From a virus (taxonomy: Duplodnaviria > Caudoviricetes): a stretch of DNA of 61,826 nucleotides. The stretch lies in IMG/VR virus record IMGVR_UViG_3300021957_000032, positions 1 to 61,826 of that record. One strand, 5' to 3'. How positions within the stretch are numbered: position 1 is the first letter of the stretch; each line of letters opens with the position of its first letter. The notes below the pieces were generated by a model. The model was given only the letters and a program-made list of their open reading frames with translations. It ran no database searches and was not told the origin of the DNA. Shown here one piece after another: positions 1-61,826 of the stretch. A program made the position numbers and the translations under genes.

Positions 1-221
1 TAAGCAACAGATACCACCTTATATTTTGGTAGATTTTTAAATGCAGGAAATCCTTTCCCTATATTAAATAATCCTGTGTTTTTAGACCACGATGGAGTAA
101 ATAGAGTTGCAGACCAAAACTATATAATGGATAATAATCAAGTAATAACAGTAACACAAGGAGTTGTAAGCAGTATACAAACCTGCACTTAGGCCCTTAA
201 AAAAAAGATATATGGCAGTAG
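1..221. repeat. Terminal direct repeat, copy 1 (matches 61606-61826); indicates a circular or complete assembly
   Basis: The first 221 nt match the last 221 nt with 3 mismatches (positions 1, 72, 186). Confidence 0.97.
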
Positions 222-994
222 CAACAAACATTAATTATACTTTAACATTTAGTGAGTCAGTAAAAGGATGGCCTTCTTTTTACAGTTATATGCCTGATTT
301 TATTTTAGGAATGAATCAGTATTTATATACTTTTAAAGGAGGTAGTTTATACAGACATAATACCAATGAAATTAGAAACAGGTATTACGGAATAGACTAT
401 AATTCTACAATTACAGGTGTATTTAATCAAGAGCCTACAACTGTTAAAGTGTTTAAAACCATTGAGCTTGAAAGTGATGATTCTTGGGATTGTTCTTTAG
501 CAACAGACTTAGGAAGTGGATTTATGGATGAGACTTATTTTGAGCAGAAAGAAGGAGCTTGGTTTGCTTTTGTAAGAAGAATTGGTGGTAGTCAAGATTT
601 TGCTCAAAGATCAACACAGGGTATTGGTGGATTTGCTTCATCAACAGGTGCTTCACCAGGTTTAATCCAAATAGAGTTTAATATTTCAATAAGTAATATT
701 ATTAATTATGGAGACTCTGTGTTTTACAGAGAACCACTAGGTGGTATAATTAAAAAAATTGGCCCAATAACAGGTATTAGTACTGATAGAAAAACAATTG
801 AAGTTGATGCAGTTGACCTTGAACCAATCGGACAGACAGTTCCTTTAGGGTCATACATATTTACAACTAAAGATAGTGTTGCCGAGTCTTATGGAGCAAC
901 AGGATATTTTATGGAGTTTAAATTGACAAACAATAGTAAGACAGCTGTTGAATTATTTACTGTAGATTCAGATGTCTTTAAAAGTTTTCCTTAG
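212..994 (+). CDS. Tail protein, resembling the C-terminal part of a podovirus tail stabilisation/nozzle protein
   Basis: Motifs TLTFSESVKGWPSFYSYMPD, VKVFKTIELES and KEGAWFA; follows the tail genes across the circular junction. Confidence 0.7.
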   Translation: MAVATNINYTLTFSESVKGWPSFYSYMPDFILGMNQYLYTFKGGSLYRHNTNEIRNRYYGIDYNSTITGVFNQEPTTVKVFKTIELESDDSWDCSLATDLGSGFMDETYFEQKEGAWFAFVRRIGGSQDFAQRSTQGIGGFASSTGASPGLIQIEFNISISNIINYGDSVFYREPLGGIIKKIGPITGISTDRKTIEVDAVDLEPIGQTVPLGSYIFTTKDSVAESYGATGYFMEFKLTNNSKTAVELFTVDSDVFKSFP

Positions 995-1000
995 ATTTTG

Positions 1001-1008
1001 TATCTTTG
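1001..1008 (+). promoter_or_regulatory. Bacteroidota-type -7 promoter box
   Basis: TATCTTTG (TAnnTTTG) 5 nt before the ATG at 1014. Confidence 0.6.
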
Positions 1009-1013
1009 CGTTA

Positions 1014-1424
1014 ATGAAATTCAATATTAGAAAATTAAATTCTTTAGACTACGATTCTATTTTAGTTAAATGGTGGAAAGATTGGAGATGGACAGCACCT
1101 CCAAAAGATTTTTTACCTGAGAATGGTGAAGGTGGGTTTATTGTATATGACAATGATATACCTGTATGTGCAGGATACATATACATGACTAACTCTAAGG
1201 TAGGTTGGTGTGATTGGATAATATCCAATTTTGAGTATAAAAACAAGAAGAAAAGAAAAGAAGCTTTAATTGAGCTTGTAAAAATATTAACGCATACTTT
1301 AAAACTGTCAGACTGTAAATACGCATATGCTTTAATAAAGTCTGATTCTTTAATAGAACATTATAAAGATAATGGATATATTGAAGGTGACAGTTATAAT
1401 AAAGAAATGATAAAACGATTATAA
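1014..1424 (+). CDS. GNAT-fold-like protein (position of T7 gp13-like genes)
   Basis: Likely start is ATG 1014 (MKFNIRKL), not 972; GNAT-like pattern IPVCAGYIY...WCDWIISN...LIEHYKDNGY; sits between tail and internal virion genes. Confidence 0.5.
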   Translation: MKFNIRKLNSLDYDSILVKWWKDWRWTAPPKDFLPENGEGGFIVYDNDIPVCAGYIYMTNSKVGWCDWIISNFEYKNKKKRKEALIELVKILTHTLKLSDCKYAYALIKSDSLIEHYKDNGYIEGDSYNKEMIKRL

Positions 1425-1425
1425 T

Positions 1426-2445
1426 ATGGCGGCATTTACAACAATAGCAGCAGCAACAATAGCGGTAGGTGGTCAAGCTGCAAAAGGCTTTCTTGCAAAA
1501 GATGCAGCTGCGGATGCAGCAAGAGCAGCTGGTAGATTTAGAGTACAACAAGAGGAGTTAGAAAAACAATCTGTTGCAAGATTAGAGGCTAATTTTTATG
1601 ATGCTGTTAGAGCTACAACTGATGTTTACGACAAACAACTACAATTAGCAAATCAACAAGGTTCTCAAATATTAGAGGCTGCTCAAGAAGGAGACCAAAG
1701 AGGTATTTCTGCAACTGCAGGTAAAGTAAAGCAAGCTCAAGATGCTACTTCAGGTGCTATTGCTGACAAATATGCTCAACAAAAACTAGATATAGACATG
1801 AAACGTGCTGAGGCTTCTGAAAAAGATGCTTCAGAAATAGCAGGTTTATTTGATGATAGAGCAGCGGCAGCAGGAGTAAAAGCAGATGCTTTAACTCAAC
1901 AAGCAGACGATTTATCAGGACAAGCTACAGGAGCATTTATAGATGCAGGAGTAAGCGCCTTAAGTGCAGGAGTTACTGCGTTTGGAGGTTTAGGTGGTAT
2001 GAAAAATAAAATGGGTCAAGCAGCAGACGCATTATCTAAAAAAACAGGAATGGACAGGGCAGCAGCCTTAAAACAGATTGAAGGTCTTGGATTGGATAGA
2101 AAAGGGTTAAATAGTATAATAGATAGTGGAGCATTACCTAGCGTAAGCACAACAACAACAACAACTAAAGATGTTGTAGATACCACGAATACTAGACAGT
2201 ATGATACCTTTGAAGACGCTGACTCACCTGCAGGTGTAAAAACACTTTCAATAGGGGGAGGAACATTTGACATGGATGCGTTTATGAAAAGTCCTGAAGT
2301 ACAGGAAATCATGAGAAAGAAAAGAGAGGAAGAGGAAGCTGCTGTTAGCGATTTTATGAAAATAGATGGTATGGTTGATCGAACTACAAATAAAATTACA
2401 AAAATATTTACTAGTATATTTGATCCTGAACAAGCAACAAAATAA
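1426..2445 (+). CDS. Putative internal virion (ejection) protein
   Basis: Ala/Gly/Gln-rich helical 339 aa with a hydrophobic N-terminus; first of three consecutive large genes. Confidence 0.55.
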   Translation: MAAFTTIAAATIAVGGQAAKGFLAKDAAADAARAAGRFRVQQEELEKQSVARLEANFYDAVRATTDVYDKQLQLANQQGSQILEAAQEGDQRGISATAGKVKQAQDATSGAIADKYAQQKLDIDMKRAEASEKDASEIAGLFDDRAAAAGVKADALTQQADDLSGQATGAFIDAGVSALSAGVTAFGGLGGMKNKMGQAADALSKKTGMDRAAALKQIEGLGLDRKGLNSIIDSGALPSVSTTTTTTKDVVDTTNTRQYDTFEDADSPAGVKTLSIGGGTFDMDAFMKSPEVQEIMRKKREEEEAAVSDFMKIDGMVDRTTNKITKIFTSIFDPEQATK

Positions 2446-2448
2446 GAT

Positions 2449-4572
2449 ATGGGTAACGCATTAGACGCAGCAAAGTTTTCGATAGAACAAGGTAATACAG
2501 GGGTAGGTACTAAAAAGACACTACTAGAAGGTATTGATAAAGGACTTAAAGATGTAAAAACCTGGAAAACAAACATCGACAAACAACGTCTTGAATTAAA
2601 AACAAACACAGCTAAACAATATAGAGATGCTGAGTTAAAGACAATGGAAAATCTTCCTAGTGATAAAACTAGTAGAGATTTAGCAATAAAAGCATTATCA
2701 GATTACAAAGACCGATTATATGGAAACATGGGGTTGGTTCAAGCAGGAGTGATAAAGCCTGAAGATAATTTAATATTTCAAGAAAACGGAAAACAATCTT
2801 TTGATATACTTGCGCAGCAAATAAATGGCTACGCTAAAGAAAAAGAAAACTATATAAAAAGACTTAAGGGATACTACGAATTAGATGAAAACGGAGATAA
2901 GAAAATTGGAACAGATGGAAATCCAATTTTTGTTCCCCCAAGTTCAGGTGGTGTAGACCAATCACTTCAAGATTTACACGATAGAATGGGTAATCCTGAT
3001 TTTACTGAAATGACATTTGGAGAAAATGGAATGGGTAAAATAACTTTTTTCAAAACAAAAATTGACGAAAGAACTAAAACTAGGGTTTTAGATTTAGATG
3101 CTGATGGAAAACCTCAGCCTTATAATGGTATTAAGGATATGAGCGTTTTAGCTTTTAATAACAAAAGAAATCAAACTGCAGAAAAGTTAGACTTAGCAAA
3201 AGAAACTGAAGCAGTTATTGGTAAAGATACTCCATTGGGTCAGATTTTTGAGAAAATGGATAATTTTGGTAAAATGCTTGGTGTTGTTACTGATGACATG
3301 AGAAATAACCCACAATTAAACATATTACTCAAAGATGCGGTAGCTACTGCTGCTGCAACTACTGACAGACAGGCTAGTATATTAAGTGACAATGGCCCTG
3401 AATCACAAAGATCACAAACAATAAATGAGTTTCAAGCTCAAGAGCTAAAAGATGCAGGAATAGATTTAGATGAAAAAATAGATTATACATATATTGATAC
3501 AGACCCAAAAAGTGATACTTACGGACAAGAGCTTCCAGGGAAAAAGAGTAAGTATATACAAATGGTTATGTCTAAGAACAATCAAATTGTTCCTGTAATA
3601 AGTCCTGAAGATAAGTTAGCTGCTGAGAGAATTGCTGGAACTAGTTTCTATTCAGGATTAAGAAGAGATATTACAGATAAAGGAACTAAAAGAAGTGAGT
3701 TCCAAGCTCGTGGAAATAATGCCGCAGACAATGCTAATAATGATGCTAAGAAACAAAAAGTAGGTCGAGTAGAATTTAGTAAAAGACTAGCTATGGGTGG
3801 TGAGGAAGCTGACAAAGCACTAGAAGAAATGAATCAAAGTGGGCTGTATACTCTTGAAAAAGGATATAATCAGATTTTAAGTAAATCAAAGGTTCAAGAG
3901 GTTGAAATAGATGGTGTAAAAAGAAAAGCAGAAGTATATAGAGTTCAAACTCCTAGTGGCCCTAAAGACACTTATGTTTATCACACACAAAAAGACGGAA
4001 CGCCTATACCTTTACAAGAAAGAACTAGACAGACTCTAGCAATAATGATGACAAACCCTACAGAAACAAAAGATTTGTTTGACACCTACATAGATGAAGG
4101 TAATAATTTTAATGAAACTTATAACGAATCTAATTTCAATCAAAAAGACAAGGTTAGTACTGTTAATGTTCGATTAAGCTTAGATACTACAACAGGTGGA
4201 ACAGGTGCGAGTAAATCAACCTTAGGAGATGAGATTGCTTTAGCTGCCGCTGCTGCTGATGACGCAAGTAGTTTTGGTTCAGATAATAAAGTTTTAGCTT
4301 CAGGTTTACAAAACTCTCTTCAGCAAGCTTTATTAAATAGTGGTCAAGCTATGGAATCTACCCCAAAAGTAACTGCTAGTGGTACTACAATTAAAATTAC
4401 AGCCATAAACTCTGATGGCAAAACTATTAGTGTTTCTGGTAACGTTGACGATGGGGCTGGTATAGATGCATCTACAATTGAAACCCAGGCAAAAGCTCTA
4501 ATTACAGAGTTTTTGTCTAATATAAATTCAGATAAAAACTACACAACAGGCAAGGGTAGGTTTGATAATTAA
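2449..4572 (+). CDS. Putative internal virion (ejection) protein
   Basis: 707-aa ORF; gene order typical of podovirus core proteins. Confidence 0.5.
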   Translation: MGNALDAAKFSIEQGNTGVGTKKTLLEGIDKGLKDVKTWKTNIDKQRLELKTNTAKQYRDAELKTMENLPSDKTSRDLAIKALSDYKDRLYGNMGLVQAGVIKPEDNLIFQENGKQSFDILAQQINGYAKEKENYIKRLKGYYELDENGDKKIGTDGNPIFVPPSSGGVDQSLQDLHDRMGNPDFTEMTFGENGMGKITFFKTKIDERTKTRVLDLDADGKPQPYNGIKDMSVLAFNNKRNQTAEKLDLAKETEAVIGKDTPLGQIFEKMDNFGKMLGVVTDDMRNNPQLNILLKDAVATAAATTDRQASILSDNGPESQRSQTINEFQAQELKDAGIDLDEKIDYTYIDTDPKSDTYGQELPGKKSKYIQMVMSKNNQIVPVISPEDKLAAERIAGTSFYSGLRRDITDKGTKRSEFQARGNNAADNANNDAKKQKVGRVEFSKRLAMGGEEADKALEEMNQSGLYTLEKGYNQILSKSKVQEVEIDGVKRKAEVYRVQTPSGPKDTYVYHTQKDGTPIPLQERTRQTLAIMMTNPTETKDLFDTYIDEGNNFNETYNESNFNQKDKVSTVNVRLSLDTTTGGTGASKSTLGDEIALAAAAADDASSFGSDNKVLASGLQNSLQQALLNSGQAMESTPKVTASGTTIKITAINSDGKTISVSGNVDDGAGIDASTIETQAKALITEFLSNINSDKNYTTGKGRFDN

Positions 4573-4583
4573 AAATAAAATAA

Positions 4584-7500
4584 ATGGAAGAATTATATAA
4601 CAAACTTTTTGAAGCTGGTGAATATACTAAGTCATTTGATGAATTTGTACAACAATATGGAGATGCTGAAAAGTCAGAAAAGCTTTTTAAAGGATTAAGT
4701 CAAACAGGAGACTACACAAAATCTTTTGAAGAATTTAAGTCTCAATATGGATTCGCTGAAAAAAAAAACTCAAATTCCACTTCAGAAGAGGTCGTTACGG
4801 AATCCACTACAAATGTGGAAACAAATCCTTCCTCTTTGGATTCTTCGTCAACAACAACAAGCGTTGATATACCTTTAGTAGAAGAGCCTTTAGTTGACTT
4901 TCCTAATGCACCAGAAAGAAAGGGTGTGTTAGAAAATGAAGATGGTTCTGTTTCAACACATAAAATGAGAACAGAAACTGATGGCAAAGGCAATTGGTTT
5001 TCTTTTCCTACAATATTTCAAAATGAAGACGGAAGTTTTGTTGACATGTCTGAACAAGCAGAGTCAGATTGGGAGAGTGTATACGCAGAAGCTAAAAATA
5101 GAGGAGAAGTTATTGATTTTTCAAAAGATAAAGAATCAGCTATTAAATACGGTAAAGGAGCTTGGAAGCAAAAATACAATGCCAATAAAAAAAATAACTT
5201 ACTTGAAGAATCAGGGTATTTAGCATATGTAAATGATCCTGAAAGAAAAAAGTTTATGTCAATACTTGACACTTCCTCAGAACCTAACCCAAATGTATCT
5301 GATTACCTTAAGAAAAAATATGAAAAACAATACGGATTTGTTAATCCTGAAACAGGTAAAACAGAGTTTAAAAAAGAATCTGAGGTAAATCCAAGTTTAT
5401 TAGAAGCTATCAAAGAATATGACTCAATGGTTGGAGACATAAAAGCTCCTAACTATGTTGACGTTGAGATTGATGATGACGATTATAGTAAACTAGGAAA
5501 TAATGTAAAAAATATTCTTAGAAAACAAGAGATAGATGTAGAAGATTATTTAAAGTGGCAAAAGAAAAACACACGAAATGAAACGAGTGTTTATAAGTGG
5601 ATGAAAAAACTTTTACCAAATGAGGAAGGTGATCAATATTATGAAGAGAAAAATGCTTATGAAAAAGTACAATCTTATAAAGCAGCTCAGCTAAATCAAA
5701 TAGCAAAGAGATTGGGGAAAATCCAATCTACTATGAATTTGACATCAGACAGAAATGAATTAAGAAAACTTGAGAAAGAAGCAGATGAAGTTAGAAAAGA
5801 GTTTTATAGTAAAGTACAATCAGTTACTGAAACTATAAATGACTTCCCTAAATTCAAAGAATATACTGAAGATGCTGACTTAAGAAGAAGAAAAGCAATG
5901 TATCTTGCTGCTCAAGAAGGTGGTCTATCTGAAGGAGGTCAAGGAATGGTTGAATTGCTTTCTGTAACAGGTAACGGTCTTTCAGGATTTGCTACCGATA
6001 TTTTGGCAGGAGTACCTGCTTTTTTTGACCAAAGAATTGCCACTATGGGTGGAGACAATAAGTTTGATGGTAAAGGTGTATTAAAAGGTCTTGAAGAAAT
6101 GCTTACAAACTCTGCTGAAAGCTTAGAGGCATCAACAGGAGCTGTACAAAGACAGGCGTTTATAGAAGGTAAGCCTGTTTTTCAAGGAGGAAAAAGATAT
6201 ATTGTTGATGGTAATGGAACTGTATACGACCAAAACACAAACATAAGAATGGATGGTATTATTCCAAATGATACCATTAAAAAGATTGTAAGCTTATCCA
6301 AAGATGTAAAAGAAACCGAAGTCAATTGGACAGGAGGATCTGTGCTTCAAGGTGGTGTAAGTACACTTGTAAATTTATTTGCATTAATTAGAGCAGGTGG
6401 TAAAGTAAAAGGTACACTTGGGTTAAAAGGGCCTAAAGCAGGTGCATTAGGTATGGGTATTGCCTCATTTACTTCTAGTGTTGCTGGTAATGTTGAAGAT
6501 GTACGTTCTCAATTAGTAGCTTCAGGAATGACTGAAAAAGAAGCTTTAGATATTGCAGTTAATGCAGGTCAAGCAATAGCCACTCTTGATGGTATTTTCT
6601 CAGGATTAGCAGGAGGAAACGAAAAACTTCTTATAGGTTTCCAAGGAATTAAAGACCAAATAAAAAACTTAGCAGTAAAAAAAGGTAAAGACTTTACAGT
6701 TAAACAACTTGTAGACAAGGGTAAAGGATTGGTAAAAGAGAATGCTAAAGAGCTTTTTATTGAAGAGCTTCCAGTTTATTTTTCAGAAAAAGGAATAAAT
6801 CACTTAGTAAATAGACATATAGGAAATGATGTTTTAAATGATAAAATAACAAAAGCAGGGATTACAGAAACAGTCGTTATGACAGTAGGAGCTACTTCAA
6901 CTTTAGGCGCTAAGAAATTATTGTCAGGAAATAAGAGAGCGAATTTAGTAAGATTAGCTGCAGCAAATGTACAAGATTTACAAGCCACACTAGACGTCTT
7001 AGTAAAGGAGGGTTCTTTAACTGAAATAGAAGCTTCAAATGCTTACACAGAAATATACAATGCACAATCAGCTGAGTTAAAAACTCAAGGTACTGTTAAG
7101 ATGACTGAAAACATTGAGCCTGCTGCTGATTTATTAACAGAGAGACAAAACTTAATAAATAAAAAACAAGGCTTAGAAGGCCCTGGGAAACTAGACATTG
7201 ATAAACAAATAGCAGCTGTTGACCAACAGCTAGATGCACTATATGAAAAAGATAAAATAGAAGTTCAAGAACAATTAAAAAAAGAAAACGATGCCATTCA
7301 AGAGCCAAGCACAGAGAAGCAAGTGTTACAGGATGATGCAGGAAGCGAAACTGTTGGGAAAGAAACCGAAGTGGGACTGCCTGAAGTGGGAAAAGGAGAC
7401 ATTGAGTCAGAAACTACCCAACAGACTGAAACCGAAAGTGAAACGAAAACAGACCAAAATGTCGACACGACTACGAAGACAGATTCTGAACAGTTAACCA

Positions 7501-10500
7501 ATACCACTTCTGAGACAGAAGTGATGAGTGTGAACAAGGAAAGAGTAGACTCTATTGTCGATGGTATTGTTAAGAAAACAAAAAGCCGAAATGTAGGAGA
7601 AAGCACTAACCCTCAAAAAGTTGCAGACAACGCAATTGAATATATAAAAGGTTCTAAATTATTTGAACAGTCAAATGATATAGAAAGAGAAAATATAATT
7701 AGAGATGTTAGCAAACAACTAGGTGTAGAAATAAAACCTCCTACTGCAAAAAAATTATTAGGCATTAAAAGAATAGGTAAGCCTAAGACTATTAAAGTAA
7801 AAAGTGACTACGCAGCAATGAAGAAGGATCTTCAAAAAGAAGCGAAGATTGCTAGAGATGCTAAGAACGATGTAAACAGCAGAAGAAAAGGGTTACAGAA
7901 TGCTATAGATTTAGTTGTAAAAGCAGGTAACATTACTACTAAAAAAGCCAACACATTGCTGAAAAAAGTTTCTAATGTAAATCTCTATAACGCCAAGAAA
8001 GTTCAAGACGTAGTAGATTTTACTACAAGAGCAATGAATGATGCAGAGTATTCTAAAAAGTTAGATAAGGCAAAGTCAATTCAGAAAGCTATTAAGAAAA
8101 AGCTAAAAGGTAAAGAAGCAGGTTTATCTGATTCTGCTAAAAAGTTTAGTGAAGTTAATCCGAGTAATGTAGCTGATATTGATGTGTATTTAGAAAAGGC
8201 TAATGAAGTAAGCAAGGGATTACAACCAACTAGAAAACCATCTAAGGGAGAACTTAAAGTAAGTAAGCCTTTTGATATAAAGAAAATGGATGAGTATTCT
8301 AAAAAGGAAAAAGAATTAGAAGCAAAAAGAAACTATGAGCTTGCAAAAGAATCTTTCCAAGAACTAACAGGTCTAGAGCCAGGAGATTTAACTCTTGACG
8401 AAATGAAAAAGATGATGTATGAGGTAGATGGAAACGTAAAAACTGATGAAGCTAAAGAAAAGTTTGAAAAAGAAAAAGCTGCTACAATTGATAAAGCTGT
8501 AAAAAATGCATTTAAGAATACTAAAATAAATATAAAGGGTGCTATAGAGTCAGGGGATATAAAAGTTACCAAAGAACAAAAGACTTTGATTGACAAATTC
8601 CTAAACATGAATTTAGATTTAATGACTACTAAGCAAAAAATGGAAGCATTAGATTCAATTGTAAACTTTGAACTAAACCAATCGACAGGTGGAATGCAAG
8701 CTGCATTGAGTCAACAAGTTGGTAATCTCAATATGCAAAAATTAAAAAACAAAGGGATAAAGTCTAGTGAAAAAAGCACAAGCTTAGGTAGACTTTGGAA
8801 CAAATATATTTCAACATTGCCCAATGCATTTGAACTTGTTTTTGCATCACAACAAAAAGCTAGAGCTGTAATGGATGCTATGGGTCTTGATGGGATTATA
8901 AATGGTTCTGCAAAAGCTCAAACCGAAGGAGTTAATGTAGAAAATGAATACGCAAATTCTTTTGGTAAAAAGAAAATGAAAAGTGGAATTTATTTTGATT
9001 TACAAAATGATACTGAAAGAGGAATATTAGCAGAGGTTAGAAGAGTTACACCTGGGACAGAAACTGAACAACAAGCTGAGTTTGAAAAGAGTAAAAAACT
9101 AGTCAAAGATAGTTACGAAGCTTTATTAAATTCATCAGACAAAATAAAAATAAAAAAAGGAGAGGCTATAAAAGAACAATACGAAAAACTTTTAAAAGAC
9201 TCAAAAAATATTGCAGAGGTTGAAAGCAAAGCAGATCCTGTGAATCTTCAGGGTGTAGAATATGTAACTGATTTATGGGCTAAAAAATACCCTGAGCTTG
9301 CAGACGTTTCTTTAAATGTATATAACAGAAACTTAGGTAGTGATTTAAACTATACACCTAGAAATTTTCAAAAGTTAAAGGATGCAGAGGATACTAGAGA
9401 TATAACTGAACCTGTATTTAATCCAAGTGGCAATAAAGAAAATGCTTACGACAAAGAAACAGGTGTTTTAAAACCCACAACAAAACCAAATAAACTTCCA
9501 AAAAATAAAGTATTGAATTTAAGTTTTGATTCTCAGAACATGAATAACTATAAAGCTGCTTTAACAGATATTTATACAGCATCTTCAATACAGCAAGTAA
9601 AAGGAGCTAGACAATCTAAAGCTTTTAATGAAGTATTTACAAATGAAGGGTCTAAAGAAATTCTAAAAGACAGGGTAAATAATTATGTTGATTCAAAAAG
9701 AGGCAAGAACTATTTAGATAAGAGTCAAAAAAGATTTTTAAGAAGGCTAAATAAAGTAGCTACACTAGGTGTGTCTAGAGTTTTAGGTGGGCCTACTCAA
9801 ATGCTTAAGCAAGTTATTCCTATATTTAATACAGGAGTTAATGCAGGTTTGGTAAACACATTAGAGGGAACAAGGCTAATGTTCAACCCTGATGTTAGAA
9901 AAGCAATAAATAATTCAGGCCTACCTATTGCAAATCGAGGTATACAGTCTCAAGCAGACATTGAAAATGTAGATAGTAGAATTGGTAAAAAAGCTAATAC
10001 TAATACAGGTAAAGCTATTGATGTTGCTGATAAGATAAATAAAAAGACATTAGAGTATTTCTTAGTTGCTCCTGATGTTGCAACTGCCAAGGCTTCTTTT
10101 ATTGCTTATTATTTAAACGCAATGAATAAGAAAGGTGTTAAAACGAGCGAGATAGATTTTACAAAACCTCTTGATAAAGAAGCTGCACAATTTGCACAGC
10201 AACAAGTAGATAGACAGCAAAACACTTCTGACCAAGATTTACAAGGAGAATTATTTACTGACCAAAATGCAGGTAAACAAATTTTAAGGAAAACATTATT
10301 TCCATTTGCAAACTTCTTGTTAAATCAAAAAACAAGAATGTATTCAGACGTTAACACTTTATCTAGTAAGACTACTCTTCCAGGAGATAAAACTAGAGCT
10401 ATTAAATCTTTAGGTGGGTTAGCTGCTGAAACAGTAACTTTTAACGCTGTTGGATTAGGAATAACTCAAATGCTTAGTGCTTTAGCTAGAGAGGTTTCAG

Positions 10501-11213
10501 GAGAAGATGAAGACGATCCTAACTTAAGTAGGGCTAAAAACGTTAAGAAAAAAAGAGAAGCTGAAGAAAAACAAATGATGAGCAGAATAACAGGAAGAAT
10601 TGGAAACATGATTGCAGATGTAGCAGTTCCTGTTCCTATTTTAAATGACGAAACTTTAAATCAGATAAATGGTCTTATGAGTCTTTTTCAAGAAGGCGAT
10701 GATAATCCATTTCAGTTTTTTGCTAAAACAGAGAAAAAAATACTTGACCAGGCAGGTACTTTAGGAATTGGGCCAAAGAAAGCTATGATTCTTAAAGATA
10801 TGATAATGACAATTCAATCAGGTGAATATACTGGGTCATACGCAGGAAAGTCTTATAGTAAAAAATTAACTCCTGAAGCTATTGACAAGTTAACAACTAT
10901 AGCTGTTACTTATGCTATGCATTCAGTAGGTGTGCCTTTTATGAATATGAGTGAGGTAGGTTATGTTTCCGAAAGAGCTTTCAAGAATATAACTAAAATG
11001 ACCGAAAAGAAGAAGAGGTATGACATTGAAGCTGATGCGATTGAAAGACTTAATGATAGGCAAATAAAAAACCCTAGCAGTATTTTGATAGAACAAGAAA
11101 TGAAGAAAATTAGAAAAGAAAACAGAGGAGATAACTCACCTACAAAACGTGATGATAAAACTTTTAATCCTAGTGGTAAAGGAAGTGGTTCATTTACTCC
11201 GAAATCTTTTTAG
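4584..11213 (+). CDS. Giant putative internal virion (ejection) protein
   Basis: 2209 aa, last late gene; N-terminal YTKSF(D/E)EF repeats; C-terminal AQQQVDRQQ...LFPFANF region typical of large core proteins. Confidence 0.6.
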   Translation: MEELYNKLFEAGEYTKSFDEFVQQYGDAEKSEKLFKGLSQTGDYTKSFEEFKSQYGFAEKKNSNSTSEEVVTESTTNVETNPSSLDSSSTTTSVDIPLVEEPLVDFPNAPERKGVLENEDGSVSTHKMRTETDGKGNWFSFPTIFQNEDGSFVDMSEQAESDWESVYAEAKNRGEVIDFSKDKESAIKYGKGAWKQKYNANKKNNLLEESGYLAYVNDPERKKFMSILDTSSEPNPNVSDYLKKKYEKQYGFVNPETGKTEFKKESEVNPSLLEAIKEYDSMVGDIKAPNYVDVEIDDDDYSKLGNNVKNILRKQEIDVEDYLKWQKKNTRNETSVYKWMKKLLPNEEGDQYYEEKNAYEKVQSYKAAQLNQIAKRLGKIQSTMNLTSDRNELRKLEKEADEVRKEFYSKVQSVTETINDFPKFKEYTEDADLRRRKAMYLAAQEGGLSEGGQGMVELLSVTGNGLSGFATDILAGVPAFFDQRIATMGGDNKFDGKGVLKGLEEMLTNSAESLEASTGAVQRQAFIEGKPVFQGGKRYIVDGNGTVYDQNTNIRMDGIIPNDTIKKIVSLSKDVKETEVNWTGGSVLQGGVSTLVNLFALIRAGGKVKGTLGLKGPKAGALGMGIASFTSSVAGNVEDVRSQLVASGMTEKEALDIAVNAGQAIATLDGIFSGLAGGNEKLLIGFQGIKDQIKNLAVKKGKDFTVKQLVDKGKGLVKENAKELFIEELPVYFSEKGINHLVNRHIGNDVLNDKITKAGITETVVMTVGATSTLGAKKLLSGNKRANLVRLAAANVQDLQATLDVLVKEGSLTEIEASNAYTEIYNAQSAELKTQGTVKMTENIEPAADLLTERQNLINKKQGLEGPGKLDIDKQIAAVDQQLDALYEKDKIEVQEQLKKENDAIQEPSTEKQVLQDDAGSETVGKETEVGLPEVGKGDIESETTQQTETESETKTDQNVDTTTKTDSEQLTNTTSETEVMSVNKERVDSIVDGIVKKTKSRNVGESTNPQKVADNAIEYIKGSKLFEQSNDIERENIIRDVSKQLGVEIKPPTAKKLLGIKRIGKPKTIKVKSDYAAMKKDLQKEAKIARDAKNDVNSRRKGLQNAIDLVVKAGNITTKKANTLLKKVSNVNLYNAKKVQDVVDFTTRAMNDAEYSKKLDKAKSIQKAIKKKLKGKEAGLSDSAKKFSEVNPSNVADIDVYLEKANEVSKGLQPTRKPSKGELKVSKPFDIKKMDEYSKKEKELEAKRNYELAKESFQELTGLEPGDLTLDEMKKMMYEVDGNVKTDEAKEKFEKEKAATIDKAVKNAFKNTKINIKGAIESGDIKVTKEQKTLIDKFLNMNLDLMTTKQKMEALDSIVNFELNQSTGGMQAALSQQVGNLNMQKLKNKGIKSSEKSTSLGRLWNKYISTLPNAFELVFASQQKARAVMDAMGLDGIINGSAKAQTEGVNVENEYANSFGKKKMKSGIYFDLQNDTERGILAEVRRVTPGTETEQQAEFEKSKKLVKDSYEALLNSSDKIKIKKGEAIKEQYEKLLKDSKNIAEVESKADPVNLQGVEYVTDLWAKKYPELADVSLNVYNRNLGSDLNYTPRNFQKLKDAEDTRDITEPVFNPSGNKENAYDKETGVLKPTTKPNKLPKNKVLNLSFDSQNMNNYKAALTDIYTASSIQQVKGARQSKAFNEVFTNEGSKEILKDRVNNYVDSKRGKNYLDKSQKRFLRRLNKVATLGVSRVLGGPTQMLKQVIPIFNTGVNAGLVNTLEGTRLMFNPDVRKAINNSGLPIANRGIQSQADIENVDSRIGKKANTNTGKAIDVADKINKKTLEYFLVAPDVATAKASFIAYYLNAMNKKGVKTSEIDFTKPLDKEAAQFAQQQVDRQQNTSDQDLQGELFTDQNAGKQILRKTLFPFANFLLNQKTRMYSDVNTLSSKTTLPGDKTRAIKSLGGLAAETVTFNAVGLGITQMLSALAREVSGEDEDDPNLSRAKNVKKKREAEEKQMMSRITGRIGNMIADVAVPVPILNDETLNQINGLMSLFQEGDDNPFQFFAKTEKKILDQAGTLGIGPKKAMILKDMIMTIQSGEYTGSYAGKSYSKKLTPEAIDKLTTIAVTYAMHSVGVPFMNMSEVGYVSERAFKNITKMTEKKKRYDIEADAIERLNDRQIKNPSSILIEQEMKKIRKENRGDNSPTKRDDKTFNPSGKGSGSFTPKSF
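7291..7497 (+). CDS. Small basic protein (MPFKSQAQR-type) nested in the +1 frame of the giant gene
   Basis: 68-aa ORF MPFKSQAQRSKCY...KWEKET...KLPNRLK; A-rich upstream sequence; locally raised GC. Confidence 0.65.
   Translation: MPFKSQAQRSKCYRMMQEAKLLGKKPKWDCLKWEKETLSQKLPNRLKPKVKRKQTKMSTRLRRQILNS
7523..7536 (+). repeat. 14-bp motif GATGAGTGTGAACA, copy 1 of 5
   Basis: Exact match to the copies at 15702 (inverted), 19235, 24262 and 27515. Confidence 0.9.
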
Positions 11214-11310
11214 GCTCATCTAACAATTGCTGAAGCTTTCTTATTAAATTATAATTAGGCTTTGGCTTGTATTTTTCTTTTAGTATTTGTTCTTTAATAT
11301 GATCTTTCAT
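11194..11310 (-). CDS. Small hypothetical protein (38 aa, below the ORF-track cutoff)
   Basis: MKDHIKEQILKEKYKPKPNYNLIRKLQQLLDEPKKISE; overlaps the upstream gene end and fills the gap between convergent genes. Confidence 0.4.
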   Translation of the reverse strand: MKDHIKEQILKEKYKPKPNYNLIRKLQQLLDEPKKISE

Positions 11311-11611
11311 TTTCTATTTCTTTTTGTAGGTTAGCTAAGGCTCTCCAAGCTACTTTAGCCGAGTGTCTTATTCCATCTGTATCTACAGTACCACATTCCA
11401 TTAAGTGCCTTGTAAGGGCATCTAATTCGTCTCCTGACTTATCTCTATCCCAATGTAATGGAAGGTCAGGGTTGTGTTGTTGTTGTCCTGCATAACTGCA
11501 TTGAGCTATTTCTCTTATAGCGTCAGGGAAGTACATTAAAACTCCTGTATAGATTGGAGTTTCTTTTCTTTCTTTTGCTTTATCCATAAAGCGCCATTCT
11601 GGTTTTATCAT
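11294..11611 (-). CDS. DUF5664 / dATP-dGTP diphosphohydrolase-like domain protein
   Basis: FPDAIREIAQCSYAG...HWDR..S.DELDALTRHL...H.AKVAWRALA; start at 11611 couples to the upstream stop (TAATG). Confidence 0.7.
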   Translation of the reverse strand: MIKPEWRFMDKAKERKETPIYTGVLMYFPDAIREIAQCSYAGQQQHNPDLPLHWDRDKSGDELDALTRHLMECGTVDTDGIRHSAKVAWRALANLQKEIENERSY

Positions 11612-12627
11612 TAAAATATATGTGTTAGTCTTGCAACTTGACCATGTTCTTTGGAGTGTATGAAACCTTCTACTGCTTTTACACCACCTATTCCATATCC
11701 GTTTCTGTGATGCCAAGAGTCTGTTCCACTTGGTGATCGTAAAGACTCTACAGTAATTCCATGATAGTCTTTACTAGACTTGTGGTGTATGTGATGAGTA
11801 TAAACATATCTATGTTTTGTTTCTGCCCATTCTTTAGAAAATTCATTTGCCATAATTAATGGTAGGTCAGCTAGCTTAGCTCCATCTCCATGGGTAGTTC
11901 CTATGAGGTTTTGTCCGTACATAAATCCTTTTCTGTGAGCAATGCTACAGTCAAATGTTATGTTCTTACATTTTCTAAACCAAGACTGTATTGAATCAGA
12001 TAACATAAATCCAGACATATAATCATGGTTGCTTGGATTGTATACAAAGTGTACATCTGCAACACTTATTAATGTTTCTAATATATCTACATAAAGTTTT
12101 TTAGCTGTAAGAAAATTATCATACCACATTCCATGCGTATCTTGAGGAGTTCCTGCTGTAGTAACTCGTTTAGGTGTATCTATATGAAGTATATCATTAC
12201 CTCCAACAAAAAGTATCTTATCTATTTTAAATCCGTTTGACTTTTGAAGTATACCTTGAACACCTTTCTTAACTCTTTTTACAGCTATCTGCGAATCATA
12301 ATCTTCACCTGTTTCAAAACTACTAGATAGTTTTCCAATATGAATATCTGCAGGATCAATAACTAGTAAGTGTCCGTTCTCGCTTTTAGTTCTTTGTATT
12401 TTCTTGTAAGAAGGCGAATGCTTATCCATCGCCTTGATAATATCATCTCTAAGTTCTTCAGGTGATACTCCTTTGTTTTTTACGTGAAGAGAAAAGTGTT
12501 TTCCTTTATGCCAGTAATGGTCTACATCTTTCATTGGGATACCCATTGCTTTACATTCTTTTTGTAAAGCTCTATCCTTTTGAATTATGTCATTCTCTCG
12601 CTCTGTTAATCTAGGTCTATATTTCAT
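11611..12627 (-). CDS. Calcineurin-like metallophosphoesterase
   Basis: Motifs DIHIG, GNDILH, SNHD, THGD, HHIHH. Confidence 0.8.
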   Translation of the reverse strand: MKYRPRLTERENDIIQKDRALQKECKAMGIPMKDVDHYWHKGKHFSLHVKNKGVSPEELRDDIIKAMDKHSPSYKKIQRTKSENGHLLVIDPADIHIGKLSSSFETGEDYDSQIAVKRVKKGVQGILQKSNGFKIDKILFVGGNDILHIDTPKRVTTAGTPQDTHGMWYDNFLTAKKLYVDILETLISVADVHFVYNPSNHDYMSGFMLSDSIQSWFRKCKNITFDCSIAHRKGFMYGQNLIGTTHGDGAKLADLPLIMANEFSKEWAETKHRYVYTHHIHHKSSKDYHGITVESLRSPSGTDSWHHRNGYGIGGVKAVEGFIHSKEHGQVARLTHIF

Positions 12628-12805
12628 CTTCTGTTAATTTTTGCGTTTCACGCAAAACAGATTGAAGCTCTTTGATGCTGGAGTTTAAAGAATTGTAATC
12701 CTCATCCATCAATGATTCGTAGATGTCATCGGTTAGATTGTTAATGTTTTTCATTAACAAGTTAATAAAGTTTATTGAGTTTCGACTGTTCTTGTGTATC
12801 GACAT
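12617..12805 (-). CDS. Hypothetical protein
   Basis: 62-aa ORF packed in the operon. Confidence 0.6.
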   Translation of the reverse strand: MSIHKNSRNSINFINLLMKNINNLTDDIYESLMDEDYNSLNSSIKELQSVLRETQKLTEDEI

Positions 12806-12873
12806 TTGTGATTGTGTTTCTTAAAACTACAAATATTTGTTTAAAAATATATTAAAAGTTATACACAAAAAAA

Positions 12874-13104
12874 TCAGTCCATACTAAATAATAAGTGTTT
12901 TCCTGTCTTTGCATCTATTTTTGCTACAGTCTTGTAAATAGCTTTAGATTTCGCTTTTACCTTTTCTCGCTCTGTTTTAGTGGAATCAGTACCTAGATTT
13001 GTATACATTTCGCAATCAATTCTAAACAATTCATCTATTTTTCTTTTGTTTGACCAAGTTTTAAATGATAAAACTTTTTCGATATCATTATATTTATATT
13101 CCAT
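12874..13104 (-). CDS. Hypothetical protein
   Basis: 76-aa ORF packed in the operon. Confidence 0.65.
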   Translation of the reverse strand: MEYKYNDIEKVLSFKTWSNKRKIDELFRIDCEMYTNLGTDSTKTEREKVKAKSKAIYKTVAKIDAKTGKHLLFSMD

Positions 13105-13110
13105 ATTGTC

Positions 13111-13467
13111 TTAATTTATTGTTAAAAACTCTTCTTGTAATTCTTTTATTTCTTTTAATATTTGTTCTTTTCTAAAATTCCCCCTAGATAATTGCTTTAT
13201 AGTTTTATCATATGTTTCTTTAAAATAAGGGTCTGTTTTAATTAAAAAATCTACATCTCTTAGTCCATTTATAACTGAAGCATGGTTCTTCTCAAACTCA
13301 TTAGCTATTGCCTGCAGCGGCAATCCATGTAGGGTTCTTAATATATGATAAGCAATTCGTCTTGCATCAACAAATTCTCTTTGCCTGGTTTTTTCTTTTA
13401 TGTTTCTAATGCCTGAAGAATATTCAACAGCATCTATAACGTAGTCAAACAGCTCTCCTCTTTTCAT
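13111..13467 (-). CDS. DnaA domain IV-like (C-terminal HTH) DNA-binding protein
   Basis: R.REFVDARRIAYHILR....LPLQAIANEFEKNHASVINGLR follows the DnaA-IV pattern. Confidence 0.7.
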   Translation of the reverse strand: MKRGELFDYVIDAVEYSSGIRNIKEKTRQREFVDARRIAYHILRTLHGLPLQAIANEFEKNHASVINGLRDVDFLIKTDPYFKETYDKTIKQLSRGNFRKEQILKEIKELQEEFLTIN

Positions 13468-13775
13468 TTTATATTTATATTAGCGTTAATTGAATCTAGA
13501 TATTGGTCTACTTCTATATTATATACGTCAATAAGAACAATAGGCCCTTCATCATCTCTATAATAATCTATGGCAAAAAATACAGGCTCATTATTATCCA
13601 TATGCACGTGACCTGTTTTGTTTCTAATCTGCCCATTAGTTGATTCAATACCATACATTTTGTCAACTAAACTTGCAATTCTTATTGATGCTGGGCTTTT
13701 AAATTGTTGCATTTGCTCAATAAAATATTCATCTATTTCAAATTCCTCCTCTGTATACTTCTGTTTTACACCCAT
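13464..13775 (-). CDS. Hypothetical protein
   Basis: 103-aa acidic ORF overlapping its neighbours. Confidence 0.6.
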   Translation of the reverse strand: MGVKQKYTEEEFEIDEYFIEQMQQFKSPASIRIASLVDKMYGIESTNGQIRNKTGHVHMDNNEPVFFAIDYYRDDEGPIVLIDVYNIEVDQYLDSINANINIK

Positions 13776-13983
13776 GTTTTTCTAATTCTTTTAGTCTATA
13801 TTCTTGTAGAGCAGACACCCTGCCCTTTGGCTTTTTTACTTCTGAAAATATCACACCACAATTAGGTGGTATAGCTATAAGATCAGGTATACCATTCTTA
13901 TTAGTTTTAACTAACTTGATTACATAGTAACCTTCAGCTTCTAACTCTTTAATTCTTTTAGCTTGTATTTGTTGTTCAGTCAT
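13738..13983 (-). CDS. VRR-NUC domain nuclease
   Basis: MTEQQIQ...GIPDL...FSEVKKPKGRVSALQ. Confidence 0.8.
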   Translation of the reverse strand: MTEQQIQAKRIKELEAEGYYVIKLVKTNKNGIPDLIAIPPNCGVIFSEVKKPKGRVSALQEYRLKELEKHGCKTEVYRGGI

Positions 13984-14161
13984 CTTGGCTTTCATAATCA
14001 TACATAAAACCTATAAAAACTATTAGATTCATGCTTACTGATGAACATATCTCAATTACATCATGAAAATCGTGTATTGATAAATGAATATGTCCGACTA
14101 CCCAAAAAGGTATTGCCAGGTTTTGGCTAATCCAAATTAATAAAAATTTTATAAACTTCAT
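13976..14161 (-). CDS. Small membrane protein
   Basis: 61 aa with two hydrophobic segments. Confidence 0.55.
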   Translation of the reverse strand: MKFIKFLLIWISQNLAIPFWVVGHIHLSIHDFHDVIEICSSVSMNLIVFIGFMYDYESQDD

Positions 14162-14610
14162 TGATTAAAAGTTCTAAAGTTACACAATTGCTTTGGTACT
14201 CTATAAAATACATCAGTTCCAAAACGGTGAACTGTGTTAACTTCTTTTATTTCTTTATACTTTTCTTGATAAATAATATCACTTGTACAATATAAAAATG
14301 AATTGTTTTTTTTACACAACAAAAAATAATAAAATAATCCTTCATTAGAATATTTTTTTTTCCTACCTAAAAAAGAAACTGTATCAAATGGATAACTACC
14401 TGAATCAGTAAAAAAAGTATTTTTAACTTCTGCTTCAATTCTATATTTTAATCCATCTTTATATGCAATTATATCTATATCAAAATCTTCTTGGTCTTTT
14501 TCTTCTATAATGAAATTCTTTTTTAATAAATATTTTTGTATTTTATTAATTGCAAACTTATCGTTTTCATCATAACTATCTTGTCTAAATTTACCAGCTT
14601 TAGTTCTCAT
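14158..14610 (-). CDS. PD-(D/E)XK-family nuclease-like protein
   Basis: DIDIIA...IEAEVK motif. Confidence 0.55.
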   Translation of the reverse strand: MRTKAGKFRQDSYDENDKFAINKIQKYLLKKNFIIEEKDQEDFDIDIIAYKDGLKYRIEAEVKNTFFTDSGSYPFDTVSFLGRKKKYSNEGLFYYFLLCKKNNSFLYCTSDIIYQEKYKEIKEVNTVHRFGTDVFYRVPKQLCNFRTFNQ

Positions 14611-14613
14611 AAT

Positions 14614-15852
14614 TTAATTTAAAGTTAGCAAATCTCGTTTGAAATGATTTAAAGTATAATCTTTTTTCTTACTTACTGACTTGTATATTTTACTTTCTAT
14701 ACCACCTTCCGTAAAAATCCAGAACACTTCATTCTCTAATCTTTCTTTAGTTGTCATTCTATCTCTAGACTGCCAATAACTTGTGGCACTAAAGTCTATG
14801 TTATAATATATTAAATACTTAGCTTTTCGTAAGGATATACCCTCACGACCTGACACAATTTGTAAGGCTATAGACTTACTTGTGGTATCAAACTCTTCAA
14901 GATCCGTACATACTTGGTCTCCATAAACTTCCTTAATAGCATTAAGTTCTTCTTTAAACTTATAGAATATTCCTATCTTATTACAACAAAAATTATCGTA
15001 TATGTATTGAGCTTTAAACAAGTCTAACACCATAGAATTACCACTCTCAAACTTAACCGTACCACTATACATTTGATGCAGCTTCTGCATAAGCTTTACA
15101 CTTGTGTCTGCAAGTATAACCTCCTCAGAACCTTCAACTACTAAATCTTTTTTTAATTTAGAACATAGTGAATGTATTTTGTCTGGAGCATCAACAAACA
15201 ATACTTTTTCTTTAATAGAAGATTCAAACCCTGCCTCCTTCTGTGTATATGAAATAGTGTAAGGATTCATTTTATCAATAATAGTATCCTTAGCATTTGA
15301 ATAGTCGTTTACCATAAATCCTCCTATTCTTTTGGTAGTAACTGTTACATAATCTTTAGCAAACTTATAAAAGTTAGAATACTTATTGAATGGATTATTT
15401 GGAATTGCATATACTTGGTGGTACATTTGACTATATGACTCAGGGGTTGGTGTGCCTGAAAGCAATATAACATATGGTTTGTTGCTTCTTATAAGTTGAG
15501 ATACAGTTTTAGCTCTCTTACTTGGTTTTGGAAAAGCTCCCATCCCATGGGCTTCATCACAAACAACGGCATCCCAACCTCCTTGGTCGACCTTGTGAAG
15601 TGATTCGTAGTTGATTACTTGTAGTTCATAGCCTGGCTTCAATAAATTGTAATCAGATTCTATTGAACTTATTGCTCGCTTTTTAGTGATGAACAATACT
15701 CTGTTCACACTCATCATTTTATCTAAAATTCCTAGAGAGGTAAGTGTCTTACCTGTTCTTACTTCCATAGATAGATACAGAAACTTCTTAGTTAATAAAA
15801 CTTCTGTGCCACTATCTATAATGTTTTGTTGGTAGTCTCTAAATTGTATCAT
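14614..15852 (-). CDS. SF2 (SNF2-like) helicase
   Basis: RDYQ, VRTGKT (Walker A), DEAH, SGTP, EGISL, QSRDR. Confidence 0.85.
   Translation of the reverse strand: MIQFRDYQQNIIDSGTEVLLTKKFLYLSMEVRTGKTLTSLGILDKMMSVNRVLFITKKRAISSIESDYNLLKPGYELQVINYESLHKVDQGGWDAVVCDEAHGMGAFPKPSKRAKTVSQLIRSNKPYVILLSGTPTPESYSQMYHQVYAIPNNPFNKYSNFYKFAKDYVTVTTKRIGGFMVNDYSNAKDTIIDKMNPYTISYTQKEAGFESSIKEKVLFVDAPDKIHSLCSKLKKDLVVEGSEEVILADTSVKLMQKLHQMYSGTVKFESGNSMVLDLFKAQYIYDNFCCNKIGIFYKFKEELNAIKEVYGDQVCTDLEEFDTTSKSIALQIVSGREGISLRKAKYLIYYNIDFSATSYWQSRDRMTTKERLENEVFWIFTEGGIESKIYKSVSKKKDYTLNHFKRDLLTLN
15702..15715 (-). repeat. 14-bp motif GATGAGTGTGAACA, copy 2 (inverted)
   Basis: Plus strand reads TGTTCACACTCATC. Confidence 0.9.
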
Positions 15853-16081
15853 ACTCGTGTCTTATTTCTGTTAGTACTTGACATTTTTCATACTCCTCTA
15901 ACTCTTCAAAATACATAATCAAATCATCAACAACTTTTGTTGTGATGGGCTTCGTTATGTCGTGAATGAAAAAGCTATAGTCTGAAAATGAAAGCTCAGA
16001 AAAAGGCACTTTATAAACAACTATGTCATAGGAATTAAGCATTCCGTAATGTATTTCATCAAAATGATCAAATTCCTCCAT
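15839..16081 (-). CDS. Hypothetical protein
   Basis: 80 aa ending in an EEYEKC coiled-coil-like motif. Confidence 0.6.
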   Translation of the reverse strand: MEEFDHFDEIHYGMLNSYDIVVYKVPFSELSFSDYSFFIHDITKPITTKVVDDLIMYFEELEEYEKCQVLTEIRHEYDTI

Positions 16082-16349
16082 ATGTTTGTCTTAAATAAAG
16101 ATATACTTTAGGTAGATTTTCTGCTGCTTTTTTTTGTGTTTTGTACTCAACAGAACCTAGTGTTTCTTTACTGTATAAAGTTAACCCTTTTTCTTTACAA
16201 TATTTGGAAGGCTTACCATCTGTAGATATGCCTCCCTTCCTAATTGCAATCTTACATCTACCACTATTATCTAGTGGTTGTATGTAAACTTGAAAGTCAT
16301 TATCTATGCACCACTTAAGGTTTTCGTTAAAATTCCAATTGTCCTGCAT
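16068..16349 (-). CDS. Hypothetical protein
   Basis: 93-aa ORF in the operon. Confidence 0.6.
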   Translation of the reverse strand: MQDNWNFNENLKWCIDNDFQVYIQPLDNSGRCKIAIRKGGISTDGKPSKYCKEKGLTLYSKETLGSVEYKTQKKAAENLPKVYLYLRQTYGGI

Positions 16350-18753
16350 CTTTCTTAGGCTTTGTTTTATTTGTTAAAAATATAATCCAACGCCCATTCA
16401 AATCTCTACCTTCATCAGGTATTATATCTGTCTTGAATACTGCAAATGATTTCAACCATCTATAAAACTCTGTTCTAGATATAGTTCGTTTGGCTTTAGG
16501 CGCAAAGTCTGGATTGTCTTGAATGAAATCCATATACAATTCATTCTTGTATATCTTTTCATCGAAACGAATCAACTCATTCTTATATTCATTATCAAAT
16601 AATCCACACCATTCAACAAACTCATGAGATGTATCTGCACCTAAGTTTCTTACTGTCTGATTTTTGAAGTTACCTTTAATCAATCCCTTAGTGAGATAGA
16701 ACATAACATTCTCAATCATATAGTTATCAAAAGCACACCACTCATCTTCATCCCACTCAGTAAATAGTAGCTTACCAAACTCAACCAATGGGGTAAAATC
16801 TTTGGTATAAAACTGAGAAAACTCAAGTTCCCACTTTCTCCTGGCGAATGAATTACCTCTACCTTTGATGGCATAGTTGGTTGTAATAGCAACTTTAGGT
16901 GACTTACTAAAAGGAATTTTTATAGCATCCTTGTTTTTCTTTTCCAAGGTAAGACCTTCGGTAACTACACTAAACAGTCTTTCAAAATCAAAATACTTTT
17001 TTACATCATCAAAGCATAGTATTTGAGTGTCAGCACTTACTAATTGATATGCAAAGCTTTTCTCAAAGTTGAAAGACTTACCATCAATAGTGACAAGCTT
17101 TTTCATTTGAGATAGTGCATTCATAAACAAACCCTTACCTGTACCTCCTTCAGGATTTTCAGATATTATTTCATCGTTCAGTATAATTGCAGGACAATAG
17201 GATAAGTTTTTATATGCGTGTAACATATAACCTATAGTACTTCTCATTGAAAGTATTGTCTGCTTGTCTCCACCAGATATGTTATTGATAAATGTTTTGT
17301 AATCACAATCAAAAGAATCACACATATCAAAGTCACGATCAATAACTTGGTCTTTCCAAACATAGCCACCAAGATCTAAATAATCTATTGTAGTTTTCTT
17401 AGTCTTAGTTACCTTGACTGCACAGTTTCTGTAATACAGATAAGCAGTATCTTTGTCATCTTCTATAAAGTATACATCAACTGTACCTAATAAGGATAAA
17501 AACTCTTCTCTGAAGAACCTAGTCTTGTCTGCAAAGTAATTGTATACAGACATATCATCAAGGTCTTCCAAATATCCTAGTACAAAATCTTTAATCTCTT
17601 CTTCAGTAGTATGGTCTATAAGATTATTAGTTACCCTAACAAAAATAAAATGCTTACTACCTTCTGGACTGTACTTATAAAAGCCATTATCTTCTAAGAA
17701 TTGCCTAAACAAATAATGTATAATTGTTATAACCCCTTTATCATTCTTGTTCCAAAAACGTTTTTCGCTTTCATCCTCTTCAATAGAGGTAATAACAGAA
17801 TCAATTACAGCGTCTTCAATTTGGGATTCAGCTAACTGAAGACGTATCTCCTTTTTTGACACTCCACGTTTGAGCTTCATCCGTACTTGATTAACCCTAT
17901 CTTCATCTTCGTAATACTTAGAGCCAAAGTTTTGAGTCTGAGCATAAGCTGAGTTAATAGTGGTTTTAATTTCATTCATTGTAAAATCAGAACTTTCAAA
18001 CTGACTCATAATGTATTCTGATAAAGACCTGCTTACTCCGTAGTCATTAAAAGCAGCTGCTAGTATGTAGATGTTATTGTTTCTTTCTCCATCTATCATA
18101 CCAAACTTCTTAGTCCACCACTTCATAAGAATGTCTACTATCTTATTCTCATCAGTCACAGGTATTGTAGGTCTAGATGAATACTTATCTACCACCTTGT
18201 ACTCTTGCTCTTCTATCTTATTCCACAAATTAGAATTAAGATTTATGTATATTAGTGGGTCATAAGATTCATAACATACTCTGGATACATTCTTACTTGT
18301 CTTATCAAAGTAATCTGAATTGTAATATCTCTCTAAAGATATAAAGTAGTTCTTGTGATTGTTTGGTTCTTTAGGTATCTTAACTAAAGCCTTTAATCCA
18401 TTACCACTTGGTGATATGAATACTGAATACACATACCGATCTTTTGATAGTCGTTCTTTCTCAGACATCATATCTTTCTTTGTCTTGTATCCATCAAAGT
18501 CAAGACATATAAATCCACTATGCTGAGTTATACTATCATCGTTTCTCTTGTTAAACATTCCTGAGAAACATATTGCAGGTAGATTTTTCTTAAGCTCTTG
18601 CCTCACTTCCTTGTTCTTCTCAGAACGTATTTGTTTTATTAAGTCTTTAGAAGTTCCCTCTTTTATCCTTATCAGTATAGATTCTATGTCCCTAAAGAAA
18701 GGAGTAGAGGTGTCTTTTATGTTTCTAAATATAGTAACTTGATTTTGTTCCAT
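16327..18753 (-). CDS. Primase-helicase (BT4734/VirE-N-like primase domain, PriCT, P-loop helicase)
   Basis: LPAICFSG, ICLDFD, FISPSGNGLK, SRVCYESYDP; GERNN; GGTGKG Walker A, FDD, ITTN. Confidence 0.8.
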   Translation of the reverse strand: MEQNQVTIFRNIKDTSTPFFRDIESILIRIKEGTSKDLIKQIRSEKNKEVRQELKKNLPAICFSGMFNKRNDDSITQHSGFICLDFDGYKTKKDMMSEKERLSKDRYVYSVFISPSGNGLKALVKIPKEPNNHKNYFISLERYYNSDYFDKTSKNVSRVCYESYDPLIYINLNSNLWNKIEEQEYKVVDKYSSRPTIPVTDENKIVDILMKWWTKKFGMIDGERNNNIYILAAAFNDYGVSRSLSEYIMSQFESSDFTMNEIKTTINSAYAQTQNFGSKYYEDEDRVNQVRMKLKRGVSKKEIRLQLAESQIEDAVIDSVITSIEEDESEKRFWNKNDKGVITIIHYLFRQFLEDNGFYKYSPEGSKHFIFVRVTNNLIDHTTEEEIKDFVLGYLEDLDDMSVYNYFADKTRFFREEFLSLLGTVDVYFIEDDKDTAYLYYRNCAVKVTKTKKTTIDYLDLGGYVWKDQVIDRDFDMCDSFDCDYKTFINNISGGDKQTILSMRSTIGYMLHAYKNLSYCPAIILNDEIISENPEGGTGKGLFMNALSQMKKLVTIDGKSFNFEKSFAYQLVSADTQILCFDDVKKYFDFERLFSVVTEGLTLEKKNKDAIKIPFSKSPKVAITTNYAIKGRGNSFARRKWELEFSQFYTKDFTPLVEFGKLLFTEWDEDEWCAFDNYMIENVMFYLTKGLIKGNFKNQTVRNLGADTSHEFVEWCGLFDNEYKNELIRFDEKIYKNELYMDFIQDNPDFAPKAKRTISRTEFYRWLKSFAVFKTDIIPDEGRDLNGRWIIFLTNKTKPKKDAGQLEF

Positions 18754-18849
18754 GTCGATTTTGTTTTACTATATACTCTTTTATATAATTATATTAAATT
18801 TATTTTGATTTGCCATATCTAAGGAAAATAATTGACATTTCCGACATTC
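18752..18849. promoter_or_regulatory. ATGTCG / AT-rich / CGACAT element at the primase start (small copy of the 30.3 kb iteron site)
   Basis: ATGTCGATTTTG 18752-18763 equals 30325-30336; CGACATTC 18842-18849 equals 30482-30489. Confidence 0.55.
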
Positions 18850-18859
18850 ATAATTGAAA

Positions 18860-18889
18860 AGAAAAGGGGCTTTTAGACCCCTAATCCTT
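18860..18889 (-). terminator. Intrinsic terminator after the SSB-like gene
   Basis: Minus strand AGGGGTCTAAAAGCCCCTTTTCTTTT. Confidence 0.65.
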
Positions 18890-18903
18890 ATCAACATGGT
18901 TAG

Positions 18904-19179
18904 TTAAAATGGTAAATCTGCCTCTTGAACAGGTGCTTGGTTTGGAGCTGTGTCCACGCCATTAGTCTGTTTCTTAGGGACAAACGTATCAAGTTCAATG
19001 TATGGCTTACCCCCCTTGCTATTCAGCACGTTGAGGTTTACCCATCCATTTTTTTGATTGTTATTTAAAAACGCAACTGCTTCTTCAACTTTTACGCTGA
19101 TGTTACCAATTACGAACTCTGGTGCGTTCTCTCTTCTCTTGAAAAGAAATCCGTCTGCAAATACTTTGTCTTGTGACAT
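18904..19179 (-). CDS. Putative single-stranded DNA-binding protein
   Basis: 91 aa with a flexible C-terminus ending DLPF; follows the Sak/RecE-like genes. Confidence 0.6.
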   Translation of the reverse strand: MSQDKVFADGFLFKRRENAPEFVIGNISVKVEEAVAFLNNNQKNGWVNLNVLNSKGGKPYIELDTFVPKKQTNGVDTAPNQAPVQEADLPF

Positions 19180-19197
19180 ATTAATAGTATTAATGTT

Positions 19198-19229
19198 GAG
19201 CGCTGAGTTGGAGCAACGCCTCTGACTCC
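19198..19229 (-). promoter_or_regulatory. H-type RNA pseudoknot in the SSB mRNA leader
   Basis: GGAG-tca-GAGGCGTTG-CTCC-aact-CAGCGCTC: S1 GGAG/CTCC, S2 GAG(G)CGTTG/CAGCGCTC. Confidence 0.5.
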
Positions 19230-19234
19230 TTTAT

Positions 19235-19248
19235 GATGAGTGTGAACA
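19235..19248 (+). repeat. 14-bp motif GATGAGTGTGAACA, copy 3 (intergenic)
   Basis: Exact match. Confidence 0.9.
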
Positions 19249-19250
19249 AT

Positions 19251-19988
19251 TTAAAATTCTTCACGCTCTATGTACTGTGTAATGTCTTCTGCTGAGTCTT
19301 CAGCAAAGAAGGTCTTGTATACCTCAATAGCTTTCAACACCTTCTCTCTACCTCTTAGTATAGTCTCAGGAGATGGCTTAGCTATCTTAAGTTTCAATGT
19401 AGTTTTATCTATAATGTAAAACTCTACAGGCTTACCGAACAGCTGCTCATAGATATATGCTTGGCTGTCGTAGTTGTAGTCGTTAGCACTCCACTTAAAC
19501 TTATCGGCATTTCCTGATGTCTTAATGTCAATTACCTTATTATCTGTAACGATATCTGCCTTACCTTTCCATTCCATACCAAAGATGGTAGCAATAGCAG
19601 GTTTCTCATACTCGTTACCTTCTGCGTATATGTCTGTATACATTTCAAAGTTAGACTTCATAGCATCAACCCACGTGTTAATCTTCTCTACTTCTTTTGT
19701 AAGCAGTACATCGTATGGATCTAGGTTATTGTCATTAATGTATTCTTTAAAACCTTTAGTGGCCCTACTAGATACATCCATTATACTATATGTATCTAAC
19801 TTCTCTGGCTCTAACATAGCCGTATGAAAATAGCCACCCTCTAGTAAGGGTAGGCTTTTTTCTTTGTGTCTGAATTTTCTAGGGTTTTTAAGTAAGCTAT
19901 AAATATCTGAGTTAGATAAATACTGCTGACCAACCTTACCATAGTAATTACTATCGTCTTTGAGTTGTTCTATAATATTATTTTGCAT
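19251..19988 (-). CDS. RecE/exonuclease VIII-like PD-(D/E)XK exonuclease (DUF3799-like)
   Basis: LSNSDI, G.YFHTAMLEP, KGKADI, IDIKT, Y..QAYIY. Confidence 0.8.
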   Translation of the reverse strand: MQNNIIEQLKDDSNYYGKVGQQYLSNSDIYSLLKNPRKFRHKEKSLPLLEGGYFHTAMLEPEKLDTYSIMDVSSRATKGFKEYINDNNLDPYDVLLTKEVEKINTWVDAMKSNFEMYTDIYAEGNEYEKPAIATIFGMEWKGKADIVTDNKVIDIKTSGNADKFKWSANDYNYDSQAYIYEQLFGKPVEFYIIDKTTLKLKIAKPSPETILRGREKVLKAIEVYKTFFAEDSAEDITQYIEREEF

Positions 19989-20574
19989 AAGTCGAAAGGT
20001 CTTTTTTGATTGCTACTGATAACGTAAACTTCTGCTCTACCTTAGCTATTGTAGAAGCAAATGGTTCGTTCTTATTGGACTTAACAAAGTTCACTACATC
20101 ATTCCACTTAGCGTGTGTCTTTTTTAATGTAGGTTTCTTTGCTGAGGTTGTCACTTTCTTTGGTGCAGTCTCACTAATGTCAGCTAAGTCTTCACCTGCC
20201 CATAATGACAACCCTAATCCATGCATAGCAATAGCCTTTACGGTACTACGTTGAATAGTTTTGTTAACTGCAAACGAAGAAATCTTATCTACACTTAACG
20301 ATTGATTGTTATGTCCCATAATAGGTAAGTAGTCAATGTGTTCAACGTCATTGATTGTTATACCTACCTTTACATAACCTGTATTGCCATCTGTAAAGTA
20401 ATTAAGACCTGTGTGGTCTGACTCATATACTGTTCGGTTGGCGCTAGGATATTTATCCTTGACGATTGCCCAGGCATAAGCCCAAGACAAGTAGTCAAAT
20501 CTTCCCTTCTTTTCTACCTTGTCCTTTACATTGATTGATGTAAGTTCCTTGAATGTTGATTGTGTGTTTCCCAT
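19978..20574 (-). CDS. Sak/Rad52-like single-strand annealing protein (DUF1071)
   Basis: YLSWAYAW, INDVEH..YLPIM, NKTIQRSTVKAIAMHGLGL. Confidence 0.8.
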   Translation of the reverse strand: MGNTQSTFKELTSINVKDKVEKKGRFDYLSWAYAWAIVKDKYPSANRTVYESDHTGLNYFTDGNTGYVKVGITINDVEHIDYLPIMGHNNQSLSVDKISSFAVNKTIQRSTVKAIAMHGLGLSLWAGEDLADISETAPKKVTTSAKKPTLKKTHAKWNDVVNFVKSNKNEPFASTIAKVEQKFTLSVAIKKDLSTYAK

Positions 20575-20580
20575 GTTTAC

Positions 20581-20958
20581 TTATTTTAAATTACTAAATT
20601 TATTAATTAATGTTTCTCTTTTTAATTTTAAGGAATCGTAATGTTTCTTATTATTCCTAGTGTTAATCTCTGTCTTTATCTTTTTATTAATCAAATCAAT
20701 CTTACCTTCATACTGTTTCTTTACTACAGCGTGAACGCCTTCTTTGAATCCAAGTTCATGGAACATAAGGTATTGACTATCGTTCATTTCGTGATACGCA
20801 TATCTAGCATTTGATGTGGTAAATATTTTAATATCATTCTCAACTTTAGTAATCTTAATACCTCTGTACATATAAGCTTCCTCACTATGGTAGCTCATAT
20901 TACAAGCTTTATTTAATTCAGTTGCTTCGTTCCATATTTCTTGAATACTGTAACTCAT
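20581..20958 (-). CDS. Hypothetical protein
   Basis: 125-aa ORF in the operon. Confidence 0.65.
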   Translation of the reverse strand: MSYSIQEIWNEATELNKACNMSYHSEEAYMYRGIKITKVENDIKIFTTSNARYAYHEMNDSQYLMFHELGFKEGVHAVVKKQYEGKIDLINKKIKTEINTRNNKKHYDSLKLKRETLINKFSNLK

Positions 20959-21260
20959 ACTTCGCTATGATTATATTTTTGAATAGTGTTAGATATAAAC
21001 TCCTGAACATCAGGATCGGACTCAGTATTTATTTTACTTATTCCGTATTCGATTGTTTGTCTTGAAGTTGTATAACCTCTCTCTGACATAAGGTCTGAGA
21101 TTTGAAGTATATTCATAGGCCTTTGATAGCACATTGAATACAATATAAATCTTGCAGAAGATATCTTACTTGCCTTGCTCTTCTTGAACAAATCTTTTTC
21201 AGATATACCTACCTCCTTACATAAGAGCTTTACATACTTATTAAATATTCCTCTTTTCAT
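20955..21260 (-). CDS. Second DnaA domain IV-like HTH protein
   Basis: Likely start ATG 21260 (MKRGIF); ISSARFILYSMC...ISDLM...SRQTIEYGISKI. Confidence 0.5.
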   Translation of the reverse strand: MKRGIFNKYVKLLCKEVGISEKDLFKKSKASKISSARFILYSMCYQRPMNILQISDLMSERGYTTSRQTIEYGISKINTESDPDVQEFISNTIQKYNHSEV

Positions 21261-21489
21261 TTTTAGATTTTGATAGATTAAACTTAGTTTTTTTAGATTT
21301 TGATAGATTGAACTTAGTTTCTTCAGCACCTCCAAATATCTCACCCCACGCTGTGAATATTTCATTCAATACTAAGCGCTGTTGGTTATGATAATACTCA
21401 GCTACCTGGTATTCATCGTCAATAAATGATGCTAATGTTTCTGATTTCTGTTCACGTTCTCGGTTGAACATTTCTTTTGATTTTCCCAT
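21241..21489 (-). CDS. Hypothetical protein
   Basis: 82 aa with TKFNLSKSK duplicated at the C-terminus. Confidence 0.6.
   Translation of the reverse strand: MGKSKEMFNREREQKSETLASFIDDEYQVAEYYHNQQRLVLNEIFTAWGEIFGGAEETKFNLSKSKKTKFNLSKSKNEKRNI
21261..21320. repeat. 30-bp tandem duplication
   Basis: TTTTAGATTTTGATAGATTRAACTTAGTTT twice, one mismatch. Confidence 0.95.
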
Positions 21490-21513
21490 TGTAATTAAAT
21501 TATATTGTGTTTG

Positions 21514-21544
21514 TAAAAATAATAATAATTTGTTTATTATGCAA
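21514..21544 (-). promoter_or_regulatory. Possible Bacteroidota-type promoter for the replication operon
   Basis: Minus strand TTG-20nt-TATTTTTA (one deviation from TAnnTTTG), intergenic. Confidence 0.4.
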
Positions 21545-21557
21545 CTTTTTTTTGTTT

Positions 21558-22163
21558 TTAATGAAAAACTAATCCTACTTTATTAGTGTCATTGAACCAC
21601 TTAGTTGCGTAAAGGTCTGTGTCTGAAGCGTCTACATAACCTGCCTCGTGTAAATTATCTTTAGTGTCAAAGATCTGTGTGTGTCTGTCAACTGACTTGT
21701 CTATCAAGTGCTTCTGTTTACCTGAGTCACTAAATATTATGTCATAATTATTTGGAAGCTCAGCCTTGTGCATCATGTCTACCATATTAGTATAGCTATA
21801 GAACCTAACCTCTGGGTTGTCCTTAGCAATTGTAATCCACTTGGCTAGATAGCTACGTGAATAGTAGTCACCACTATCGTGTACCCTAACATAATCAGGG
21901 CGTTTCTTTTTTATCTCTGCATTCATTGCATCAATAAACTCTAGTGTCTTACTTAGTTGGTATCTCTTTTCAAATGCAGGCTGCACATTACTCCATACAT
22001 ATGCACCCTTCTTGGCATAACAGAACTTGACACACTCGTCAGCCATAGGGCATGTAAGCTTCCCACTCGCTGACTTGTATGCAGGTATTCCAAAATTAAA
22101 AACCCTCAAACTGAGGGCTTTACTTGTCTTCTTTAACTTGCTGTTTTGTGTTAGTAAATTCAT
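21558..22163 (-). CDS. Gp88-like Cys-motif protein
   Basis: LLTQNSKLKK, CPMADECVKFCYA, RVHDSGD, FYSYT. Confidence 0.65.
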   Translation of the reverse strand: MNLLTQNSKLKKTSKALSLRVFNFGIPAYKSASGKLTCPMADECVKFCYAKKGAYVWSNVQPAFEKRYQLSKTLEFIDAMNAEIKKKRPDYVRVHDSGDYYSRSYLAKWITIAKDNPEVRFYSYTNMVDMMHKAELPNNYDIIFSDSGKQKHLIDKSVDRHTQIFDTKDNLHEAGYVDASDTDLYATKWFNDTNKVGLVFH

Positions 22164-23200
22164 ATCTCTAGGTTTTTTAATATGTGTTCGATTACTTTAA
22201 CTGTCCAACCATTACCCAACATCTTATATCGTTGTGCGTTTGACACTCCTTCTGTATAATTATCAGGTACAGTTTGAAGTCTCTCACATTCTATAGGCGT
22301 GAGCTTCCTCCAATTGTATTTCTCATTGATGATACCTTGATTGGGTGAGATAGTGGTGAGGCAATGTGCTTTCTCTGTCAATGCCCTACCTCTTCTAGTT
22401 GTGCTAGTGGGATAAGATAAGTCTAGACCTTCTCCAATACCTACGGCAGCGTAACCTTTCTTTGTGGCTTCAGGGAAGCATACCTTGTCTTCTATCCTAA
22501 TCATAGTACGTTGACTTCTTTCTATGCTGTTCCACCATACAGCACCATCGTATCGTGCTGTAAGACAATACGCTTTGCCTTTGTTGGTTACCATTCTCTC
22601 ATCAACAATAGAACCTTCAAGCTCTCCTTCTGTTTGAATAATATCTTTCAATATTATGTGTTGATTGATTGGCTCAAAGAGGTAAGGTATATTTGTCCAA
22701 TAGTATCTCTTCCTGGTTTGTGCAGATACAAGTGCTGAGTCTATGTATATCGCTTCAACACCTAACACATTTGATATAGTATCTCTGTGTTCCTTTGTCA
22801 TCTTTACATTCTCTAACATAAAGTACTTAGGTTTACACTCCTTTATTAACCTAACAAACTCAAAGAATAACTTACTCCTTGGGTCATCAAAGTTTAGGTT
22901 CTTACCTGCTCTACTAAATCCTTGGCAGGGGCTACCACCTATGATAAGATCAATCTGTCTCGACTTAGGAATATCTTGTATATATCCTGAGTCTTTCTCT
23001 ACTACTAAGCAGCCTCTATAATCAGAGTAACTTACTTTGGTAACGTCCCCAACATGAATCATGTCAGGGAAGTTTTTCTTTGCTATCTTTATAGCATACT
23101 TGTCAATCTCTGATGCATAGTAGTTGTCTACTTTTACACCAAGATTCTTGAGGGCTATCTGTCCACAGGACATGCCATCGAATAATGATAGTACATTCAT
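22160..23200 (-). CDS. DNA (cytosine-5)-methyltransferase
   Basis: LSLFDG, GGSPCQ, LENV, Q.R.RYYW, LTPIECERLQT, LGNGW. Confidence 0.92.
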   Translation of the reverse strand: MNVLSLFDGMSCGQIALKNLGVKVDNYYASEIDKYAIKIAKKNFPDMIHVGDVTKVSYSDYRGCLVVEKDSGYIQDIPKSRQIDLIIGGSPCQGFSRAGKNLNFDDPRSKLFFEFVRLIKECKPKYFMLENVKMTKEHRDTISNVLGVEAIYIDSALVSAQTRKRYYWTNIPYLFEPINQHIILKDIIQTEGELEGSIVDERMVTNKGKAYCLTARYDGAVWWNSIERSQRTMIRIEDKVCFPEATKKGYAAVGIGEGLDLSYPTSTTRRGRALTEKAHCLTTISPNQGIINEKYNWRKLTPIECERLQTVPDNYTEGVSNAQRYKMLGNGWTVKVIEHILKNLEI

Positions 23201-23428
23201 ATTAATTTGATTTATTTATGATTTGAAATCCTAGTTCAACAAAAGGTTCGTCACTATCTAAACCACCAGTATATATTTCCCCAACGAATCTAACATCTAA
23301 ATCATTCTTATCCCCATCATCTTCGCTCCCATCATTAGGGATTAGTTTCAATAACACCTCGGTTTTATTGTTCTCGTACTTCTCCAATACTCTAATCAGT
23401 TTTTTAACATTCATATTAATTTGATTTA
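23193..23428. repeat. 22-bp direct repeats flanking gene 23202-23414
   Basis: ACATTCATATTAATTTGATTTA at 23193-23214 and 23407-23428. Confidence 0.85.
23202..23414 (-). CDS. Hypothetical protein
   Basis: 70-aa ORF. Confidence 0.6.
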   Translation of the reverse strand: MNVKKLIRVLEKYENNKTEVLLKLIPNDGSEDDGDKNDLDVRFVGEIYTGGLDSDEPFVELGFQIINKSN

Positions 23429-24075
23429 ATTATATCTTTAACTGCTTCTTCAAAGTTGTCGCCTAAATACTCTTGAAGGTTTGCATCTAGATAATATCCT
23501 TTTAGATGTATTCCCTCAGCATTTGTATATTTGTTTGGAAGAAAATATATCTCATCATTATCTGTGTCCTCCCAATCTGGTAAGTCCCATTCAAGTGAAT
23601 AAGTTTCTTCTCCATTATCAAACTCAAACTCTGCACCCCAACCTTGTTCCTCTTCAAAATAATAACTGAAAGTTGGTATGTCTTTGACAAAATGCTCTAA
23701 GATGATTTCTTCATCAATCGGCCCCCATGCTGAGGTAAATCTGTACGTTCCGTCATCGTACTCATTTTCATAGCAACCCCACTTTGTACCCCAATTCTTG
23801 TAAGCCCAATCATACCAATTGTCATACCCATATCTATCTAGCAGGTATTCTCTTCTGTCTTTTGTGATTGGATAGGACTTATACTTGGCTGTCTCGTTTA
23901 GTTTCATCTGCTTTGCGTATTCCTGCTCGCTCACTACTCTGCATGGACTAGTGGTCTGTATTAGTTCTTCAGGCATTGGCCTGTAGTATCGACATAGCCC
24001 TACTTTGGCTATCTCTTCTAACTTTTTCTCGTATTTTTCTTCTACTGTAATCTGTGCGTAACAATGATTCGGCAT
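23416..24075 (-). CDS. DUF1281 / YubB ferredoxin-like domain protein
   Basis: MPNHC, PMPEEL, WYDW...NWGTKW, F.SAWGP, YFEEE. Confidence 0.7.
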   Translation of the reverse strand: MPNHCYAQITVEEKYEKKLEEIAKVGLCRYYRPMPEELIQTTSPCRVVSEQEYAKQMKLNETAKYKSYPITKDRREYLLDRYGYDNWYDWAYKNWGTKWGCYENEYDDGTYRFTSAWGPIDEEIILEHFVKDIPTFSYYFEEEQGWGAEFEFDNGEETYSLEWDLPDWEDTDNDEIYFLPNKYTNAEGIHLKGYYLDANLQEYLGDNFEEAVKDIIKSN

Positions 24076-24087
24076 AATATATTAAAT

Positions 24088-24261
24088 TTAAAGTTACCTC
24101 CTTGGAGGGGCGTCTTTCCGTCCTGTCAGTCTTATTGTAATTTGTGTATGATTAAACCCTTTTCTCATAGGCGTGAGTCTACACTTTAACTGTTAAGCAT
24201 TACAACGGCCTACATTAGCGACAACTAAGGATTATTATATGACTCACTTCAATAACTTTAA
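24088..24261 (-). ncRNA. Candidate structured leader or sRNA
   Basis: ~200-nt intergenic gap closed by a 9-bp helix TTAAAGTTA/TAACTTTAA; internal GTGAGTC/GACTCAC and CCTC-CAAG-GAGG. Confidence 0.45.
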
Positions 24262-24275
24262 GATGAGTGTGAACA
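24262..24275 (+). repeat. 14-bp motif GATGAGTGTGAACA, copy 4 (intergenic)
   Basis: Exact match. Confidence 0.9.
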
Positions 24276-24278
24276 ATA

Positions 24279-24551
24279 TTATTCATTGTTCAACTCATCA
24301 TACGTAGAGGTAATCTCTTCTATTATACCTCTACCTGTTCGTGTATGAAAACCATAGCTATGCAAGTATAACCCCTGCACAGGCTCATTCTCTATAAGAA
24401 AATGAAACATATCTGTAGGGTCTACGTTATGCTCCTTTGCTACTATTTCGCATGCTCTCTTTAATGAATGGCAGTCATGTCTTGACTCACCATACGTGTC
24501 AATCAGGTATGCCAGGATACCTGATGTTGACCAATTTTCTACTCTTGCCAT
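24279..24551 (-). CDS. Hypothetical early protein
   Basis: Likely start ATG 24551 (MARVENW), which avoids overlap with the upstream gene. Confidence 0.6.
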   Translation of the reverse strand: MARVENWSTSGILAYLIDTYGESRHDCHSLKRACEIVAKEHNVDPTDMFHFLIENEPVQGLYLHSYGFHTRTGRGIIEEITSTYDELNNE

Positions 24552-24561
24552 AGTGTTTAGT

Positions 24562-24831
24562 TTAACAGGCTGCCCACCCAATGAATACATAATGTGTATC
24601 TGTCTCGTAATACACACACTCTCTCTTGTCTACATTGTCCAATGCCTCATCATAAGCATCGTCATCTTTAGGCTCGGATATCTTACCTTCTAATGAACAC
24701 GTGGTAATTGTGCCATTGTACGGATCGTGTCCGTACTCATACGACTCCTCTTCTCTTAAGGATTGGTATGCTTCTCTTGCTGATTTGTACTGCTTTTTAC
24801 TCGCTTGGTAATGAATGTTTGTTGCTCCCAT
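24562..24831 (-). CDS. Hypothetical early protein
   Basis: 89 aa, MGAT...YEYGHDPYNGTI...FIGWAAC. Confidence 0.7.
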   Translation of the reverse strand: MGATNIHYQASKKQYKSAREAYQSLREEESYEYGHDPYNGTITTCSLEGKISEPKDDDAYDEALDNVDKRECVYYETDTHYVFIGWAAC

Positions 24832-25318
24832 AATTTAATTGTGTTTATTTATTATTATTATATTCAAATCCTTTTTCTGTTAGTGTTTCCATTATGTCTT
24901 CAATAATCTCGTCTTTCATTATATCATATAGAGCTGTCAATGCATCTTCAACGTATTGTACCTCTATGTCATCAACATATATGGTATCAATATGAGTCTC
25001 TTGCATTGCCTCCATCAATACATCTGATAAACTGTGGTCGTAGTAATGTACGTCTGAACCTACATCTATATCATTATTAGGTTCGTGTGCTATCCATACC
25101 TCGTACCCATCTGCTGTGTCTTGTTGGTAGATAACAAAGTCACGTCTGTATGCATCGTCATCTACTAATTCAAATCCGAAATGAACCTGAAGTTGTGCAT
25201 ATCCTTTATCAGGGTTGTCATAATAGTCAGCCAACACATCTCTGTTGAATAACTCCTGTGAGATTATCTCTTCGGTAATTTCTTTTACTTGTTTTCCCAT
25301 AATTTAATTGTGTTTATT
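24826..25318. repeat. 24-bp direct repeats flanking gene 24845-25300
   Basis: TCCCATAATTTAATTGTGTTTATT at 24826-24849 and 25295-25318. Confidence 0.85.
24845..25300 (-). CDS. Highly acidic hypothetical early protein
   Basis: 151 aa, D/E-rich. Confidence 0.7.
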   Translation of the reverse strand: MGKQVKEITEEIISQELFNRDVLADYYDNPDKGYAQLQVHFGFELVDDDAYRRDFVIYQQDTADGYEVWIAHEPNNDIDVGSDVHYYDHSLSDVLMEAMQETHIDTIYVDDIEVQYVEDALTALYDIMKDEIIEDIMETLTEKGFEYNNNK

Positions 25319-25481
25319 GTTTATTAACTCTATGTTTTTTTACATCTTTTAATGCTTGCATTACATTATCTCTTTCTGTTTCAGAAGATAACGCACAGTT
25401 TATAAGCCACTCTATTTCTTCCCATGGATTAGAGCATTCTTCTCTGAACCATGCGTAATAAGTATCTATTAATTCCTCCAT
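25314..25481 (-). CDS. Small hypothetical protein (55 aa, below the ORF-track cutoff)
   Basis: MEELIDTYYAWFREEC...KHRVNKQ; fills the gap between genes. Confidence 0.6.
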   Translation of the reverse strand: MEELIDTYYAWFREECSNPWEEIEWLINCALSSETERDNVMQALKDVKKHRVNKQ

Positions 25482-25501
25482 AACTCTATTTATTTAATTG
25501 T

Positions 25502-25768
25502 TTATAAATGTCCTCCTATTCCCCACTCTTCGCATTCGTATCTCCACTCATGCTCTGCTTCTGAGTCCTCGTGTCCAGGGTGGTCGTATAATCCTGTCCC
25601 AAGAATAAACTCTGTTTCGTTTAGCTTGTGGTCTATGTCTTCTATCCACTGATCTTCAATAGATAGTATGTATTCATCAATCTTGTCTTCTTCAATAGTG
25701 TCAGGGATTTCTATCTCCAACTCTACAAACTTGTGGTATACACTACGTTGTTCGATTTTTACTTTCAT
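25502..25768 (-). CDS. Acidic hypothetical early protein
   Basis: 88-aa ORF. Confidence 0.65.
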   Translation of the reverse strand: MKVKIEQRSVYHKFVELEIEIPDTIEEDKIDEYILSIEDQWIEDIDHKLNETEFILGTGLYDHPGHEDSEAEHEWRYECEEWGIGGHL

Positions 25769-25787
25769 TATTTATTTATTTAATTGA

Positions 25788-25985
25788 TTAGTATCTACTT
25801 GCTTCGCTATTCCAAAATAAACTTTTTAGTACTGCCTCTTCTTTTCTTGACAATACTCTAGTGTCAGGGTCTCCCTTTATTTGTAAGTGAGATGACCAAT
25901 GTGTCCTTGATACTTCATAGGTGTCCTTGTCATCTACTATTACTAATAAAGTTCCTTGCATTGTGTGTGTGTGGGTTACTTTCAT
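25788..25985 (-). CDS. Hypothetical early protein
   Basis: 65-aa ORF. Confidence 0.6.
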   Translation of the reverse strand: MKVTHTHTMQGTLLVIVDDKDTYEVSRTHWSSHLQIKGDPDTRVLSRKEEAVLKSLFWNSEASRY

Positions 25986-25988
25986 AAT

Positions 25989-26216
25989 TTAATTATTTTC
26001 TCTTGCGTATTCTATTACTTGCTGATATACTTTGTCCTCTACAAAATCCCAAAAGAAATCTGTAATGTCCATTCCATTTAAGTCTACGGATTCAATCTCC
26101 ATATCCTCTGCAGGTGGAAGCTCGTATGAACCTGATGTGTAGTAATATGAGTAGTCTATACTCATCTCGTAATGGTCTTCACTAATTGTGTACGTACCTT
26201 TGCTATTTATATTCAT
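25989..26216 (-). CDS. Acidic hypothetical early protein
   Basis: 75-aa ORF. Confidence 0.65.
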   Translation of the reverse strand: MNINSKGTYTISEDHYEMSIDYSYYYTSGSYELPPAEDMEIESVDLNGMDITDFFWDFVEDKVYQQVIEYARENN

Positions 26217-26220
26217 CTGT

Positions 26221-26370
26221 TTAGTATTTATATTTAATATCGCTTATCTCTCTAACTATAATCTCATAAGAATGGTCGCAATACATTATTGCCCATTGCT
26301 TTGCATCGTCTAAGGTTTTTGCTAGTATGAATGTTACTTCATCTGCATTGTATATCATGAACTTACTCAT
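26221..26370 (-). CDS. Small hypothetical protein (49 aa, below the ORF-track cutoff)
   Basis: MSKFMIYNADEV...DIKYKY; fills the gap between genes. Confidence 0.6.
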   Translation of the reverse strand: MSKFMIYNADEVTFILAKTLDDAKQWAIMYCDHSYEIIVREISDIKYKY

Positions 26371-26372
26371 AT

Positions 26373-26576
26373 CTATTTATTTAATTGATTAATATTCATC
26401 TCTTCAATCTCCCACACAAAATTATCATGAGGATTGGTTATAATTATTTCGTTCCATGTTGATTCAGCCTTGGCTTTCTGTAGCTTCTCCATGCTATCAA
26501 ACACACCAATTATCTCAGTCGATGGAATTAACCCCCATACCTCCTGAGTTCGTTCAAGTTTTAATAAGTATATCAT
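26373..26576 (-). CDS. Hypothetical early protein
   Basis: 67-aa ORF, ATGA overlap with the upstream gene. Confidence 0.6.
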   Translation of the reverse strand: MIYLLKLERTQEVWGLIPSTEIIGVFDSMEKLQKAKAESTWNEIIITNPHDNFVWEIEEMNINQLNK

Positions 26577-26815
26577 ATCGTATAGATTGTATGTTCATCA
26601 TTTCCACCTCCAATGAATGCTGCACCCCCATCGTTACCCTCATCATCTGATTGTAATACTAGGTATGTTCCATCTGTAAACATTATTGCTAGTGGTCTTT
26701 TGTACCAACCAAATGCATCTGCCTCTTCTCTATTCATGTATCTGCAAGAGTCTATCTTCTTTCCTTTTAAGATTTTCTCAAATTTTAGTCCGTGTTTTTC
26801 GTCTGTTGTTCTCAT
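26573..26815 (-). CDS. Hypothetical early protein
   Basis: 80 aa, LKGKKI...DDEGNDGGA. Confidence 0.7.
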   Translation of the reverse strand: MRTTDEKHGLKFEKILKGKKIDSCRYMNREEADAFGWYKRPLAIMFTDGTYLVLQSDDEGNDGGAAFIGGGNDEHTIYTI

Positions 26816-27069
26816 AATTTCTCTAGTGGTTTTATGTATTGATTATTATATTCTTCTCTCTCTTTCCACAACCTGTCTTCCAGTTCTAGGTTTTCATCTG
26901 CAAAATGACACGCTTGATTGTATTCATTGGCGTGTTGTTCTGCAATGTAATCAGCGAATGATTCAAACCATTCTAATTTGTCGTCTGTTCCCCTTAGCTT
27001 TGCCTCCAACTTTTTGATGTGTTTTTGCATCGCTTGAATTCTGTGGTAATTGAAATTGTCTGCTGTCAT
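26812..27069 (-). CDS. Hypothetical early protein
   Basis: 85-aa ORF. Confidence 0.65.
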   Translation of the reverse strand: MTADNFNYHRIQAMQKHIKKLEAKLRGTDDKLEWFESFADYIAEQHANEYNQACHFADENLELEDRLWKEREEYNNQYIKPLEKL

Positions 27070-27071
27070 TT

Positions 27072-27383
27072 CTATTTATTTAGGTTAAACATTGTTTTCT
27101 CTATCATTAATTCTATTGGCTTTCTTTCTGTGTACTCTTTGGTTTTTTTGTTGTAGTATGATTGCTTTATTACTTTACCATCTACCTTCAATCTAAAGCT
27201 CAGCCAATCTCCAAATTGTTTTTTGGTCTGTTCGATTGTACAGAAGTGGTGCGAGTTCTTGCTTCCACTCCCTACTTTCATATTGATACTTGAGTGGTCA
27301 TGCACTCCGTATGATTTGTTTCCGTTTGCATATGCACAAGAATTTATCTCGTTCCATATTGAGTATTGTCTTCCGAATCCCAT
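27072..27383 (-). CDS. Hypothetical early protein
   Basis: 103-aa ORF. Confidence 0.65.
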   Translation of the reverse strand: MGFGRQYSIWNEINSCAYANGNKSYGVHDHSSINMKVGSGSKNSHHFCTIEQTKKQFGDWLSFRLKVDGKVIKQSYYNKKTKEYTERKPIELMIEKTMFNLNK

Positions 27384-27397
27384 ATCTTTTTTATTTA

Positions 27398-27613
27398 TTA
27401 GTTATACATTCCAAACGCCACATTGTTATCAAGTCCGTTTGCTATTAGATTATAAATTAATGTTACAAATCCTACTACAAATAGTATTGATAAACCCATA
27501 AGAAAAACTCTTAAGATGAGTGTGAACACCGTTCCCCTGAACGTTGTTACAACTTGTCCTTGTCTGTCTCTTACTTGTGTAGTCTCTGCTAATTCTCTGA
27601 TGATTGTTCCCAT
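27398..27613 (-). CDS. Small membrane protein
   Basis: 71 aa with a long hydrophobic helix. Confidence 0.65.
   Translation of the reverse strand: MGTIIRELAETTQVRDRQGQVVTTFRGTVFTLILRVFLMGLSILFVVGFVTLIYNLIANGLDNNVAFGMYN
27515..27528 (+). repeat. 14-bp motif GATGAGTGTGAACA, copy 5
   Basis: Exact match; TTAA upstream is shared with copy 4. Confidence 0.9.
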
Positions 27614-27625
27614 AATTATTAATTG

Positions 27626-27817
27626 TTATTTGTTATTATTCTTTTCTTTTAAATCCATTATTGTTAGTGGCACGTATAATGCCAAGCACCCCACGAAAAA
27701 CATTAAGGCTGCGACAGATCTGTCCCCCTCTATTAAACTTTGATGTGCTGCTCTCCACGCATTCACGCAAACAAATATTGTGAATAGTGTAATGATTACT
27801 CTTTGTACTTTTTTCAT
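27626..27817 (-). CDS. Small two-helix membrane protein
   Basis: Likely start ATG 27817 (MKKVQRVII); two hydrophobic segments. Confidence 0.6.
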   Translation of the reverse strand: MKKVQRVIITLFTIFVCVNAWRAAHQSLIEGDRSVAALMFFVGCLALYVPLTIMDLKEKNNNK

Positions 27818-27821
27818 TTGA

Positions 27822-28034
27822 TTAGATTTTTTGTAGCTCTCTTGCGATTGCTCGTTCGACTCTTCTAAATTTGTAAATTCTTGTTGCCTCTGTCCAGGAA
27901 CACTGGACTTCGTGCATAATGTCTTTGACAACCTCTCCAAAGTTTTTATTAAATTGAATTTGTTTGTCTCTTTCTTCTTTTGCCACTTGTTCGATTACTA
28001 CAGTAACCGAGTTGGTTTTGATACGTTTTCTCAT
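27822..28034 (-). CDS. Basic hypothetical early protein
   Basis: 70 aa; first ORF after the long non-coding RNA region. Confidence 0.65.
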   Translation of the reverse strand: MRKRIKTNSVTVVIEQVAKEERDKQIQFNKNFGEVVKDIMHEVQCSWTEATRIYKFRRVERAIARELQKI

Positions 28035-28057
28035 TTGTAAATTATTAATTGATTAGA

Positions 28058-28102
28058 TGGCATGGAGGGATTCGAACCCTCAGCAGTCCTAACTACATGC
28101 CA
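28058..28102 (-). ncRNA. tRNA-like mini-element (acceptor stem plus T arm, no anticodon arm)
   Basis: TGGCATG-TAGTTAGGACTGCT-GAGGG-TTCGAAT-CCCTC-CATGCCA: 7-bp acceptor stem, 5-bp T stem, canonical T loop. Confidence 0.75.
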
Positions 28103-28595
28103 AACATATTACCTTGATACATTCCTGTCTTCCCAATATTGTATCTCTGTAATATCGTTTCTCTTTCGGTTTACAACACAGACTCTCCACTTGCTAGGTG
28201 TGTCTGTCTGTCCGTTCTAGTAATAACGAGAGGCAATTTTACGGCTCTCTACTATATCGAAATAATATAGTTCACTCTATGCTTTATAGGTAGTCTTGAT
28301 ACTTTACCCTTACATAGCCTCTACCTCATACAATTTGGTAGGTTATCAGTTATCTAAATACTTTAAGCCATAGGCGTTGCCATACGTGTACAAGGTGTTT
28401 TTGATAGTCTAGGCGTTGCCATAGATTACCCCTTGAGGTGCTTTGTATTACGTTGTAATTTTTTACGTGCCTGAATACTTGTTTTGAGTTTCATCTTGAG
28501 TTTAGTAAGGGCATAGATTACCCTTGTGTCGTATAGGTGCCGACTCTCTTTATCTACTAACTAACAATAGAATTGTTTCAAGTATCCAATATGTC
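28103..28595 (-). ncRNA. Candidate large structured ncRNA (~490 nt)
   Basis: No ORF of 60 aa or more; more than 12 helices found by eye; 5' GACATATTG pairs with 3' TAATATGTT. Confidence 0.6.
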
Positions 28596-28602
28596 AAAGA
28601 AC
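28587..28602 (-). promoter_or_regulatory. boxA-like antitermination element
   Basis: GTTCTTTGACATATTG resembles rRNA-operon boxA (E. coli TGCTCTTTAACA). Confidence 0.55.
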
Positions 28603-28626
28603 GAGATTAAAAAAACTTTTACGCTT

Positions 28627-28689
28627 GTACGCTTTGCGATACAAAAACATTTTTAAAATCCTACCTTTAAAACGTACGCTTTGCGATAC
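28627..28689 (-). repeat. Two copies of the bulged hairpin GTA-T-CGC-AAA-GCG-TAC
   Basis: Identical 16-mers at 28627-28642 and 28674-28689; related copies at 28371-28384 and 28410-28423. Confidence 0.85.
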
Positions 28690-28792
28690 GCTAAAGAGGT
28701 GCAATTTTATAGACTTTTTTTGTCTTTAGAACCCCCTCAAAATATGAGTTTTGCAACGCCCTAAAGACGTTTAAAGGGGGTTTTGGTGGTAA

Positions 28793-29281
28793 CTATGCTT
28801 TGACTAATTTAGCCGAAATAATAGCATTTAAAGAGGTCTCAAAATCCAAACCTTTTTCGATTTGTAGCTTTGTTATGCCTTGAATAAGTTGTTCAAATCT
28901 ATATACGTTAAAATTCCCTTTAATTAGTGTTACGGCTTCAGATAACAAAGGAATAAATTTAGCCTTGTTTTTTTCAGAGGTTAAAAAATTAATAGCTTTT
29001 TTGCACTCGTTTTGGTACGCAATATTTTTGTGCGATTTCGTGCTAACATTGTCAAGTTTTGCCGTTCTTTTTACCTCTAACAAGCAAAGCATCGCATCGG
29101 TTTTATATGCGTTCTTTTCGGTTTTTCTTCTAGCACTTTGCACGTTCGCAAATTGTGGGTTTAATGCACGTTTTTTAGCGATTGCCTCTTTTTGTGCGTT
29201 TGTCATTGGTTTACGTGTTACGACTTTTTTAGCCGTTGCGATTGTGTTAACTACTGAATTACTTTTAATTGAATTCTTCAT
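28793..29281 (-). CDS. First early gene: basic Lys/Ala-rich protein, candidate nucleic-acid binder
   Basis: 162 aa directly after the consensus promoter; N-terminal basic helix RKPMTNAQKEAIAKKRALN...SARRKTEK. Confidence 0.7.
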   Translation of the reverse strand: MKNSIKSNSVVNTIATAKKVVTRKPMTNAQKEAIAKKRALNPQFANVQSARRKTEKNAYKTDAMLCLLEVKRTAKLDNVSTKSHKNIAYQNECKKAINFLTSEKNKAKFIPLLSEAVTLIKGNFNVYRFEQLIQGITKLQIEKGLDFETSLNAIISAKLVKA

Positions 29282-29320
29282 AATAATAAAAATTTAAGTT
29301 GTTTGGCTTCATTGCCGTTA

Positions 29321-29352
29321 CAAATCTAAGGCTTTTTTATTTATTAGACAAA
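29321..29352 (-). promoter_or_regulatory. Consensus Bacteroidota housekeeping promoter (early)
   Basis: TTTG-20nt-TAGATTTG, followed by a small 5' hairpin GGC-AATGAA-GCC (29305-29316). Confidence 0.8.
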
Positions 29353-29640
29353 ATAAAAACAAAAATAAAACAAAATAAATTCTTGATCTTTTTAACTGAG
29401 CTTTTAAAATGAATAGTTAAATTGTTGATTATCAGCGTCTTAAGTCGTCAAAGTAATGCTGGAAATCGCAAAATAAAAATTCAAAATAATTTAAAAATAA
29501 ATTTATTCAATAGGTTTTTATTGTGTTTTGGTGTGTTTTTTTTGGTGGGTTTAGTATTAAAAAAGTTAAGCATTTTAAAAAATTAGGGCATTGTTAACCC
29601 TTTCTTTAGTATTGTGTAAAACAAAAACAAAGGGGGCAAA

Positions 29641-29729
29641 GGGTTTGTTTTGTGTGTGTGTGTGGGTGCGTGGCATGGCGTGGGGGCGTGGGGCGTGGGT
29701 GGTGGTGGTGGTGTGGGGGTGTGGGGTGT
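29641..29729 (+). repeat. G/T-rich low-complexity tract
   Basis: (TG)n, GGGGCGT and (GGT)n runs; a single A in 89 nt. Confidence 0.9.
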
Positions 29730-29872
29730 AGCAAAAAGCTAAAAAGATGCAACAATAAAAACGGCTTTTAAAAGTACCCCCCCTATCAAAAAAAAGATCG
29801 CCTTCCGATGAGGGATGATCGCTGTATTTTATATTATTACCCAGAGCCTCTTTATAAGTGATATTAATTTTG

Positions 29873-29880
29873 TATATTTG
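29873..29880 (+). promoter_or_regulatory. -7 promoter box at the start of the plus-strand block
   Basis: TATATTTG 3 nt before ATG 29884. Confidence 0.6.
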
Positions 29881-29883
29881 TAA

Positions 29884-30030
29884 ATGGAAGCATGGGAAAT
29901 AGAAATACAAAACAGGATCCCTGTTGGGATTGCAATTGGCTGGAGTCTTTATAATAAAGATGAAAGTTATGATTTTGGTGAATTAATAATTTACCTAGGA
30001 ATAATAAGTTTACATTTTAAATGGCAATGA
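29884..30030 (+). CDS. Small hypothetical protein (48 aa, below the ORF-track cutoff)
   Basis: MEAWEIEIQNRIPVGIAIGW...LHFKWQ. Confidence 0.6.
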   Translation: MEAWEIEIQNRIPVGIAIGWSLYNKDESYDFGELIIYLGIISLHFKWQ

Positions 30031-30031
30031 T

Positions 30032-30238
30032 ATGATTAGTAAAAAACCGATAATGAAAGAGTATATGTCTTCACGTAACAAACATGAGCTAGATGGTCAT
30101 GGACAGTATTACGAAATGGGGATTAAAAAATTAGCTAGCTTTAAAAAAGCTAAAGATCGTGCTAAGGATATTAGTATGATAGCTGAAGGAATTGAATTAG
30201 CAGAAGCTAAAAAGAATTTCTTTAGTATATATAAATAA
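30032..30238 (+). CDS. Hypothetical protein
   Basis: 68-aa ORF. Confidence 0.6.
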   Translation: MISKKPIMKEYMSSRNKHELDGHGQYYEMGIKKLASFKKAKDRAKDISMIAEGIELAEAKKNFFSIYK

Positions 30239-30272
30239 TTTCTTCCCACAATTTATATTGTGTTTCTCAGAG

Positions 30273-30304
30273 AAAGGGGTTTAACTTCGGTTAGCCCCTT
30301 TTTT
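30273..30304 (+). terminator. Intrinsic terminator
   Basis: AAGGGGTTTAAC-TTCG-GTTAGCCCCTT followed by a T tract. Confidence 0.8.
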
Positions 30305-30489
30305 GTGTCGTTTTATGTCGGCCTATGTCGATTTTGTGTCGATTATTTTTCTTGTAACTAACTGATTTCTAACTATTAACTATCTTTTATGTCGATTATG
30401 TCGGTTTTTATTCTAATTATATAGATAATAAAAAATATAAATAGTATAATTACTATATATATATATATAGAAACATAAAATCGACATTC
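30304..30489. other. Putative replication origin: TRTGTCG iterons plus an AT-rich unwinding region
   Basis: Six TRTGTCG copies (four at 10-11 bp spacing), an AT-rich core with a (TA)n palindrome at 30453-30470, and an inverted CGACAT at 30482. Confidence 0.55.
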
Positions 30490-30509
30490 GTCATGAACTT
30501 TAATTTTTG

Positions 30510-30517
30510 TATATTTG
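30510..30517 (+). promoter_or_regulatory. -7 promoter box for groEL
   Basis: TATATTTG upstream of ATG 30541. Confidence 0.6.
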
Positions 30518-30540
30518 CATTAATCTAATAAAATGAAAAT

Positions 30541-32106
30541 ATGAATCCAAAAGAATTATCCTTCGATCAAGAGGGGAGAGACAAATTATTAAACGGAATC
30601 ACTACAATTTCCAGAGCAGTTAAAAGTACATTAGGGCCACTCGGCAAAACAGTATTAATAGAATCACCAAACCACAGAGGAGGAATTACAATTACAAAAG
30701 ACGGTGTGACTGTAGCTAAATCAATTGACTTAGAAGACTCGGTAGAGAATCTAGCAATTACTATGATGAAGGAGGCTGCAGACCGAACAGCAACCTCAGC
30801 AGGAGACGGAACTACTACTGCGATTGTTTTAACTGAGGCTATTGTAAAGGAAGGAATGCGTTTGATTCAGAGAAACCCTGAGATAAATACCACACAATTA
30901 ATTAGAGACATCAAGTCTCATTCAGAGGAGGTAATAAAATCTTTAAGCAGTTCATCAAAAAAAGTAACTGGAAAAACATTACGTGATGTTGCTACAATAT
31001 CTGCGAACAACGATTCTGTTTTAGGAAAGATGATTGCTAGTGCGTACAAAGAGTTGGGTAAAGACGGAATACTTACAGTAGAAAATAGTAAGACTGAAAA
31101 AACATACTACGAGGTAACTAAAGGAATTAAGATTGACAGAGGATATTCTTCAAAGCTATTTATCAATAATCACAGAAACGATGAATGTATACTAGATGAT
31201 GTATATGTTTTGATGACGGACATGGAGATTACCAATATACTTCAGATTGAAAATATATTAAAGCCAATAATAAACCAAAACAAAAAACTTCTAGTGATTG
31301 GGAACTGTTCTCAAAATGTAACAAACACATTAGCAGCGAATGTAGTTCAGAATAATTTAAAGCTCTGTAATATTATACCACCATCGTTTGGTTACAAAAC
31401 AAATGAACTGATGAGTGATATTGCTTTGGCAATAGGTGCAAAATATTTTAGCGAGTCGCAGGGCGACAACATTGGGATGTTGACAATGGAAGATTTAGGA
31501 CATGCTGATAAAATTATTGTAGGAAAAGATGGAACTGTAATTATGAATGACGAAGTTCAAGATGCTAAGTCTAGAATTTCTGAGTTGAAAGTTCAGAAAG
31601 AAAACAATAAGGACAAGAAAGAAAGAGATTTCATTACCGAACGTATTGCATTGTTGTCAGGAGCTGTAGGCGTAATTTATGTTGGGGCTGATTCTGATAT
31701 TGAGCAGAAAGAAAAGTATGATCGTGTAGAAGATGCAGTATGTGCAGTAAAATCAGCGATTGAAGAAGGAATTCTTCCAGGAGGAGGGGTAGCTCTTTTG
31801 AGATGTGCAGAAAAACTAGGAGACGGAGACTCAAATGACGTTATGTACGGAGCTTTGATTTCACCACTAGAGCAGATACTTACAAATGCAGGTGAAAACA
31901 TAAAAGAAATTAGAGATAAAATTTGTAGTTGTGCAGATGCTCCACATAATTTTGGATATGACGTAAAAAATAAAGTTTTTGGCGACATGTACAAGATGGG
32001 AGTTATAGATCCTGCAAAAGTTACAAAGAATGCGTTGAAAAATGCAGTAAGTGTAGCGACAACAATATTAAGCACCAATGCAATTGTAACAATGAAAAGA
32101 AAATAA
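30541..32106 (+). CDS. groEL: Chaperonin GroEL (phage-encoded)
   Basis: TLGPLG, ITKDGVTVAK, GDGTTTA, GILPGGG, GVIDPAKV. Confidence 0.97.
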   Translation: MNPKELSFDQEGRDKLLNGITTISRAVKSTLGPLGKTVLIESPNHRGGITITKDGVTVAKSIDLEDSVENLAITMMKEAADRTATSAGDGTTTAIVLTEAIVKEGMRLIQRNPEINTTQLIRDIKSHSEEVIKSLSSSSKKVTGKTLRDVATISANNDSVLGKMIASAYKELGKDGILTVENSKTEKTYYEVTKGIKIDRGYSSKLFINNHRNDECILDDVYVLMTDMEITNILQIENILKPIINQNKKLLVIGNCSQNVTNTLAANVVQNNLKLCNIIPPSFGYKTNELMSDIALAIGAKYFSESQGDNIGMLTMEDLGHADKIIVGKDGTVIMNDEVQDAKSRISELKVQKENNKDKKERDFITERIALLSGAVGVIYVGADSDIEQKEKYDRVEDAVCAVKSAIEEGILPGGGVALLRCAEKLGDGDSNDVMYGALISPLEQILTNAGENIKEIRDKICSCADAPHNFGYDVKNKVFGDMYKMGVIDPAKVTKNALKNAVSVATTILSTNAIVTMKRK

Positions 32107-32107
32107 T

Positions 32108-32365
32108 ATGAAAGCAATAGGTAAGTACATTGTAATTACAGAAATCAAAGAACAGCAGAAAACTGAGTCAGGTATTTTACTAACGTCTGACGATAGTAAC
32201 TTGCTAAGGTACAAAAAAGGTTTGATAAAGATTCCAGGGACTGAAGTGTCTGTAGTATCTGAGGGTGACGTTATTTATTATGATAAAAACGCAGGTCACA
32301 AAATGATGTTAGAAGAAGAGGTAGTTACAATTATATATGAAAGAGATATTGTAGTAGTTCTCTAA
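32108..32365 (+). CDS. groES: Co-chaperonin GroES
   Basis: KTESGILL mobile loop, VSEGDVIYY, ERDIVVV; adjacent to groEL. Confidence 0.85.
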   Translation: MKAIGKYIVITEIKEQQKTESGILLTSDDSNLLRYKKGLIKIPGTEVSVVSEGDVIYYDKNAGHKMMLEEEVVTIIYERDIVVVL

Positions 32366-32387
32366 TATTTTATACATATACTAATTA

Positions 32388-32428
32388 ATCTGTAAAGAAA
32401 ATCGAAAAATCTTTACAGATTTTTTTTT
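32388..32428. terminator. Hairpin terminator between convergent genes
   Basis: ATCTGTAAAGA-11nt-TCTTTACAGAT followed by a T tract. Confidence 0.6.
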
Positions 32429-32880
32429 ATCTCTTGATTCATTTTCTTAATTATCTTACGATAAACTTTTTGAGAATAATCAGCATTAGGATCAAACATA
32501 GGATTCCGTCTTCTGTCCTCAGAGACGGTTTCTTCCATGTTTAATTTTTTATAAATCGAAGCGCATATGCGCTTACCAGAAAACCCAAGCTCATATAATG
32601 TAGACTCACGCCCTTTACGTTTACGCCATACGACAATTAGTTTATCTTTTAATAGATTGTGAAATCTGTTTTTATCCCAAGACATTATCTCGTTGAATTC
32701 CTCAAAGTCTTTTTGAGTAAATAGTTCTTCACTATATAAAAACAAAAGCATTTCAATATCAGCAGTACCTAATCCGTATTTGACCTTAGCCCATTGTTTT
32801 ACGACTTTCCAATATTTTAGATAATCACTTTTAGGTTGATATCTAGCATATACCTTGCTAATCTTTCTTCGAATTTTCAT
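32413..32880 (-). CDS. Putative winged-helix transcriptional regulator
   Basis: ADIEMLLFLY...FHNLLKDKLIVVW...LYELGFSGK (MarR-like pattern); the only minus-strand gene in the late block. Confidence 0.5.
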   Translation of the reverse strand: MKIRRKISKVYARYQPKSDYLKYWKVVKQWAKVKYGLGTADIEMLLFLYSEELFTQKDFEEFNEIMSWDKNRFHNLLKDKLIVVWRKRKGRESTLYELGFSGKRICASIYKKLNMEETVSEDRRRNPMFDPNADYSQKVYRKIIKKMNQEIKKNL

Positions 32881-32893
32881 TTAATTAAATTTG

Positions 32894-32909
32894 TATCTTT
32901 GCAAAGATA
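32894..32909. promoter_or_regulatory. Palindromic pair of face-to-face -7 boxes
   Basis: TATCTTTGCAAAGATA reads TATCTTTG on both strands, between divergent genes. Confidence 0.65.
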
Positions 32910-32920
32910 ACTTATTTATT

Positions 32921-33235
32921 ATGGCATTAAGTAGAACAGCTAAATTTTACCGAGACAACCCAGAGGCTAGAAAAAAACATAGAGCCTACCAAGCTAAGTA
33001 TAATAAAAAAAGAAAATCAATAAAACAACGTGTTGCTGATAACCGAGAAAACCGAAAGAAAGGAACTTACGGCAACTATGATGGATTAGATGTTTCCCAT
33101 AAAGGAAAAGGAAGATATGTTCTTGAGTCTGAAAAAAAGAATCGAGGTAGTAAGACTAACACTCCTGGAGACAAAAGAGCTAGAGGGAAAAAAGGAAAAG
33201 GAAGAAAAAATAAAGGTAATACAGGAGGTAAATAA
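32921..33235 (+). CDS. Basic protein with a degenerate HNH-like motif
   Basis: Likely start ATG 32921; GLDVSH...ESEKKNRG. Confidence 0.5.
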   Translation: MALSRTAKFYRDNPEARKKHRAYQAKYNKKRKSIKQRVADNRENRKKGTYGNYDGLDVSHKGKGRYVLESEKKNRGSKTNTPGDKRARGKKGKGRKNKGNTGGK

Positions 33236-33249
33236 AAAAAAATAAAACT

Positions 33250-33453
33250 ATGGGATGTGAGTCAGTAAAAGATCCAAAGAAAAGAAAGCAATGTGAAGAA
33301 GCTAATAAGCAACTAAAAACTCACGTGGCTAAAGAAAGGGCTGAAAGTAATTTCAATAATCAAAACTTTGAAATGCTTGCTGCCCAAAGAGCTAAACGAG
33401 AAGCTTTAAGAGGGCCAGCTGCGAAAGCACTAAAACCGTTAAAAGAAAAATAA
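33250..33453 (+). CDS. Small basic hypothetical protein
   Basis: 67-aa ORF. Confidence 0.6.
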   Translation: MGCESVKDPKKRKQCEEANKQLKTHVAKERAESNFNNQNFEMLAAQRAKREALRGPAAKALKPLKEK

Positions 33454-33617
33454 TGGGACTAGGAGCAGCTATAGGAAACGGAATACCTTTTCAAGATAAA
33501 AGAAACGAAGATATACCTGAAATCTGTTTTATTATAACAGAGTTAGATGATTTTTGTGAGCAAGAAACAGTAATTGGAGATAGCAGAATGATTCCAGAAC
33601 TATGCGTAACTCCTTAA
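33453..33617 (+). CDS. Small hypothetical protein (54 aa, below the ORF-track cutoff)
   Basis: MGLGAAIGNGIPF...ELCVTP; TAATG coupling to the upstream gene. Confidence 0.6.
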   Translation: MGLGAAIGNGIPFQDKRNEDIPEICFIITELDDFCEQETVIGDSRMIPELCVTP

Positions 33618-33628
33618 AATAAATAAAA

Positions 33629-34393
33629 ATGGCAAATAAGAAATTTTCACAATTTGAATTAAAGACAGATCAAGCGGATGTAGACTTTTTGGTAGGATAC
33701 ACAGGGACAGAAAATGTTCAAATAGCATCTGAAAAAGTAGGATTAAGATACGACTTATCAGGAAGCGTAAGTGATGTAACTGATTATGCAGTTTCATTAA
33801 CAGACAATAATGGAGGATTAGACAAAGTAACTCTTGTTGCAGGAGACAATATTGTTTTAACAGATTTATCCCCTGGCACACCAAATGCAGTTCAAATAGA
33901 TACAAAAAGAGGTTCTGTGTACATGGTTACAGGAACATTTCAAAACGTTTTTGGTGGAGACCCTGGTATTTTTGGTGATACTTTAGAGTTTGGAATTAGT
34001 TCAGTTCCTGCAGCAGATCATTCTTCAGTATTAGTTATTCCTGTAGACGCAAAGTTAATTGGTATAAGTTATAAATGGATATCAGATGATGCCGTAGTAG
34101 GTATTCCAGTTGGTGGAGTTTATAAAATTCAATTAAGAGCAATGTCAAATACAAGTGGAGCTACTACAGATACTGCAAATTATACAACGCCTCAAAACAT
34201 AAACGGAATTGATTTAACAGATTCTGACAATGGAACTTATCCATTTAAAAGTCAAAATGCAATTAGCCCTTCAGTATCTTTAGCTGCAGGAACAATTATT
34301 AATGTATCAGGAGTACAGACATCAGGAGCAACTATCCCTACTTCAAATTCAGAAATAGAAGTAACTTTAGTGTTTGAAACAACATCATTTTAA
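33629..34393 (+). CDS. Putative virion structural protein
   Basis: 254 aa, beta-rich, G/T/S-rich, starts MANKKFSQF. Confidence 0.55.
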   Translation: MANKKFSQFELKTDQADVDFLVGYTGTENVQIASEKVGLRYDLSGSVSDVTDYAVSLTDNNGGLDKVTLVAGDNIVLTDLSPGTPNAVQIDTKRGSVYMVTGTFQNVFGGDPGIFGDTLEFGISSVPAADHSSVLVIPVDAKLIGISYKWISDDAVVGIPVGGVYKIQLRAMSNTSGATTDTANYTTPQNINGIDLTDSDNGTYPFKSQNAISPSVSLAAGTIINVSGVQTSGATIPTSNSEIEVTLVFETTSF

Positions 34394-34395
34394 TT

Positions 34396-34539
34396 ATGGC
34401 AAAAAAAGGTAAAACAAAAGGAAATAAAATTTGTCCTGCAGGAATAGCATGGGCTAAGAAAAAGTTTGATACATATCCATCCGCATATGCAAATATGGCG
34501 GCAAGTAAATATTGTAAAGACCCTAAATACGGAAAGTAA
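34396..34539 (+). CDS. Small basic protein with a YPSAYAN motif (47 aa, below the ORF-track cutoff)
   Basis: MAKKGKTKGNKICPAGIAWAKKKFDTYPSAYANMAASKYCKDPKYGK. Confidence 0.7.
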   Translation: MAKKGKTKGNKICPAGIAWAKKKFDTYPSAYANMAASKYCKDPKYGK

Positions 34540-34721
34540 TGGATAAAGATACTATAAAGTATACGCTTCAATATATTGAATCGGTAAAAAAGATGAAAGA
34601 ATTATCTGATGATTTTGAAGAGCAAATGATGTTTGCTGATGTAATTCATAAGTATGAAATGAAGTTAAAAGGAATTAAGCCAACAGATTCTTATATAGAG
34701 TGCGTAGGCTGTGGTTCATAA
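34539..34721 (+). CDS. Small protein with a C-terminal CxxC motif
   Basis: 60 aa ending ECVGCGS. Confidence 0.65.
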   Translation: MDKDTIKYTLQYIESVKKMKELSDDFEEQMMFADVIHKYEMKLKGIKPTDSYIECVGCGS

Positions 34722-34731
34722 ATTTATATAG

Positions 34732-34983
34732 ATGGGTGAGTTAGCTAAATGGAGAGCAGAAAAGTGGGTACGCATTGGAACTGATGGTTCTATCAAAGGA
34801 GAGTGCGGTACTAGCAAAAACAAAAAAAATCCAGATAGGTGTTTGCCATTAGCAAAAGCAAAAAGCATGAGTAAAGCAGCAAGAGCCAAAACAGCAAGAA
34901 AGAAAAAAGCAGCAGGTAAAAAAGGAAAAACAGTTGTTTCCAATACTAAGGCAGCGAAAGTGACTAAAAAATATACAAAGTAA
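34732..34983 (+). CDS. Small basic protein
   Basis: GELAKWRAEKWV...CG...RCLP. Confidence 0.7.
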   Translation: MGELAKWRAEKWVRIGTDGSIKGECGTSKNKKNPDRCLPLAKAKSMSKAARAKTARKKKAAGKKGKTVVSNTKAAKVTKKYTK

Positions 34984-35237
34984 TGGCAAAACCAAGAGCA
35001 GGAAAAGCAAAAGTTAAAATTACCTCAACAGGTAAAAAAGTTAGCTACGGACAGGCAGGAAAAGCAAAAGGTGGAGGCCCAAGAGTAAGACCTGGAACAA
35101 GCAAAGGAGATAGTTATTGTGCGAGAAGTTTAGGTATAAAAAAAAGATTGTCAGCAAAAAAAAGAAACAATCCTAATACTCCAAACAATTTGTCTAGAAA
35201 GAGATGGAAGTGTGTGGGGGCTAAGTCTAGAAAATAA
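34983..35237 (+). CDS. Small basic protein
   Basis: KVSYGQAG...DSYCARS...SRKRWKC. Confidence 0.7.
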   Translation: MAKPRAGKAKVKITSTGKKVSYGQAGKAKGGGPRVRPGTSKGDSYCARSLGIKKRLSAKKRNNPNTPNNLSRKRWKCVGAKSRK

Positions 35238-35252
35238 GTATTAAAATATTAG

Positions 35253-35260
35253 TATATTTG
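35253..35260 (+). promoter_or_regulatory. -7 promoter box
   Basis: Intergenic TATATTTG. Confidence 0.55.
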
Positions 35261-35282
35261 TAAAATACAAAAACAATTTATT

Positions 35283-35486
35283 ATGGCACAAGGTTACAAC
35301 TCACGCTTAGATGAATCAATCGCAGCAAAAAACGGAAAAAAGAAACAATCACTAAAAGATCGTAGAGACGAATCTAAAGCAATGTCTAAAAAAGATTACG
35401 GACATTCTTATGGAGGAGATCACAACATGTCTTATGAGTGTATCAACAATGTAAAGAAAAAAATCGGAGGATTAATAAAAAAATAA
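35283..35486 (+). CDS. Small basic protein
   Basis: MAQGYNSRLDES...QSLKDRRDESK. Confidence 0.7.
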   Translation: MAQGYNSRLDESIAAKNGKKKQSLKDRRDESKAMSKKDYGHSYGGDHNMSYECINNVKKKIGGLIKK

Positions 35487-35630
35487 ATGGGGAAAGCTTT
35501 TGTAAAATTAGGATTGTGGATGCAAAGAGTTTGGTGTAAATTTCAATGTGCTTGGAATTACGCTATAATGTCTTTAACTTTTAAAGTAATTGACAAGTGT
35601 CCAAACAAATTATGTACTTGTAAGAAATGA
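35487..35630 (+). CDS. Small Cys-rich protein (47 aa, below the ORF-track cutoff)
   Basis: MGKAFVKLGLW...KCPNKLCTCKK. Confidence 0.6.
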   Translation: MGKAFVKLGLWMQRVWCKFQCAWNYAIMSLTFKVIDKCPNKLCTCKK

Positions 35631-35782
35631 AATCAAGAGGATTAGGAGATAGCGTTGAAAAATTAACCAAAGCAACTGGAATTAAAAAGGTTGTAGATAC
35701 AGTTAGTAAGGTAACAGGGAAGCCTTGTGGGTGTGGTCAAAGACGTGATAATTTAAACAGAATGTTCCCTTATAATAAATAA
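35627..35782 (+). CDS. Small GLGD...CGC-motif protein (51 aa, below the ORF-track cutoff)
   Basis: MKSRGLGDSVEKLTKATGIKK...PCGCGQRRDNLN. Confidence 0.7.
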   Translation: MKSRGLGDSVEKLTKATGIKKVVDTVSKVTGKPCGCGQRRDNLNRMFPYNK

Positions 35783-35785
35783 ACT

Positions 35786-36043
35786 ATGGCTTATCAAAAA
35801 TTACAAGCAGGTAGAGCAGCATTAGTAGTTCCAAGTGATACGGATCAAATTCCAAGTGTTACAGGAGGTACAAATAATGGATGTGCTTTATATATTGGAC
35901 TTCCAGGAAATGTTCGAGTAAAGACTGTTGGTGGAGATGATGTCATATTTGTTGGATGTTATGCAGGTCAATTTTTTCCTGTAAATGTTTTACAAGTATT
36001 TGACACAGGAACTACAGCAGGAGAAATAGTAGCGCTATGGTAG
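35786..36043 (+). CDS. Small virion protein, head-spike-base-like (RcGTA Rcc01079-like)
   Basis: VPSDT...ALYIG..GNVRV...GQFFPVNVLQVFDTGTTA. Confidence 0.6.
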   Translation: MAYQKLQAGRAALVVPSDTDQIPSVTGGTNNGCALYIGLPGNVRVKTVGGDDVIFVGCYAGQFFPVNVLQVFDTGTTAGEIVALW

Positions 36044-36107
36044 AATATACGCAAGATAATAGTGCATTATTAGACTTAGAAGTGAATTACATACTTATAA
36101 GAGAATA

Positions 36108-36269
36108 ATGACGATGCAAGATATAAAAATATATGCTTTAAATTTGGTGAGTTTAGCTGTGTCTTTTACACACGTAGAGATGGTATTAAAATTAATTCTA
36201 TTAGCAGCTTCTATAGTTTATACGGCTCAAAGAATATGGATTAATTATAATGAAAAGAAAAATAGATAA
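36108..36269 (+). CDS. Putative holin (53 aa, below the ORF-track cutoff)
   Basis: Two hydrophobic segments and a basic C-terminus; Met-Thr-Met start; directly upstream of the endolysin. Confidence 0.55.
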   Translation: MTMQDIKIYALNLVSLAVSFTHVEMVLKLILLAASIVYTAQRIWINYNEKKNR

Positions 36270-36678
36270 AATTATAGTTCATTGCTCAGCAACCAGACCT
36301 TCACATGATATAGATGTGAAAGAGGTTGACAAGTGGCACAAAAAAAGAGGGTGGTCAGGTATTGGCTACCATTTTTTTATAAAAAGAGGTGGTTTAATTG
36401 AATTTGGCAGACCTTTAGAGAAACAAGGCGCTCATACAAAAGGCCACAATAAAAACAGCATAGGTATTTGTTACGCAGGTGGAGTTGAAGAAGAAAGAGG
36501 AGAAGACGGCAAATACGAAGCAGTAGATAATAGAACTGATCAACAAAAAGACAGTATTTTAACTTTGCTGATATTTCTTAAAAAAGCTTTTCCAAAAGCA
36601 GTAATACATTCTCATCGAGATTTTGCTGCAAAAGCATGTCCAAGTTTTGACGCAACAAAAGAATATAAGTATTTATGA
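36250..36678 (+). CDS. Endolysin, N-acetylmuramoyl-L-alanine amidase (T7 lysozyme-like)
   Basis: IIVHCSAT, IGYHF, GAH, SIGICYAGG, HRD, KACPSF. Confidence 0.93.
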   Translation: MKRKIDKIIVHCSATRPSHDIDVKEVDKWHKKRGWSGIGYHFFIKRGGLIEFGRPLEKQGAHTKGHNKNSIGICYAGGVEEERGEDGKYEAVDNRTDQQKDSILTLLIFLKKAFPKAVIHSHRDFAAKACPSFDATKEYKYL

Positions 36679-37070
36679 AAAAACTATGGCAATGGCTCAG
36701 CGGAAATGTAATAAAAGATGTTGGCGAAGTATTAGATGAGCTTATAACTACTGATGAAGAAAGGTTAGAGGCAAAACAAAAAATTACAAAAATTTTAGAA
36801 CAAGCTGATAAAGAAGCTCAAGAACAAGTTACCGAACGTTGGAAATTTGACATGGCATCAGATTCAGTCTTATCCAAAAATATTCGTCCAATGGTACTAA
36901 TATATTTGACAGTAATATTTACTGCATTATGTTTTACGGATGGAAACATTGGAAGCTTTACAATATCAAAAGAATACATTCCTATTTTTCAAACATTGCT
37001 CGTAACAGTATATGGAGCTTATTTTGTTGGAAGAAGTTGGGAGAAAGCTTCAAAGAAAACTAAAGAATAA
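36675..37070 (+). CDS. Holin-like membrane protein (GTA 3TM holin-like)
   Basis: RWKFDM.SDS.LSKNIRP, two transmembrane segments, YFVGRSWEK. Confidence 0.7.
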   Translation: MKKLWQWLSGNVIKDVGEVLDELITTDEERLEAKQKITKILEQADKEAQEQVTERWKFDMASDSVLSKNIRPMVLIYLTVIFTALCFTDGNIGSFTISKEYIPIFQTLLVTVYGAYFVGRSWEKASKKTKE

Positions 37071-37074
37071 TTCA

Positions 37075-37082
37075 TACCTTTG
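37075..37082 (+). promoter_or_regulatory. -7 promoter box
   Basis: Intergenic TACCTTTG. Confidence 0.55.
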
Positions 37083-37105
37083 CATAATAACCATAATTTA
37101 ATAAA

Positions 37106-37339
37106 ATGAAAAATTTAAAAAAGACAGAACTAGTAGAATTACAAACTTTGAATTCAGATTTTGTAAACTTAAAAACTCAATTAGGTGATTTAGAATTACA
37201 AAAGCACCTAATAATAGAGCAAGTACAAGAAGTTAGAAAAAAATTCTCAGATTTAGAAGTTAATCTTGTAAAGAAATACGGAGAAAACACAACTATTAAC
37301 TTGCAAACAGGTGAAATAAAAGAAAAAGAAAAAGAATAA
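37106..37339 (+). CDS. Small coiled-coil protein
   Basis: 77 aa ending KYG...INLQTGEI. Confidence 0.7.
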   Translation: MKNLKKTELVELQTLNSDFVNLKTQLGDLELQKHLIIEQVQEVRKKFSDLEVNLVKKYGENTTINLQTGEIKEKEKE

Positions 37340-37340
37340 G

Positions 37341-40300
37341 ATGGCAAAAATTAGCAATACTTTATCGTACCCTGGTCAATCACCGATTGAAGGGGCAGAT
37401 TATTTAATTGGAACAGCGGCTAACTCTACTCCAATTGGTCTTCAAACAAAAACATTTACAATACAAGGTATTGCTAATTTTATTATTGACGCAGCATTTG
37501 ATGGTGTGTCATACAGGCTTCCTATTTTTACTGCTGCAACAGCAGGATTGGAATCTGTAAAATTAGTAAATTCATTATTTTATCAAGATACGGCTTCGCT
37601 GGGTGGAAAAGTCAGCGAAGTCCTTGGTACAACCGTTTACTTAAATGACGGTTCAGGAGTTGGTAATTTAGAAGTTGCTCAAAAAGTAACTGTAGGAAGT
37701 AATTTAATAGTAACAGGTAATTCTGCTTTAGCAGGAACATTAACTGTAGGAGGAAACACAACATTAGGAACTGATGATACTACTGAAGCAAGCATTGAAT
37801 CAGTATTAAGTATTCAAGGGCCTGTAAAAGATTCTACAAGTACTTTAGGTAATTCTGAACAAGTTTTAGTTTCAGATGGAAACGGACAAGTAACTTGGCA
37901 AAACTTCCAAGGTTCAGGATTAGAATACCAATCAGCTTGGGATGCTTTAACAAATGTACCTGATTTACAGGTTTATCCATTAACTGCTGATAATACAGGT
38001 AAATATTGGGTAGTATCAGTTCCAGGAACAACTCCTTTAACAGATGCCGCAGGTGGAACAATTACAGATTGGGAGCCAGGTGATTGGGCAATTATCTCTG
38101 AAGATATTGCAGGAAATGTTTTTTGGGATAAAATTGACAACTCCTCTGTATTAACAGGGCAAGGTACAACAGGAAATATAGCAATATGGACAGCACCAAG
38201 AGAGCTTGGTGATGCACCAATAAAACTAGGAGCAGGAACTAATTCTTTAATCTTTAATGACGCATTTTCTTCAAATGGAGATTATGCTAATTCCTTTGGG
38301 TCTGATTCAAGTGCAACAGGAAATCAATCTTTTAGTGCAGGTTATGCTACTGATGCTCAAGGAGGAGCTTCACAAGCTTTTGGAAATCAAACTACAGCAA
38401 CTGGTGATTATTCATTTGCCGCAGGTTTTGAATCAACTGCAAATGGGACAGCTTCTGTTGCAATGGGAAGTAGCGCAACAGCAGATGGAAAATATTCTGC
38501 TGCATTGGGAGAGACAAGTATTTCAACAGGTGAAGCATCATTTGCAGCTGGTAAACAAGCGAAATCTACAGGAGATTATTCTGTAGCTTTTGGAGATTCA
38601 TCTGAATCAATAGGACAACATTCTTTTGCAGGAGGTAAAGATTCTATTGCTTCACAACAAGCTTCTTTTGCATTTGGAGAAAATTCATTTGCTCAAGGAC
38701 AAGCTTCAACATCTATAGGTACAGATCTTACTGCAAAAGGGAATAGCTCTATAGCTTTAGGTAAAGATAGTATTGCAGAACAAGATTTCTCAATAGTAAT
38801 AGGTTCAAGTAATGTTGCAGGTTCAGCAGGTAATGCAGGTGGAGTTGCAATAGGTTCAGGAAACAATGCATTAGGGGCTAGTTCAGTCGCTATAGGTGAT
38901 GGAAACAATGTTGCTGCAACTGCAATTGGTGCAGTTGTAATGGGAGCTTCAAGTATTGTAAGCGGAGAATTTTCTTTTGCTGTAGGTAAAGGTAATACAG
39001 TTGAATCTACTAGCGGTACAGGAATAGGTCGTGATAATGTAGTTAAAGCACCTGCAACAAATGGAATTGCTTTAGGTTATGAAAATCAGGTTGAAAAAGA
39101 AGGTGCAGTTGCGATAGGTACAGATAATGATGCTCTAGGAAAATGGAGTATTGCATTTGGATACAAGAACGGCTCTACAGCGGATTATAGTGTTGGAATA
39201 GGACAAGAAAACCAAGCTACAGGACTCAATGGTACTGCAATTGGTAAGTCAAACACAGCATCTTCTGCAGCAGCAGTAGCTTTAGGATTAGCAACTACAG
39301 CTTCAGGTAGTGCTTCAGTAGCATTAAACAATTCAACAGTTGCTTCAGGAGGTGATTCATTTGCTTCAGGATTTGAATCAACTGCAACAGGAGCTGCAGG
39401 AACAGCAATGGGATATAGAACTTCTGCATTAGGAGATTATGCTTTTGCAGCAGGTTATTTATCTAACACAAACGGAGATTCAGCTATTGCAATGGGTGAT
39501 AATGCAAAAGCAGATGCTAATAATACTGTAGCAATTGGAGCTGATATAGTAGTTGATTTAAAAAGAAGTGTTGGTATAGGAAACAACTTACTAGTTAAGG
39601 GAGATACTCAAGTAGTAATTGGAAATGGATTAGAAGGAACTTCTTTTAAAGAAACAGTATTAGGTTCATTTAATTTACCTCCAAGTAGTCCAAGTGTAAA
39701 TACTTGGGTTGGTACTGATGATTTATTTACTATCGGTAATGGACAAGATATTAATACTAAAAGTAATGCCTTAGTTTTAAATAAAAATGGTGAATTAAAA
39801 TTACCATCATATGGAGGTGGAACAATAACAGGAACTGCCACATATAATTTAGGTGTTGATGCAAGTGGTAACGTAATCGAAGTATCCACAGGTGGTGGAG
39901 GTGGAGGTACAGTTACAGGTTCTGGAACTCAAGACTACATTACTAAATGGAATAGCAATACAGCTGTTGGAAACAGTATAATGTTTGAAGGAGGGTCAGG
40001 AATTGGACTTGGAACGGTTACTCCATCATACGCTTTTGATAATCATTATAACTTAGGAAGATATGCTTCATTTGGAGTTGCATTTGCTGAAGCAGTACCA
40101 GCTAACAGCATTATAAATATTGGAGATGTAGATGGCAATGGAGCTGCTTTAGGTCTTTATGATGATGCTAGTGCTAGAACAGTTCTTGTAAAAGGTGGAA
40201 GTGTAAGAATAGGTACAGGTGCAGCAGCTGCTGAAAGATTAGAAGTAGAAGGAAGTATAAGGTTAAGTGGAACTGGCAGTCAAGATAATATTTATACTAC

Positions 40301-40601
40301 TAATGATAAATTACTTTTAAGCTCTGGTGGTAATAATGGCACTAGTTTCTTGTTTGATGATGCAAATGGTACAATCTTAACAGATACAAATGCTGAAGTT
40401 GGAATAGGAGTTGCAGTTCCATATGCAAAATTAGATGTAGCTGGTGCTATAAAAATCGCTGACACTAGCGCTTCACCAACTGCAAATACTGTTGGTTCAA
40501 TAAGATATAGAGTAAGTGGTAACAATAGTTATATAGATATGGTGATGCAAGATGGTGCTACTTCATATGCATGGGTAAATATAGTACAAAAGAACTGGTA
40601 A
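37341..40601 (+). CDS. Tail fibre or adhesin with YadA-head-like beta-roll repeats
   Basis: About 30 tandem 14-aa repeats (A.G..S.A.G) in aa 310-770; GIG...P...LDVAG fibre motifs. Confidence 0.8.
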   Translation: MAKISNTLSYPGQSPIEGADYLIGTAANSTPIGLQTKTFTIQGIANFIIDAAFDGVSYRLPIFTAATAGLESVKLVNSLFYQDTASLGGKVSEVLGTTVYLNDGSGVGNLEVAQKVTVGSNLIVTGNSALAGTLTVGGNTTLGTDDTTEASIESVLSIQGPVKDSTSTLGNSEQVLVSDGNGQVTWQNFQGSGLEYQSAWDALTNVPDLQVYPLTADNTGKYWVVSVPGTTPLTDAAGGTITDWEPGDWAIISEDIAGNVFWDKIDNSSVLTGQGTTGNIAIWTAPRELGDAPIKLGAGTNSLIFNDAFSSNGDYANSFGSDSSATGNQSFSAGYATDAQGGASQAFGNQTTATGDYSFAAGFESTANGTASVAMGSSATADGKYSAALGETSISTGEASFAAGKQAKSTGDYSVAFGDSSESIGQHSFAGGKDSIASQQASFAFGENSFAQGQASTSIGTDLTAKGNSSIALGKDSIAEQDFSIVIGSSNVAGSAGNAGGVAIGSGNNALGASSVAIGDGNNVAATAIGAVVMGASSIVSGEFSFAVGKGNTVESTSGTGIGRDNVVKAPATNGIALGYENQVEKEGAVAIGTDNDALGKWSIAFGYKNGSTADYSVGIGQENQATGLNGTAIGKSNTASSAAAVALGLATTASGSASVALNNSTVASGGDSFASGFESTATGAAGTAMGYRTSALGDYAFAAGYLSNTNGDSAIAMGDNAKADANNTVAIGADIVVDLKRSVGIGNNLLVKGDTQVVIGNGLEGTSFKETVLGSFNLPPSSPSVNTWVGTDDLFTIGNGQDINTKSNALVLNKNGELKLPSYGGGTITGTATYNLGVDASGNVIEVSTGGGGGGTVTGSGTQDYITKWNSNTAVGNSIMFEGGSGIGLGTVTPSYAFDNHYNLGRYASFGVAFAEAVPANSIINIGDVDGNGAALGLYDDASARTVLVKGGSVRIGTGAAAAERLEVEGSIRLSGTGSQDNIYTTNDKLLLSSGGNNGTSFLFDDANGTILTDTNAEVGIGVAVPYAKLDVAGAIKIADTSASPTANTVGSIRYRVSGNNSYIDMVMQDGATSYAWVNIVQKNW

Positions 40602-40604
40602 TAA

Positions 40605-41240
40605 ATGGCTGTAATTAAAAAGTACATTTCAAATGAGTTTGTAATCATAGGTGGTAATGCTTCTCAATTTTTAAAAGGAGATGGTTCATTAGACACAAGC
40701 ATTTATGTTACAGGAGGCCCTTATTTACCTGTTGCAGGTGGAATAATGAATGGGCCTACTTACCATGGTAACAATGTAAAGTCATTGTGGGGGTCAGGAA
40801 ATGAGCTTAGTATTTTTCATGATGGAACAGATGCTTATATAGATAATGTTTTAGGTAATTTAAAAGTATCATCTGATGTAGATTTTTCAGGAACTATTAC
40901 AGCTGATGGTTATGATTCCCAGGATTGGGCAACTGCTTATGAAGCTTCAATATATAAAGCAACAGTAACAGGGTCTACTAATAAAACATTAACCTTGGAT
41001 CGTGAAGATGGTGGAACATTACAAGCAACATGGCAGGATAATACAGATTCAACTTTTACTTTTACACAAGGAGTTTCATCTGTAACATGGAATATACAGC
41101 ATAATTTAGCTAGGTTTCCATCAGTATCAGTCGTAAATACCAATGAATTTGTCATTCATGGCGAAGTCGAATATATAGATAATAACAACGTAACATTAAC
41201 ATTTTCAGCAGCCTTTGCAGGTAAAGCTTATTTAAACTAA
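40605..41240 (+). CDS. Tail fibre-associated protein
   Basis: FLKGDGS; C-terminal W.IQHNL..FPSVSV...F.GKAYLN. Confidence 0.6.
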   Translation: MAVIKKYISNEFVIIGGNASQFLKGDGSLDTSIYVTGGPYLPVAGGIMNGPTYHGNNVKSLWGSGNELSIFHDGTDAYIDNVLGNLKVSSDVDFSGTITADGYDSQDWATAYEASIYKATVTGSTNKTLTLDREDGGTLQATWQDNTDSTFTFTQGVSSVTWNIQHNLARFPSVSVVNTNEFVIHGEVEYIDNNNVTLTFSAAFAGKAYLN

Positions 41241-41250
41241 AAAAAACAAC

Positions 41251-43767
41251 ATGGCAATTAATTTTTTAAACAGCATTGACTTCAACAAAAATGAGTTATT
41301 CAATGCAAAAATTCAAAACGAAATAAATGACGCAGCTGCAGGAACTCCTGTTGATGGTCAGTTATATTACAACACCACAGACGATAAGCTGAAAGTTGGT
41401 GAAGGAGGAAGTTGGGTAGCCCTTCAATCTTCTGCTGATACAAACACAACCTATGATTTAACTGCTACAGGTTCAGGTAATGGAACTTCTACAGTTAATT
41501 TAGTGGCTTCTAATCCATCAAGTACTGATAGTATTTTATTTACAGGTGGTGGTACAGCTAGTGTAACACGTTCAGGTTCTACAATTACAATTACAACAAA
41601 TGATCAATATGATGGTACAGTAACATCTGTTGCAGCTACACATGCAGGTAATGCATTTACAGCTGGAATTGGAGGAACTGCTACAATTAATCCGTCCGTT
41701 AATATAACAATGAACGGTACAACTTCTCAGTATATTAATGGTGCAGGTAATTTAGTAACTTTCCCATCTATTCCACAAGGAGATATTACTGCAGTAAGTG
41801 CAGGAGCAGGTCTTCAAGGTGGAGGAACTTCAGGTTCAGTATCATTAGCTGTAGATTATTCAGGTGCAAATAACATTATAGATTCTGCTCCAGATGGAAC
41901 AGCTATAGTTGCTTCTGATAAAATTTTATATGAGGATGCAACAGATAGTACAGTAAAAGAAATTGCTGTATCAAGTTTAATAGCTTTAGCACCTCAAGGA
42001 GATATTACAAATGTAAGTACAACATCGCCAATAACAGGTGGTGGGTCAAGTGGTTCTGTAAATATTTCTCACGCAAGTCAGTCTGATACAGAAACTACAG
42101 ATACTGCTTCTTTATCATTTGGAGGGACATTCGATGCATATACAGACGTAACAACAAATGCTACAGGACACGTTACAGGTCATGAAGTAACAACATTTAC
42201 TTTACCTGCTAACCCAAATACAAACACAACTTATCAGGTAAAAGTTGGAGCAGGTGGTGCAAATACCGCTAAAGTAGAATTAGATGCTAGTTCAGGAACT
42301 GATACAAGCATTACTCTTAGTGGTACATCTAATGAAATACAAGTTACTGAAACTGCAGGAGCAGGAGGGACAATATTTGTTGGATTACCAAATGACGTTA
42401 CAATTACTTCTGACTTAACAGTTGGAGACAATATAACAATGACAGGCGGTATTTTAAGCGTTACAGGTACAGGTTCTTTTACAGGACAGTTAAGTGTTCC
42501 AGTAACTCCAACAGCAGCAGGTTCAGCAGCTTCTAAAAGCTATGTAGATTCTACACTAGCAGGTTCAGGAGCTTTAATTTTCCAAGGAGGATATAACGCA
42601 GCAACCAACTCACCTGACTTGGATTCAAATCCAAGTTCATCTATTAAACAAGGTTGGACATATGCAGTAACAACTGCAGGACAATTCTTTGGAGAAACAG
42701 TTGAAGATGGTGATTTACTTATTGCAGAATCAGATGCTCCAACCGCACTAGCTAATTGGACAGTAGTTCAAAACAACATAGGTGTTGCAACAGCAGGTTC
42801 AAGTGATGGAGCAACAACAAAAGGTATTGCAGGATTTAATTCAGCTCACTTTAGTGTAACATCAAACGGATGGGTTTCTTCTGATGTTTATAGTGGTGGT
42901 TCAACATTAGGTATTGTTCCTGATGGGGGTGGAAGTACTACTTTCTTAAGAGGTGATGGTTCATGGGTAACACCAACAAACACAAACACGCAAAGAGCTG
43001 CAGGAACAGGTTTAAGTTTATCAGGTAATACTATAAACGCAAATGTAGATGGCACAAATTTAACAGCTGCTAACTCTTCAAGTACTACTGCATCTAGAAC
43101 ATATAAGGTTCAAGTTGACTCAGGAGACAACTTAGTAGTTAACGTACCATGGGTAAATACAAATACTCAAACTGTAACTAGTGTAGATGAAGTAAGTCCA
43201 GGGACTTCTTCAGGAACGCCAATTGTGGTTAATCCAACTACAGGTAATGTTAAAGTTCAGTCAATGGCTTATGCAGGTTCAACTAAAGTTGGTCACGTTC
43301 CTTCAGGAGGTTCAAGTAGTACGTTCTTACGTGGTGATGGTAGTTGGGTAACTCCTTCAACAGGAACTAACAACTATTTAACTTCTTTATCTTTTAACAC
43401 AGGTAATGGTATATTAACTGCAGCAAGACAAGGTTTAGGAAATGTAACTGTTGATTTAGATGGTAGATATGCATTAAACTCTGTAGTTACAGGTGCATTA
43501 GGAAAAAGACTTACATTAACTAGTGCTTCAGGAGCAGTAACAAGAACTACAGGAGGCGGAACAACTAAATTTATTGTAGATGTTTCAAATGCAGCTGTAT
43601 TTGGAGGTGGAGTAAATGATGCTTTAGATGTAAAAGTTGAAGTTATGTCTTCAGTTGGAGATACAGTATTTGCTGAAACAACTAGAAGTGGTGCTGATTT
43701 AACTGTTGCTTTTGCAGGTACAATTGCAGATGGAAGTTACATAGTGCTTCTTACATATGTAGGATAA
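41251..43767 (+). CDS. Tail fibre protein
   Basis: 838 aa, G/T/S-rich; repeated FLRGDGSWVTP and PQGDIT; GQLYYNTT. Confidence 0.7.
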   Translation: MAINFLNSIDFNKNELFNAKIQNEINDAAAGTPVDGQLYYNTTDDKLKVGEGGSWVALQSSADTNTTYDLTATGSGNGTSTVNLVASNPSSTDSILFTGGGTASVTRSGSTITITTNDQYDGTVTSVAATHAGNAFTAGIGGTATINPSVNITMNGTTSQYINGAGNLVTFPSIPQGDITAVSAGAGLQGGGTSGSVSLAVDYSGANNIIDSAPDGTAIVASDKILYEDATDSTVKEIAVSSLIALAPQGDITNVSTTSPITGGGSSGSVNISHASQSDTETTDTASLSFGGTFDAYTDVTTNATGHVTGHEVTTFTLPANPNTNTTYQVKVGAGGANTAKVELDASSGTDTSITLSGTSNEIQVTETAGAGGTIFVGLPNDVTITSDLTVGDNITMTGGILSVTGTGSFTGQLSVPVTPTAAGSAASKSYVDSTLAGSGALIFQGGYNAATNSPDLDSNPSSSIKQGWTYAVTTAGQFFGETVEDGDLLIAESDAPTALANWTVVQNNIGVATAGSSDGATTKGIAGFNSAHFSVTSNGWVSSDVYSGGSTLGIVPDGGGSTTFLRGDGSWVTPTNTNTQRAAGTGLSLSGNTINANVDGTNLTAANSSSTTASRTYKVQVDSGDNLVVNVPWVNTNTQTVTSVDEVSPGTSSGTPIVVNPTTGNVKVQSMAYAGSTKVGHVPSGGSSSTFLRGDGSWVTPSTGTNNYLTSLSFNTGNGILTAARQGLGNVTVDLDGRYALNSVVTGALGKRLTLTSASGAVTRTTGGGTTKFIVDVSNAAVFGGGVNDALDVKVEVMSSVGDTVFAETTRSGADLTVAFAGTIADGSYIVLLTYVG

Positions 43768-43774
43768 ACTTTTT

Positions 43775-43807
43775 TATAGGCACACTATGTAATGTAGTGT
43801 GCCTATA
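43775..43807. terminator. Intergenic stem-loop
   Basis: TATAGGCACACTA-7nt-TAGTGTGCCTATA, 13-bp stem. Confidence 0.55.
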
Positions 43808-43825
43808 TAATATATAAAACAAATA

Positions 43826-44794
43826 ATGGCTATACAATTATTAACATCAGCAGAAGTATCTACTACATTAAAAGTTGGTACAACTGCAGCTATAGGGTCT
43901 CCACTGTATTCAGCGCCTAATTTTGGATTAACCCCTAATCTTATTGTTGCTACACCAGTTGAACCTGTTCCAAACAGCGCACCAGGTGTGTTGCAGTTAA
44001 TGTGCTTGGATGGAACTGTATCAGCAGGTCAAGAGATTGGAAGAGTTCAGTTTGCTCACAAAGATGACTCTACTACTGGTTATGCAAATGCATATATAAG
44101 GACTGTAAATCAAAATTCCGCAGGTTCAGGTTCAGGAGGTGGAGGTAATTTAAGATTTGGAACTGCATCGACTAATTCAGGTAGTTCTCCTCAAGATTGG
44201 ATGACCATTCGTTATAATGGAAATGTGGGCGTAGGTACTTTGACACCTGGCTCTAAATTTGTCGTAAATGGAGATGTTGAATTTTCTGATTCAGGTGACC
44301 GAGGTTTCACTCTAGACCCTACTACAGGGGAATTTGAACTAGGAGATATTGATGGACTTGGTGGTGAAGCATACATGTCTGGCGATTCATCTGACATTAC
44401 TTTTTATAATTCAGGAAATACAACTTTAAACCTTCAAAGTAATAATAGGGTAAAAGTTGGTGCAGGCTCTGCTTCTTACAATTTTGATGTAACAGGTACA
44501 GGTAGATTTACCTCTACAGTTAGAGCTACTAACTTTATATTGTCTTCTGATGAGCGTTTAAAAACAAAAATAAAAGATTTAGAACCAACAAAAATAGATG
44601 TTGATTGGAAGTCTTTTGAAATGAAAGAAGAAGAAGGAGATTATAGAACAGGTGTTATAGCTCAAGATTTAGAAAAATCTCATCCTGAGTTTGTTAGTCA
44701 AGATGAAGACGGTTTTAAATCAGTTAAATACGTAGATTTATTAATAGCTAAAATTTCAGAGCTAGAATCTCGTTTAGCAAAACTTGAAAAGTAA
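43826..44794 (+). CDS. Tail fibre or spike with a C-terminal intramolecular chaperone (peptidase S74-like)
   Basis: SSDERLKTKI, GVIAQDLE...PE.V, C-terminal coiled coil. Confidence 0.8.
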   Translation: MAIQLLTSAEVSTTLKVGTTAAIGSPLYSAPNFGLTPNLIVATPVEPVPNSAPGVLQLMCLDGTVSAGQEIGRVQFAHKDDSTTGYANAYIRTVNQNSAGSGSGGGGNLRFGTASTNSGSSPQDWMTIRYNGNVGVGTLTPGSKFVVNGDVEFSDSGDRGFTLDPTTGEFELGDIDGLGGEAYMSGDSSDITFYNSGNTTLNLQSNNRVKVGAGSASYNFDVTGTGRFTSTVRATNFILSSDERLKTKIKDLEPTKIDVDWKSFEMKEEEGDYRTGVIAQDLEKSHPEFVSQDEDGFKSVKYVDLLIAKISELESRLAKLEK

Positions 44795-45240
44795 TGGCTG
44801 TACCTAATACAACCACATTTGATATGTCTGATGTAAGGACTGCTGTGGGAAACTACGACAATCTTTCAGACCTTTTTAAATTTGCGGATTCAGCTCAGTT
44901 TGATCCTTTGTATGCAGGTAATAAAGATAATTTACTAAATTTTAGAAATTACGGAAATCAAATAGTATGGAGATCTTTTAATGCTTATGGGCCTGAAAGA
45001 AGCTACAATAGTAAATCTTGTGGAACAAAACCTACTTTAACATTATATTACCTTGGAAGTAATAGTAACTGTATTCAACTTGGAAATAAAATTTGTAGTA
45101 ATAACTCTGGAGAAGATTGTAAAGTACTTGCAGGATTCTATTATACTACTTATTGTTTTAGCCAATGGATAGAGGTTCGTTTTGATCTTAAGGCAGGCAA
45201 TTATTTTGTGCAAGATTTAGGATACTGTTTTCCACCTTAA
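44794..45240 (+). CDS. Putative virion protein with a Cys-rich C-terminus
   Basis: MAVPNTTTF...LLNFRNY; TAATG coupling to the upstream gene. Confidence 0.55.
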   Translation: MAVPNTTTFDMSDVRTAVGNYDNLSDLFKFADSAQFDPLYAGNKDNLLNFRNYGNQIVWRSFNAYGPERSYNSKSCGTKPTLTLYYLGSNSNCIQLGNKICSNNSGEDCKVLAGFYYTTYCFSQWIEVRFDLKAGNYFVQDLGYCFPP

Positions 45241-45250
45241 ATAAAATAAA

Positions 45251-45481
45251 ATGGATATAAGAAAAATATCAGTCGGAGCAGACTATAAATCGAGTGCAAT
45301 GCACTATATTGTAAATCAAGAAATTTTAAATGCAAATTATATTATACATTTAATAAAATATGTATCTGAAAATGATTCAATAAAAATATGGATTGAAAAC
45401 AAACAAGGAGAAATATTTCTCTGGAAAGAGTTTAATTCAAATATGCCAATATCAATCGAATATAATATAAATTTTGAATGA
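45251..45481 (+). CDS. Hypothetical protein
   Basis: IRKISVG.DYK..AMHY...WKEFN.NMPISIEY. Confidence 0.7.
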   Translation: MDIRKISVGADYKSSAMHYIVNQEILNANYIIHLIKYVSENDSIKIWIENKQGEIFLWKEFNSNMPISIEYNINFE

Positions 45482-46041
45482 AATCACCTTTTTATTTCAT
45501 TGTAAAACCAAGCAATGACAAAAGGTATGATAATACTAAAAAGATTGGAAATGTTAATTTTATAACAAGCACATCAAAAGAAGATCATACCGTATCAAAT
45601 AGATATGCAATAGTTGTTGAAACACCAATAAACTATTCAGGCCCTATTAAAATAGGAGACACACTTTTAGTTCATCATAATGTTTTTAAATATTATAATG
45701 ACATGAAAGGAGTAGAGAGAAGTGGAAAGAGTTTTTTTAAAGATAATTTGTTTTTTATTGATTTCGATCAATTTTTTATGTTTAAAAGTAAAGACACTTG
45801 GTCATGCCACTCAAAATACTGCATGGTAAAACCTTTACCTAAAAAAAACAATTACCTTAAAACACATCAAGACGAAGAACCTTTAGCAGGTTTAATTAAA
45901 TATACTAATGATTCTTTAATAGAAAAAGGAGTTAATGTAGGTGATAAAGTTTATTTTCAACCTGATAGCGAATATGAGTATAATTTAGACGGTGAAAAAT
46001 TATACAGAATGTTTACTAATAACATAACAATGGTTTCATGA
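45478..46041 (+). CDS. Tandem GroES-like domain protein
   Basis: Two GroES-like halves: FIVKP...IKIGDTLLVHH and MVKP...VNVGDKVYF...DGEKLYRM. Confidence 0.55.
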   Translation: MKSPFYFIVKPSNDKRYDNTKKIGNVNFITSTSKEDHTVSNRYAIVVETPINYSGPIKIGDTLLVHHNVFKYYNDMKGVERSGKSFFKDNLFFIDFDQFFMFKSKDTWSCHSKYCMVKPLPKKNNYLKTHQDEEPLAGLIKYTNDSLIEKGVNVGDKVYFQPDSEYEYNLDGEKLYRMFTNNITMVS

Positions 46042-46325
46042 ATAATATAGAATTAAAATTAGAAATAATTAAAGCAGGAAAAAAAGCTGTAAAAGAGCTT
46101 ATAAAAGTCGCTAACGAAGGTATATTAAAAAAAGACCTAGATGGATTAGCTCCTGATATTGCAGCAGATAGATTAAAGAACGCAGCGGCTTCTAAGAAGT
46201 TAGCTATATTTGACGCTTTTGAAATTTTATCTAAAATTGAAGAAGAAAACAATATGATTAATACAGAAAACGTAGAAACAAAAGCAGCGCTATTTAAAGG
46301 CTTTGCAGAAGGTAGGTCAAAATAA
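46038..46325 (+). CDS. Hypothetical protein, possible terminase small subunit
   Basis: 95-aa helical protein coupled to terL. Confidence 0.45.
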   Translation: MNNIELKLEIIKAGKKAVKELIKVANEGILKKDLDGLAPDIAADRLKNAAASKKLAIFDAFEILSKIEEENNMINTENVETKAALFKGFAEGRSK

Positions 46326-48550
46326 TGTATACACAAACTTTATATAAAATACTTGAAAATGTTGTGCCTGAAAAGGTATTGAATTCTTACAATAAAAAGA
46401 AGGCATGGAAGTATGGATATAATAAAGAATATGACATTGTTATTATTTCAAAAGACGGCACAATTGGTGATGTATATGAAATACAAAAATTACGAATAGC
46501 CTTACCAAAAGTAAAAGATGTTCATAGTTTTAAAAATAATTATTGGGATAAATTAGAATATCCTAAAGAATTAAGTAAAATAAAGAATGTATTTGATTGG
46601 GATAAATATCCTGATACTTTTAAAGAAAAATGGTATGACTATATTGACAAAGAATTTGAAAGGCGTGAAAAAGGTTTTTGGTTTAATAACAAAAACGTTC
46701 CTACTTATATTACTGGCTCTCATTACATGTACTTGTGCTGGACCAAAATTGATGTTGGGCAGCCAAACTTTAGAGAGTCCAATAGATTATTCTATTTATT
46801 TTGGGAGGCATGCAAAGCAGACATTCGTTCATACGGAATGTGCTATCTTAAAAACAGGCGTTCAGGCTTTTCGTTTATGTCCTCATCAGAACTCGTGCAT
46901 GCAGCAACCACCTCACGTGACTCACGTTTTGGCATATTGTCAAAGACAGGGTCGGATGCTAAGAAGATGTTCACCGATAAGGTCGTTCCCATATCACTTA
47001 ACTATCCCTTCTTCTTCAAGCCCATCCAGGACGGTATGGACAGGCCGAAGACGGAGCTTGCCTATAGAGTCCCTGCCTCAAAACTCACCAGAAAGAAACT
47101 TGATGCAAATCAAGCCGTTGAGGAACTCGAAGGTCTTGACACCACGATTGACTGGAAAAACACAGGGGACAACTCGTACGATGGAGAAAAATTAAAAATA
47201 CTTGCTCACGATGAAAGTGGGAAATGGGAAAGACCTGACAACATATTAAATAATTGGAGGGTTACAAAAACTTGTTTAAGATTAGGTTCTAGAATTATCG
47301 GAAAATGTATGATGGGAAGTACATCTAATTCATTAGAAAAAGGTGGAGGTAACTTTAAAAAATTATATACAGATTCCGATGTGGGAAAACGAAACAAGAA
47401 TGGTCAAACCAAAAGTGGACTATATTCACTTTTCATCCCTATGGAATGGAATTATGAAGGATTTATAGATGTTTATGGGTATCCTGTATTTGATGAGCCG
47501 AAAGAAGATTTAGAAGGGCCATTTGGAGACGTAATAGATGAGGGTGTCATCAATCATTGGAATAATGAAGTAGAAGGTTTAAAGTCTGATCCTGATGGAT
47601 TAAACGAATATTATAGACAATTTCCTAGAACAGAGTCTCATGCATTTAGAGATGAAAGCAAGCAATCATTATTTAATTTACAAAAAATTTATCAGCAGAT
47701 AGATTACAATGATTCTTTGATAAAAGATAGGTTTGTTACAAGAGGTTCTTTTAGTTGGAAAAATGGAGTTCAAGATACAGAAGTTATTTTTTCACCAAAT
47801 GATAGAGGTAGATTTTATGTTTCTTGGACTCCTAACAAGCAATTACAAAACAAATATTATTATAAAAACGGAGTTAAATATCCAAGCAATGACCATATGG
47901 GAGCGTTTGGTTGTGATAGCTACGATATATCAGGAACAGTAGGTGGGGGTGGTTCTAACGGAGCTTTGCATGGAATGACTAAGTTTCATATGGATGAAGG
48001 CCCAACTAGTGAGTTTTTTTTAGAATACATTGCTAGGCCTCAAACTGCAGAAATATTTTTTGAAGATGTTCTTATGGCTTGCGTATTTTATGGAATGCCA
48101 ATTTTAATAGAAAATAATAAACCTCGTTTATTATATCATTTTAAAAATAGAGGATACAGAGGCTTTAGTATGAACAGGCCTGATAAAATTTATACTAAAT
48201 TATCAAAAACAGAAAAAGAATTAGGAGGAATACCTAACAGTTCAGAAGACGTAAAACAAGCACACGCAGCAGCTATAGAGTCGTATATAGAAAAGCACGT
48301 AGGTTTTGATATGTCAGGCACATTTAGGGAATCAGATTTAATAGGTTCTATGTATTTTATTAGAACGTTAGAAGACTGGGCAAGGTTTAACATTAACAAC
48401 AGAACTAAGTTTGATGCGTCAATAAGTTCTGGCTTAGCTATTATGGCAACGCAAAAGAACCTTTATCAACCCATTAAAAAGAAATCAAAAATAAAACTTA
48501 ACTTTGCAAGATACGACAATAAGGGAAGTTATAGCCAAATTATACAATAA
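46325..48550 (+). CDS. terL: Terminase large subunit
   Basis: KNRRSGFS (Walker A-like), HDESGKW (Walker B), MGST, nuclease motifs GCDSYD and ENN; next to the portal gene. Confidence 0.88.
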   Translation: MYTQTLYKILENVVPEKVLNSYNKKKAWKYGYNKEYDIVIISKDGTIGDVYEIQKLRIALPKVKDVHSFKNNYWDKLEYPKELSKIKNVFDWDKYPDTFKEKWYDYIDKEFERREKGFWFNNKNVPTYITGSHYMYLCWTKIDVGQPNFRESNRLFYLFWEACKADIRSYGMCYLKNRRSGFSFMSSSELVHAATTSRDSRFGILSKTGSDAKKMFTDKVVPISLNYPFFFKPIQDGMDRPKTELAYRVPASKLTRKKLDANQAVEELEGLDTTIDWKNTGDNSYDGEKLKILAHDESGKWERPDNILNNWRVTKTCLRLGSRIIGKCMMGSTSNSLEKGGGNFKKLYTDSDVGKRNKNGQTKSGLYSLFIPMEWNYEGFIDVYGYPVFDEPKEDLEGPFGDVIDEGVINHWNNEVEGLKSDPDGLNEYYRQFPRTESHAFRDESKQSLFNLQKIYQQIDYNDSLIKDRFVTRGSFSWKNGVQDTEVIFSPNDRGRFYVSWTPNKQLQNKYYYKNGVKYPSNDHMGAFGCDSYDISGTVGGGGSNGALHGMTKFHMDEGPTSEFFLEYIARPQTAEIFFEDVLMACVFYGMPILIENNKPRLLYHFKNRGYRGFSMNRPDKIYTKLSKTEKELGGIPNSSEDVKQAHAAAIESYIEKHVGFDMSGTFRESDLIGSMYFIRTLEDWARFNINNRTKFDASISSGLAIMATQKNLYQPIKKKSKIKLNFARYDNKGSYSQIIQ

Positions 48551-51007
48551 ATGGAGGATGTAAAAATCACGTTAAATCCCACAGGTTTTCCTAGTCAATT
48601 TGTTTCAGACAAAGAAAAGGATTCCTTTGAGTTTGGATTACAAATAGGACAAGCTATTCAATATGAATGGTTCAGAAAAGATGGTGGACAAAGTAGATTC
48701 TACAATCAATGGGCAGACTTCCATAGATTGAGACTATATGCTCGTGGTGAGCAGTCAATACAAAAATACAAGAACGAACTTGCTATAGATGGCGATTTAA
48801 GTTATCTTAATCTTGACTGGACTCCTGTACCTATTATTCCAAAATTTGTAGACATTGTTGTAAATGGAATGGCTGATAGAGTATTCAAAATAAAAGCTTA
48901 TGCTCAAGACGGAATGTCTTTAGATAAAAGAAGTGAATACCAAGTAAATTTAGAAAAAGATATGCTAGCAAAACCTGTTATGAAACAGGTACAGCAGCAA
49001 CTAGGAATAAATACATTTGCTACGTCAGAAGAAGATGTTCCTAATACTTCAGAAGAATTAGCATTACATATGCAGTTGAAGTATAAACCTTCAATTGAAA
49101 TAGCAGAAGAAGAAGCAATAAATACATTACTTTCTGAAAATAGATATTACGAAATACAAAAACAGTTGTACTACGATCAAACTGTATTAGGTGTTTCAAT
49201 GTGTAAAAATACATTTAAGCCAGGTGCAGGTATTTCAATTGAATATGTAGACCCTGCTAATGTTGTTTATAGTTATACGGAAGATCCTCATTTTGAAGAT
49301 TGTTTTTATTGGGGTGAAATTAAAACATTACCAATAACTGAATTGAAAAAAATTGATACGAGTTTGACAAGACAGGATATGGATGAAATATCTAAGTATA
49401 GTCAAAGTTGGTATGATTACAATAATACAGCTCAATATTACAATAATAGTTTATTTAGTAAAGATAGCGCTACTGTTTTGTTTTTTAATTATAAAACAAC
49501 ACATACGTTTACTTACAAGAAAAAAGTAAATTCAGTAGGAGCAGAAAAAGTAATAGAAAAAGAAGATACGTTTGACCCTACTCAGGAAATGCAGGAAGAA
49601 GGAAACTTTAAAAAAGTTTCTAAGACTATAGATGTTTGGTATGAGGGTGTAATGGTGATGGGTACAAATATTTTATTAAAGTGGAGAATGGCTGAAAACA
49701 TGGCTAGACCACAGTCTGCATCTCAAGAAGTTTATCCTGAATATATAGCATGCGCACCTAGAATGTATAAAGGTGTTTTTGAATCTTTAACAAGACGTAT
49801 GATTACGTTTGCTGATTTAATTCAAATAACACATTTAAAATTACAACAAGTAATATCTAGAGTAGTCCCTGATGGTGTTTTTATAGATGCTGATGGATTA
49901 AATGAAGTAGACCTAGGAACAGGCCAAGCCTATAATCCTGAAGATGCATTACGAATGTTTTTTCAAACAGGTTCTGTTATTGGTAGAAGCTATACTCAAG
50001 ATGGAGATTACAATCAAGCAAAAGTACCAATTCAACAATTAAATAGTAATTCAGGACAAGGTAAAATACAAAGCTTAGTTGGTTCATATAATCATTATAT
50101 GCAAATGCTAAGAGATGTAACTGGATTAAACGAGGCAAGAGATGGCTCAACTCCTGATTCATATTCTTTGGTGGGATTACAAAAACTAGCTGCATTAAGT
50201 AGTAATACAGCTACAAGACATATTTTAGACGCAGGTCTTCAAATGAGTCAAAGACTTTGTACAGCATTATCTAGTAGAATTGCGGATGTAATAGAATATT
50301 CAGAATTTAAAGAAGAATTTGTTAATCAGATTGGAAAATTTAATGTTGGATTACTTGAAGAAATAAGTAAATTATATTTGAGTGACTTTGGAATATTTAT
50401 AGAAATTGAGCCTGACGAAGAAGAAAGAAAAATGCTTGAACAAAACATTCAAATGGCATTGCAGAGAGATTCTATAAACTTAGAAGATGCTATTGATATA
50501 CGTGAGATAAGAAACTTAAAGTTAGCTAATCAAATACTTAAATTAAAAAGAGTAGCTAAGCAAGATAGAGTTCAAAAAGAAAAAGCTGCTGCTGCTCAAC
50601 AGCAAGCTCAGATAAACCAGCAGTCACAACAAATGGCAGCACAAGCTAAAATGCAGCAATTCCAAATGGAACAACAAGCTTTGATTCAATTAGAAGAAGC
50701 TAAGATGAGTTTTTCTGTTAAAAAGATGCAAGGCGAAGCCTCGATAAAAGCTGAGCTTATGAATCTTGAATTTTCACTTCAAATGAAATTAAAAGGAGTG
50801 GATATAGATTTGAAAAAAATGGAGCAAGAAGGTTTGAAAAAAAGAGAAGATGAAAGAGAGAATGCTAAGTCTGCTAGAATATCTCAAGCGAATACAGAAC
50901 AATCAAAACTTATAGAACAAAGAAAAAACAATTTACCATCAGTTAGTTTTGAATCCAATGAAGATAGTTTAGATGGGTTTGACCTTGCTGAATTTGAGCC
51001 AAGATAA
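48551..51007 (+). CDS. Portal protein
   Basis: 818 aa after terL; PIIPKFVDIV, TGLNEARDG, Gln-rich C-terminal coil. Confidence 0.8.
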   Translation: MEDVKITLNPTGFPSQFVSDKEKDSFEFGLQIGQAIQYEWFRKDGGQSRFYNQWADFHRLRLYARGEQSIQKYKNELAIDGDLSYLNLDWTPVPIIPKFVDIVVNGMADRVFKIKAYAQDGMSLDKRSEYQVNLEKDMLAKPVMKQVQQQLGINTFATSEEDVPNTSEELALHMQLKYKPSIEIAEEEAINTLLSENRYYEIQKQLYYDQTVLGVSMCKNTFKPGAGISIEYVDPANVVYSYTEDPHFEDCFYWGEIKTLPITELKKIDTSLTRQDMDEISKYSQSWYDYNNTAQYYNNSLFSKDSATVLFFNYKTTHTFTYKKKVNSVGAEKVIEKEDTFDPTQEMQEEGNFKKVSKTIDVWYEGVMVMGTNILLKWRMAENMARPQSASQEVYPEYIACAPRMYKGVFESLTRRMITFADLIQITHLKLQQVISRVVPDGVFIDADGLNEVDLGTGQAYNPEDALRMFFQTGSVIGRSYTQDGDYNQAKVPIQQLNSNSGQGKIQSLVGSYNHYMQMLRDVTGLNEARDGSTPDSYSLVGLQKLAALSSNTATRHILDAGLQMSQRLCTALSSRIADVIEYSEFKEEFVNQIGKFNVGLLEEISKLYLSDFGIFIEIEPDEEERKMLEQNIQMALQRDSINLEDAIDIREIRNLKLANQILKLKRVAKQDRVQKEKAAAAQQQAQINQQSQQMAAQAKMQQFQMEQQALIQLEEAKMSFSVKKMQGEASIKAELMNLEFSLQMKLKGVDIDLKKMEQEGLKKREDERENAKSARISQANTEQSKLIEQRKNNLPSVSFESNEDSLDGFDLAEFEPR

Positions 51008-51034
51008 GCTTGAAAATCAATTATAATTATATAG

Positions 51035-51042
51035 TAACTTTG
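51035..51042 (+). promoter_or_regulatory. -7 promoter box for the capsid operon
   Basis: Intergenic TAACTTTG. Confidence 0.6.
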
Positions 51043-51057
51043 TAAAAATTAAATCAA

Positions 51058-52155
51058 ATGGAAATTAAAGTAAAATCACTAGACTCTGTGCCAGAAAAAT
51101 CTACACAGGAAGTAGAAGAAAATCTACTAAAAAAACACGAACAAGAAAACAACGATAAATCTACTGATGTTGTTGAAGAACAACCTGTAGAACAAGTAGC
51201 CGAAGATTCGGCAGTTGAAAGTCCAACTATAAAAGACGAAGACGTTCTTTCATATATTAAAAATAGATATAATAAAGATATATCTTCAGTTGATGATTTG
51301 TTTGTTGAAAGAGAACAATCGAATGATTTACCTGAAGAAGTATCTAAATATTTAGATTATAAAAAGAATACAGGTCGTGGATTTGAAGATTTCGTAAAAG
51401 TAAATAAAAATTACGATAATTTAGATGACGATCAAGTATTAGCAGAGTACTATTCTTTAACAGAATCAGACTTAGACAAAGAAGACATTCATTATTTAAT
51501 GGAAGAAAAGTTTTCTTTTGATGAAGACATTGACGATGAAAAAGATATAAAGAAAAAGAACATTGCTAAAAAAAGAGAACTTTCAAAAGCTAAGACATAT
51601 CTTAATGAGTTAAAAGAAAAATACAGAACTCCTCTTGAGTCAAGTGGGAATTCTATTTCAGAAGAACAAATTAAGGAAATCGAAGCTTATAAGAGTTATA
51701 TTAAAAATTCTCAATCAGCTAAAGAAGTCAATGATAAGAAGAATGAGTTTTTTGTTAAACGAACTAATGAAGTTTTTAATCCTGAATTCAAAGGTTTTGA
51801 GTTCGAAGTAGGAGACAAAAAAGTAAAATATTCTTATGGTGACGTTAATGAGATGAAGTCTAAGCAAAGTGATTTAAACAATCTAGTCAGTAAATATGTT
51901 GGCGATGATGGTTTAATAAACGATGCTAATGGATGGCATAGAGCGCTAAGTGCTGCTATGGATCCTCAGCGATTTGCTAATTATTTTTATGAGCAGGGAA
52001 AAGCAGATGCGATTGGTGACGTTACTAAAAAAAGTAAAAACGTCAATATGTCAATTAGGCAAACTCCTCAATCAATTGGAGATACAGGTTTTAAAGCTAG
52101 ACAAGTTTCAGACACAAGCGGCAGAGGGTTGAAAATTAGAAGTAAAAAAAAATAA
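51058..52155 (+). CDS. Putative scaffolding protein
   Basis: Acidic, coiled 365 aa between portal and capsid genes. Confidence 0.65.
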   Translation: MEIKVKSLDSVPEKSTQEVEENLLKKHEQENNDKSTDVVEEQPVEQVAEDSAVESPTIKDEDVLSYIKNRYNKDISSVDDLFVEREQSNDLPEEVSKYLDYKKNTGRGFEDFVKVNKNYDNLDDDQVLAEYYSLTESDLDKEDIHYLMEEKFSFDEDIDDEKDIKKKNIAKKRELSKAKTYLNELKEKYRTPLESSGNSISEEQIKEIEAYKSYIKNSQSAKEVNDKKNEFFVKRTNEVFNPEFKGFEFEVGDKKVKYSYGDVNEMKSKQSDLNNLVSKYVGDDGLINDANGWHRALSAAMDPQRFANYFYEQGKADAIGDVTKKSKNVNMSIRQTPQSIGDTGFKARQVSDTSGRGLKIRSKKK

Positions 52156-52179
52156 GTTAAAAATTAAAAAATTATTATT

Positions 52180-53601
52180 ATGGCAGTAGATGCAGTACCT
52201 GGGTTTGACTTACAACCAAGTTCAGAACAGGTTTTATTACAGACAAACTACATTACTAACTTTGATTTCTTAAACCAATATCTTCCAGATACTTACGAGA
52301 AAGAATTCGAACGTTACGGTAATCGTACAGTAGCATCATTCTTAAGAATGGTAGGCGCTGAAATGCCTTCTAACTCTGACCTTATCAAATGGGCTGAGCA
52401 AGGAAGACTACACACTAAATATGCTGATGTTGTATCAGCAGGAGCAGCAGGAGCGGCTACGGCAACTCTAACTATTAACGATGTATTAGTACCTGGTTCA
52501 GGTTCTATCGCAATTCGTGTTGGTCAAACAATTATGTTGTCTGACAGTTCAGTTGCTTCAACTAATAGTAACAAAGCAATTGTAACGGCAGTAGATACTG
52601 CAAACGGAACAGTTGACGTAGCTTACTATGAGTTAGCAGGTCAATCAATGGCAGCAGCAGTAAAATGTTCTTTATTTATCTATGGTTCTGAGTTTCAAAA
52701 AGGAGCTATTGGAATGCAAGGACAGTTAGAAGCTGATGACAGTATTTTCCAAAATTCACCAATCATCATCAAAGATCACTACGCAGTAAGTGGTTCTGAC
52801 ATGGCTCAGATTGGATGGATTGAAGTAACAACTGAAAATGGTGCTACAGGATACTTATGGTATTTGAAATCAGAGCATGAAACTAGACTTCGTTTTGAAG
52901 ACTATTTAGAAACAGCGATGGTTGAAGCAGTACCAGCAGAAGCAGGTTCAGGTGCAGCAGCAATTGTAGAAGGTGTAGCTTCAGGTGTAGGTAACAAAGG
53001 TTCAGAAGGACTTTTCTATGTTATTGAAGAGCGTGGAAATGTATGGAGTGGTGGTAACCCAACAACTCTTGCAGATTTCGATGCAATTATTCAAAGACTT
53101 GATAAGCAAGGTTCTATTGAAGAAAACGTAATTTTCTTAAACAGAGAGTTTGGATTTGACATTGATGATATGTTAGCGTCTCAAAACTCATATGGTAACC
53201 CAGGTGGTACATCATATGGTCTTTTTGACAATGACGAAGAAATGGCTCTAAACTTAGGATTCTCAGGATTCCGTAGAGGATATGATTTCTACAAAACAGA
53301 CTGGAAATATCTTAACGACCCAACAATGCGTGGTGATATCGTTGGTGGAGCTATCAATGGGGTATTAGTACCTGCAGGTTCTACAACTGTATACGACCAA
53401 GTATTAGGAAAGAATGCTAAGCGTCCTTTCTTACACGTTCGTTACAGAGCTTCAGAAACTGAAGACAGACGTTACAAAACTTGGATTACAGGTTCAGCAG
53501 GTGGAGCAGCTACTTCTAGCTTAGATGCTATGGAAGTAAACTTCTTATCTGAAAGAGCTTTATGTACTTTAGGTGCTAACAACTTCTTTATCTTTAAATA
53601 A
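52180..53601 (+). CDS. Major capsid protein
   Basis: 473 aa after the scaffold gene; codon bias of a highly expressed gene; followed by a strong hairpin. Confidence 0.8.
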   Translation: MAVDAVPGFDLQPSSEQVLLQTNYITNFDFLNQYLPDTYEKEFERYGNRTVASFLRMVGAEMPSNSDLIKWAEQGRLHTKYADVVSAGAAGAATATLTINDVLVPGSGSIAIRVGQTIMLSDSSVASTNSNKAIVTAVDTANGTVDVAYYELAGQSMAAAVKCSLFIYGSEFQKGAIGMQGQLEADDSIFQNSPIIIKDHYAVSGSDMAQIGWIEVTTENGATGYLWYLKSEHETRLRFEDYLETAMVEAVPAEAGSGAAAIVEGVASGVGNKGSEGLFYVIEERGNVWSGGNPTTLADFDAIIQRLDKQGSIEENVIFLNREFGFDIDDMLASQNSYGNPGGTSYGLFDNDEEMALNLGFSGFRRGYDFYKTDWKYLNDPTMRGDIVGGAINGVLVPAGSTTVYDQVLGKNAKRPFLHVRYRASETEDRRYKTWITGSAGGAATSSLDAMEVNFLSERALCTLGANNFFIFK

Positions 53602-53618
53602 GATAAGAGTATAATTAT

Positions 53619-53665
53619 GTAGTAGTTGCCCTCGTTGAAATGACGAGGGTAATTATTACTTTTAT
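53619..53665 (+). terminator. Terminator after the capsid gene
   Basis: GTAGTAGTTGCCCTCGTT-GAAAT-GACGAGGGTAATTATTAC followed by TTTT. Confidence 0.75.
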
Positions 53666-53685
53666 TAAAATTTAATCGAAATCAA

Positions 53686-54429
53686 ATGAAAAAAAAGAAA
53701 CAATCTTTTGTAGATAAAACCTACAAACTTACCAGAGACAAAGCTCCATTGAGCTACACAATTCCATCAAGGAATACAAGAAGAAGTACATTATTATATT
53801 TTGACGAAGAGACTGGAACAAACAGGTCTATGCGTTATGCTAAAAATCAAAAAAGTATTTTTGAAGATGAGCAAGATGGTAATGTAATTTTAGAGCCAAT
53901 TATTTTTGAAGATGGCTTTCTAAGAGTAGAAAAACAAAACCAAATATTACAAAAATTTTTATCACACCATCCAGCTAACGGAAAAGAATTTGTTGAAGTT
54001 GACAAAGAAAGAGACGCTAGTTTAGATGTTGATTTCTTAGATGTGGCATTAGAAGCTCAAGTTTTAGCTAAAGATTTAGATATTGAAATGCTAGAAACAG
54101 TTGCACGAATTGTAGTGGGACTTAGAGTTGATAACTTAACGTCTGCTGAATTGAAAAGAGATGTTAGAATGTTTGCAGGAAGATATCCTGAAGACTTTAT
54201 GGAGGCTTTAAATGATCCTTTATTAAAACTTCAAAATAAATGTGCTAAATTTTTTAGTGAAGGTTTGTTAGTTTTAAAGAATAAAAAGGATGTTTATTAC
54301 AACTTAAAAGGAAATAAGAAAAAATTACTTACAGTTCCCTACGGTGAAGACCCTTTATTTATACTAGCGTCATTTCTTCAGAGTGATGAAGGGCTAGAGG
54401 TAATGAGAATATTGGAAGACAAGCTATAA
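53686..54429 (+). CDS. Hypothetical protein downstream of the capsid gene
   Basis: 247-aa ORF. Confidence 0.75.
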   Translation: MKKKKQSFVDKTYKLTRDKAPLSYTIPSRNTRRSTLLYFDEETGTNRSMRYAKNQKSIFEDEQDGNVILEPIIFEDGFLRVEKQNQILQKFLSHHPANGKEFVEVDKERDASLDVDFLDVALEAQVLAKDLDIEMLETVARIVVGLRVDNLTSAELKRDVRMFAGRYPEDFMEALNDPLLKLQNKCAKFFSEGLLVLKNKKDVYYNLKGNKKKLLTVPYGEDPLFILASFLQSDEGLEVMRILEDKL

Positions 54430-54457
54430 CCAATATAAAAAAACAGGCTTTTACCTG

Positions 54458-54492
54458 AAAGGGGCTTCACAAAAAATGAAGCTCCTTTTTTT
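54458..54492 (+). terminator. Intrinsic terminator
   Basis: AAAGGGGCTTCA-CAAAAAA-TGAAGCTCCTTT followed by a T tract. Confidence 0.75.
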
Positions 54493-54493
54493 G

Positions 54494-54501
54494 TATCTTT
54501 G
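54494..54501 (+). promoter_or_regulatory. -7 promoter box for the tail operon
   Basis: TATCTTTG directly after the terminator. Confidence 0.55.
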
Positions 54502-54518
54502 TGAAAAGATTAATAGGT

Positions 54519-55496
54519 ATGATAAATACAGTAAGAGCTACCGTCCTTTCTATCGCAAATAAAAATAATTACGGTTATATAACACCTAATGATTTTAACT
54601 TATATGCAAAGCAAGCACAATTAGATATTTTTGAAGATTATTTTTATCAATATAATTCACAGATAGTAAAACAAAACGCTAGAGTTTCAGGATCAGGGTA
54701 CGCAGATATTTTAAAAGGAATAGAGGAAGTTGTTGATAGTTTTTCATCTACTAAATCTTTAGTGACAAGTGGGCTAAATACCTACGATATGCCTGAAGAT
54801 TATTATTTAATGAACAAGATAAATTACTATCCGTTGTTTATTACGCAAGGTGCAGTTACAGTAGTTTCTCAAGATAGAATAGTAGACCAAAATGCAGACT
54901 TTATAGCTGATGGTGTTCAGCCAGGAATGTTGGTTGTGAGTGTTACAAACCCTCTTGACCCTTCAGTAATTGTTACAGGTGATAGTGCTTTTGTTGTTAG
55001 TGTTGATGGTATAAATCAATTAACAATATCTTCAAATATAGGTATTGTTCAAGATCAAGGTTATGCTATTTTAAGTACATCAAGAATAACTGAAGTTGAA
55101 AGAGTTTCTCAAAACAAAATATTTTATTTGAATTCATCGCCTTTAACTCAACCGAATTCAACATTCCCAGCCTATGTTTTAGGTGGAGCAAATAGTACTG
55201 TTTATGGAAATACCATTACTGTATATCCAAATACCTTAACAACAGAAGGAACAATTATAGGTCAATATATAAGATACCCTAAAGATCCTAATTGGACATA
55301 TTTTAATATTATTACAGGAGGAGAACCTAGTTTTGATGAAACAGCTCCTGATTATCAAGATTTTGAATTGCCTGATTCTGACCAGACTAATTTAGTTAAT
55401 AAAATTCTTCAGTACGCAGGAGTATCTATAAGAGAAACAGCATTAGCACAATTTGGAAAAATGGAAGAAAAAGAATCAGACCAACAAGAAGGATAA
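54519..55496 (+). CDS. Putative tail adaptor/ring protein
   Basis: Likely start ATG 54519; NK...GYITP.DFNL.A..AQL, YIRYPKDP, FELP. Confidence 0.6.
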   Translation: MINTVRATVLSIANKNNYGYITPNDFNLYAKQAQLDIFEDYFYQYNSQIVKQNARVSGSGYADILKGIEEVVDSFSSTKSLVTSGLNTYDMPEDYYLMNKINYYPLFITQGAVTVVSQDRIVDQNADFIADGVQPGMLVVSVTNPLDPSVIVTGDSAFVVSVDGINQLTISSNIGIVQDQGYAILSTSRITEVERVSQNKIFYLNSSPLTQPNSTFPAYVLGGANSTVYGNTITVYPNTLTTEGTIIGQYIRYPKDPNWTYFNIITGGEPSFDETAPDYQDFELPDSDQTNLVNKILQYAGVSIRETALAQFGKMEEKESDQQEG

Positions 55497-55499
55497 ATT

Positions 55500-56426
55500 A
55501 TGGCATATATAACAGAATATCAGTATTACGAAAATACAGGAAACCCAAACACATTAGATGAAAATTGGGGTTCATATCAATATGTATCATTAAATGACAT
55601 TGTAAATAATTTCATTTTAATGTATGTTGGAAATGACAAGTTGATAAATAATGTTGAAAGATTTAATATTATATTTCATGCTAAAAGAGCTATTCAGGAG
55701 TTGAACTACGATTCAATGAAAGAAATTAAAATCTTAGAATTAGAAGTTTGTGATACATTAAGATATGTATTGCCACATGACTATGTAAATTGGGTAAGAA
55801 TTTCTTTATACAAAAACGGAACATTACTTCCACTAACTGAAAATATACAAACAAATTGGAGTGATGCGTATTTACAAGATAATAATTGTAGAATACTGTT
55901 TGACCATGAAGGTAAAATACTAAAACCATCTACTTCAACTGTAGACTTACAAAGAATTACAGGTGGTAAGAAAAGTATTTACTTAAACGAACAAAGTCAA
56001 TACAATGGACAAGAGGGATATTTTTATAATGGCCTTTGGTATTTTGAGTATCCTGTAGGTGCAAGATATGGATTGAATACAGAAACAGCAAATGCAAATC
56101 CTACTTTTAAAATAAACAAAAAGTCAGGAGTAATAAACTTTAGTTCTGACATGGCAGGTGAGCTTTGTGTATTAGAATATGTATCAGATGGTATGGAAAA
56201 TGGAGTTGACTCAGAGATAAGCGTTAACAAGCTTTTTGAAGAGTTTATTTATTCATATATGAAATTTGTTATTCTTTCAAGTAAATATGGAATACAAGAG
56301 TATATCGTAAATAGAGCTAGAAAGGAAAAATCAGCCCTTCTAAGGAACGCAAAATTAAGATTGAGCAATATACATCCAGGGAGATTATTAATGAATCTAA
56401 GGGGACAAAACAAGTGGATAAAATAA
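55500..56426 (+). CDS. Putative tail tubular/ring protein
   Basis: 308 aa; LPHDYVNWVRIS, LEYVSDG. Confidence 0.6.
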   Translation: MAYITEYQYYENTGNPNTLDENWGSYQYVSLNDIVNNFILMYVGNDKLINNVERFNIIFHAKRAIQELNYDSMKEIKILELEVCDTLRYVLPHDYVNWVRISLYKNGTLLPLTENIQTNWSDAYLQDNNCRILFDHEGKILKPSTSTVDLQRITGGKKSIYLNEQSQYNGQEGYFYNGLWYFEYPVGARYGLNTETANANPTFKINKKSGVINFSSDMAGELCVLEYVSDGMENGVDSEISVNKLFEEFIYSYMKFVILSSKYGIQEYIVNRARKEKSALLRNAKLRLSNIHPGRLLMNLRGQNKWIK

Positions 56427-56427
56427 T

Positions 56428-59400
56428 ATGGCTAAGATTCAAAAGAACTTTGTTGCAGGTAGAATGAATAAAAGCATTGATGAACGACTAGTTCCTCAAG
56501 GCGAGTACATAGATGCATTAAATGTAAGATTGGGTTCTACAGAAGGTACTGAAATAGGTGCTGTAGAAAACTCAAAAGGAAATGATTTAGTAGTTGAGTT
56601 AGAATTTTTAAATCAACCATTAAGTCTTAGCGCTAGATGTATTGGTGCTTATGAAGATGGTGCAAACGAAACAATTTATTGGTTTGTACACGACAAGGCA
56701 AATACTTTGTCATCTACAGGAAAAGTAGATTTGATAGTATCATATAATACAAGAACATTTGTTTTATTTTATCATGTAATATCTACGTCTATATTAAATT
56801 TTGATGAAGATTATTTAGTTAATGGAGTTAATTTAATAGGTGATTTATTGTTTTTTACAGACAACATAAATCCTCCTAGAAAAATAAATGTAAATAGAAC
56901 TTACTTAAGGCCAAACAACTTTACAACAGTTGATGAGATTACAGAGCAAGATATAGGGGTTATATTAGCCCCTCCATTAAACCCTCCAACTTTAGATAGC
57001 TATCAATTAGGTGGTGGTGAAAATTACATGGAGCAACTTTTTTTAAGCTTTGCTTATAGATGGCAATATGAAGATGGAGAGTATTCAGCTTTATCACCGT
57101 TTAGTCAAGTTGCTTTTACCCCAGGGCCGTTTGAAATAAATTATGACACCTATGATAATGATGGAATGCTTAATCAGTTTAATACTACTGATATTACATT
57201 TAATACAGGTGGTAAAAATGTAAAAGATATAGATGTAATATTTAAGTTTAGCACAAGTCAAACTGTCAATGTTATAGAAAGATTTAATAAAATTAACGAG
57301 GGATGGCAAGACAATAGCTTTCAAACATTGCCATTTACAAACAAAAAAATATTTACAACTTTACCTGAAGCTCAGTTGCTTAGGTTGTTTGATAACGTGC
57401 CTAAAAAGGCTCAGGCTCAAACAATTATGGGTAATAGATTAATGTATGGTAATTATGTTGATGGATACGATGTTGTTAACTCACAGGGTAAGGAAATATA
57501 CTTAGATTACAACTTATCTTTAATATCAAAAGATCTTACTGCAGACGAAATTGACGGAACACTATCAGATGTTGATTATACAATACAAGGAAGTACTGTT
57601 AATGTAAACAATGCAAAAACAACAATTGATTTTAGTGGTTTAGATTTAGTAGCAGGCTCACAGATAGGTGTTGATTTTTCTTACGAAAGCAATACTTTTG
57701 GTGGAGATGCATCTTATTATGATGGAACACAACCTGAAAACTCATATGAAAGGACTTTTCTTTTTAATATACAACAAGATTATCCAAGTGTTTTTGCGTT
57801 AGTTACAAGTGCTGAGTTTATAAATGCTGTTAGTGACTTTGTTCCTATAGCTGACTCAAGCTGTTTTAATGTTTGTCAAGCAAACTGTACTTCAGGAAGC
57901 AGTCAAACTGACCTTTTTAATTGTGGTATACTTAGTAAAAATGAATGGGAGTATGTGGGATTCGGTATAACAGGTACACCACAAGGTATATTAATTGAAG
58001 CATCACAAGGTAGTGATGAAGTTTCTTTTACTTTTCCAGCTTTAAAATTCGAACAATATGACCAAACACAAACCCCTCCAACACCAATGGGGGTATTTGC
58101 TTATGAGTATTTAGGAGCTATAGATGCAACAGGTTTATACGCTAAAGATAGTTCAAAACAATCCTTGCATAGTAATAGAGATTACGAAATAGGAATTGTA
58201 TACATGGATGAGTATGGAAGAAGTACTACTGCTTTAGTTGATACAAATAATACAGTTTTTATACCATGTGATAAATCCATAGCAAAAAATAACATTAGAG
58301 TTGAGTTAAACAACTACCCTCCATATTGGGCAACTAAGTATAAGTTTGTAATAAAAGAATCAAAAGGATTATACAGAACTATTTACTCAAACATATTTTT
58401 TCAAGAAGAAGAAACAGGTTTGATATACTTTAAGCTTGAAGGAGACAACAGAGATAAGGTAAAAGATAATGAAACTTTATTTGTAAAATCTGATACCAAT
58501 GGTGCTGTATTAAATTGCGCATCTACAAAAGTTTTAGGTTTTGGTGTAGAGGTAGATGATTTTCTTTGCGATAAAGATGCAGATGGAAATATTATAGATG
58601 GAAGTCCTGCATGTGGACAATTAGGGGGAACGTATATGCAATTAAAACCAAATGGGTTTGCTGCAAATTATCCACCCAATGCTTTTATTGATAGAAAAGA
58701 TGATTGTAGAGGAAGCTATTGTATTACAGAGGTGGGTACATATATTGATAATCCTGATTTTGGTGACCCTGGTGAATTAGAGTATATACCCTATGATGTG
58801 CCTGCAGGTAGTCTTGTTAAGATTAAACTAAGAGCGCACAGAAACAGAAGAGGAAGTAAATGTGGTAGTCGTACATATGATTATGAAAAAAGATTTACAG
58901 CTTCTCAAGATTACAATAGTTTATATGCTTGGGCTATAGGAGACAATATAGATTTTACAAACGGTACAACAACAGGTTCAGATGATACTATTAATAGTGT
59001 TTCATTTGATGAAACAATGTATGCTTTTCCATTCAATGAGATTTTCCCAGGTTTACCTACAGGAGTCCCTGGTGGAGCAGGGCAAAACGTAGTATTTTTT
59101 GCAGAAGACCCAAATGATGGTAGACAAGTTATGGCTTGGAGAAACGGAACGCCTAATTGTTCTTCACCTGACAAGAGAAACTCTTTTGGTAACATTTCAG
59201 TTATAATAAATAGAGCTACTTCTTTAATGGTATTTGAAACAGAGCCTTTAGATGCAAATGATGAATTGTACTATGAAAATGAGCAAACATTTGATATTGT
59301 AAATGGATTTCATTTATCAGGTAATGCAGATGCTGACCAAAACCAAACATTAACAGACCCTGCTATTGTAGATTTAACTTTTTTTAATTGCTTTACTTTT

Positions 59401-60867
59401 GGTAATGGTGTTGAAAGTAATACTGTTTTAGACGCCTTAATAAAACCTACGTTAAGTTTAGGTGATAAAGTAACCTCTGTATCTGAAGAACAATACAAAG
59501 AATCTAATAGATTTGGTGATGTAACTTATAGTGGAGTGTTTAATCAAGAAACAAACTTAAATAAGTTAAATCAATTTAATTTAGCGTTAGCTAATTTTAA
59601 AACACTTGAAACATCTTATGGGCCTATAAGAAGAATGCATTCAAGACAAACAGATATATTAATCTTACAGGAAGACAAAATATCTTCTTTACTTGTAGGA
59701 AAAAACTTACTATCTGATGCAGCTGCAGGAGGAGCTATTACTTCAGTACCTGAAGTTTTAGGAACACAGTTAGCTAGAGTAGAAGAGTATGGAATAAGTA
59801 ACAACCCTGAAAGCTTTTCAGTTTATGGACAAGATGTCTTTTTTACTGATGCAAAAAGAAGTTCTGTTATTCAATTAAAGGGTGCAGGAACTAGAGGAGA
59901 TACAGGTGGAAGACTAGGTGTTATATCTGAAGTTGGTATGAGGTCATGGTTTAGGGATTTGTTTGTTGATGCTTTTGAGACTCAAAAATTAGGTGGATTT
60001 GATCCATACATGAATGAGTTTGTATTAAGTTCTAACACAAGAAAAATACCTCAACCCCCAACTGTAAGAGAATGTGGATATACATTGTTAATTAGTAATT
60101 CTAGAGATATTTATAACTTAGAGGTTGATTTAGGTACAGTAATTGGAACGGTTAAATTTGATTACGAAACAAACAACCCATTAAATATTTCGGTAGAATT
60201 AGATGGTGTGATTGTAGTTAGTCAAACTGTAACAGGAAATGGGTTTGTAACTTTTGATAAACTATCTAACTTTCCAACAAACGCAAGCGTTAAATTAACT
60301 CCTGGAGTTGACCCTGTTACATATGAAATAGATTTTAATTGTCCTGTTGCAGAAGAATTAACTGTAAAAGAGATTGTTATTAATTTTGCAGGAGATGCAG
60401 ACCTTACAACCACATGTAGATATAGATGGGCTTTAGGAACTGATGTAAGTCCATATAGCACAAATCAGGTAACACTTGATGAAGATGCTGTTAGCTTATT
60501 TAATGAAACAACAGGAAGTTCATCAGTTGGTACACTACCTGCTTTAGGTTCTGTAGTGACAATGAAAAACAGACAAAATGCAGGACAAACATTTGAGTTT
60601 GTTCCAGGTCAAGATAAGTTTAAGTATTTAGTAAGTAATACAAATTATAACGAAGCTGACTTAGCAACATTGCTTCCATTATTAAATACAGCAAGTCCAA
60701 CAACAGGTTCGTTCCCTGAATATCAAGCTAGCTTTACATATAGCAATCAAGCAAGTTACATGTATTTAGTTTGGGATTTAAGAGAGCCAACGCCATTGCA
60801 GTTTTGCTATGATGTGGCAAGCCCAACAGAAGCATGTTGTGAATGTGATGAACCACCAACACCTTAA
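56428..60867 (+). CDS. Tail stabilisation/nozzle protein (N-terminal part)
   Basis: F..GRMNK..DERLVP.GEYIDALN, LFFTDN.NPPRKIN, YGISNNPES, GGFDPY. Confidence 0.75.
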   Translation: MAKIQKNFVAGRMNKSIDERLVPQGEYIDALNVRLGSTEGTEIGAVENSKGNDLVVELEFLNQPLSLSARCIGAYEDGANETIYWFVHDKANTLSSTGKVDLIVSYNTRTFVLFYHVISTSILNFDEDYLVNGVNLIGDLLFFTDNINPPRKINVNRTYLRPNNFTTVDEITEQDIGVILAPPLNPPTLDSYQLGGGENYMEQLFLSFAYRWQYEDGEYSALSPFSQVAFTPGPFEINYDTYDNDGMLNQFNTTDITFNTGGKNVKDIDVIFKFSTSQTVNVIERFNKINEGWQDNSFQTLPFTNKKIFTTLPEAQLLRLFDNVPKKAQAQTIMGNRLMYGNYVDGYDVVNSQGKEIYLDYNLSLISKDLTADEIDGTLSDVDYTIQGSTVNVNNAKTTIDFSGLDLVAGSQIGVDFSYESNTFGGDASYYDGTQPENSYERTFLFNIQQDYPSVFALVTSAEFINAVSDFVPIADSSCFNVCQANCTSGSSQTDLFNCGILSKNEWEYVGFGITGTPQGILIEASQGSDEVSFTFPALKFEQYDQTQTPPTPMGVFAYEYLGAIDATGLYAKDSSKQSLHSNRDYEIGIVYMDEYGRSTTALVDTNNTVFIPCDKSIAKNNIRVELNNYPPYWATKYKFVIKESKGLYRTIYSNIFFQEEETGLIYFKLEGDNRDKVKDNETLFVKSDTNGAVLNCASTKVLGFGVEVDDFLCDKDADGNIIDGSPACGQLGGTYMQLKPNGFAANYPPNAFIDRKDDCRGSYCITEVGTYIDNPDFGDPGELEYIPYDVPAGSLVKIKLRAHRNRRGSKCGSRTYDYEKRFTASQDYNSLYAWAIGDNIDFTNGTTTGSDDTINSVSFDETMYAFPFNEIFPGLPTGVPGGAGQNVVFFAEDPNDGRQVMAWRNGTPNCSSPDKRNSFGNISVIINRATSLMVFETEPLDANDELYYENEQTFDIVNGFHLSGNADADQNQTLTDPAIVDLTFFNCFTFGNGVESNTVLDALIKPTLSLGDKVTSVSEEQYKESNRFGDVTYSGVFNQETNLNKLNQFNLALANFKTLETSYGPIRRMHSRQTDILILQEDKISSLLVGKNLLSDAAAGGAITSVPEVLGTQLARVEEYGISNNPESFSVYGQDVFFTDAKRSSVIQLKGAGTRGDTGGRLGVISEVGMRSWFRDLFVDAFETQKLGGFDPYMNEFVLSSNTRKIPQPPTVRECGYTLLISNSRDIYNLEVDLGTVIGTVKFDYETNNPLNISVELDGVIVVSQTVTGNGFVTFDKLSNFPTNASVKLTPGVDPVTYEIDFNCPVAEELTVKEIVINFAGDADLTTTCRYRWALGTDVSPYSTNQVTLDEDAVSLFNETTGSSSVGTLPALGSVVTMKNRQNAGQTFEFVPGQDKFKYLVSNTNYNEADLATLLPLLNTASPTTGSFPEYQASFTYSNQASYMYLVWDLREPTPLQFCYDVASPTEACCECDEPPTP

Positions 60868-60876
60868 AATTAAATT

Positions 60877-61797
60877 ATGCCAAGTATAGTAAATAAATTT
60901 ATAGACTCATCAAGTTTTGCAACTGCAACTAGAGTATACGATGATATACACTTAACAACTGTATCACCAGATGGATATTATCAATATAATAATGAATATA
61001 GAAATCAAGTAAATGGACTTTTAGGGCCACTTACAATATGTGAAGAATGCGGTCTACCATGTGGTGGAATTTTAAATCCTCCAACAGGAAACGAGGGTAT
61101 ATATCAATTAGAGATTACAGCAGGAAGTACATCAGCCGATACAGGAGCTATATCTATTTATTTTGATCCTAAAAGTTTTCCTGACGGAATAAGAGTTTTA
61201 TACGATGGTGTTTATTATAATAGGTTGTCAAGTCCAAATGACGGTAACTTACAATCAACAAGTGGTGTTGCAGATGCCTTTACTATATTAGGAGACCCCA
61301 ATGACAATTGTGTTCCTTCAACGCCAAGCACACTTAATTATGTTTTCAAAAATGGTTATGATTCAAATGGATGGATAGATGGTACTCCATCACCACAAAG
61401 TATTACTATAAATACAGGAGATGATATTAGGTTTGGTCAAAATCAAGATAATTTATTAATAGTTCCAAAACCAAATGCATTACCAGCTCTTGTAACAATA
61501 CAGGTTTTAGGGCCTTGTAGTGGAACAGGTTGGGATATAGCTGTTCAATGTCCTGCAGCATTGCCTTCTTTTCAAGCTAAAGCAATAGCTAATAATGTAT
61601 CTTGTCAAGCAACAGATACCACCTTATATTTTGGTAGATTTTTAAATGCAGGAAATCCTTTCCCTATATTAAATAACCCTGTGTTTTTAGACCACGATGG
61701 AGTAAATAGAGTTGCAGACCAAAACTATATAATGGATAATAATCAAGTAATAACAGTAACACAAGGAGTTGTAAGCAGTATACAAACCTGTACTTAG
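60877..61797 (+). CDS. Putative virion protein, beta-rich with several Cys
   Basis: 306 aa lying between the two parts of the tail nozzle gene. Confidence 0.6.
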   Translation: MPSIVNKFIDSSSFATATRVYDDIHLTTVSPDGYYQYNNEYRNQVNGLLGPLTICEECGLPCGGILNPPTGNEGIYQLEITAGSTSADTGAISIYFDPKSFPDGIRVLYDGVYYNRLSSPNDGNLQSTSGVADAFTILGDPNDNCVPSTPSTLNYVFKNGYDSNGWIDGTPSPQSITINTGDDIRFGQNQDNLLIVPKPNALPALVTIQVLGPCSGTGWDIAVQCPAALPSFQAKAIANNVSCQATDTTLYFGRFLNAGNPFPILNNPVFLDHDGVNRVADQNYIMDNNQVITVTQGVVSSIQTCT

Positions 61798-61826
61798 GCC
61801 CTTAAAAAAAAGATATATGGCAGTAG
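61606..61826. repeat. Terminal direct repeat, copy 2
   Basis: Matches 1-221. Confidence 0.97.

Follow-up and report, generated by a model that had tools for sequence, protein, structure and literature searches.

Why would a phage carry the same asymmetric 14-bp word at five places in one third of its genome and nowhere else, and what would read it there? The question arises from a 61,826-nucleotide Caudoviricetes record, IMGVR_UViG_3300021957_000032, the whole of which was analysed and is called the window here. The original prediction had reported five exact copies of GATGAGTGTGAACA, all in one part of the genome, and a count on both strands confirms their positions and strands; the scan of the rest of the window found no copy outside 7.5-27.5 kb. 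It had also held that this recurrence is not expected by chance, and 100 dinucleotide-preserving shuffles give a mean of 0.00 copies and a maximum of 0, while a strand-collapsed k-mer count singles out GATGAGTGTGAACA as the sole 12-, 13- or 14-mer, low-complexity words aside, to reach five copies. With up to two mismatches allowed there are six matches against 0.37 expected (shuffle maximum 2). The sixth, GATGAGTATAAACA at 11793 (+), had been flagged as a variant copy and is indeed present, but we treat it as chance and reject it as a real copy, because it has no counterpart within two mismatches at the matching place in four relatives (G002, G003, G005 and G007) and a single such match is within chance. 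Beyond the motif copies, the core GTGAACA occurs only twice in 61.6 kb, at 21449 and 46968. Avoidance of this 7-mer outside the motif (2 occurrences against 8.5 expected under a first-order background and 5.5 under an order-3 one) was dropped as an idea, since motif-free genomes show an equal shortfall. The 14-mer had no occurrence, on either strand, in the literature searched.

As originally described, three copies lie inside ORFs and two (C and D) are intergenic, right past stop codons and preceding structured leaders; the description of three copies reading UGUUCACACUCAUC on the local mRNA and two reading the complement is likewise accurate. Copy A (7523..7536, +) is an exact match inside the gene for a 2209-aa giant virion protein (ORF 4584..11213, +), where it codes V-MSVN-K in frame and puts TGTTCACACTCATC on the minus strand, that of the early genes. 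It is syntenic and exact in G001, G002, G003, G005, G007 and G008, identical across six lineages whose 300-nt flanks fall to 30-65% identity in many pairs. Copy B (15702..15715, -), also exact, is the sole copy in the window on the opposite DNA strand. It lies inside an SNF2-type helicase gene (ORF 14614..15852, -), coding M-MSVN-R between helicase motifs I and Ia, and has a partial inverted partner, the arms spanning 15686-15717. Motif-free relatives read L-x-V-N at this place, and the helicases of G004 and of L177/L178 carry a flipped copy about 200 nt away, coding VFTLI or forming a CSHSS insertion; in all, the helicase gene has the motif embedded in three different ways.

Copy C (19235..19248, +), exact and intergenic, lies 2 nt past the stop codon of an exonuclease gene (ORF 19251..19988, -) and 5 nt ahead of the GGAGTCAG leader of gene 18904..19179. 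It varies among close relatives though the leader stays: L168 has it, while L167, L157, L161, L164, L169, L176 and L179 lack it. The leader includes a hairpin separate from the motif (19200..19219, -) with conserved loop CTCCAACT and conserved upstream GGAGTCAG, and with covariation across 12 sequences at four of its six pairs and 0 broken cells. Copy D (24262-24275) and its near-perfect inverted partner (24285-24299) together span 24262..24299 (+). Three nucleotides separate the end of the copy from the stop codon of ORF 24279..24617 (-), and minus-strand RNA is predicted, in both the MFE and the centroid structure, to form a 15-pair stem whose loop holds this stop codon. Beside it, and separate from the motif, is a structured non-coding leader (24076..24261, -; structure z -3.07) with a GTGAGTC...GACTCAC stem, conserved at 70-98% in many clade relatives. 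This leader was not found in four motif-bearing genomes (G001, G004, G036 and G009), so it is not a shared guide scaffold, and a guide-RNA role for it was rejected. Searched against Rfam, the whole window gave 0 matches that reached gathering score and, at E <=5 between 18.7 and 30.6 kb, no match overlapping a copy. Copy E (27515..27528, +), the fifth exact match, falls inside a 71-aa membrane-protein ORF (27398..27613, -) and codes VFTLI within a hydrophobic stretch; at the related sites of G002, G005 and G007 the same DNA is read in another frame as GVHTH. A D/E recombination hybrid in G007, where the tail of only one gene runs through the motif, was considered and rejected, as the genes between D and E have homologues there. 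Upstream of the first early ORF, a pattern scan picks out a host-type Bacteroidota -7 element, TATGTTTG (28101..28108, -), which is likely the start of the early-strand transcription that would meet copies E, D and C.

Judged by comparison among relatives, the 14-mer is a real cis-acting nucleic-acid signal under selection and not a coding feature, because, depending on site and lineage, the same 14 nucleotides code MSVN, VFTLI, GVHTH, CSHSS or nothing. Open reading frames starting from the motif's own ATG at copies C, D and E, a coding explanation that we also discarded, are only 7-75 aa long and not conserved. The carriers are a clade of uncultured marine Flavobacteriia podophages. Lack of conservation in relatives had been named as evidence against the original prediction, but the word is conserved: the motif or close variants occur in 28 of the 29 IMG/VR loci with Sak identity of at least 67%. 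The clade keeps it at 4-6 places in the early/replication third, and records of relatives have 3-5 copies each. At site B, pairwise identity is 0.94 in motif columns and 0.82 in flanks, and third codon positions stand at 0.86 within the motif (n=5) against 0.61 in flanks (n=40). An exact copy was found in 0 of 32 more distant IMG/VR loci. The 113 motif sites fall into 38 distinct flank contexts, which are phylogenetically non-independent and take in non-coding sequence and three reading frames. Information is confined to the 14-mer plus an A at -2 (24/38), a T at -1 (25/38) and an A at +15 (27/38), with nothing else standing out as a partner element within 45 nt across the 113 sites and 38 flank classes. 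The signal is one compact asymmetric block of ~16-17 nt, (A)(T)[G/T]ATG[A/G][G/T][T/A]GTGAACA(A), with no dyad symmetry.

The distribution of the word cuts across relatedness, in that the distantly related G009, G036 and G004 share an identical 14-mer while the nearer MW202828.1 and G037 use other words. In the cultured relative Flavobacterium phage elemoF the word is absent, apart from one match with two mismatches, and no repeated word of a comparable kind was seen. Loci without the motif show, at the same places, weak lineage-specific candidates, such as CCGACAT-type words in L187 and L189. Enrichment in hosts was likewise not seen: 401 genomes from the family to which a Lacinutrix MAG belongs gave three single matches, compared with seven matches in six genomes for a reversed control word, and a host genomic motif was set aside on that comparison. 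The MAG itself, which has no motif copy, includes a contig of 4.8 kb that carries a 90%-identical GroEL.

The placement of the copies follows a grammar that is counted here with a crude gene model of ATG-started ORFs of at least 50 aa. TGTTCACACTCATC lies on the early-gene strand in 33 of the 38 contexts, including the copies in the oppositely transcribed giant gene, and the strand split within single genomes runs from 3:0 to 4:1. Relative to local ORFs, 28 contexts are early-sense, eight antisense and two ambiguous. The early-sense contexts divide into 16 intergenic ones and 12 inside ORFs; 12 of the 16 intergenic copies begin 1-9 nt past the upstream stop codon, and every one of these 12 is nearer that stop than the next start. 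Among the genes with an early-sense copy inside them are the helicase (G004, L177) and a lytic-enzyme gene, the latter with the copy in its first 15 codons. A perfect complement of at least 6 nt to part of the motif is found within 60 nt in 17 contexts, compared with 5.9 +/- 2.1 (maximum 12) at random places in 200 draws, and 13 of the 17 complements are on the upstream side in early-sense RNA. In some relatives ATTTT follows the motif.

Our favoured explanation, plausible though still short of probable, is that the motif may punctuate early-strand transcription, or shut it off, in a polar manner that depends on a factor. RNA polymerase travelling in the early direction, or the RNA it makes, would meet 5'-TGTTCACACTCATC-3' a few bases past a stop codon, where the word often supplies the 3' side of a stem-loop and the end of the preceding gene supplies the 5' side. 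A factor that recognizes the sequence might then sit on the DNA and form a roadblock with a fixed orientation, as the repressor of cluster A mycobacteriophages does at stoperators, or it might bind the nascent RNA; either way, early expression would be stopped, paused or cut where one cistron borders on the next. Copy A, whose giant gene is transcribed in the opposite direction, could act as a backstop against early-strand read-through, and the inverted helicase copy B could act on transcription from the other direction. We infer the effect on transcription, the need for a factor and the form, DNA or RNA, in which the word is read. Factor dependence is suggested by the early-sense copies inside needed genes, since a constitutive terminator there would be harmful.

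Several observations sit uneasily with polar punctuation. Five of the 38 contexts are on the other strand, among them the well-conserved helicase copy B, and the flipped copy in the G004/L177 helicase is more what one would expect of a DNA function that is tied to a place and indifferent to orientation. A genome has only 4-6 sites, all in a single third, where stoperators number more than 20 and are genome-wide. None of 20 terminator-like sites with a hairpin and T-run on the early strand between 11 and 30.5 kb coincides with a copy. The RNA evidence comes from assembled contigs of four runs, and in one of them (X16) contig depth is 18.8 in the gene downstream of C and 6.5 in the gene upstream, a very weak indication against punctuation. 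The deeper contig (18899-19224) ends ~10 nt past copy C, and another from X16 (24250-24566) ends 12 nt past copy D. These ends fall in strain-variable spacers and thus may be assembly breaks, and a contig of run X17 (19080-19278) reads through copy C, so we draw no conclusion from them.

Nor was a reader protein found for such a site. Across seven motif-bearing genomes (G000, G001, G002, G005, G036, G004 and G009) and four motif-free ones (MW202828.1, G037, G043 and G048), no phage protein tracked the motif by its presence or recognition region, a comparison that small, fast-evolving proteins could escape. The original prediction had inferred a functional site, which is supported in so far as it means a cis-acting signal, and had put forward the 13111, 20955 and 32413 proteins as candidates to test for binding, and as readers these are not supported. 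The 13111 protein matches PF08299 (DnaA-domain-IV) above the cut-off (E 3e-11), and the motif agrees, by our comparison, at seven of nine positions with the DnaA box 9-mer consensus, but the protein has no homologue in motif-bearing G002 and G005. The 20955 protein matches PF08299 below the cut-off (E 1.2e-4) and is in all close motif-bearing genomes, yet its recognition region does not separate motif-bearing from motif-free ones; the 32413 protein occurs in both groups. DnaA-IV-like proteins are present in every genome of the group and do not cleanly track the motif.

Of the other ways to read the word, a site where the phage replication machinery would bind, load or prime seems unlikely. The candidate readers would be the primase-helicase or a DnaA-domain-IV-like protein, the latter kind being present throughout the group, or the word might be a lagging-strand priming signal. 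The primase has BT4734-like, PriCT_1 and DUF5906 domains, and its layout of AEP primase, PriCT-1, SF3 helicase and C-terminal winged helix follows the order of functions in P4 alpha. The reverse complement of the 14-mer begins TGTTCACA, itself an annotated variant (2/16) of the P4 'ori type 1 repeats' bound by alpha, which mostly read TGTTCACC (11/16); the crr repeats of the same annotated record read TGTTCACACTG and match at 10 of 11 positions. Copies B and C flank the primase gene in inverted orientation, 612 nt past its stop and 482 nt before its start, and all five copies would fall on the lagging-strand template if the origin lay between B and C and the terminus between A and B. That a copy in the 5' third of the helicase gene was made in three different ways is also expected of a place-specific DNA site. 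The C-terminal domain of the primase is modelled as a winged helix (pLDDT 79-94, residues 100-160) and aligns to the P4 origin-binding domain 1ka8 over 73 residues (Z 5.2, rmsd 3.4), but this middling score reflects only a common fold and is tied with other winged helices at Z 5.0-5.8, and BLASTP of the primase against P4 alpha finds nothing. Its recognition sequence is close to that of G000 in motif-free MW202828.1 and G037 yet strongly different in motif-bearing G036, and for this failure to track the motif we set the winged helix aside as a likely reader. Moreover, the 31 kb of G009 include two copies but no primase, helicase or Sak homologue that could be detected, relatives can do without copy C, the copies stand singly 3-8 kb apart where P4 has 5-6 repeats per ~100-120 bp, and adjacency to stop codons is unexpected for a replication site. 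Rather less probable still is that the word needs no phage-encoded reader and is a strand-polar signal directed at host machinery, acquired convergently by phages of the same Flavobacteriia host. It would then be a short, sequence-specific pause, termination or anti-termination element acting in cis on the host RNA polymerase or on another nucleic-acid enzyme of the host, or else a one-strand signal in genome entry or replication. This would explain why distant phages share the 14-mer while nearer relatives use other words, why no phage protein tracks it, and why it was built de novo in three different ways in one gene.

We give a low weight to a one-block promoter, analogous to single-subunit RNAP promoters or the hairpin promoters of the N4 virion RNAP, from which an RNA polymerase encoded or modified by the phage would transcribe in the early direction. 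The contiguous ~17 nt without a separate -35/-10 partner would suit it, as would hairpin potential at the copies and the fact that 28 of the 36 contexts with an assignable orientation run with the early genes, 16 of these being intergenic and placed where the spacer begins on its upstream side. Between the genes of the early block only a single match to a host-type promoter (28108) turned up, while late genes show clear TTTG/TAnnTTTG matches, a giant virion protein is encoded beside the early block, and the contig depth and contig end at copy C lean, weakly, the same way. Against this, PHROGs and Pfam scans of the large ORFs found neither an RNA polymerase nor a sigma factor, no more than 16 of the 38 contexts combine an intergenic position with early sense, the other 12 early-sense copies being inside ORFs, some in the first 15 codons, with eight contexts antisense, and C is missing from close relatives that have the same leader and gene. 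The giant protein was tried as a virion RNA polymerase and found unsupported: it is hypervariable among motif-bearing genomes, has no PDB sequence match and lacks the polymerase motifs looked for, and its conserved C-terminal 1160 aa are modelled by AF2 as an all-helical solenoid (pLDDT 75.6) for which Foldseek gives no polymerase among the 50 matches listed (best E 0.087, TM <=0.1). For its C-terminal 1210 aa, the best 120 of 166 homologues include none with a functional name, with ParBc on two of them. Distinctly improbable, in our estimate, is a one-strand nick, cleavage or recombination site of a small phage endonuclease, for which an HNH-like basic protein (32921..33235) is the candidate. 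Phages of the T5 and phiKMV types have localized single-strand interruptions, and here too there are few, long, asymmetric sites that are almost all on one DNA strand whatever the gene direction (33/38). This 104-aa protein (phrog_6437) is among the few shared with distant G009 (55% identity), its nearest named protein-atlas clusters are HNH_3 and HNH (score 0.92, a lead only), and the flanks of site A change partners between lineages, with G001 and G003 44% identical on the left and 89% on the right. Yet Pfam gives the protein no HNH match, its family is also in the motif-free complete genomes G037 (63%), G043 and G048, only seven of 11 records at least 90% complete that encode it have the motif, and neither stop-codon adjacency nor hairpin enrichment is expected of nick sites. 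The original prediction had offered an RNA-RNA pairing tag as well, and this we regard as very improbable. Early transcripts with UGUUCACACUCAUC (C, D, E) would then pair with the helicase and giant-protein mRNAs and couple their fate. The two transcript sets have perfect 14-nt complementarity, both polarities are conserved at syntenic sites in relatives, and a GATGAG-sense copy in G001 lies 20 nt ahead of a structural-gene start codon. But all three copies in the G018 lineage (L177/L178) are on one strand, which leaves no opposite-polarity partner within early transcripts, both G009 copies have the same polarity, and the structured RNA beside D is missing from those four motif-bearing genomes. 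The strand rule and stop-codon adjacency point instead to a polar early-strand signal.

Very little is known of how phages of marine Flavobacteriia regulate their genes, and the majority of these phages are uncultured. A word with so clear a grammar (one strand, just past stop codons, often in a stem, in the early third), conserved in dozens of environmental genomes, gives a handle on the regulator or enzyme that times early expression or replication, and in relatives other words of a like kind occupy the same niche. Uncultured phages could also be sorted by regulatory or host type with the motif as a marker, and, should there be no phage-encoded reader, it would be a compact host-machine signal that might become a genetic part for Bacteroidota.

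Comparison with known systems brings out what is shared and what is peculiar here. The processing signals of early mRNA in T7 and T4, RNase III sites defined by structure and RegB targets defined by a 4-nt word, are likewise repeated at early cistron borders, near stops and often in a stem-loop, whereas here 14 nt are fixed, one stem arm is conserved and the motif is linked to no nuclease. The interruptions of T5 and phiKMV-like phages resemble it in that a podovirus or siphovirus genome has only a few such sites, with a long asymmetric consensus and almost always on the same DNA strand, but the present sites, recognized from sequence alone, hug stop codons and keep to the early third. With P4 iterons the motif shares a core word, the order of initiator functions (primase, SF3 helicase and winged helix, the architecture that PMC2777425 gives for the P4 and pRN1 initiators) and the presence of sites, here on both sides of the primase gene. 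The P4 repeats are 8 bp and clustered, unlike the single 14-bp sites kilobases apart here; P4 alpha and the present primase have no detectable sequence similarity, and the winged helix here does not co-vary with the motif. The stoperators of cluster A phages (L5 gp71-type repressor), as described in PMC9283540, are asymmetric 13-mers bound by monomers in short intergenic spaces, oriented with transcription and present genome-wide at more than 20 sites. They match the motif as exact asymmetric words of 13-14 bp, dispersed over many kilobases, with a lineage-specific consensus and, as far as the crude gene model shows, many sites in short intergenic spaces and correlated orientation, and differ from it in that it has only 4-6 copies in the early third, 5/38 contexts inverted and local complements enriched. 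The same word also occurs in distantly related phages without a shared candidate repressor, and no two-domain repressor, integrase or lysogeny module was seen in the window. A last parallel comes from the group itself: MW202828.1, which lacks the 14-mer, has 15 copies of the 16-bp palindrome GTGTCGTTAACGACAC, all in the early region, nine of them 3-4 nt past a stop codon with the next ATG 15-40 nt further on, and no published description of it was found in the literature searched. Though palindromic, more numerous and with no sequence in common with the 14-mer, this word fills the same niche, in the early/replication block, mostly past stops and with some copies inside genes.

The original prediction described an asymmetric 14-mer occurring five times in one third of the genome, and its observation was right in every detail that could be checked. 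We count five exact copies in the window where zero are expected, at 7523..7536 (+, copy A), 15702..15715 (-, copy B), 19235..19248 (+, copy C), 24262..24275 (+, copy D) and 27515..27528 (+, copy E), and a k-mer count returns this word as the sole complex 12-14-mer with five copies in the window. The two-mismatch variant at 11793 does not stand as a sixth site, as it falls within chance and four relatives lack it at the corresponding place. The 14-mer is not a host genomic word; a test for host enrichment gave three single matches in 401 family genomes, against seven for a reversed control word. We found neither strand of the 14-mer in the literature searched, nor does any Rfam family match it.

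The window is a complete IMG/VR virus record of 61,826 bp, and its phage is a Flavobacteriia-type podophage. The structural and late genes lie on the plus strand and include the terminase (46325..48550), the portal (48551..51007), GroEL/GroES and a lysis cassette. Also on the plus strand is a gene for a giant protein (4584..11213, 2209 aa), which is 2205-3859 aa long where relatives have the complete ORF and is largely non-alignable between close phages. The early and replication block runs on the minus strand from 28.0 to 11.3 kb, encoding an exonuclease, a VRR-NUC nuclease, an SNF2-type helicase, an AEP primase/SF3 helicase, exonuclease VIII, a Sak annealing protein, a DNA methyltransferase and two DnaA-domain-IV-like proteins. 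Among named phages the closest, by primase, are MW202828.1 (64.7% identity) and the Flavobacterium elemo phages (41.8%, covering 35% of the protein). The host genus may be Lacinutrix, judging by a 4.8 kb contig of a Lacinutrix sp. MAG (NZ_JASJHV010000138.1), whose GroEL is 90% identical to that of the window phage; this contig is probably a piece of phage DNA binned together with its host. The two window ends have a 220-nt direct repeat in common (2-221 and 61607-61826, 99% identical), despite which IMG/VR has the record as linear and lacking end repeats, and the related genome G001 has an end overlap of ~930 nt; such repeats could be true terminal repeats or circular-assembly overlap.

The motif is conserved, with relatives carrying copies syntenic with A-E. 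Among the matches listed in an IMG/VR scan are contigs of 50-62 kb that each hold several copies, and whole-record searches found 3-4 copies each in G001, G002, G003, G005, G007 and G008 and two in G009. These genomes are 78-90% identical to the window in nucleotide sequence, save G004 (68.5%) and G009, which has no nucleotide similarity and has the terminase, the portal, the small basic protein and little else in common with the window. At site A the motif aligns as an identity island, the 300-nt flanks being just 30-65% identical in many genome pairs. We searched 61 loci encoding a Sak relative for the motif at up to two mismatches; where the Sak is at least 67% identical, 28 of 29 have it, the exception being a 5.5-kb fragment. 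At Sak identity of 64% or less, none of 32 loci has an exact copy, and five have a single two-mismatch match, which is about chance. The accepted variants are TATGAGTGTGAACA, TATGGGTGTGAACA, GATGATTGTGAACA and GATGATAGTGAACA. Across the wider group the motif is patchy: G036 (primase 53% identical), G004 (62%) and G009 bear it, and it is absent from MW202828.1 (64%), G037 (57%), G043, G048 and elemoF. Copy C is present in some close relatives and absent from others, with the same leader and downstream gene retained either way, and single copies can therefore be lost.

A coding feature was rejected, as the same DNA is noncoding at C and D and is read differently elsewhere. It encodes MSVN at A and B, VFTLI or LFTLI at E and in a lytic-enzyme signal peptide, GVHTH in G002, G005 and G007, and CSHSS in the locus L177. 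The helicase gene makes this case best. At the place of copy B in it, motif-free relatives read L-x-V-N where the clade reads M-MSVN, so this copy arose in place by a few substitutions and one codon. The G004 helicase gene has a flipped copy ~70 codons downstream, reached by substitutions only (VSQLI to VFTLI), and those of L177 and L178 have a flipped copy via a 3-codon insertion. Three separate routes have led to a copy within the same 250 bp.

To describe the grammar of the motif, we grouped 113 sites into 38 classes by their flanks, with mutual flank identity below 55%; the ratios that follow are descriptive only, because the 38 contexts are related by descent and the gene model is a rough one. 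Information is confined to the 14-mer plus A at -2 (24/38), T at -1 (25/38) and A at +15 (27/38, T never), and nothing else stands out within 45 nt across the 38 classes, so there is no bipartite partner. Relative to local ORFs, TGTTCACACTCATC is sense in 28 contexts, complement in eight and ambiguous in two. Sixteen of the 28 sense contexts are intergenic, and 12 of those 16 start 1-9 nt past the upstream stop codon (12 of 12 nearer the stop than the next start). The rule sharpens when counted by DNA strand: TGTTCACACTCATC lies on the early-gene strand in 33 of 38 contexts, even for copies within the oppositely transcribed giant gene; helicase copy B is among the five exceptions. Part of the motif has a perfect complement, 6 nt or longer, within 60 nt in 17 of 38 contexts, compared with 5.9 +/- 2.1 (maximum 12, 200 draws) at random places in the same genomes, and this complement lies on the side upstream in the early-sense RNA in 13 of the 17. 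At copy D a 15-pair stem is predicted, with the stop codon in its loop.

The structured leaders beside copies C and D are elements separate from the motif. The leader of gene 18904..19179 (91 aa, MSQDKVFADGF...), at 19180-19234 (-), contains an invariant GGAGTCAG and a 6-pair hairpin with an invariant loop, CTCCAACT; in 12 relatives compensatory changes affect four of six pairs and none is broken, and the hairpin is kept in relatives without the motif. A GGAG in this leader could pair with the loop CUCC in a possible pseudoknot, so the leader may be a translational operator. The noncoding leader before gene 23416..24075 (24076-24261, -, ~185 nt, fold z-score -3.07) is conserved across much of the clade and missing in four motif-bearing genomes. 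It has a 40-nt invariant core and a long-range stem, GTGAGTC...GACTCAC, whose two arms vary together among relatives (GTGAGTT...AACTCAC); the leader has no Rfam match and may be a small RNA or structured leader. Elsewhere in the window, a tRNA-like fragment with a GGTTCGAATCC T-arm at 28057-28102 (-) directly follows a host-type -7 promoter element at 28108; it scores 28.5 bits with the Rfam tRNA model (cut-off 29), and ARAGORN calls no tRNA there.

No phage protein examined tracks motif presence across motif-bearing and motif-free genomes. The proteins of ORFs 13111, 20955 and 32413 had been put forward as candidate readers, and none is supported by this comparison: G002 and G005 bear the motif and lack the 13111 DnaA-IV protein, 20955-type and 13111-type proteins are spread over both groups with no recognition region separating them, and the 32413 protein is found in both alike. 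The C-terminal domain of the primase (16375-16638) is modelled as a winged helix that aligns with the P4 origin-binding domain at Z 5.2, a score on a par with those of other winged helices; it is not supported as a reader, its recognition region being near-identical in MW202828.1 and G037, which lack the motif, and different in G036, which has it. The small, very basic protein of gene 32921..33235 (+, 104 aa, phrog_6437, function unknown) has a D-V-S-H ... K-N-R-G stretch, and its closest named protein-atlas clusters are HNH_3 and HNH (score 0.92). This HNH-like protein is widespread in the phage group, occurring in all motif-bearing genomes including G009 and in motif-free ones, and seven of the 11 records at least 90% complete that encode it have the motif. 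Between its gene and 32413..32880 (-) lies a perfect palindrome, TATCTTTGCAAAGATA (32886-32909), in which two divergent host-type -7 promoter elements overlap; it is likely an autoregulated divergent promoter.

Two motif-free relatives carry repeated words of their own. MW202828.1, which encodes a giant protein of 3859 aa, has 15 copies (14 exact) of a perfect 16-bp palindrome, GTGTCGTTAACGACAC, all in the early block (record 43745-55169), nine of them 3-4 nt past a stop codon and ahead of an A-rich leader. G037 has two AATCGACAC repeat clusters in opposite orientation, with four copies at ~5944-6070 and three at 59274-59312, ~7.4 kb apart across the record's ends, and these look like iterons. 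Across relatives, then, the niche is kept and the word differs.

We tentatively favor, at somewhat under even odds, a factor-dependent polar signal in the path of early-strand transcription. Transcription would meet a compact asymmetric signal that a factor helps to read, either on DNA, as a stoperator-like roadblock, or on nascent RNA. This reading fits the single compact asymmetric block and a one-strand rule that crosses a convergent gene boundary, stop-codon adjacency and frequent stem formation, and confinement to the early third with copies tolerated inside needed genes. It fails to explain the well-conserved inverted helicase copy, unless that copy blocks transcription from the other direction, and it lacks a reader.

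That the motif is instead a replication element is unlikely: it resembles the P4 repeat, the initiator architecture is similar to that of P4, the primase gene lies between copies B and C, and the helicase-gene copies are place-specific, but the copies are unclustered, the primase winged-helix region does not track the motif, and G009 counts against it. Promoter function is quite improbable, as many sites are intragenic or antisense and scans of the large ORFs found no polymerase; for the conserved C-terminal half of the giant protein (1160 aa, in at least 166 environmental proteins), the model is an all-helical solenoid (pLDDT 75.6, pTM 0.72) that resembles no known structure clearly and has no polymerase among its listed matches. 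We consider a nick site very unlikely, and would give an RNA pairing tag hardly any weight. The RNA data are assembled contigs and decide nothing among these readings.

For the DNA form of the proposed polar signal, the stoperators of cluster A mycobacteriophages, as described in PMC9283540, provide a model in their DNA roadblock. Regulatory words that are dispersed, asymmetric and oriented are a known kind of element in phage genomes; this one differs in its low copy number, the strand rule across opposed operons, the one-armed stems, and the same word in distant phages without a shared reader.

Follow-up and report, generated by a model that had tools for sequence, protein, structure and literature searches.

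To our knowledge, few classes of bacterial or phage non-coding RNA longer than about 400 nt are known. GOLLD, ROOL and OLE have unusual architectures, and their functions are still open. In MALAT1 and MEN-beta, RNase P cleavage at a tRNA-like element makes the 3' end of the non-coding RNA, and the P4 CI and P1-P7 C4 antisense RNAs are cut from an operon leader by RNase P via tRNA-like features. According to the available part of a preprint (bioRxiv 10.1101/2024.12.08.627333), GOLLD and ROOL are phage-borne and often lie near tRNA islands, and the GOLLD linker sometimes holds a tRNA. The available part of Fremin et al. 2023 (PMC10690425) describes structured-RNA candidates from IMG/VR intergenic regions, including tRNA-like and many unnamed motifs, which are at most 151 nt long (mean 67) and are represented by 10,006 models.

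The 61.8-kb phage genome analysed here is complete, and its whole stretch of 61,826 nucleotides is referred to as the window. A preliminary description had placed in it a candidate large structured non-coding RNA that it could match to no known family. The ORF-free slot, covariation in two domains, minus-strand G-U pairs and contigs from RNA libraries bear out the large structured RNA, and neither the window nor 20 related loci contain a match to an Rfam 15 family. The coordinates of the features are collected in Table 1.

An ORF-free slot in a leftward operon

Both strands of 28035-28792 (758 nt) are free of ORFs that reach 60 aa, and no other ORF-free stretch in the window is as long; on the sense strand it holds just two short ORFs, one of 36 aa with a TTG start and one of 33 aa with a GTG start. 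Relatives were retrieved via the flanking genes and assessed for an ORF-free gap at the same place. The gap was at least 457 nt long in 49 of the 50 metagenome loci with enough flank (median 781 nt), and gaps of 598-1007 nt were present in seven loci. In the final 650 nt of 45 distinct relatives, the longest sense ORF had a median length of 41 aa (maximum 68 aa) and an inconstant position, and no ORF remnant conserved across these relatives was found. The p70 gene was the next downstream ORF of at least 80 aa in all loci fetched, and in some relatives one or two small ORFs separate it from the minihelix; because the loci were fetched via p70, its association with the RNA is partly by construction.

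Like its neighbouring genes, the RNA is encoded on the minus strand, and every sequence feature listed in the preliminary description was found on this strand when the sequence was read, including two copies of the repeat GGGTAATCTATG (starts at 28523 and 28431). The RNA had been assigned to the earliest transcript. What could be seen is its second place, between p162 and p70, in a leftward operon that combines small genes with replication and recombination genes; the operon transcript is probably early. A repeat-rich, iteron-like region (29282-30540) lies ca. 0.7 kb from the RNA stretch.

Neither p162 nor p70 belongs to a Pfam or PHROG family, and no informative family or fold pointing to a partner protein was obtained for either. 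A Pfam domain is present in none of the 130 metagenomic homologues of p162. The AF2 model of p162 has seven predicted helices (pLDDT 73.7). For p162, Foldseek returned no PDB match at E ≤ 0.001 and the ESM Atlas no usable match; several sigma-factor chains listed by Foldseek from the PDB (E 1.5-3, probability <0.1) were not counted. For p70, a bare two-helix hairpin is predicted (pLDDT 75.6). Nothing in PDB, Pfam or PHROG matched the 2209-aa ORF of the window.

Three studies supplied RNA-library contigs (X1, which is identical to X2; X3; X4) that cover 28113-28714 at 95-100% identity. They end at 28124 (X1), 28166 (X3), and 28113 (X4), before the minihelix and with no shared stop. For X1-X3, no contig was found over p70 or p162; stretches lacking cover such as these are not counted towards a separate RNA species or a cut. 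A further 20 runs gave small shares, which were not counted as evidence either. Since contigs reveal neither ends, strand nor level, and DNA may be present in an RNA library, they establish no discrete species and no cleavage at the minihelix. The core of about 490 nt proposed earlier (28103-28595) is upheld, but 28595 is probably not the 5' start: because the contigs extend to 28714, the RNA probably starts further upstream. It probably reaches about 28714, takes in two more hairpins, and measures ca. 600 nt with this leader.

Table 1. Positions of the RNA, its structural elements and the flanking genes in the window
Feature	Position	Strand	Remarks
p162, upstream gene	28793..29281	-	basic, all-helical; first gene of leftward operon
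Long hairpin (CCCCC...GGGGG closing pairs)	28732..28784	-	just after p162 stop
Leader hairpin 1, bulged U, GTA-T-CGC-AAA-GCG-TAC	28674..28689	-	in RNA-library contigs X3, X4
Leader hairpin 2, second copy of the leader hairpin 1 motif	28627..28642	-	in contigs X1, X3, X4
Closing helix, 5' strand	28588..28595	-	within conserved motif TTGACATATTG; pairs with 28103-28111
Domain D1	28473..28587	-	P1 encloses P2, P3, P4
P1, long-range helix	28579-28587 with 28473-28481	-	closes D1
P2	28568-28571/28553-28556	-	D1; invariant loop TTGTTAGTTAG
P3	28541-28544/28528-31	-	D1; loop GCACCT..
P4	28519-28524/28508-28513	-	D1
Domain D2, variable	28360..28472	-	other sequence in its place in many relatives
Two further bulged hairpins in D2, core TGGCAACGCC	28408-28425, 28369-28386	-	from hairpin scan
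Domain D3	28112..28359	-	hairpins and three-way junction; sequence highly conserved
Closing helix, 3' strand	28103..28111	-	ends at base directly preceding minihelix
tRNA-like minihelix	28058..28102	-	7-bp acceptor and 5-bp T stem, 12 bp in total
Minihelix acceptor stem	28096-28102/28058-28064	-	7 bp; 14-nt insert before T stem
Minihelix T stem	28077-28081/28065-28069	-	T loop 28070-28076, TTCGAAT
p70, downstream gene	27822..28034	-	small, basic; predicted two-helix hairpin

Domains, covariation and relatives

The minimum free energy of the minus strand gave z = -1.96, with 3 of 100 shuffles folding equally well, and that of the plus strand z = -1.34. Folding energy alone is thus marginal, and the case for the RNA rests on its relatives. 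A search of 75 sources with model R1, which was built for D1, gave 28 matches (E ≤ 5e-6). In the D1 alignment, which is fitted to R1 and thereby favours structure, 95.3% of cells were paired versus 35-56% in slid controls, changes on both sides were present in 20 of 26 pairs (a number reached by none of 500 shuffles), and the cells changed on both sides numbered 131 versus 42 in shuffles. A plain MAFFT alignment, fitted to no model, again led to the prediction of helices P2-P4, and in it P3 and the four outer pairs of P2 had no broken cells. Many G-U pairs occur in this domain (one pair of P2 is UG in 22 rows, and GU or UG is found in P1 and P4), and they fit only a minus-strand transcript, because the opposite strand would have C-A at these positions.

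Compensatory changes in relatives support most of the helices that had been proposed from this one sequence, namely GGATACTTG/CAAGTATTC, GTCG/CGAC, AAGGGTA/TGCCCTT, CTACC/GGTAG, CTATG/CATAG, ACAGAC/GTCTGT and GAGAG/CTCTC. For GATACA/TGTATC, compensation was seen by eye only, in 2 of 16 rows, while ACTATAT/ATATAGT and TGTAA/TTACA are almost invariant in relatives and so uninformative on pairing. The proposed AACAAT/ATTGTT pairing is unconserved and has to be given up; covariation instead supports a stem (TCTA/TAGA in this phage) around the invariant loop of P2.

D3 varies little. Its 16-sequence MAFFT alignment has a mean column identity of 78%, and the 49 predicted pairs have 98% of cells paired versus 26-47% in slid controls; 7 of the 49 are compensatory, and further pair types, one of five measures, fall below shuffles. 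One arm of D3 is deleted in two relatives (L103 and L113), in which the closing helix is retained. A full-length fold of five sequences contains 116 pairs, 29 of them compensatory. Type-B RNAs were undetected by model R1, and their MAFFT alignment yielded a weak consensus fold only. We are confident that this is a real family of structured non-coding RNA.

The closing helix GACATATTG/TAATATGTT, which had been proposed to end at the tRNA-like element, has a mixed record. Three compensated variants were found, ACATTTTG/TAAAATGT (with CAAAATGT in L047) and ACATATCG/TGGTATGT, and they sit directly before the minihelix. In other relatives the helix is mismatched (L041, L044, L055, L057, L059) or has no adjacent partner (L004, L007, L011, L048, L049 and others). 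Here and in some of the relatives, the helix brings the conserved 5' motif beside the 3' end. The 5' motif was also considered as a repeated promoter and rejected, with 36 matches at two or fewer mismatches versus 38.9 expected.

Bulged hairpins recur in the leader and in D2. The exact 16-mer of the leader hairpins is present in two copies in the window versus 0.10 expected. Relatives have a compensated version of leader hairpin 1, with outer stem ATGTA/TACAT and inner stem GGC/GCC, and L004 has a compensated GGC/GCC version of leader hairpin 2. Across 73 distinct sequences, 88 bulged hairpins were counted; dinucleotide shuffles gave 9.3 +/- 2.8. Within one RNA the loops share a subtype, and this subtype differs from RNA to RNA. 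Judged by sequence, the repeated hairpins look like binding sites. The long hairpin behind p162 is kept in L004 and L007, with changes in the length of its G and C runs; from its sequence it may be terminator-like or part of the RNA leader.

None of the 4227 Rfam 15 families reached its gathering score in the window, and none was matched in the 20 related loci. At E ≤ 10, the matches within 27700-29000 other than a near-threshold tRNA row were at chance level (E 0.22-5.5, 16-23 bits), ST7-OT3, snoR16, DUF2693 RNA and Hovlinc among them; these and the other Rfam rows were rejected. RNase P RNA, 6S, OLE, HEARO, raiA, IMES and Y-RNA-like families had no Rfam 15 match. A blastn search with 901 nt of the locus against 50,697 phage records and a tblastn search with p70 against cultured phages were likewise without a match. 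The GroEL relatives in GenBank are less than 60% identical, and a comparable gap was not seen in two of them, MW202828 and Flavobacterium phage elemoB. One relative, L005, has a GroEL that is 90% identical, yet it lacks both the RNA and p70.

An IMG/VR pattern scan returned nine stretches: three contigs already known, one new and real locus (L029), and five chance matches (L022, L024, L026, L027, L030) that fall within a protein gene and were discarded. The D1 pattern had no match in bacterial genomes. The exact 24-nt 3' half of the T arm and acceptor had one match in the bacterial genomes scanned, on a 62.6-kb contig in a Flavobacteriaceae MAG, and this contig is itself a related phage. The carriers are marine podovirus-like phages, probably of Flavobacteriaceae, a host group hinted at by this MAG contig.

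The tRNA-like minihelix

With its last base at 28103, the closing helix abuts the minihelix, whose first base is 28102; the tRNA-like element thus stands immediately 3' of the non-coding RNA. The reality of this element, also part of the preliminary description, is confirmed by its acceptor/T-arm geometry and by an Rfam tRNA row with E 0.0017. Seven plus five base pairs and a 7-nt TTCRANT loop closed by G-C were found at 28058-28102. The tRNA model (RF00005) scored 28.5 bits, under its gathering score of 29, and its alignment to the minihelix has both the D arm and the anticodon arm deleted. ARAGORN called no tRNA gene in the window or the 20 loci, and no minihelix is followed by an encoded CCA.

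A strict scan found a T-loop minihelix at the same place in 49 of 74 metagenome loci. There are 24 distinct minihelix sequences, 23 of them in this slot and the 24th, from L020, in a different context, whose stems differ and yet stay complementary; all 24 pass a filter of five of five T-stem pairs and at least six of seven acceptor pairs. The spacer between the acceptor and the T stem is 0-1 nt in most subtypes, 14 nt in this window, and 32 nt in L004. The G-C plus TTCGANT signature with 7+5-bp geometry spans at least five stem types. A further 22 of the 74 loci keep an 11-bp hairpin with a non-T loop (AGGGAT or AGTGAT), from which it follows that the tRNA likeness is not indispensable. In the more distant relative L020, a similar tRNA-like element stands alone in a 100-nt gap, without the large RNA.

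Candidate functions and known systems

The reading that we prefer, and to which we give an even chance, is that the stretch encodes a large, modular phage non-coding RNA of a new class, which is cut from an operon transcript and serves in trans as a scaffold or decoy. The RNA would be transcribed as part of the operon transcript, and the minihelix would be a punctuation signal at whose 5' edge host RNase P cuts, possibly with RNase Z cutting behind it. The cut would separate from the downstream mRNA a stable RNA whose ends are paired. Once free, this RNA would work in trans, and its four bulged GG...CC hairpins, of one subtype per RNA, may bind several copies of one phage or host protein. As to the separate parts of this scheme, processing at the minihelix is quite possible, if somewhat short of an even chance, and a trans-acting, protein-binding role is put forward more tentatively. 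Domain swapping among close relatives and absence from some of them suggest an accessory function in host takeover or conflict, not a core one. A bolder version, which we consider doubtful, is a new type of phage ribonucleoprotein RNA whose 3' end is made by host RNase P at the built-in minihelix, whose four subtype-specific hairpins capture a protein of host or phage, and whose exchange of domains and hairpin subtypes among near-identical phages reflects an arms race, for example in anti-defence or exclusion of competing phages. If true, MALAT1/mascRNA processing would for the first time have a counterpart in a bacterial virus, and the released minihelix could be a small tRNA-like RNA with its own role.

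The rival that survives best, though we judge it unlikely, is a cis-acting leader, whose hairpins and domains in the nascent transcript would govern p70 and the replication genes behind it at the level of read-through or translation, as in lambdoid nut/boxB or put RNA; p162 or p70 would be the cognate factor and accumulated RNA a by-product. The location of the RNA inside the operon, directly after the first gene and ahead of all others, agrees with this, as do the nut-like repetition of hairpins with subtype-specific loops, the basic character of p162, and the joint loss of the RNA and p70 in L005. TAnnTTTG is the Bacteroidetes-type -7 box. There is none on the minus strand at 28600-28800, and there are two upstream of p162, which also favours a leader, but the box is not enriched genome-wide (110 versus 94 expected; 6 of 100 shuffles reach 110). 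A sigma-70-type promoter scan gave matches at shuffle level. An RNA of at least 500 nt with several domains, including a long-range helix, a three-way junction and the closing helix, far exceeds the needs of the antitermination sites that are known, and a cis leader has no place for the tRNA-like element.

Quite improbable, in our estimate, is that the 12-bp hairpin is a terminator or 3'-end stabiliser derived from a tRNA T arm, in which case the RNA would be a structured 3' UTR or leader that ends by termination, and its tRNA likeness would have no role. The loci with the same stem but a non-T loop, the unencoded CCA, and the lone element between two genes in L020 would all fit. The hairpin, however, has no T run behind it, and a simple scan lists no terminator-like site there; moreover, unless tRNA likeness is under selection, it is difficult to account for the retention of the G-C plus TTCGANT signature and 7+5-bp geometry in 49 of 74 loci, over at least five stem types. 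It is highly improbable that the stretch is a decayed gene or works at the DNA level, as an origin of replication, a packaging site or an attP holding a host-tRNA 3' half: the iteron-like region is near and phage attachment sites often hold tRNA 3' halves, but G-U pairs and compensatory changes fit single-stranded minus-strand RNA, the 24-nt half is absent from the scanned bacterial genomes save for the related-phage contig, the acceptor 5' strand, which attP does not need, is also present, a scan of the 29 larger ORFs revealed no integrase, and there is no conserved ORF remnant.

If the processing model, which forms part of our preferred reading, is true, phages use tRNA mimicry for transcript punctuation, beyond supplying tRNAs. 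The tRNA-like end suggests a testable processing step, and the repeated hairpin a testable protein partner. Dozens of diverged natural variants, clear domain boundaries and presence in ocean RNA libraries provide material for follow-up. Since the RNA is limited to uncultured marine phages, it marks a gap in the knowledge of the takeover of Flavobacteriaceae-like hosts.

Among known systems, the P4 CI and P1-P7 C4 RNAs are far smaller (ca. 77-80 nt) and have no Rfam row here. The candidates of Fremin et al. share their data source, IMG/VR intergenic regions, with this RNA, and judging from the available part of that report single hairpins or D1 may be among its 10,006 models. As candidate counterparts of lambdoid nut/boxB parts, the locus has hairpins in its leader and basic neighbour proteins; no homology to N proteins emerged, and binding of these proteins to the hairpins is putative. 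tmRNA is also a large structured RNA with an acceptor/T-arm tRNA-like part, but its acceptor joins the 5' and 3' ends with the body inside, while the minihelix is a local 3' hairpin; neither ARAGORN nor Rfam called a tmRNA, and a conserved tag frame was not seen by eye. MALAT1 and MEN-beta, with mascRNA (RF01684), resemble the locus in that a long non-coding RNA is followed at once by a tRNA-like element, and the 45 nt of the minihelix match the mascRNA-menRNA model weakly (17.6 bits versus a gathering score of 42.5). They are eukaryotic and not homologous, and in the phage element the D and anticodon arms are wholly missing and cleavage is inferred. The comparison with GOLLD (RF01998) and ROOL (RF03087) is an analogy only: their models gave no row in the window, at gathering score or at E ≤ 10, and no match in the 20 loci. 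As far as the available descriptions of GOLLD and ROOL go, the likeness lies in a length of more than 500 nt, several domains, carriage by phages or prophages, unknown function and a frequent position beside tRNAs, to which we add conserved 5' and 3' domains flanking a variable middle. The difference is that a truncated tRNA look-alike, not a real tRNA, is fused to the 3' end here, and that the carriers are marine Bacteroidota-type phages.

The non-coding slot and its phage

The minus strand carries a conserved, structured, non-coding element with a tRNA-like 3' neighbour, and this element is present in RNA libraries. The 758 nt that follow p162, the gene 5' of the element, hold no ORF of at least 60 aa on either strand, and nowhere else in the genome does an ORF-free stretch reach this length, which bears out the unusual length pointed out in the preliminary description; the helices and the twice-occurring 12-mer repeat listed there are all present on the minus strand. 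Relatives were collected through GroEL (19 IMG/VR loci) and through alignment of p70, the gene 3' of the element (10 further IMG/VR loci and 74 metagenome loci). In the seven loci having both flanking genes, the equivalent place is likewise free of ORFs over 598-1007 nt. For 50 metagenome loci, the sequence reaches 1300 nt or further upstream of p70; in 49 of these, the gap up to the nearest same-strand ORF of 80 aa measures at least 457 nt (median 781 nt). Sense ORFs within the RNA region reach 68 aa at most; the median length of the longest one is 41 aa, and its position is not constant.

Compared with the window, the sequences are mosaic: some loci share the 5' domain only, some the 3' domain only and some the minihelix (the tRNA-like element) only. 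A locus whose GroEL is 90% identical (L005:3150-3640(-)) has small ORFs at this place and lacks the RNA, the minihelix and p70. We therefore conclude that the RNA element is an accessory, dispensable module. In L007, L008 and L011, the minihelix and p70 are separated by one or two additional small ORFs, one of them ca. 35 aa long and very hydrophobic.

Coordinates of the RNA element and of other features in the window
Feature	Position	Strand	Remark
RNA element, core	28103-28595	-	candidate large ncRNA
D1 (5' domain)	28473-28587	-	covariation
D3 (3' domain)	28112-28359	-	sequence conservation and consensus fold
Minihelix	28058-28102	-	tRNA-like element
Leader hairpins, two 16-mer copies	28674-28689 and 28627-28642	-	only two copies in genome
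Gene p162	28793-29281	-	5' neighbour of ORF-free stretch
Gene p70	27822-28034	-	3' neighbour of ORF-free stretch
Mostly non-coding large region between two divergent operons	29282-30540		ca. 8 CGACA(T/C)-type repeats, (TA)n run
GroEL-type chaperonin gene	30541-32106	+	PHROG 5725, E 5e-129
2209-aa ORF	4584-11213	+	no Pfam, PHROG or PDB sequence match

The virus record is complete (61,826 bases; CheckV completeness 100). Larger ORFs of the plus strand include terminase, portal, virion proteins and tail-fibre-like proteins, and a leftward block on the minus strand encodes primase/helicase, helicase, exonucleases, a Sak-like annealing protein and a methyltransferase. A scan of the 29 larger ORFs yielded no RNA polymerase. 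The 2209-aa ORF may encode an injected or virion protein, and the region between the divergent operons, which contains a C/A-rich low-complexity tract at ca. 29650-29730, resembles an origin or control region. By GroEL, the closest GenBank phages (<60% identity) are an uncultured Caudoviricetes genome, followed by Flavobacterium 'elemo' podophages and Cellulophaga phages; downstream of GroEL, MW202828 and the elemo phages have a co-chaperonin gene. A relative of the window phage, L116, is a 62,605-base contig (approximately the size of a phage genome) binned in a Flavobacteriaceae MAG, with the 3' domain and minihelix at 91% identity. Its binning may be an artefact or may reflect the host, and we take it as a weak hint at Flavobacteriaceae.

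Conserved structure of the RNA element

With 13 sequences aligned by MAFFT alone, D1 forms three hairpins, with 8 of 17 pairs compensated and zero broken cells in helix P3 and in the four outer pairs of P2. The long-range helix P1 was then added by hand and a model, R1, was built; searched against 75 sources, it gave 28 matches at E <= 5e-6. In the R1 alignment, which is fitted to the model and thus biased in favour of the structure, 95.3% of cells pair (versus 35-56% with slid partners), both sides change in 20 of 26 pairs, and none of 500 shuffles attains any of five measures; the MAFFT result for P2-P4 is model-independent. Up to six pair types were observed at one position of P1. Since G-U pairs are frequent, the minus strand is the RNA strand. 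An AACAAT/ATTGTT hairpin proposed earlier is not kept in relatives; what is conserved instead is a hairpin whose stem varies and whose loop, TTGTTAGTTAG, is invariant.

The 3' domain, D3, shows 78% column identity across 16 sequences. Its consensus fold, which has 49 pairs and includes a three-way junction, is 98% paired (versus 26-47% when slid), with seven pairs compensated; because one measure, further pair types, was not above shuffles, support for D3 is moderate. Two relatives lack one arm of the junction and keep its closing helix. In the closing helix of the element, a conserved 5' motif (TTGACATATTG) pairs with the nine bases before the minihelix. This helix occurs in three compensated forms, including in the type B RNAs, which cannot be aligned otherwise; five close relatives have mismatches in it, and other relatives, with different 3' modules, lack an adjacent partner for it. 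Taken alone, folding energy is unremarkable (z of -1.96 for the minus and -1.34 for the plus strand).

Type B, a second kind of RNA, occupies the same slot in L008:3653-4193(-), L009:554-974(-), L012:4158-4332(-) and ca. 15 metagenome loci. It shares the 5' motif (TTGACATTTTGA) and has an invariant GACGAACAAAC core, an AAACCAC junction and a terminal minihelix; its P1-like helix covaries, as judged by eye. R1 gives no match to type B RNAs, and their MAFFT consensus fold is weak (8 of 15 pairs compensated).

The variable middle domain, D2, contains two hairpins related to the two 16-mer copies of the leader. The motif of the family (variable stem, bulged U or A, GG, 3-7 nt, CC, stem) was found 88 times in 73 distinct sequences, versus 9.3 +/- 2.8 in shuffles; the inner sequence is of one subtype per RNA and differs between RNAs. 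We infer that the repeated hairpins are putative multiple binding sites for one ligand. Both p162 and p70 encode basic, helical proteins, for which no informative family or fold was found. Another recurring hairpin, with a AGGACGAGTTCC core and covarying stems (acgag/cttgt versus acgat/gttgt), was seen in the middle domain of several subtypes (L016, L064, L067, L073, L077, L078 and L112).

The minihelix, RNA libraries and a putative processing pathway

No tRNA or tmRNA was called by ARAGORN in the window. The Rfam tRNA model scores 28.5 bits on 28057-28102 (threshold 29), with the D and anticodon arms deleted; the minihelix therefore consists of an acceptor stem and a T arm only. In 49 of the 74 metagenome loci, a hairpin with a 5-bp G-C-closed stem, a TTCGANT loop and a further 6-7 bp lies at most 700 nt upstream of p70. 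The same 11-bp stem is kept in 22 of the 25 remaining loci with the loop AGGGAT or AGTGAT, so the T-loop signature is common, not obligatory. There are 24 distinct minihelix sequences (23 in the RNA-element slot) with at least five different acceptor-stem sequences, and single differences such as C-G to U-A or A-U to G-C are accompanied by the matching change on the other strand. The acceptor and T stems are separated by 0-1 nt in most subtypes, by 14 in the window and by 32 in a close relative (L004:3595-3657(-)), where the insert holds a palindromic duplication of part of the T-stem region. No CCA is encoded after the minihelix. A similar element (7-bp acceptor, 13-nt insert, T arm) stands alone, with no large RNA, in a ca. 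100-nt gap between two small genes of a more distant relative (L020:1124-1167(-); GroEL 58%); the gene that follows it is not related to p70.

Parts of 27400-29400 are contained in 24 public runs, 9 of them recorded as RNA. When four of these runs were compared, contigs of X1 (= X2), X3 and X4 lay on 28113-28714 with 95-100% identity, and therefore cover the core and both leader hairpins. The element is thus present in RNA libraries of three studies, in contigs that carry no ends, strand or level and for which DNA carry-over is possible.

The RNA would be co-transcribed with p162; candidate -7 boxes, which are weak evidence, were found on the minus strand only upstream of this gene. Cutting guided by a tRNA-like structure occurs in mascRNA, P4 CI RNA and C4 RNAs. 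By analogy, a tRNA-processing enzyme would cut at the minihelix and release a free RNA, its ends held by the closing helix. This RNA may act in trans, where its four hairpins would bind several copies of one protein, and its mosaicism and patchy presence suggest an accessory role related to conflict. Chief among the rivals is a cis-acting leader of the nut or put kind; the second is a plain terminator hairpin derived from a T arm. DNA-level readings are disfavoured; the exact 24-nt 3' half of the minihelix has no match in the bacterial genomes scanned, apart from the phage-like MAG contig, which speaks against an attP remnant. Both of the proposed steps, processing and protein binding, are testable.

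Comparison with known RNAs

In Rfam 15, no family matched the element in the window or in related loci, in agreement with the preliminary description, which could assign it to no known family. The element occurs in none of the cultured phage records. A tmRNA was ruled out (the acceptor stem is local, and no tag frame was seen by eye), and no cellular RNA matches, as far as the exact D1 pattern can tell. Among the papers listed by literature searches, no title or abstract opening describes it. Fremin et al. (PMC10690425), who surveyed IMG/VR, report only motifs of at most 151 nt, and parts of the element may be among them. We conclude that the RNA element represents a class of large phage ncRNA that is real and apparently undescribed. 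Its nearest counterparts in kind are GOLLD and ROOL, although it belongs to neither family; its fused tRNA minihelix is distinctive.

Follow-up and report, generated by a model that had tools for sequence, protein, structure and literature searches.

Four bulged hairpins with covarying stems in a predicted noncoding early RNA of a marine podophage, candidate operator-type sites for a phage protein

The DNA analysed here (in the following, the window) comprises 61,826 bases, i.e. a whole phage record, and represents the complete 61.8-kb genome of an uncultured podophage of marine Flavobacteriia type, a dsDNA phage that encodes capsid genes of its own. Near a switch of GC skew, the first early gene is separated from the remaining early genes by an ORF-free stretch of 758 nt, in which four short bulged hairpins (H1 to H4) are located (Table 1). 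The long hairpin next to the first gene has arms that co-vary in two related loci (L005 and L006). Neither the 162-aa product of the first gene nor the region 27800-29400 has a match among 50,697 phage records (tblastn and blastn), and no host or prophage copy was found in a genome collection of 185,579 species, where 0 of 27 candidates from an alignment of the 70-aa protein were confirmed. A 16-mer has six exact matches in IMG/VR, four of which (L008, L009, L010 and L012) are unrelated chance matches by blastn. The related loci fall into class A, with 34 distinct loci whose first gene is homologous to that for the 162-aa protein, and class B, with 19 loci that possess a different first gene (hhalign probability between the two first-gene families: 48.9%).

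Table 1. Features of the early leader region, with positions in the window
Feature	Position	Strand	Basis and remarks
First early gene, 162 aa	28793..29281	-	ORF
Long hairpin directly 3' of the 162-aa ORF	28730..28782	-	Inverted repeat and fold; terminator-like, without U-tract
Span covered by RNA-library contigs	28113..28714		Four metatranscriptome studies; all four hairpins included
Hairpin H1	28663..28700	-	Tip TA-T-CGC-AAA-GCG-TA 28688-28675; lower stem 28691-28672; outer stem ACCU/AGGU
Hairpin H2	28604..28661	-	Tip 28641-28628; core 28645-28624; tops a long A/U-rich stem
boxA-like word CGUUCUUUGACA	28592..28603	-	Sense pattern [CT]GTTC[TC]T
Hairpin H3	28403..28430	-	Tip 28423-28410; extended lower stem GGUA.UCUA / UAGA.UAUC
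Hairpin H4	28369..28386	-	Tip 28384-28371; lower stem CGUA/UAUG
Conserved 3' core of the noncoding RNA	28103..28345	-	DNA identity; inverted repeat
tRNA-like minihelix	28057..28102	-	7-bp acceptor-like stem and T arm; without D or anticodon arm
Next early gene, 70 aa	27822..28034	-	ORF; in classes A and B alike, conserved downstream of the RNA

The hairpin tips consist of two words, TATCGCAAAGCGTA at 28688-28675 and 28641-28628, and TATGGCAACGCCTA at 28423-28410 and 28384-28371, all read on the minus strand. Each word can fold into two base pairs, followed by a bulged T and a G/C stem of 3 bp that closes a 3-nt loop, the bulge being a 5'-sided U in RNA and the loops AAA and AAC. The two sites of a pair lie 39-47 nt apart and are identical over 14-16 nt, and the lower stems differ among the four copies (AGCGTA/TACGTT, TTTGTA/TACAAG, TCTA/TAGA and CGTA/TATG). 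Pairing in the stems extends past the segment selected by the search. The degenerate 14-nt word TATSGCAAMGCSTA has four exact matches in the 61,826 bases, all of them here and on the minus strand, while 100 dinucleotide-preserving shuffles gave a mean of 0.00 and none that reached four; since the window is the whole phage record, this count is genome-wide. With up to two mismatches there are seven matches against 1.35 expected, and a looser descriptor (2 bp, T bulge, 3 bp, loop AAN(N), complement) picks up two unrelated sites besides the four hairpins, at 6741 (+) and 48581 (-). These results bear out a preliminary description of this DNA, which had placed four such words here on the minus strand, each with a bulged U, a 3-bp GC stem, an AAM loop and a lower stem of its own. 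The confinement of the hairpins to one place in the genome fits a role local to the RNA that carries them.

In the genome the exact word occurs only at the four sites. Among the relatives, hairpins of the same build (a covarying lower stem, a single 5' bulged U or A, 2-3 bp and a 3-6-nt loop) recur at the same four places in class A, while none recur in the 19 class-B loci. Loss of the structure at homologous loci would have spoken against the earlier proposal; instead, the structure is conserved there with covariation. At least two bulged hairpins with identical tips are present in 24 of the 34 class-A and 0 of the 19 class-B loci. A strict version of this count gives 21/34 and 0/19; for class A, the antisense strand yields 1/34 and a set of 20 shuffles 0-1 of 34. 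The number of bulged hairpins of any kind in a locus, a noisy measure, is 4.18 (sense), 2.26 (antisense) and 1.39 (shuffled) in class A, and 2.84, 2.79 and 0.96, respectively, in class B. The hairpins are restricted to loci with the 162-aa family.

The four hairpins are real, and their shape is conserved with covariation. In a MAFFT alignment of 14 sequences, made without regard to structure, 89.3% of the 540 cells are paired as against 22-42% with slid partners, 17 of 39 pairs have changed on both sides (500 shuffles average 9.4, and none attains 17), and the covariation score is 0.331 versus 0.168. H1, H2 and H3 were found unaided by RNAalifold. In the same alignment, H1 (helix 2) has 97.3% of its cells paired and three pairs changed on both sides, its outer helix including a pair that is CG in seven rows and UA in seven; H2 (helix 3) has 93.7% paired, with the upper pair 107-116 being GC in eight rows and CG in six; and H3 (helix 4) has 87.9% paired, with 8/11 pairs changed on both sides. 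The lower figure for H4 (helix 5), 70.1%, is due to the misregister of those rows whose loops have 4 nt. Furthermore, of 26 distinct hairpins, 23 have a Watson-Crick pair at lower position 4, 20 at position 5 and 18 at position 6, where base composition predicts 27%.

Within the subgroup of the window (14 sequences with four sites each) the bulge is a U in 55 of 56 hairpin slots, and the loops are A-rich and mostly of 3-4 nt, with AAA in 22 of the 56. The upper pairs, by contrast with this constancy of bulge and loop, interchange freely among GGC/GCC, CGC/GCG, AGC/GCT and GCC/GGC. The C-G/G-C swap between the two words, described from the window as compensatory, is thus matched in relatives: site 2 of L005 is TATGGCAAAGCCTA within an otherwise identical block and site 3 of L006 is TATGCCAAAGGCTA, while site 4 of L005 reads TTG-T-GGC-AACT-GCC-CAA. 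In another clade the 10-nt tip TGGTCAATCC occurs exactly at 34 sites in nine loci, within 11 different flank pairs, and not once on the other strand. The tips vary by clade (e.g. U-CGC-AAA-GCG, U-GG-UCAAU-CC and A-GG-CAAGA-CC) despite a nearly common 3' core. In L075 and L085, where the protein is 69% identical to that of the window, the tips are A/U-rich and unlike each other within one locus; if a protein of the 162-aa type binds there, it would read shape more than sequence. Judged from these alignments, sequence-free covarying stems that carry a conserved bulge and loop are the anatomy of a protein-recognition hairpin.

Identity of pair members over 14-16 nt is also what speaks for recent local duplications of short palindromic words without any function. 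Such an origin is scarcely credible, as the same four positions keep the same build with other sequence in clades where the identity of the first-gene protein is as low as 34-50%, and the flanks covary, so that the comparative data already contradict it. A CRISPR mini-array was rejected as well: the window, L005 and L006 share one and the same 'spacer' from H1 to H2, and the flanks of the repeats vary from copy to copy.

The hairpins are predicted to belong to a much larger conserved noncoding RNA of ~650 nt with a tRNA-like 3' element, which looks like a new phage RNA family. Rfam 15 (including GOLLD, ROOL, IMES and Flavo-1) has no match in the window at gathering scores, and within 27900-29000 and in 11 related loci only sub-threshold rows at chance level were obtained, except for tRNA at the minihelix; no published description was found in the literature searched, the search terms being broad. 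Other covarying helices are present in the noncoding stretch (e.g. columns 175-193, with four pair types). The 3' core terminates in an imperfect hairpin of 16 bp (arms 28155-28140 and 28121-28106) and has 85-100% DNA identity in 12 other class-A loci, in some of which the 162-aa homologue is only 34-37% identical. The minihelix reaches 28.5 bits with the Rfam tRNA model (gathering score 29; E 0.0014), and its copy in L120 30.4 bits. It has the acceptor stem stacked on the T arm and the UUCGAAU loop expected of a tRNA-like element, its T-loop word is present in 37 of the 53 loci and its stems covary; ARAGORN detects neither tRNA nor tmRNA, whether in the window or in 11 loci.

The boxA-like word (28603-28592, also given as CGTTCTTTGACA) follows H2 by 20-30 nt in the window, and 32 of the 34 class-A loci have a single copy of its pattern on the sense strand. 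It agrees at 9 of 12 positions with the boxA consensus of E. coli, given as UGCUCUUUAACA in an excerpt of PMC13753749. The arrangement of the preliminary description, with one pair of hairpins on each side of this word, applies to the window; in other subgroups of relatives the word precedes both pairs, standing before H1. A similar boxA-like word and the same minihelix are also present in class-B relatives, where these hairpins do not occur, so the rest of the RNA does not need them.

In an RNA of this kind the hairpins could be peripheral arms engaged in tertiary or intermolecular RNA-RNA contacts, as in ROOL and GOLLD, phage RNAs that self-assemble, with no dedicated protein. Their embedding in ~650 nt of conserved noncoding sequence among other covarying helices agrees with this, as do the 3' core, which is more conserved than the neighbouring protein, and the steady spacing of ~200-225 nt between the two pairs across clades. 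A conserved 3' part, a variable 5' part and an adjacent tRNA-like element in a phage are moreover GOLLD-like features (excerpt of PMC12286853). Nevertheless, we consider contacts between RNAs an unlikely, if serious, explanation: the loops are not self-complementary and no conserved complementary partner was found, class-B RNAs keep the core without the hairpins, and Rfam gives no match to ROOL or GOLLD. Above all, the tips are identical within one RNA and change in concert between clades, which is more typical of a single trans-acting reader. One candidate kissing contact, from a loop to 28760-28753, was rejected, being the sole 8-nt match and not kept in L049.

Contigs from RNA libraries of four metatranscriptome studies cover 28124-28663 (X19), 28166-28700 (X20), 28113-28714 (X21) and 28210-28592 (X22), although such contigs give neither strand nor true ends and may stem from DNA carry-over. 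Parts without cover are uninformative; this applies to the 162-aa ORF in X19, X20 and X22 and to the minihelix in all four runs. One contig bears the H3 variant of a relative, with the same build. Contigs of two studies end 11 and 22 nt short of the minihelix (at 28113 and 28124), a weak hint of cleavage by RNase P at its 5' side. The cover as a whole hints, again weakly, at a discrete, abundant RNA of 600 nt. The TTGACA at 28597-28592 was rejected as the -35 box of an RNA promoter, since contigs cross it and L021 does not have it.

These contigs also bear on the level at which the hairpins act. Extruded single-stranded DNA hairpins could be used by a virion RNA polymerase as N4-like promoters, or could act as a signal for replication or priming, and the stems of 5-7 bp and loops of 3 nt, lying in a podovirus early region, do resemble the early promoters of N4. 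Wobble counts do not favour RNA: the unselected lower pairs 4-6 have 5 G.U versus 4 A.C, which leaves the folding strand unindicated, and alignment A5 has 35 G.U versus 17 A.C cells but 6 versus 7 pairs. The region lies near the skew switch, and the 2209-aa ORF, whose function is unassigned, could hide a polymerase. No virion RNA polymerase was detected, however, and no evidence was found that the 2209-aa ORF is one. Besides, the RNA contigs include the hairpins and sequence 5' of H1 up to 28714, where a promoter hairpin would be expected upstream of the transcript; sites 39-47 nt apart make odd tandem promoters; and several G.U pairs of the minihelix work only on the RNA-sense (minus) strand. 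Signals at the DNA level are therefore very improbable.

A reader supplied by the host deserves somewhat more weight. The hairpins could be sites for a host factor or nuclease, used in leader processing, in protection from decay (sites of RNase III/E type, stabilisers) or in the recruitment of a host elongation factor. Indeed, the same leader has the boxA-like word, a site for host NusB/S10 if functional, and a tRNA-like element that resembles a substrate of RNase P, so that host enzymes probably act on the RNA anyway. Yet the tips differ sharply among clades that have nearly the same 3' core and presumably similar hosts, where a conserved host reader would fix them, and the contigs run unbroken through all four hairpins, lending no support to cleavage there. 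We regard host readers of the hairpins themselves as improbable.

The candidate reader encoded by the phage is the 162-aa protein, which is very basic (25 K and 6 R versus 3 D and 9 E) and is predicted to be folded and all-helical, with eight helices (AF2 pLDDT 78.8, pTM 0.63), the two N-terminal ones being basic in the model. It has no match in Pfam, PHROG, NCBIfam or PDB sequences and no recognised RNA-binding domain. Foldseek returned nothing at E <= 0.001 with the model, and the best VIA Z score, 5.4, is to AAA+ lid bundles, i.e. no convincing structural relative. The family comprises 193 clusters at 90% identity (46 at 50%), exclusively from metagenomes, and is widespread in phages of marine Flavobacteriia, occurring in TARA and many other marine data sets. 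One distant homologue has a HeH/LEM nucleic-acid-binding domain at its N terminus. The co-occurrence of hairpins and protein, and their parallel divergence, may reflect linkage and common descent of neighbouring modules and not interaction.

Weighing these observations, we tentatively prefer to see in the four hairpins RNA sites of operator type that a phage protein, most probably that of 162 aa, would recognise, a reading whose probability we put a little short of even. The four words would be the tips of hairpins in an untranslated leader after the first early gene, and the very basic product of the gene just upstream would read bulge and loop, the two tandem pairs loading several protein copies on the RNA's 5' half. 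Binding by a protein, the choice of the 162-aa product as that protein, and the effects of binding are points that we infer; the consequence judged most likely is the formation of a ribonucleoprotein on the early leader. Such a complex might act in a nut-like manner, carrying RNA polymerase, with the help of the adjacent boxA-like word, across an untranslated stretch of ~650 nt and on into the other early genes. Alternatively, it might stabilise a processed RNA with a role of its own. A bolder extension, which we hold to be doubtful, is a new phage ribonucleoprotein in which an ornate early RNA of ~650 nt, its four hairpins clamped by a new all-helical RNA-binding family, would obtain its 3' end from RNase P at the minihelix in the style of MALAT1/mascRNA, and would act in trans on the host (take-over or counter-defence) and not only in cis on its own operon.

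Among known systems, the operators of RNA-phage coat proteins (MS2, Qbeta and PP7) are stem-loops in which 2-4 bp separate one bulged nucleotide on the 5' side from a loop of 3-6 nt; the stem is free if paired, and identity resides in bulge and loop. The Qbeta type has 3 bp and a 3-nt loop and the MS2 type the order bulge-GG-loop-CC; the operator overlaps the start codon of the replicase and is read by a coat dimer of Levivirus type. The present hairpins share this arrangement of bulge, stem and loop, and their two commonest builds match the Qbeta and MS2 types. They differ in a bulge that is U, or A in some clades, in their four copies, in being part of a noncoding RNA of a dsDNA phage, in lying in an ORF-free stretch where they overlap no start codon, and in a candidate reader that is an all-helical basic protein without a coat-protein fold. 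If the 162-aa protein binds, it would represent a new RNA-binding fold and a compact new pair of hairpin and protein. In the nut site of lambda, boxA lies a few nucleotides 5' of boxB, a short stem with a 5-nt GNRA-like loop (GAAAA or GAAGA) that is read by N, a protein with an arginine-rich motif. Similarly, the present hairpins are found early in an early operon, adjoin the gene for a small basic phage protein, have A-rich loops and an adjacent boxA-like word, and precede a long downstream operon dependent on read-through. Unlike in lambda, there are four hairpins instead of one and no 5-nt GNRA-like loop, and the boxA-like word is 3' of H2, variable in position among relatives and also present without hairpins; the 162-aa protein, predicted to be folded, has no similarity to N and is in no Pfam, PHROG or NCBIfam family. 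A nut-like module would be, to our knowledge and in a limited literature search, the first N-type antitermination module described for phages of Bacteroidota. The reading of the preliminary description is thus partly supported, in that a conserved bulge and loop sit on sequence-free covarying stems, while membership in boxB/N or MS2 operator/coat fails on loop type, protein fold and position, which leaves its comparison with boxB and the MS2 operator an analogy.

Other systems resemble single traits. The early promoters of coliphage N4 are hairpins with a 5-7-bp stem and a 3-nt loop, located upstream of the start and used by the virion RNA polymerase; the shape seen here is compatible with them, but the polymerase was not detected and the RNA contigs contain the hairpins. 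Phage RNAs processed by RNase P are represented by CI of P4 and C4 of P1. In MALAT1/mascRNA, according to an excerpt of PMC8457004, RNase P cuts a tRNA-like element at the 3' end, and here, too, a tRNA-like element lies 3' of a long noncoding RNA, although this likeness concerns the neighbouring minihelix and not the four hairpins. Antitermination by ANTAR proteins involves tandem dual hairpins with hexaloops and a helical RNA-binding domain (excerpts of PMC8934654 and PMC3369931). The tandem pairs with conserved loops and the helical candidate reader are similar, and the ANTAR proteins EutV, AmiR and Rv1626 are among the 50 best VIA rows, at Z 3.3-3.7, which is the chance range for helical proteins; the present loops, however, have 3-5 nt, no terminator overlaps the second hairpin, and Pfam finds no ANTAR domain in 29 of 29 scanned members of the 162-aa family. 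Finally, GOLLD and ROOL are large structured phage RNAs of unknown function near a tRNA or tRNA-like element, GOLLD having a conserved 3' and a variable 5' part (excerpt of PMC12286853). The RNA described here is likewise phage-encoded, large and apparently structured, with an adjacent tRNA-like element, a conserved 3' and a variable 5' part, but it is shorter, is always preceded by the gene for a small basic protein and has repeated operator-like hairpins. Large phage RNAs of the GOLLD/ROOL type are poorly understood mainly for want of a known partner or phenotype, whereas this RNA brings its own hypothesis in the form of operator-like hairpins, an adjacent lineage-specific basic protein, a boxA-like word and a tRNA-like end.

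On the minus strand of the window, TATCGCAAAGCGTA occurs at two sites (H1 and H2) and TATGGCAACGCCTA at two further ones (H3 and H4), and each of the four words stands on a lower stem of its own. The preliminary description, which had reported these four bulged hairpins with their positions, strand and unlike lower stems, is borne out as written. A search with the degenerate hairpin word returned exactly four matches, all on the minus strand and all at H1-H4, against 0.00 expected from 100 dinucleotide-preserving shuffles; since the window is a complete virus record (61,826 bases, completeness 100), this count is genome-wide. The words start 47 nt apart in the first pair and 39 nt apart in the second, with 218 nt between the pairs, and all lie in a noncoding stretch of 758 nt without any minus-strand ORF of more than 36 codons.

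Features of the hairpin region and of other parts of the window
Feature	Position	Strand	Remarks
2209-aa ORF	4584-11213	+	in virion gene block
70-aa gene	27822-28034	-	borders hairpin stretch downstream
Hairpin stretch	28792-28035	-	
tRNA-like minihelix	28102-28057	-	end of noncoding stretch; acceptor stem and T arm, no D or anticodon arm
H4 tip	28384-28371	-	TATGGCAACGCCTA
H3 tip	28423-28410	-	TATGGCAACGCCTA
boxA-like word	28592-28603	-	CGUUCUUUGACA; after H2
H2 tip	28641-28628	-	TATCGCAAAGCGTA
H1 tip	28688-28675	-	TATCGCAAAGCGTA
Long strong hairpin	28782-28730	-	directly after 162-aa ORF; arms covary between relatives, no U-tract
162-aa gene	28793-29281	-	first gene of minus-strand block; borders hairpin stretch upstream
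Three tandem TATTTTG-like boxes	29343-29380	-	exact TAnnTTTG at 29367-29360
C/A-rich tract	~29641-29730	-	short repeats (CACC, CACGCCCC, CACACA); upstream of early promoter region
GroEL (Cpn60)	30541-32106	+	E 1.4e-57
1086-aa protein	37341-40601	+	YadA-head repeats (PF05658, E 5.4e-33)
GroES-like co-chaperonin	45478-46041	+	phrog_13932

The terminase of this phage is closest to those of Flavobacterium, Cellulophaga, Tenacibaculum and Maribacter podophages (87 matching records), the best match being a 60.8-kb uncultured phage with 68% identity. Replication and recombination genes occupy the minus strand from about 11.3 to 29.3 kb; from 30 kb onward the plus strand carries the lysis, tail, terminase, portal and capsid genes. 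The phage also encodes its own GroEL and GroES-like proteins; the 2209-aa ORF belongs to no Pfam or PHROG family, and tblastn against 50,697 phage records gave no match for it. The 1086-aa protein is a probable tail fibre or adhesin.

An exact TAnnTTTG, the consensus of the Bacteroidetes-type -7 box, lies upstream of the 162-aa gene, and none was found directly before the noncoding stretch, so that the latter is probably transcribed with the early operon. The exact box is one of three tandem boxes following the C/A-rich tract, and tract and boxes together may represent an early promoter cluster or else a genome-end or origin feature. Metatranscriptome contigs from four runs of four studies match 28124-28663, 28166-28700, 28113-28714 and 28210-28592; all four hairpins are contained in such contigs, which carry neither strand nor true ends and may include DNA carry-over. 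One of them holds a relative's H3 variant, U-GC-AAAA-GC, with the build kept. The contig ends at 28113 and 28124, in two studies, fall just before the tRNA-like element and give a weak hint of an RNA 3' end.

Relatives were collected from IMG/VR and metagenome contigs with the 162-aa protein, the GroEL of the phage and a 70-aa protein alignment as queries. A first gene could be recognised in 59 of 77 oriented upstream sequences, and removal of 6 duplicates left 53 distinct loci; as many of these are closely related, all counts refer to sequences and not to independent events. The first gene is a homologue of the 162-aa protein in 34 of the 53 (class A) and another basic protein, 133-147 aa long, in 19 (class B). 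When the two sets of first-gene proteins were compared for homology, hhalign gave a probability of 48.9%. Relatives of the class-B type (L033, L055-L060, L068, L070, L073, L077, L089, L091, L097, L098, L100, L101, L107, L114, L117, L122) possess another 5' RNA module, without repeated bulged hairpins, and keep the minihelix and the 70-aa gene.

The 162-aa protein is very basic. Pfam, PHROGs and NCBIfam contain no family for it and the PDB no sequence relative; it belongs to a small, purely metagenomic family (193 clusters at 90% identity, 46 at 50%). Its AlphaFold2 model (29 homologues; pLDDT 78.8, pTM 0.63) is all-helical, with two basic N-terminal helices and a better defined C-terminal bundle. 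Foldseek found no match to this model at E <= 0.001, and the best VIA Z (5.4, AAA+ lid bundles) is a value that helical proteins reach by chance; among the VIA matches, three ANTAR antiterminators (Z 3.3-3.7) are a lead only. An N-terminal HeH/LEM domain (PF12949, 43 bits, cut-off 28.9), fused to the family domain in one of 22 distant homologues scanned (P0125), hints at nucleic-acid association. The homologue at locus L029 carries an N-terminal extension of about 40 residues.

The hairpin structure is kept in homologous loci, with covarying flanks, across clades. Compensatory changes within otherwise identical blocks appear already among the three closest sequences. In a MAFFT alignment of 14 sequences from the window's subgroup, RNAalifold predicted 67 pairs, 25 of them changed on both sides, including H1, the top of H2 and the lower stem of H3. 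Our four-hairpin structure is paired in 89.3% of 540 cells of this alignment, against 22-42% with slid partners; 17 of its 39 pairs show both-side changes, a number reached in none of 500 shuffles, and it has a covariation score of 0.331 against 0.168. The lower value for H4 (70.1%) comes from register shifts in rows whose loops have 4 nt, and after realignment the bulged hairpin is present in all 14 rows. Within this subgroup the bulged U occupies 55 of 56 slots, loops are A-rich and upper pairs are freely swapped. At the same four positions, more distant clades possess hairpins that share the build but differ in sequence: 9 loci together have 34 exact copies of the tip U-GG-UCAAU-CC, on 11 different flank pairs and never on the other strand, and further tips are A-GG-CAAGA/U-CC, A-GG-CUAGA-CC, U-AG-CAUUGU-CU and A/U-rich ones in two loci (L075 and L085). 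Among 26 distinct hairpins, selected on three lower pairs only, lower pairs 4, 5 and 6 are Watson-Crick in 23, 20 and 18, respectively, against 27% expected. Stems thus need only pair, while bulge and loop (or, in one clade, all 10 nt of the tip) are conserved, which is the anatomy of a recognition hairpin; that such hairpins are a functionless duplication is scarcely credible.

Flanks that vary but remain complementary speak for a hairpin formed by a single strand of nucleic acid and against an operator read as a duplex. As to which strand folds, wobble counts favour neither, with 5 G.U against 4 A.C among unselected lower pairs and, on A5, 35 G.U against 17 A.C cells, but 6 against 7 pairs. 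We favour RNA because of the orientation within the early operon, the bulge consistently on the 5' side of the sense strand, the neighbouring minihelix and the RNA-library contigs, and regard single-stranded DNA signals as very unlikely.

The minihelix scores 28.5 bits on the Rfam tRNA model (gathering score 29) and its copy in locus L120 30.4 bits; its stems covary, with G.U pairs workable on the sense strand only, and its T-loop word recurs in both classes (37 of 53 loci). Further copies occur in L050, L080, L099 and others, with an extra 18-nt hairpin inserted in L050/L005. It may serve as an RNase P processing signal, and the long hairpin behind the 162-aa ORF may act as a partial terminator or processing site, or stabilise the RNA at its 5' end. 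Twelve other class-A loci share the 3' 240 nt at 85-100% identity, some of them with a protein only 34-37% identical, and other loci carry a different 3' module; the RNA is therefore a mosaic. A single sense-strand copy of [CT]GTTC[TC]T is present in 32 of 34 class-A loci. The flanking of this boxA-like word by two hairpin pairs, as first proposed, holds in the window's subgroup, where it follows H2, but not in others, where it precedes H1. By our comparison with the consensus sequences given in PMC13753749, the window's word equals E. coli UGCUCUUUAACA at 9 of 12 and B. subtilis AUGAUCUUUGAAA at 9 of 13 positions. Similar words (GTTCCTTGAC, GCTCCTTGAC), some repeated, are present in class-B relatives.

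Identical-tip hairpins clearly go with the 162-aa protein family: 24 of 34 class-A loci contain at least two, against none of 19 class-B loci. Strict Watson-Crick criteria leave 21/34 against 0/19, with 1/34 on the antisense strand and 0-1/34 in 20 shuffles, and the 10 class-A loci without identical tips have bulged hairpins with unlike tips at the same places. Gene and RNA are adjacent, so linkage alone could yield this association. From hairpins that exist, are conserved and accompany this family, we tentatively infer operator-type sites at which an RNA-binding protein of the phage, most likely the 162-aa protein, would bind. A purely architectural role within the RNA seems rather unlikely, and sites for a host factor or nuclease improbable. 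As operator-type sites, the hairpins would load several protein copies onto the 5' half of the early leader. Two consequences appear about equally likely: a nut-like complex with the boxA-like word could take RNA polymerase across the long untranslated RNA to the rest of the early genes, or a stable ribonucleoprotein could form with a role of its own.

Rfam 15, Pfam, PHROGs, NCBIfam and, in a few broad searches, the literature yielded no account of either the RNA or the protein family; Rfam models, including those of GOLLD and ROOL, gave no match to the whole RNA, and blastn of the region and tblastn of the 162-aa protein against 50,697 phage records found no cultured phage with the hairpin RNA element. 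Membership among RNA-phage coat-protein operators, lambda nut sites or ANTAR targets fails in each case on loop type, protein family or start-codon/terminator overlap. The initial analogy with boxB and the MS2 operator accordingly stands as likeness and not as membership: the four hairpins resemble coat-protein operators in build and nut sites in position and company, and ANTAR targets in pairing-up. The whole RNA is like GOLLD and ROOL, as characterised in PMC12286853, in lifestyle only, being a large phage-encoded RNA beside a tRNA-like element, and like them it combines a conserved 3' part with a variable 5' part.
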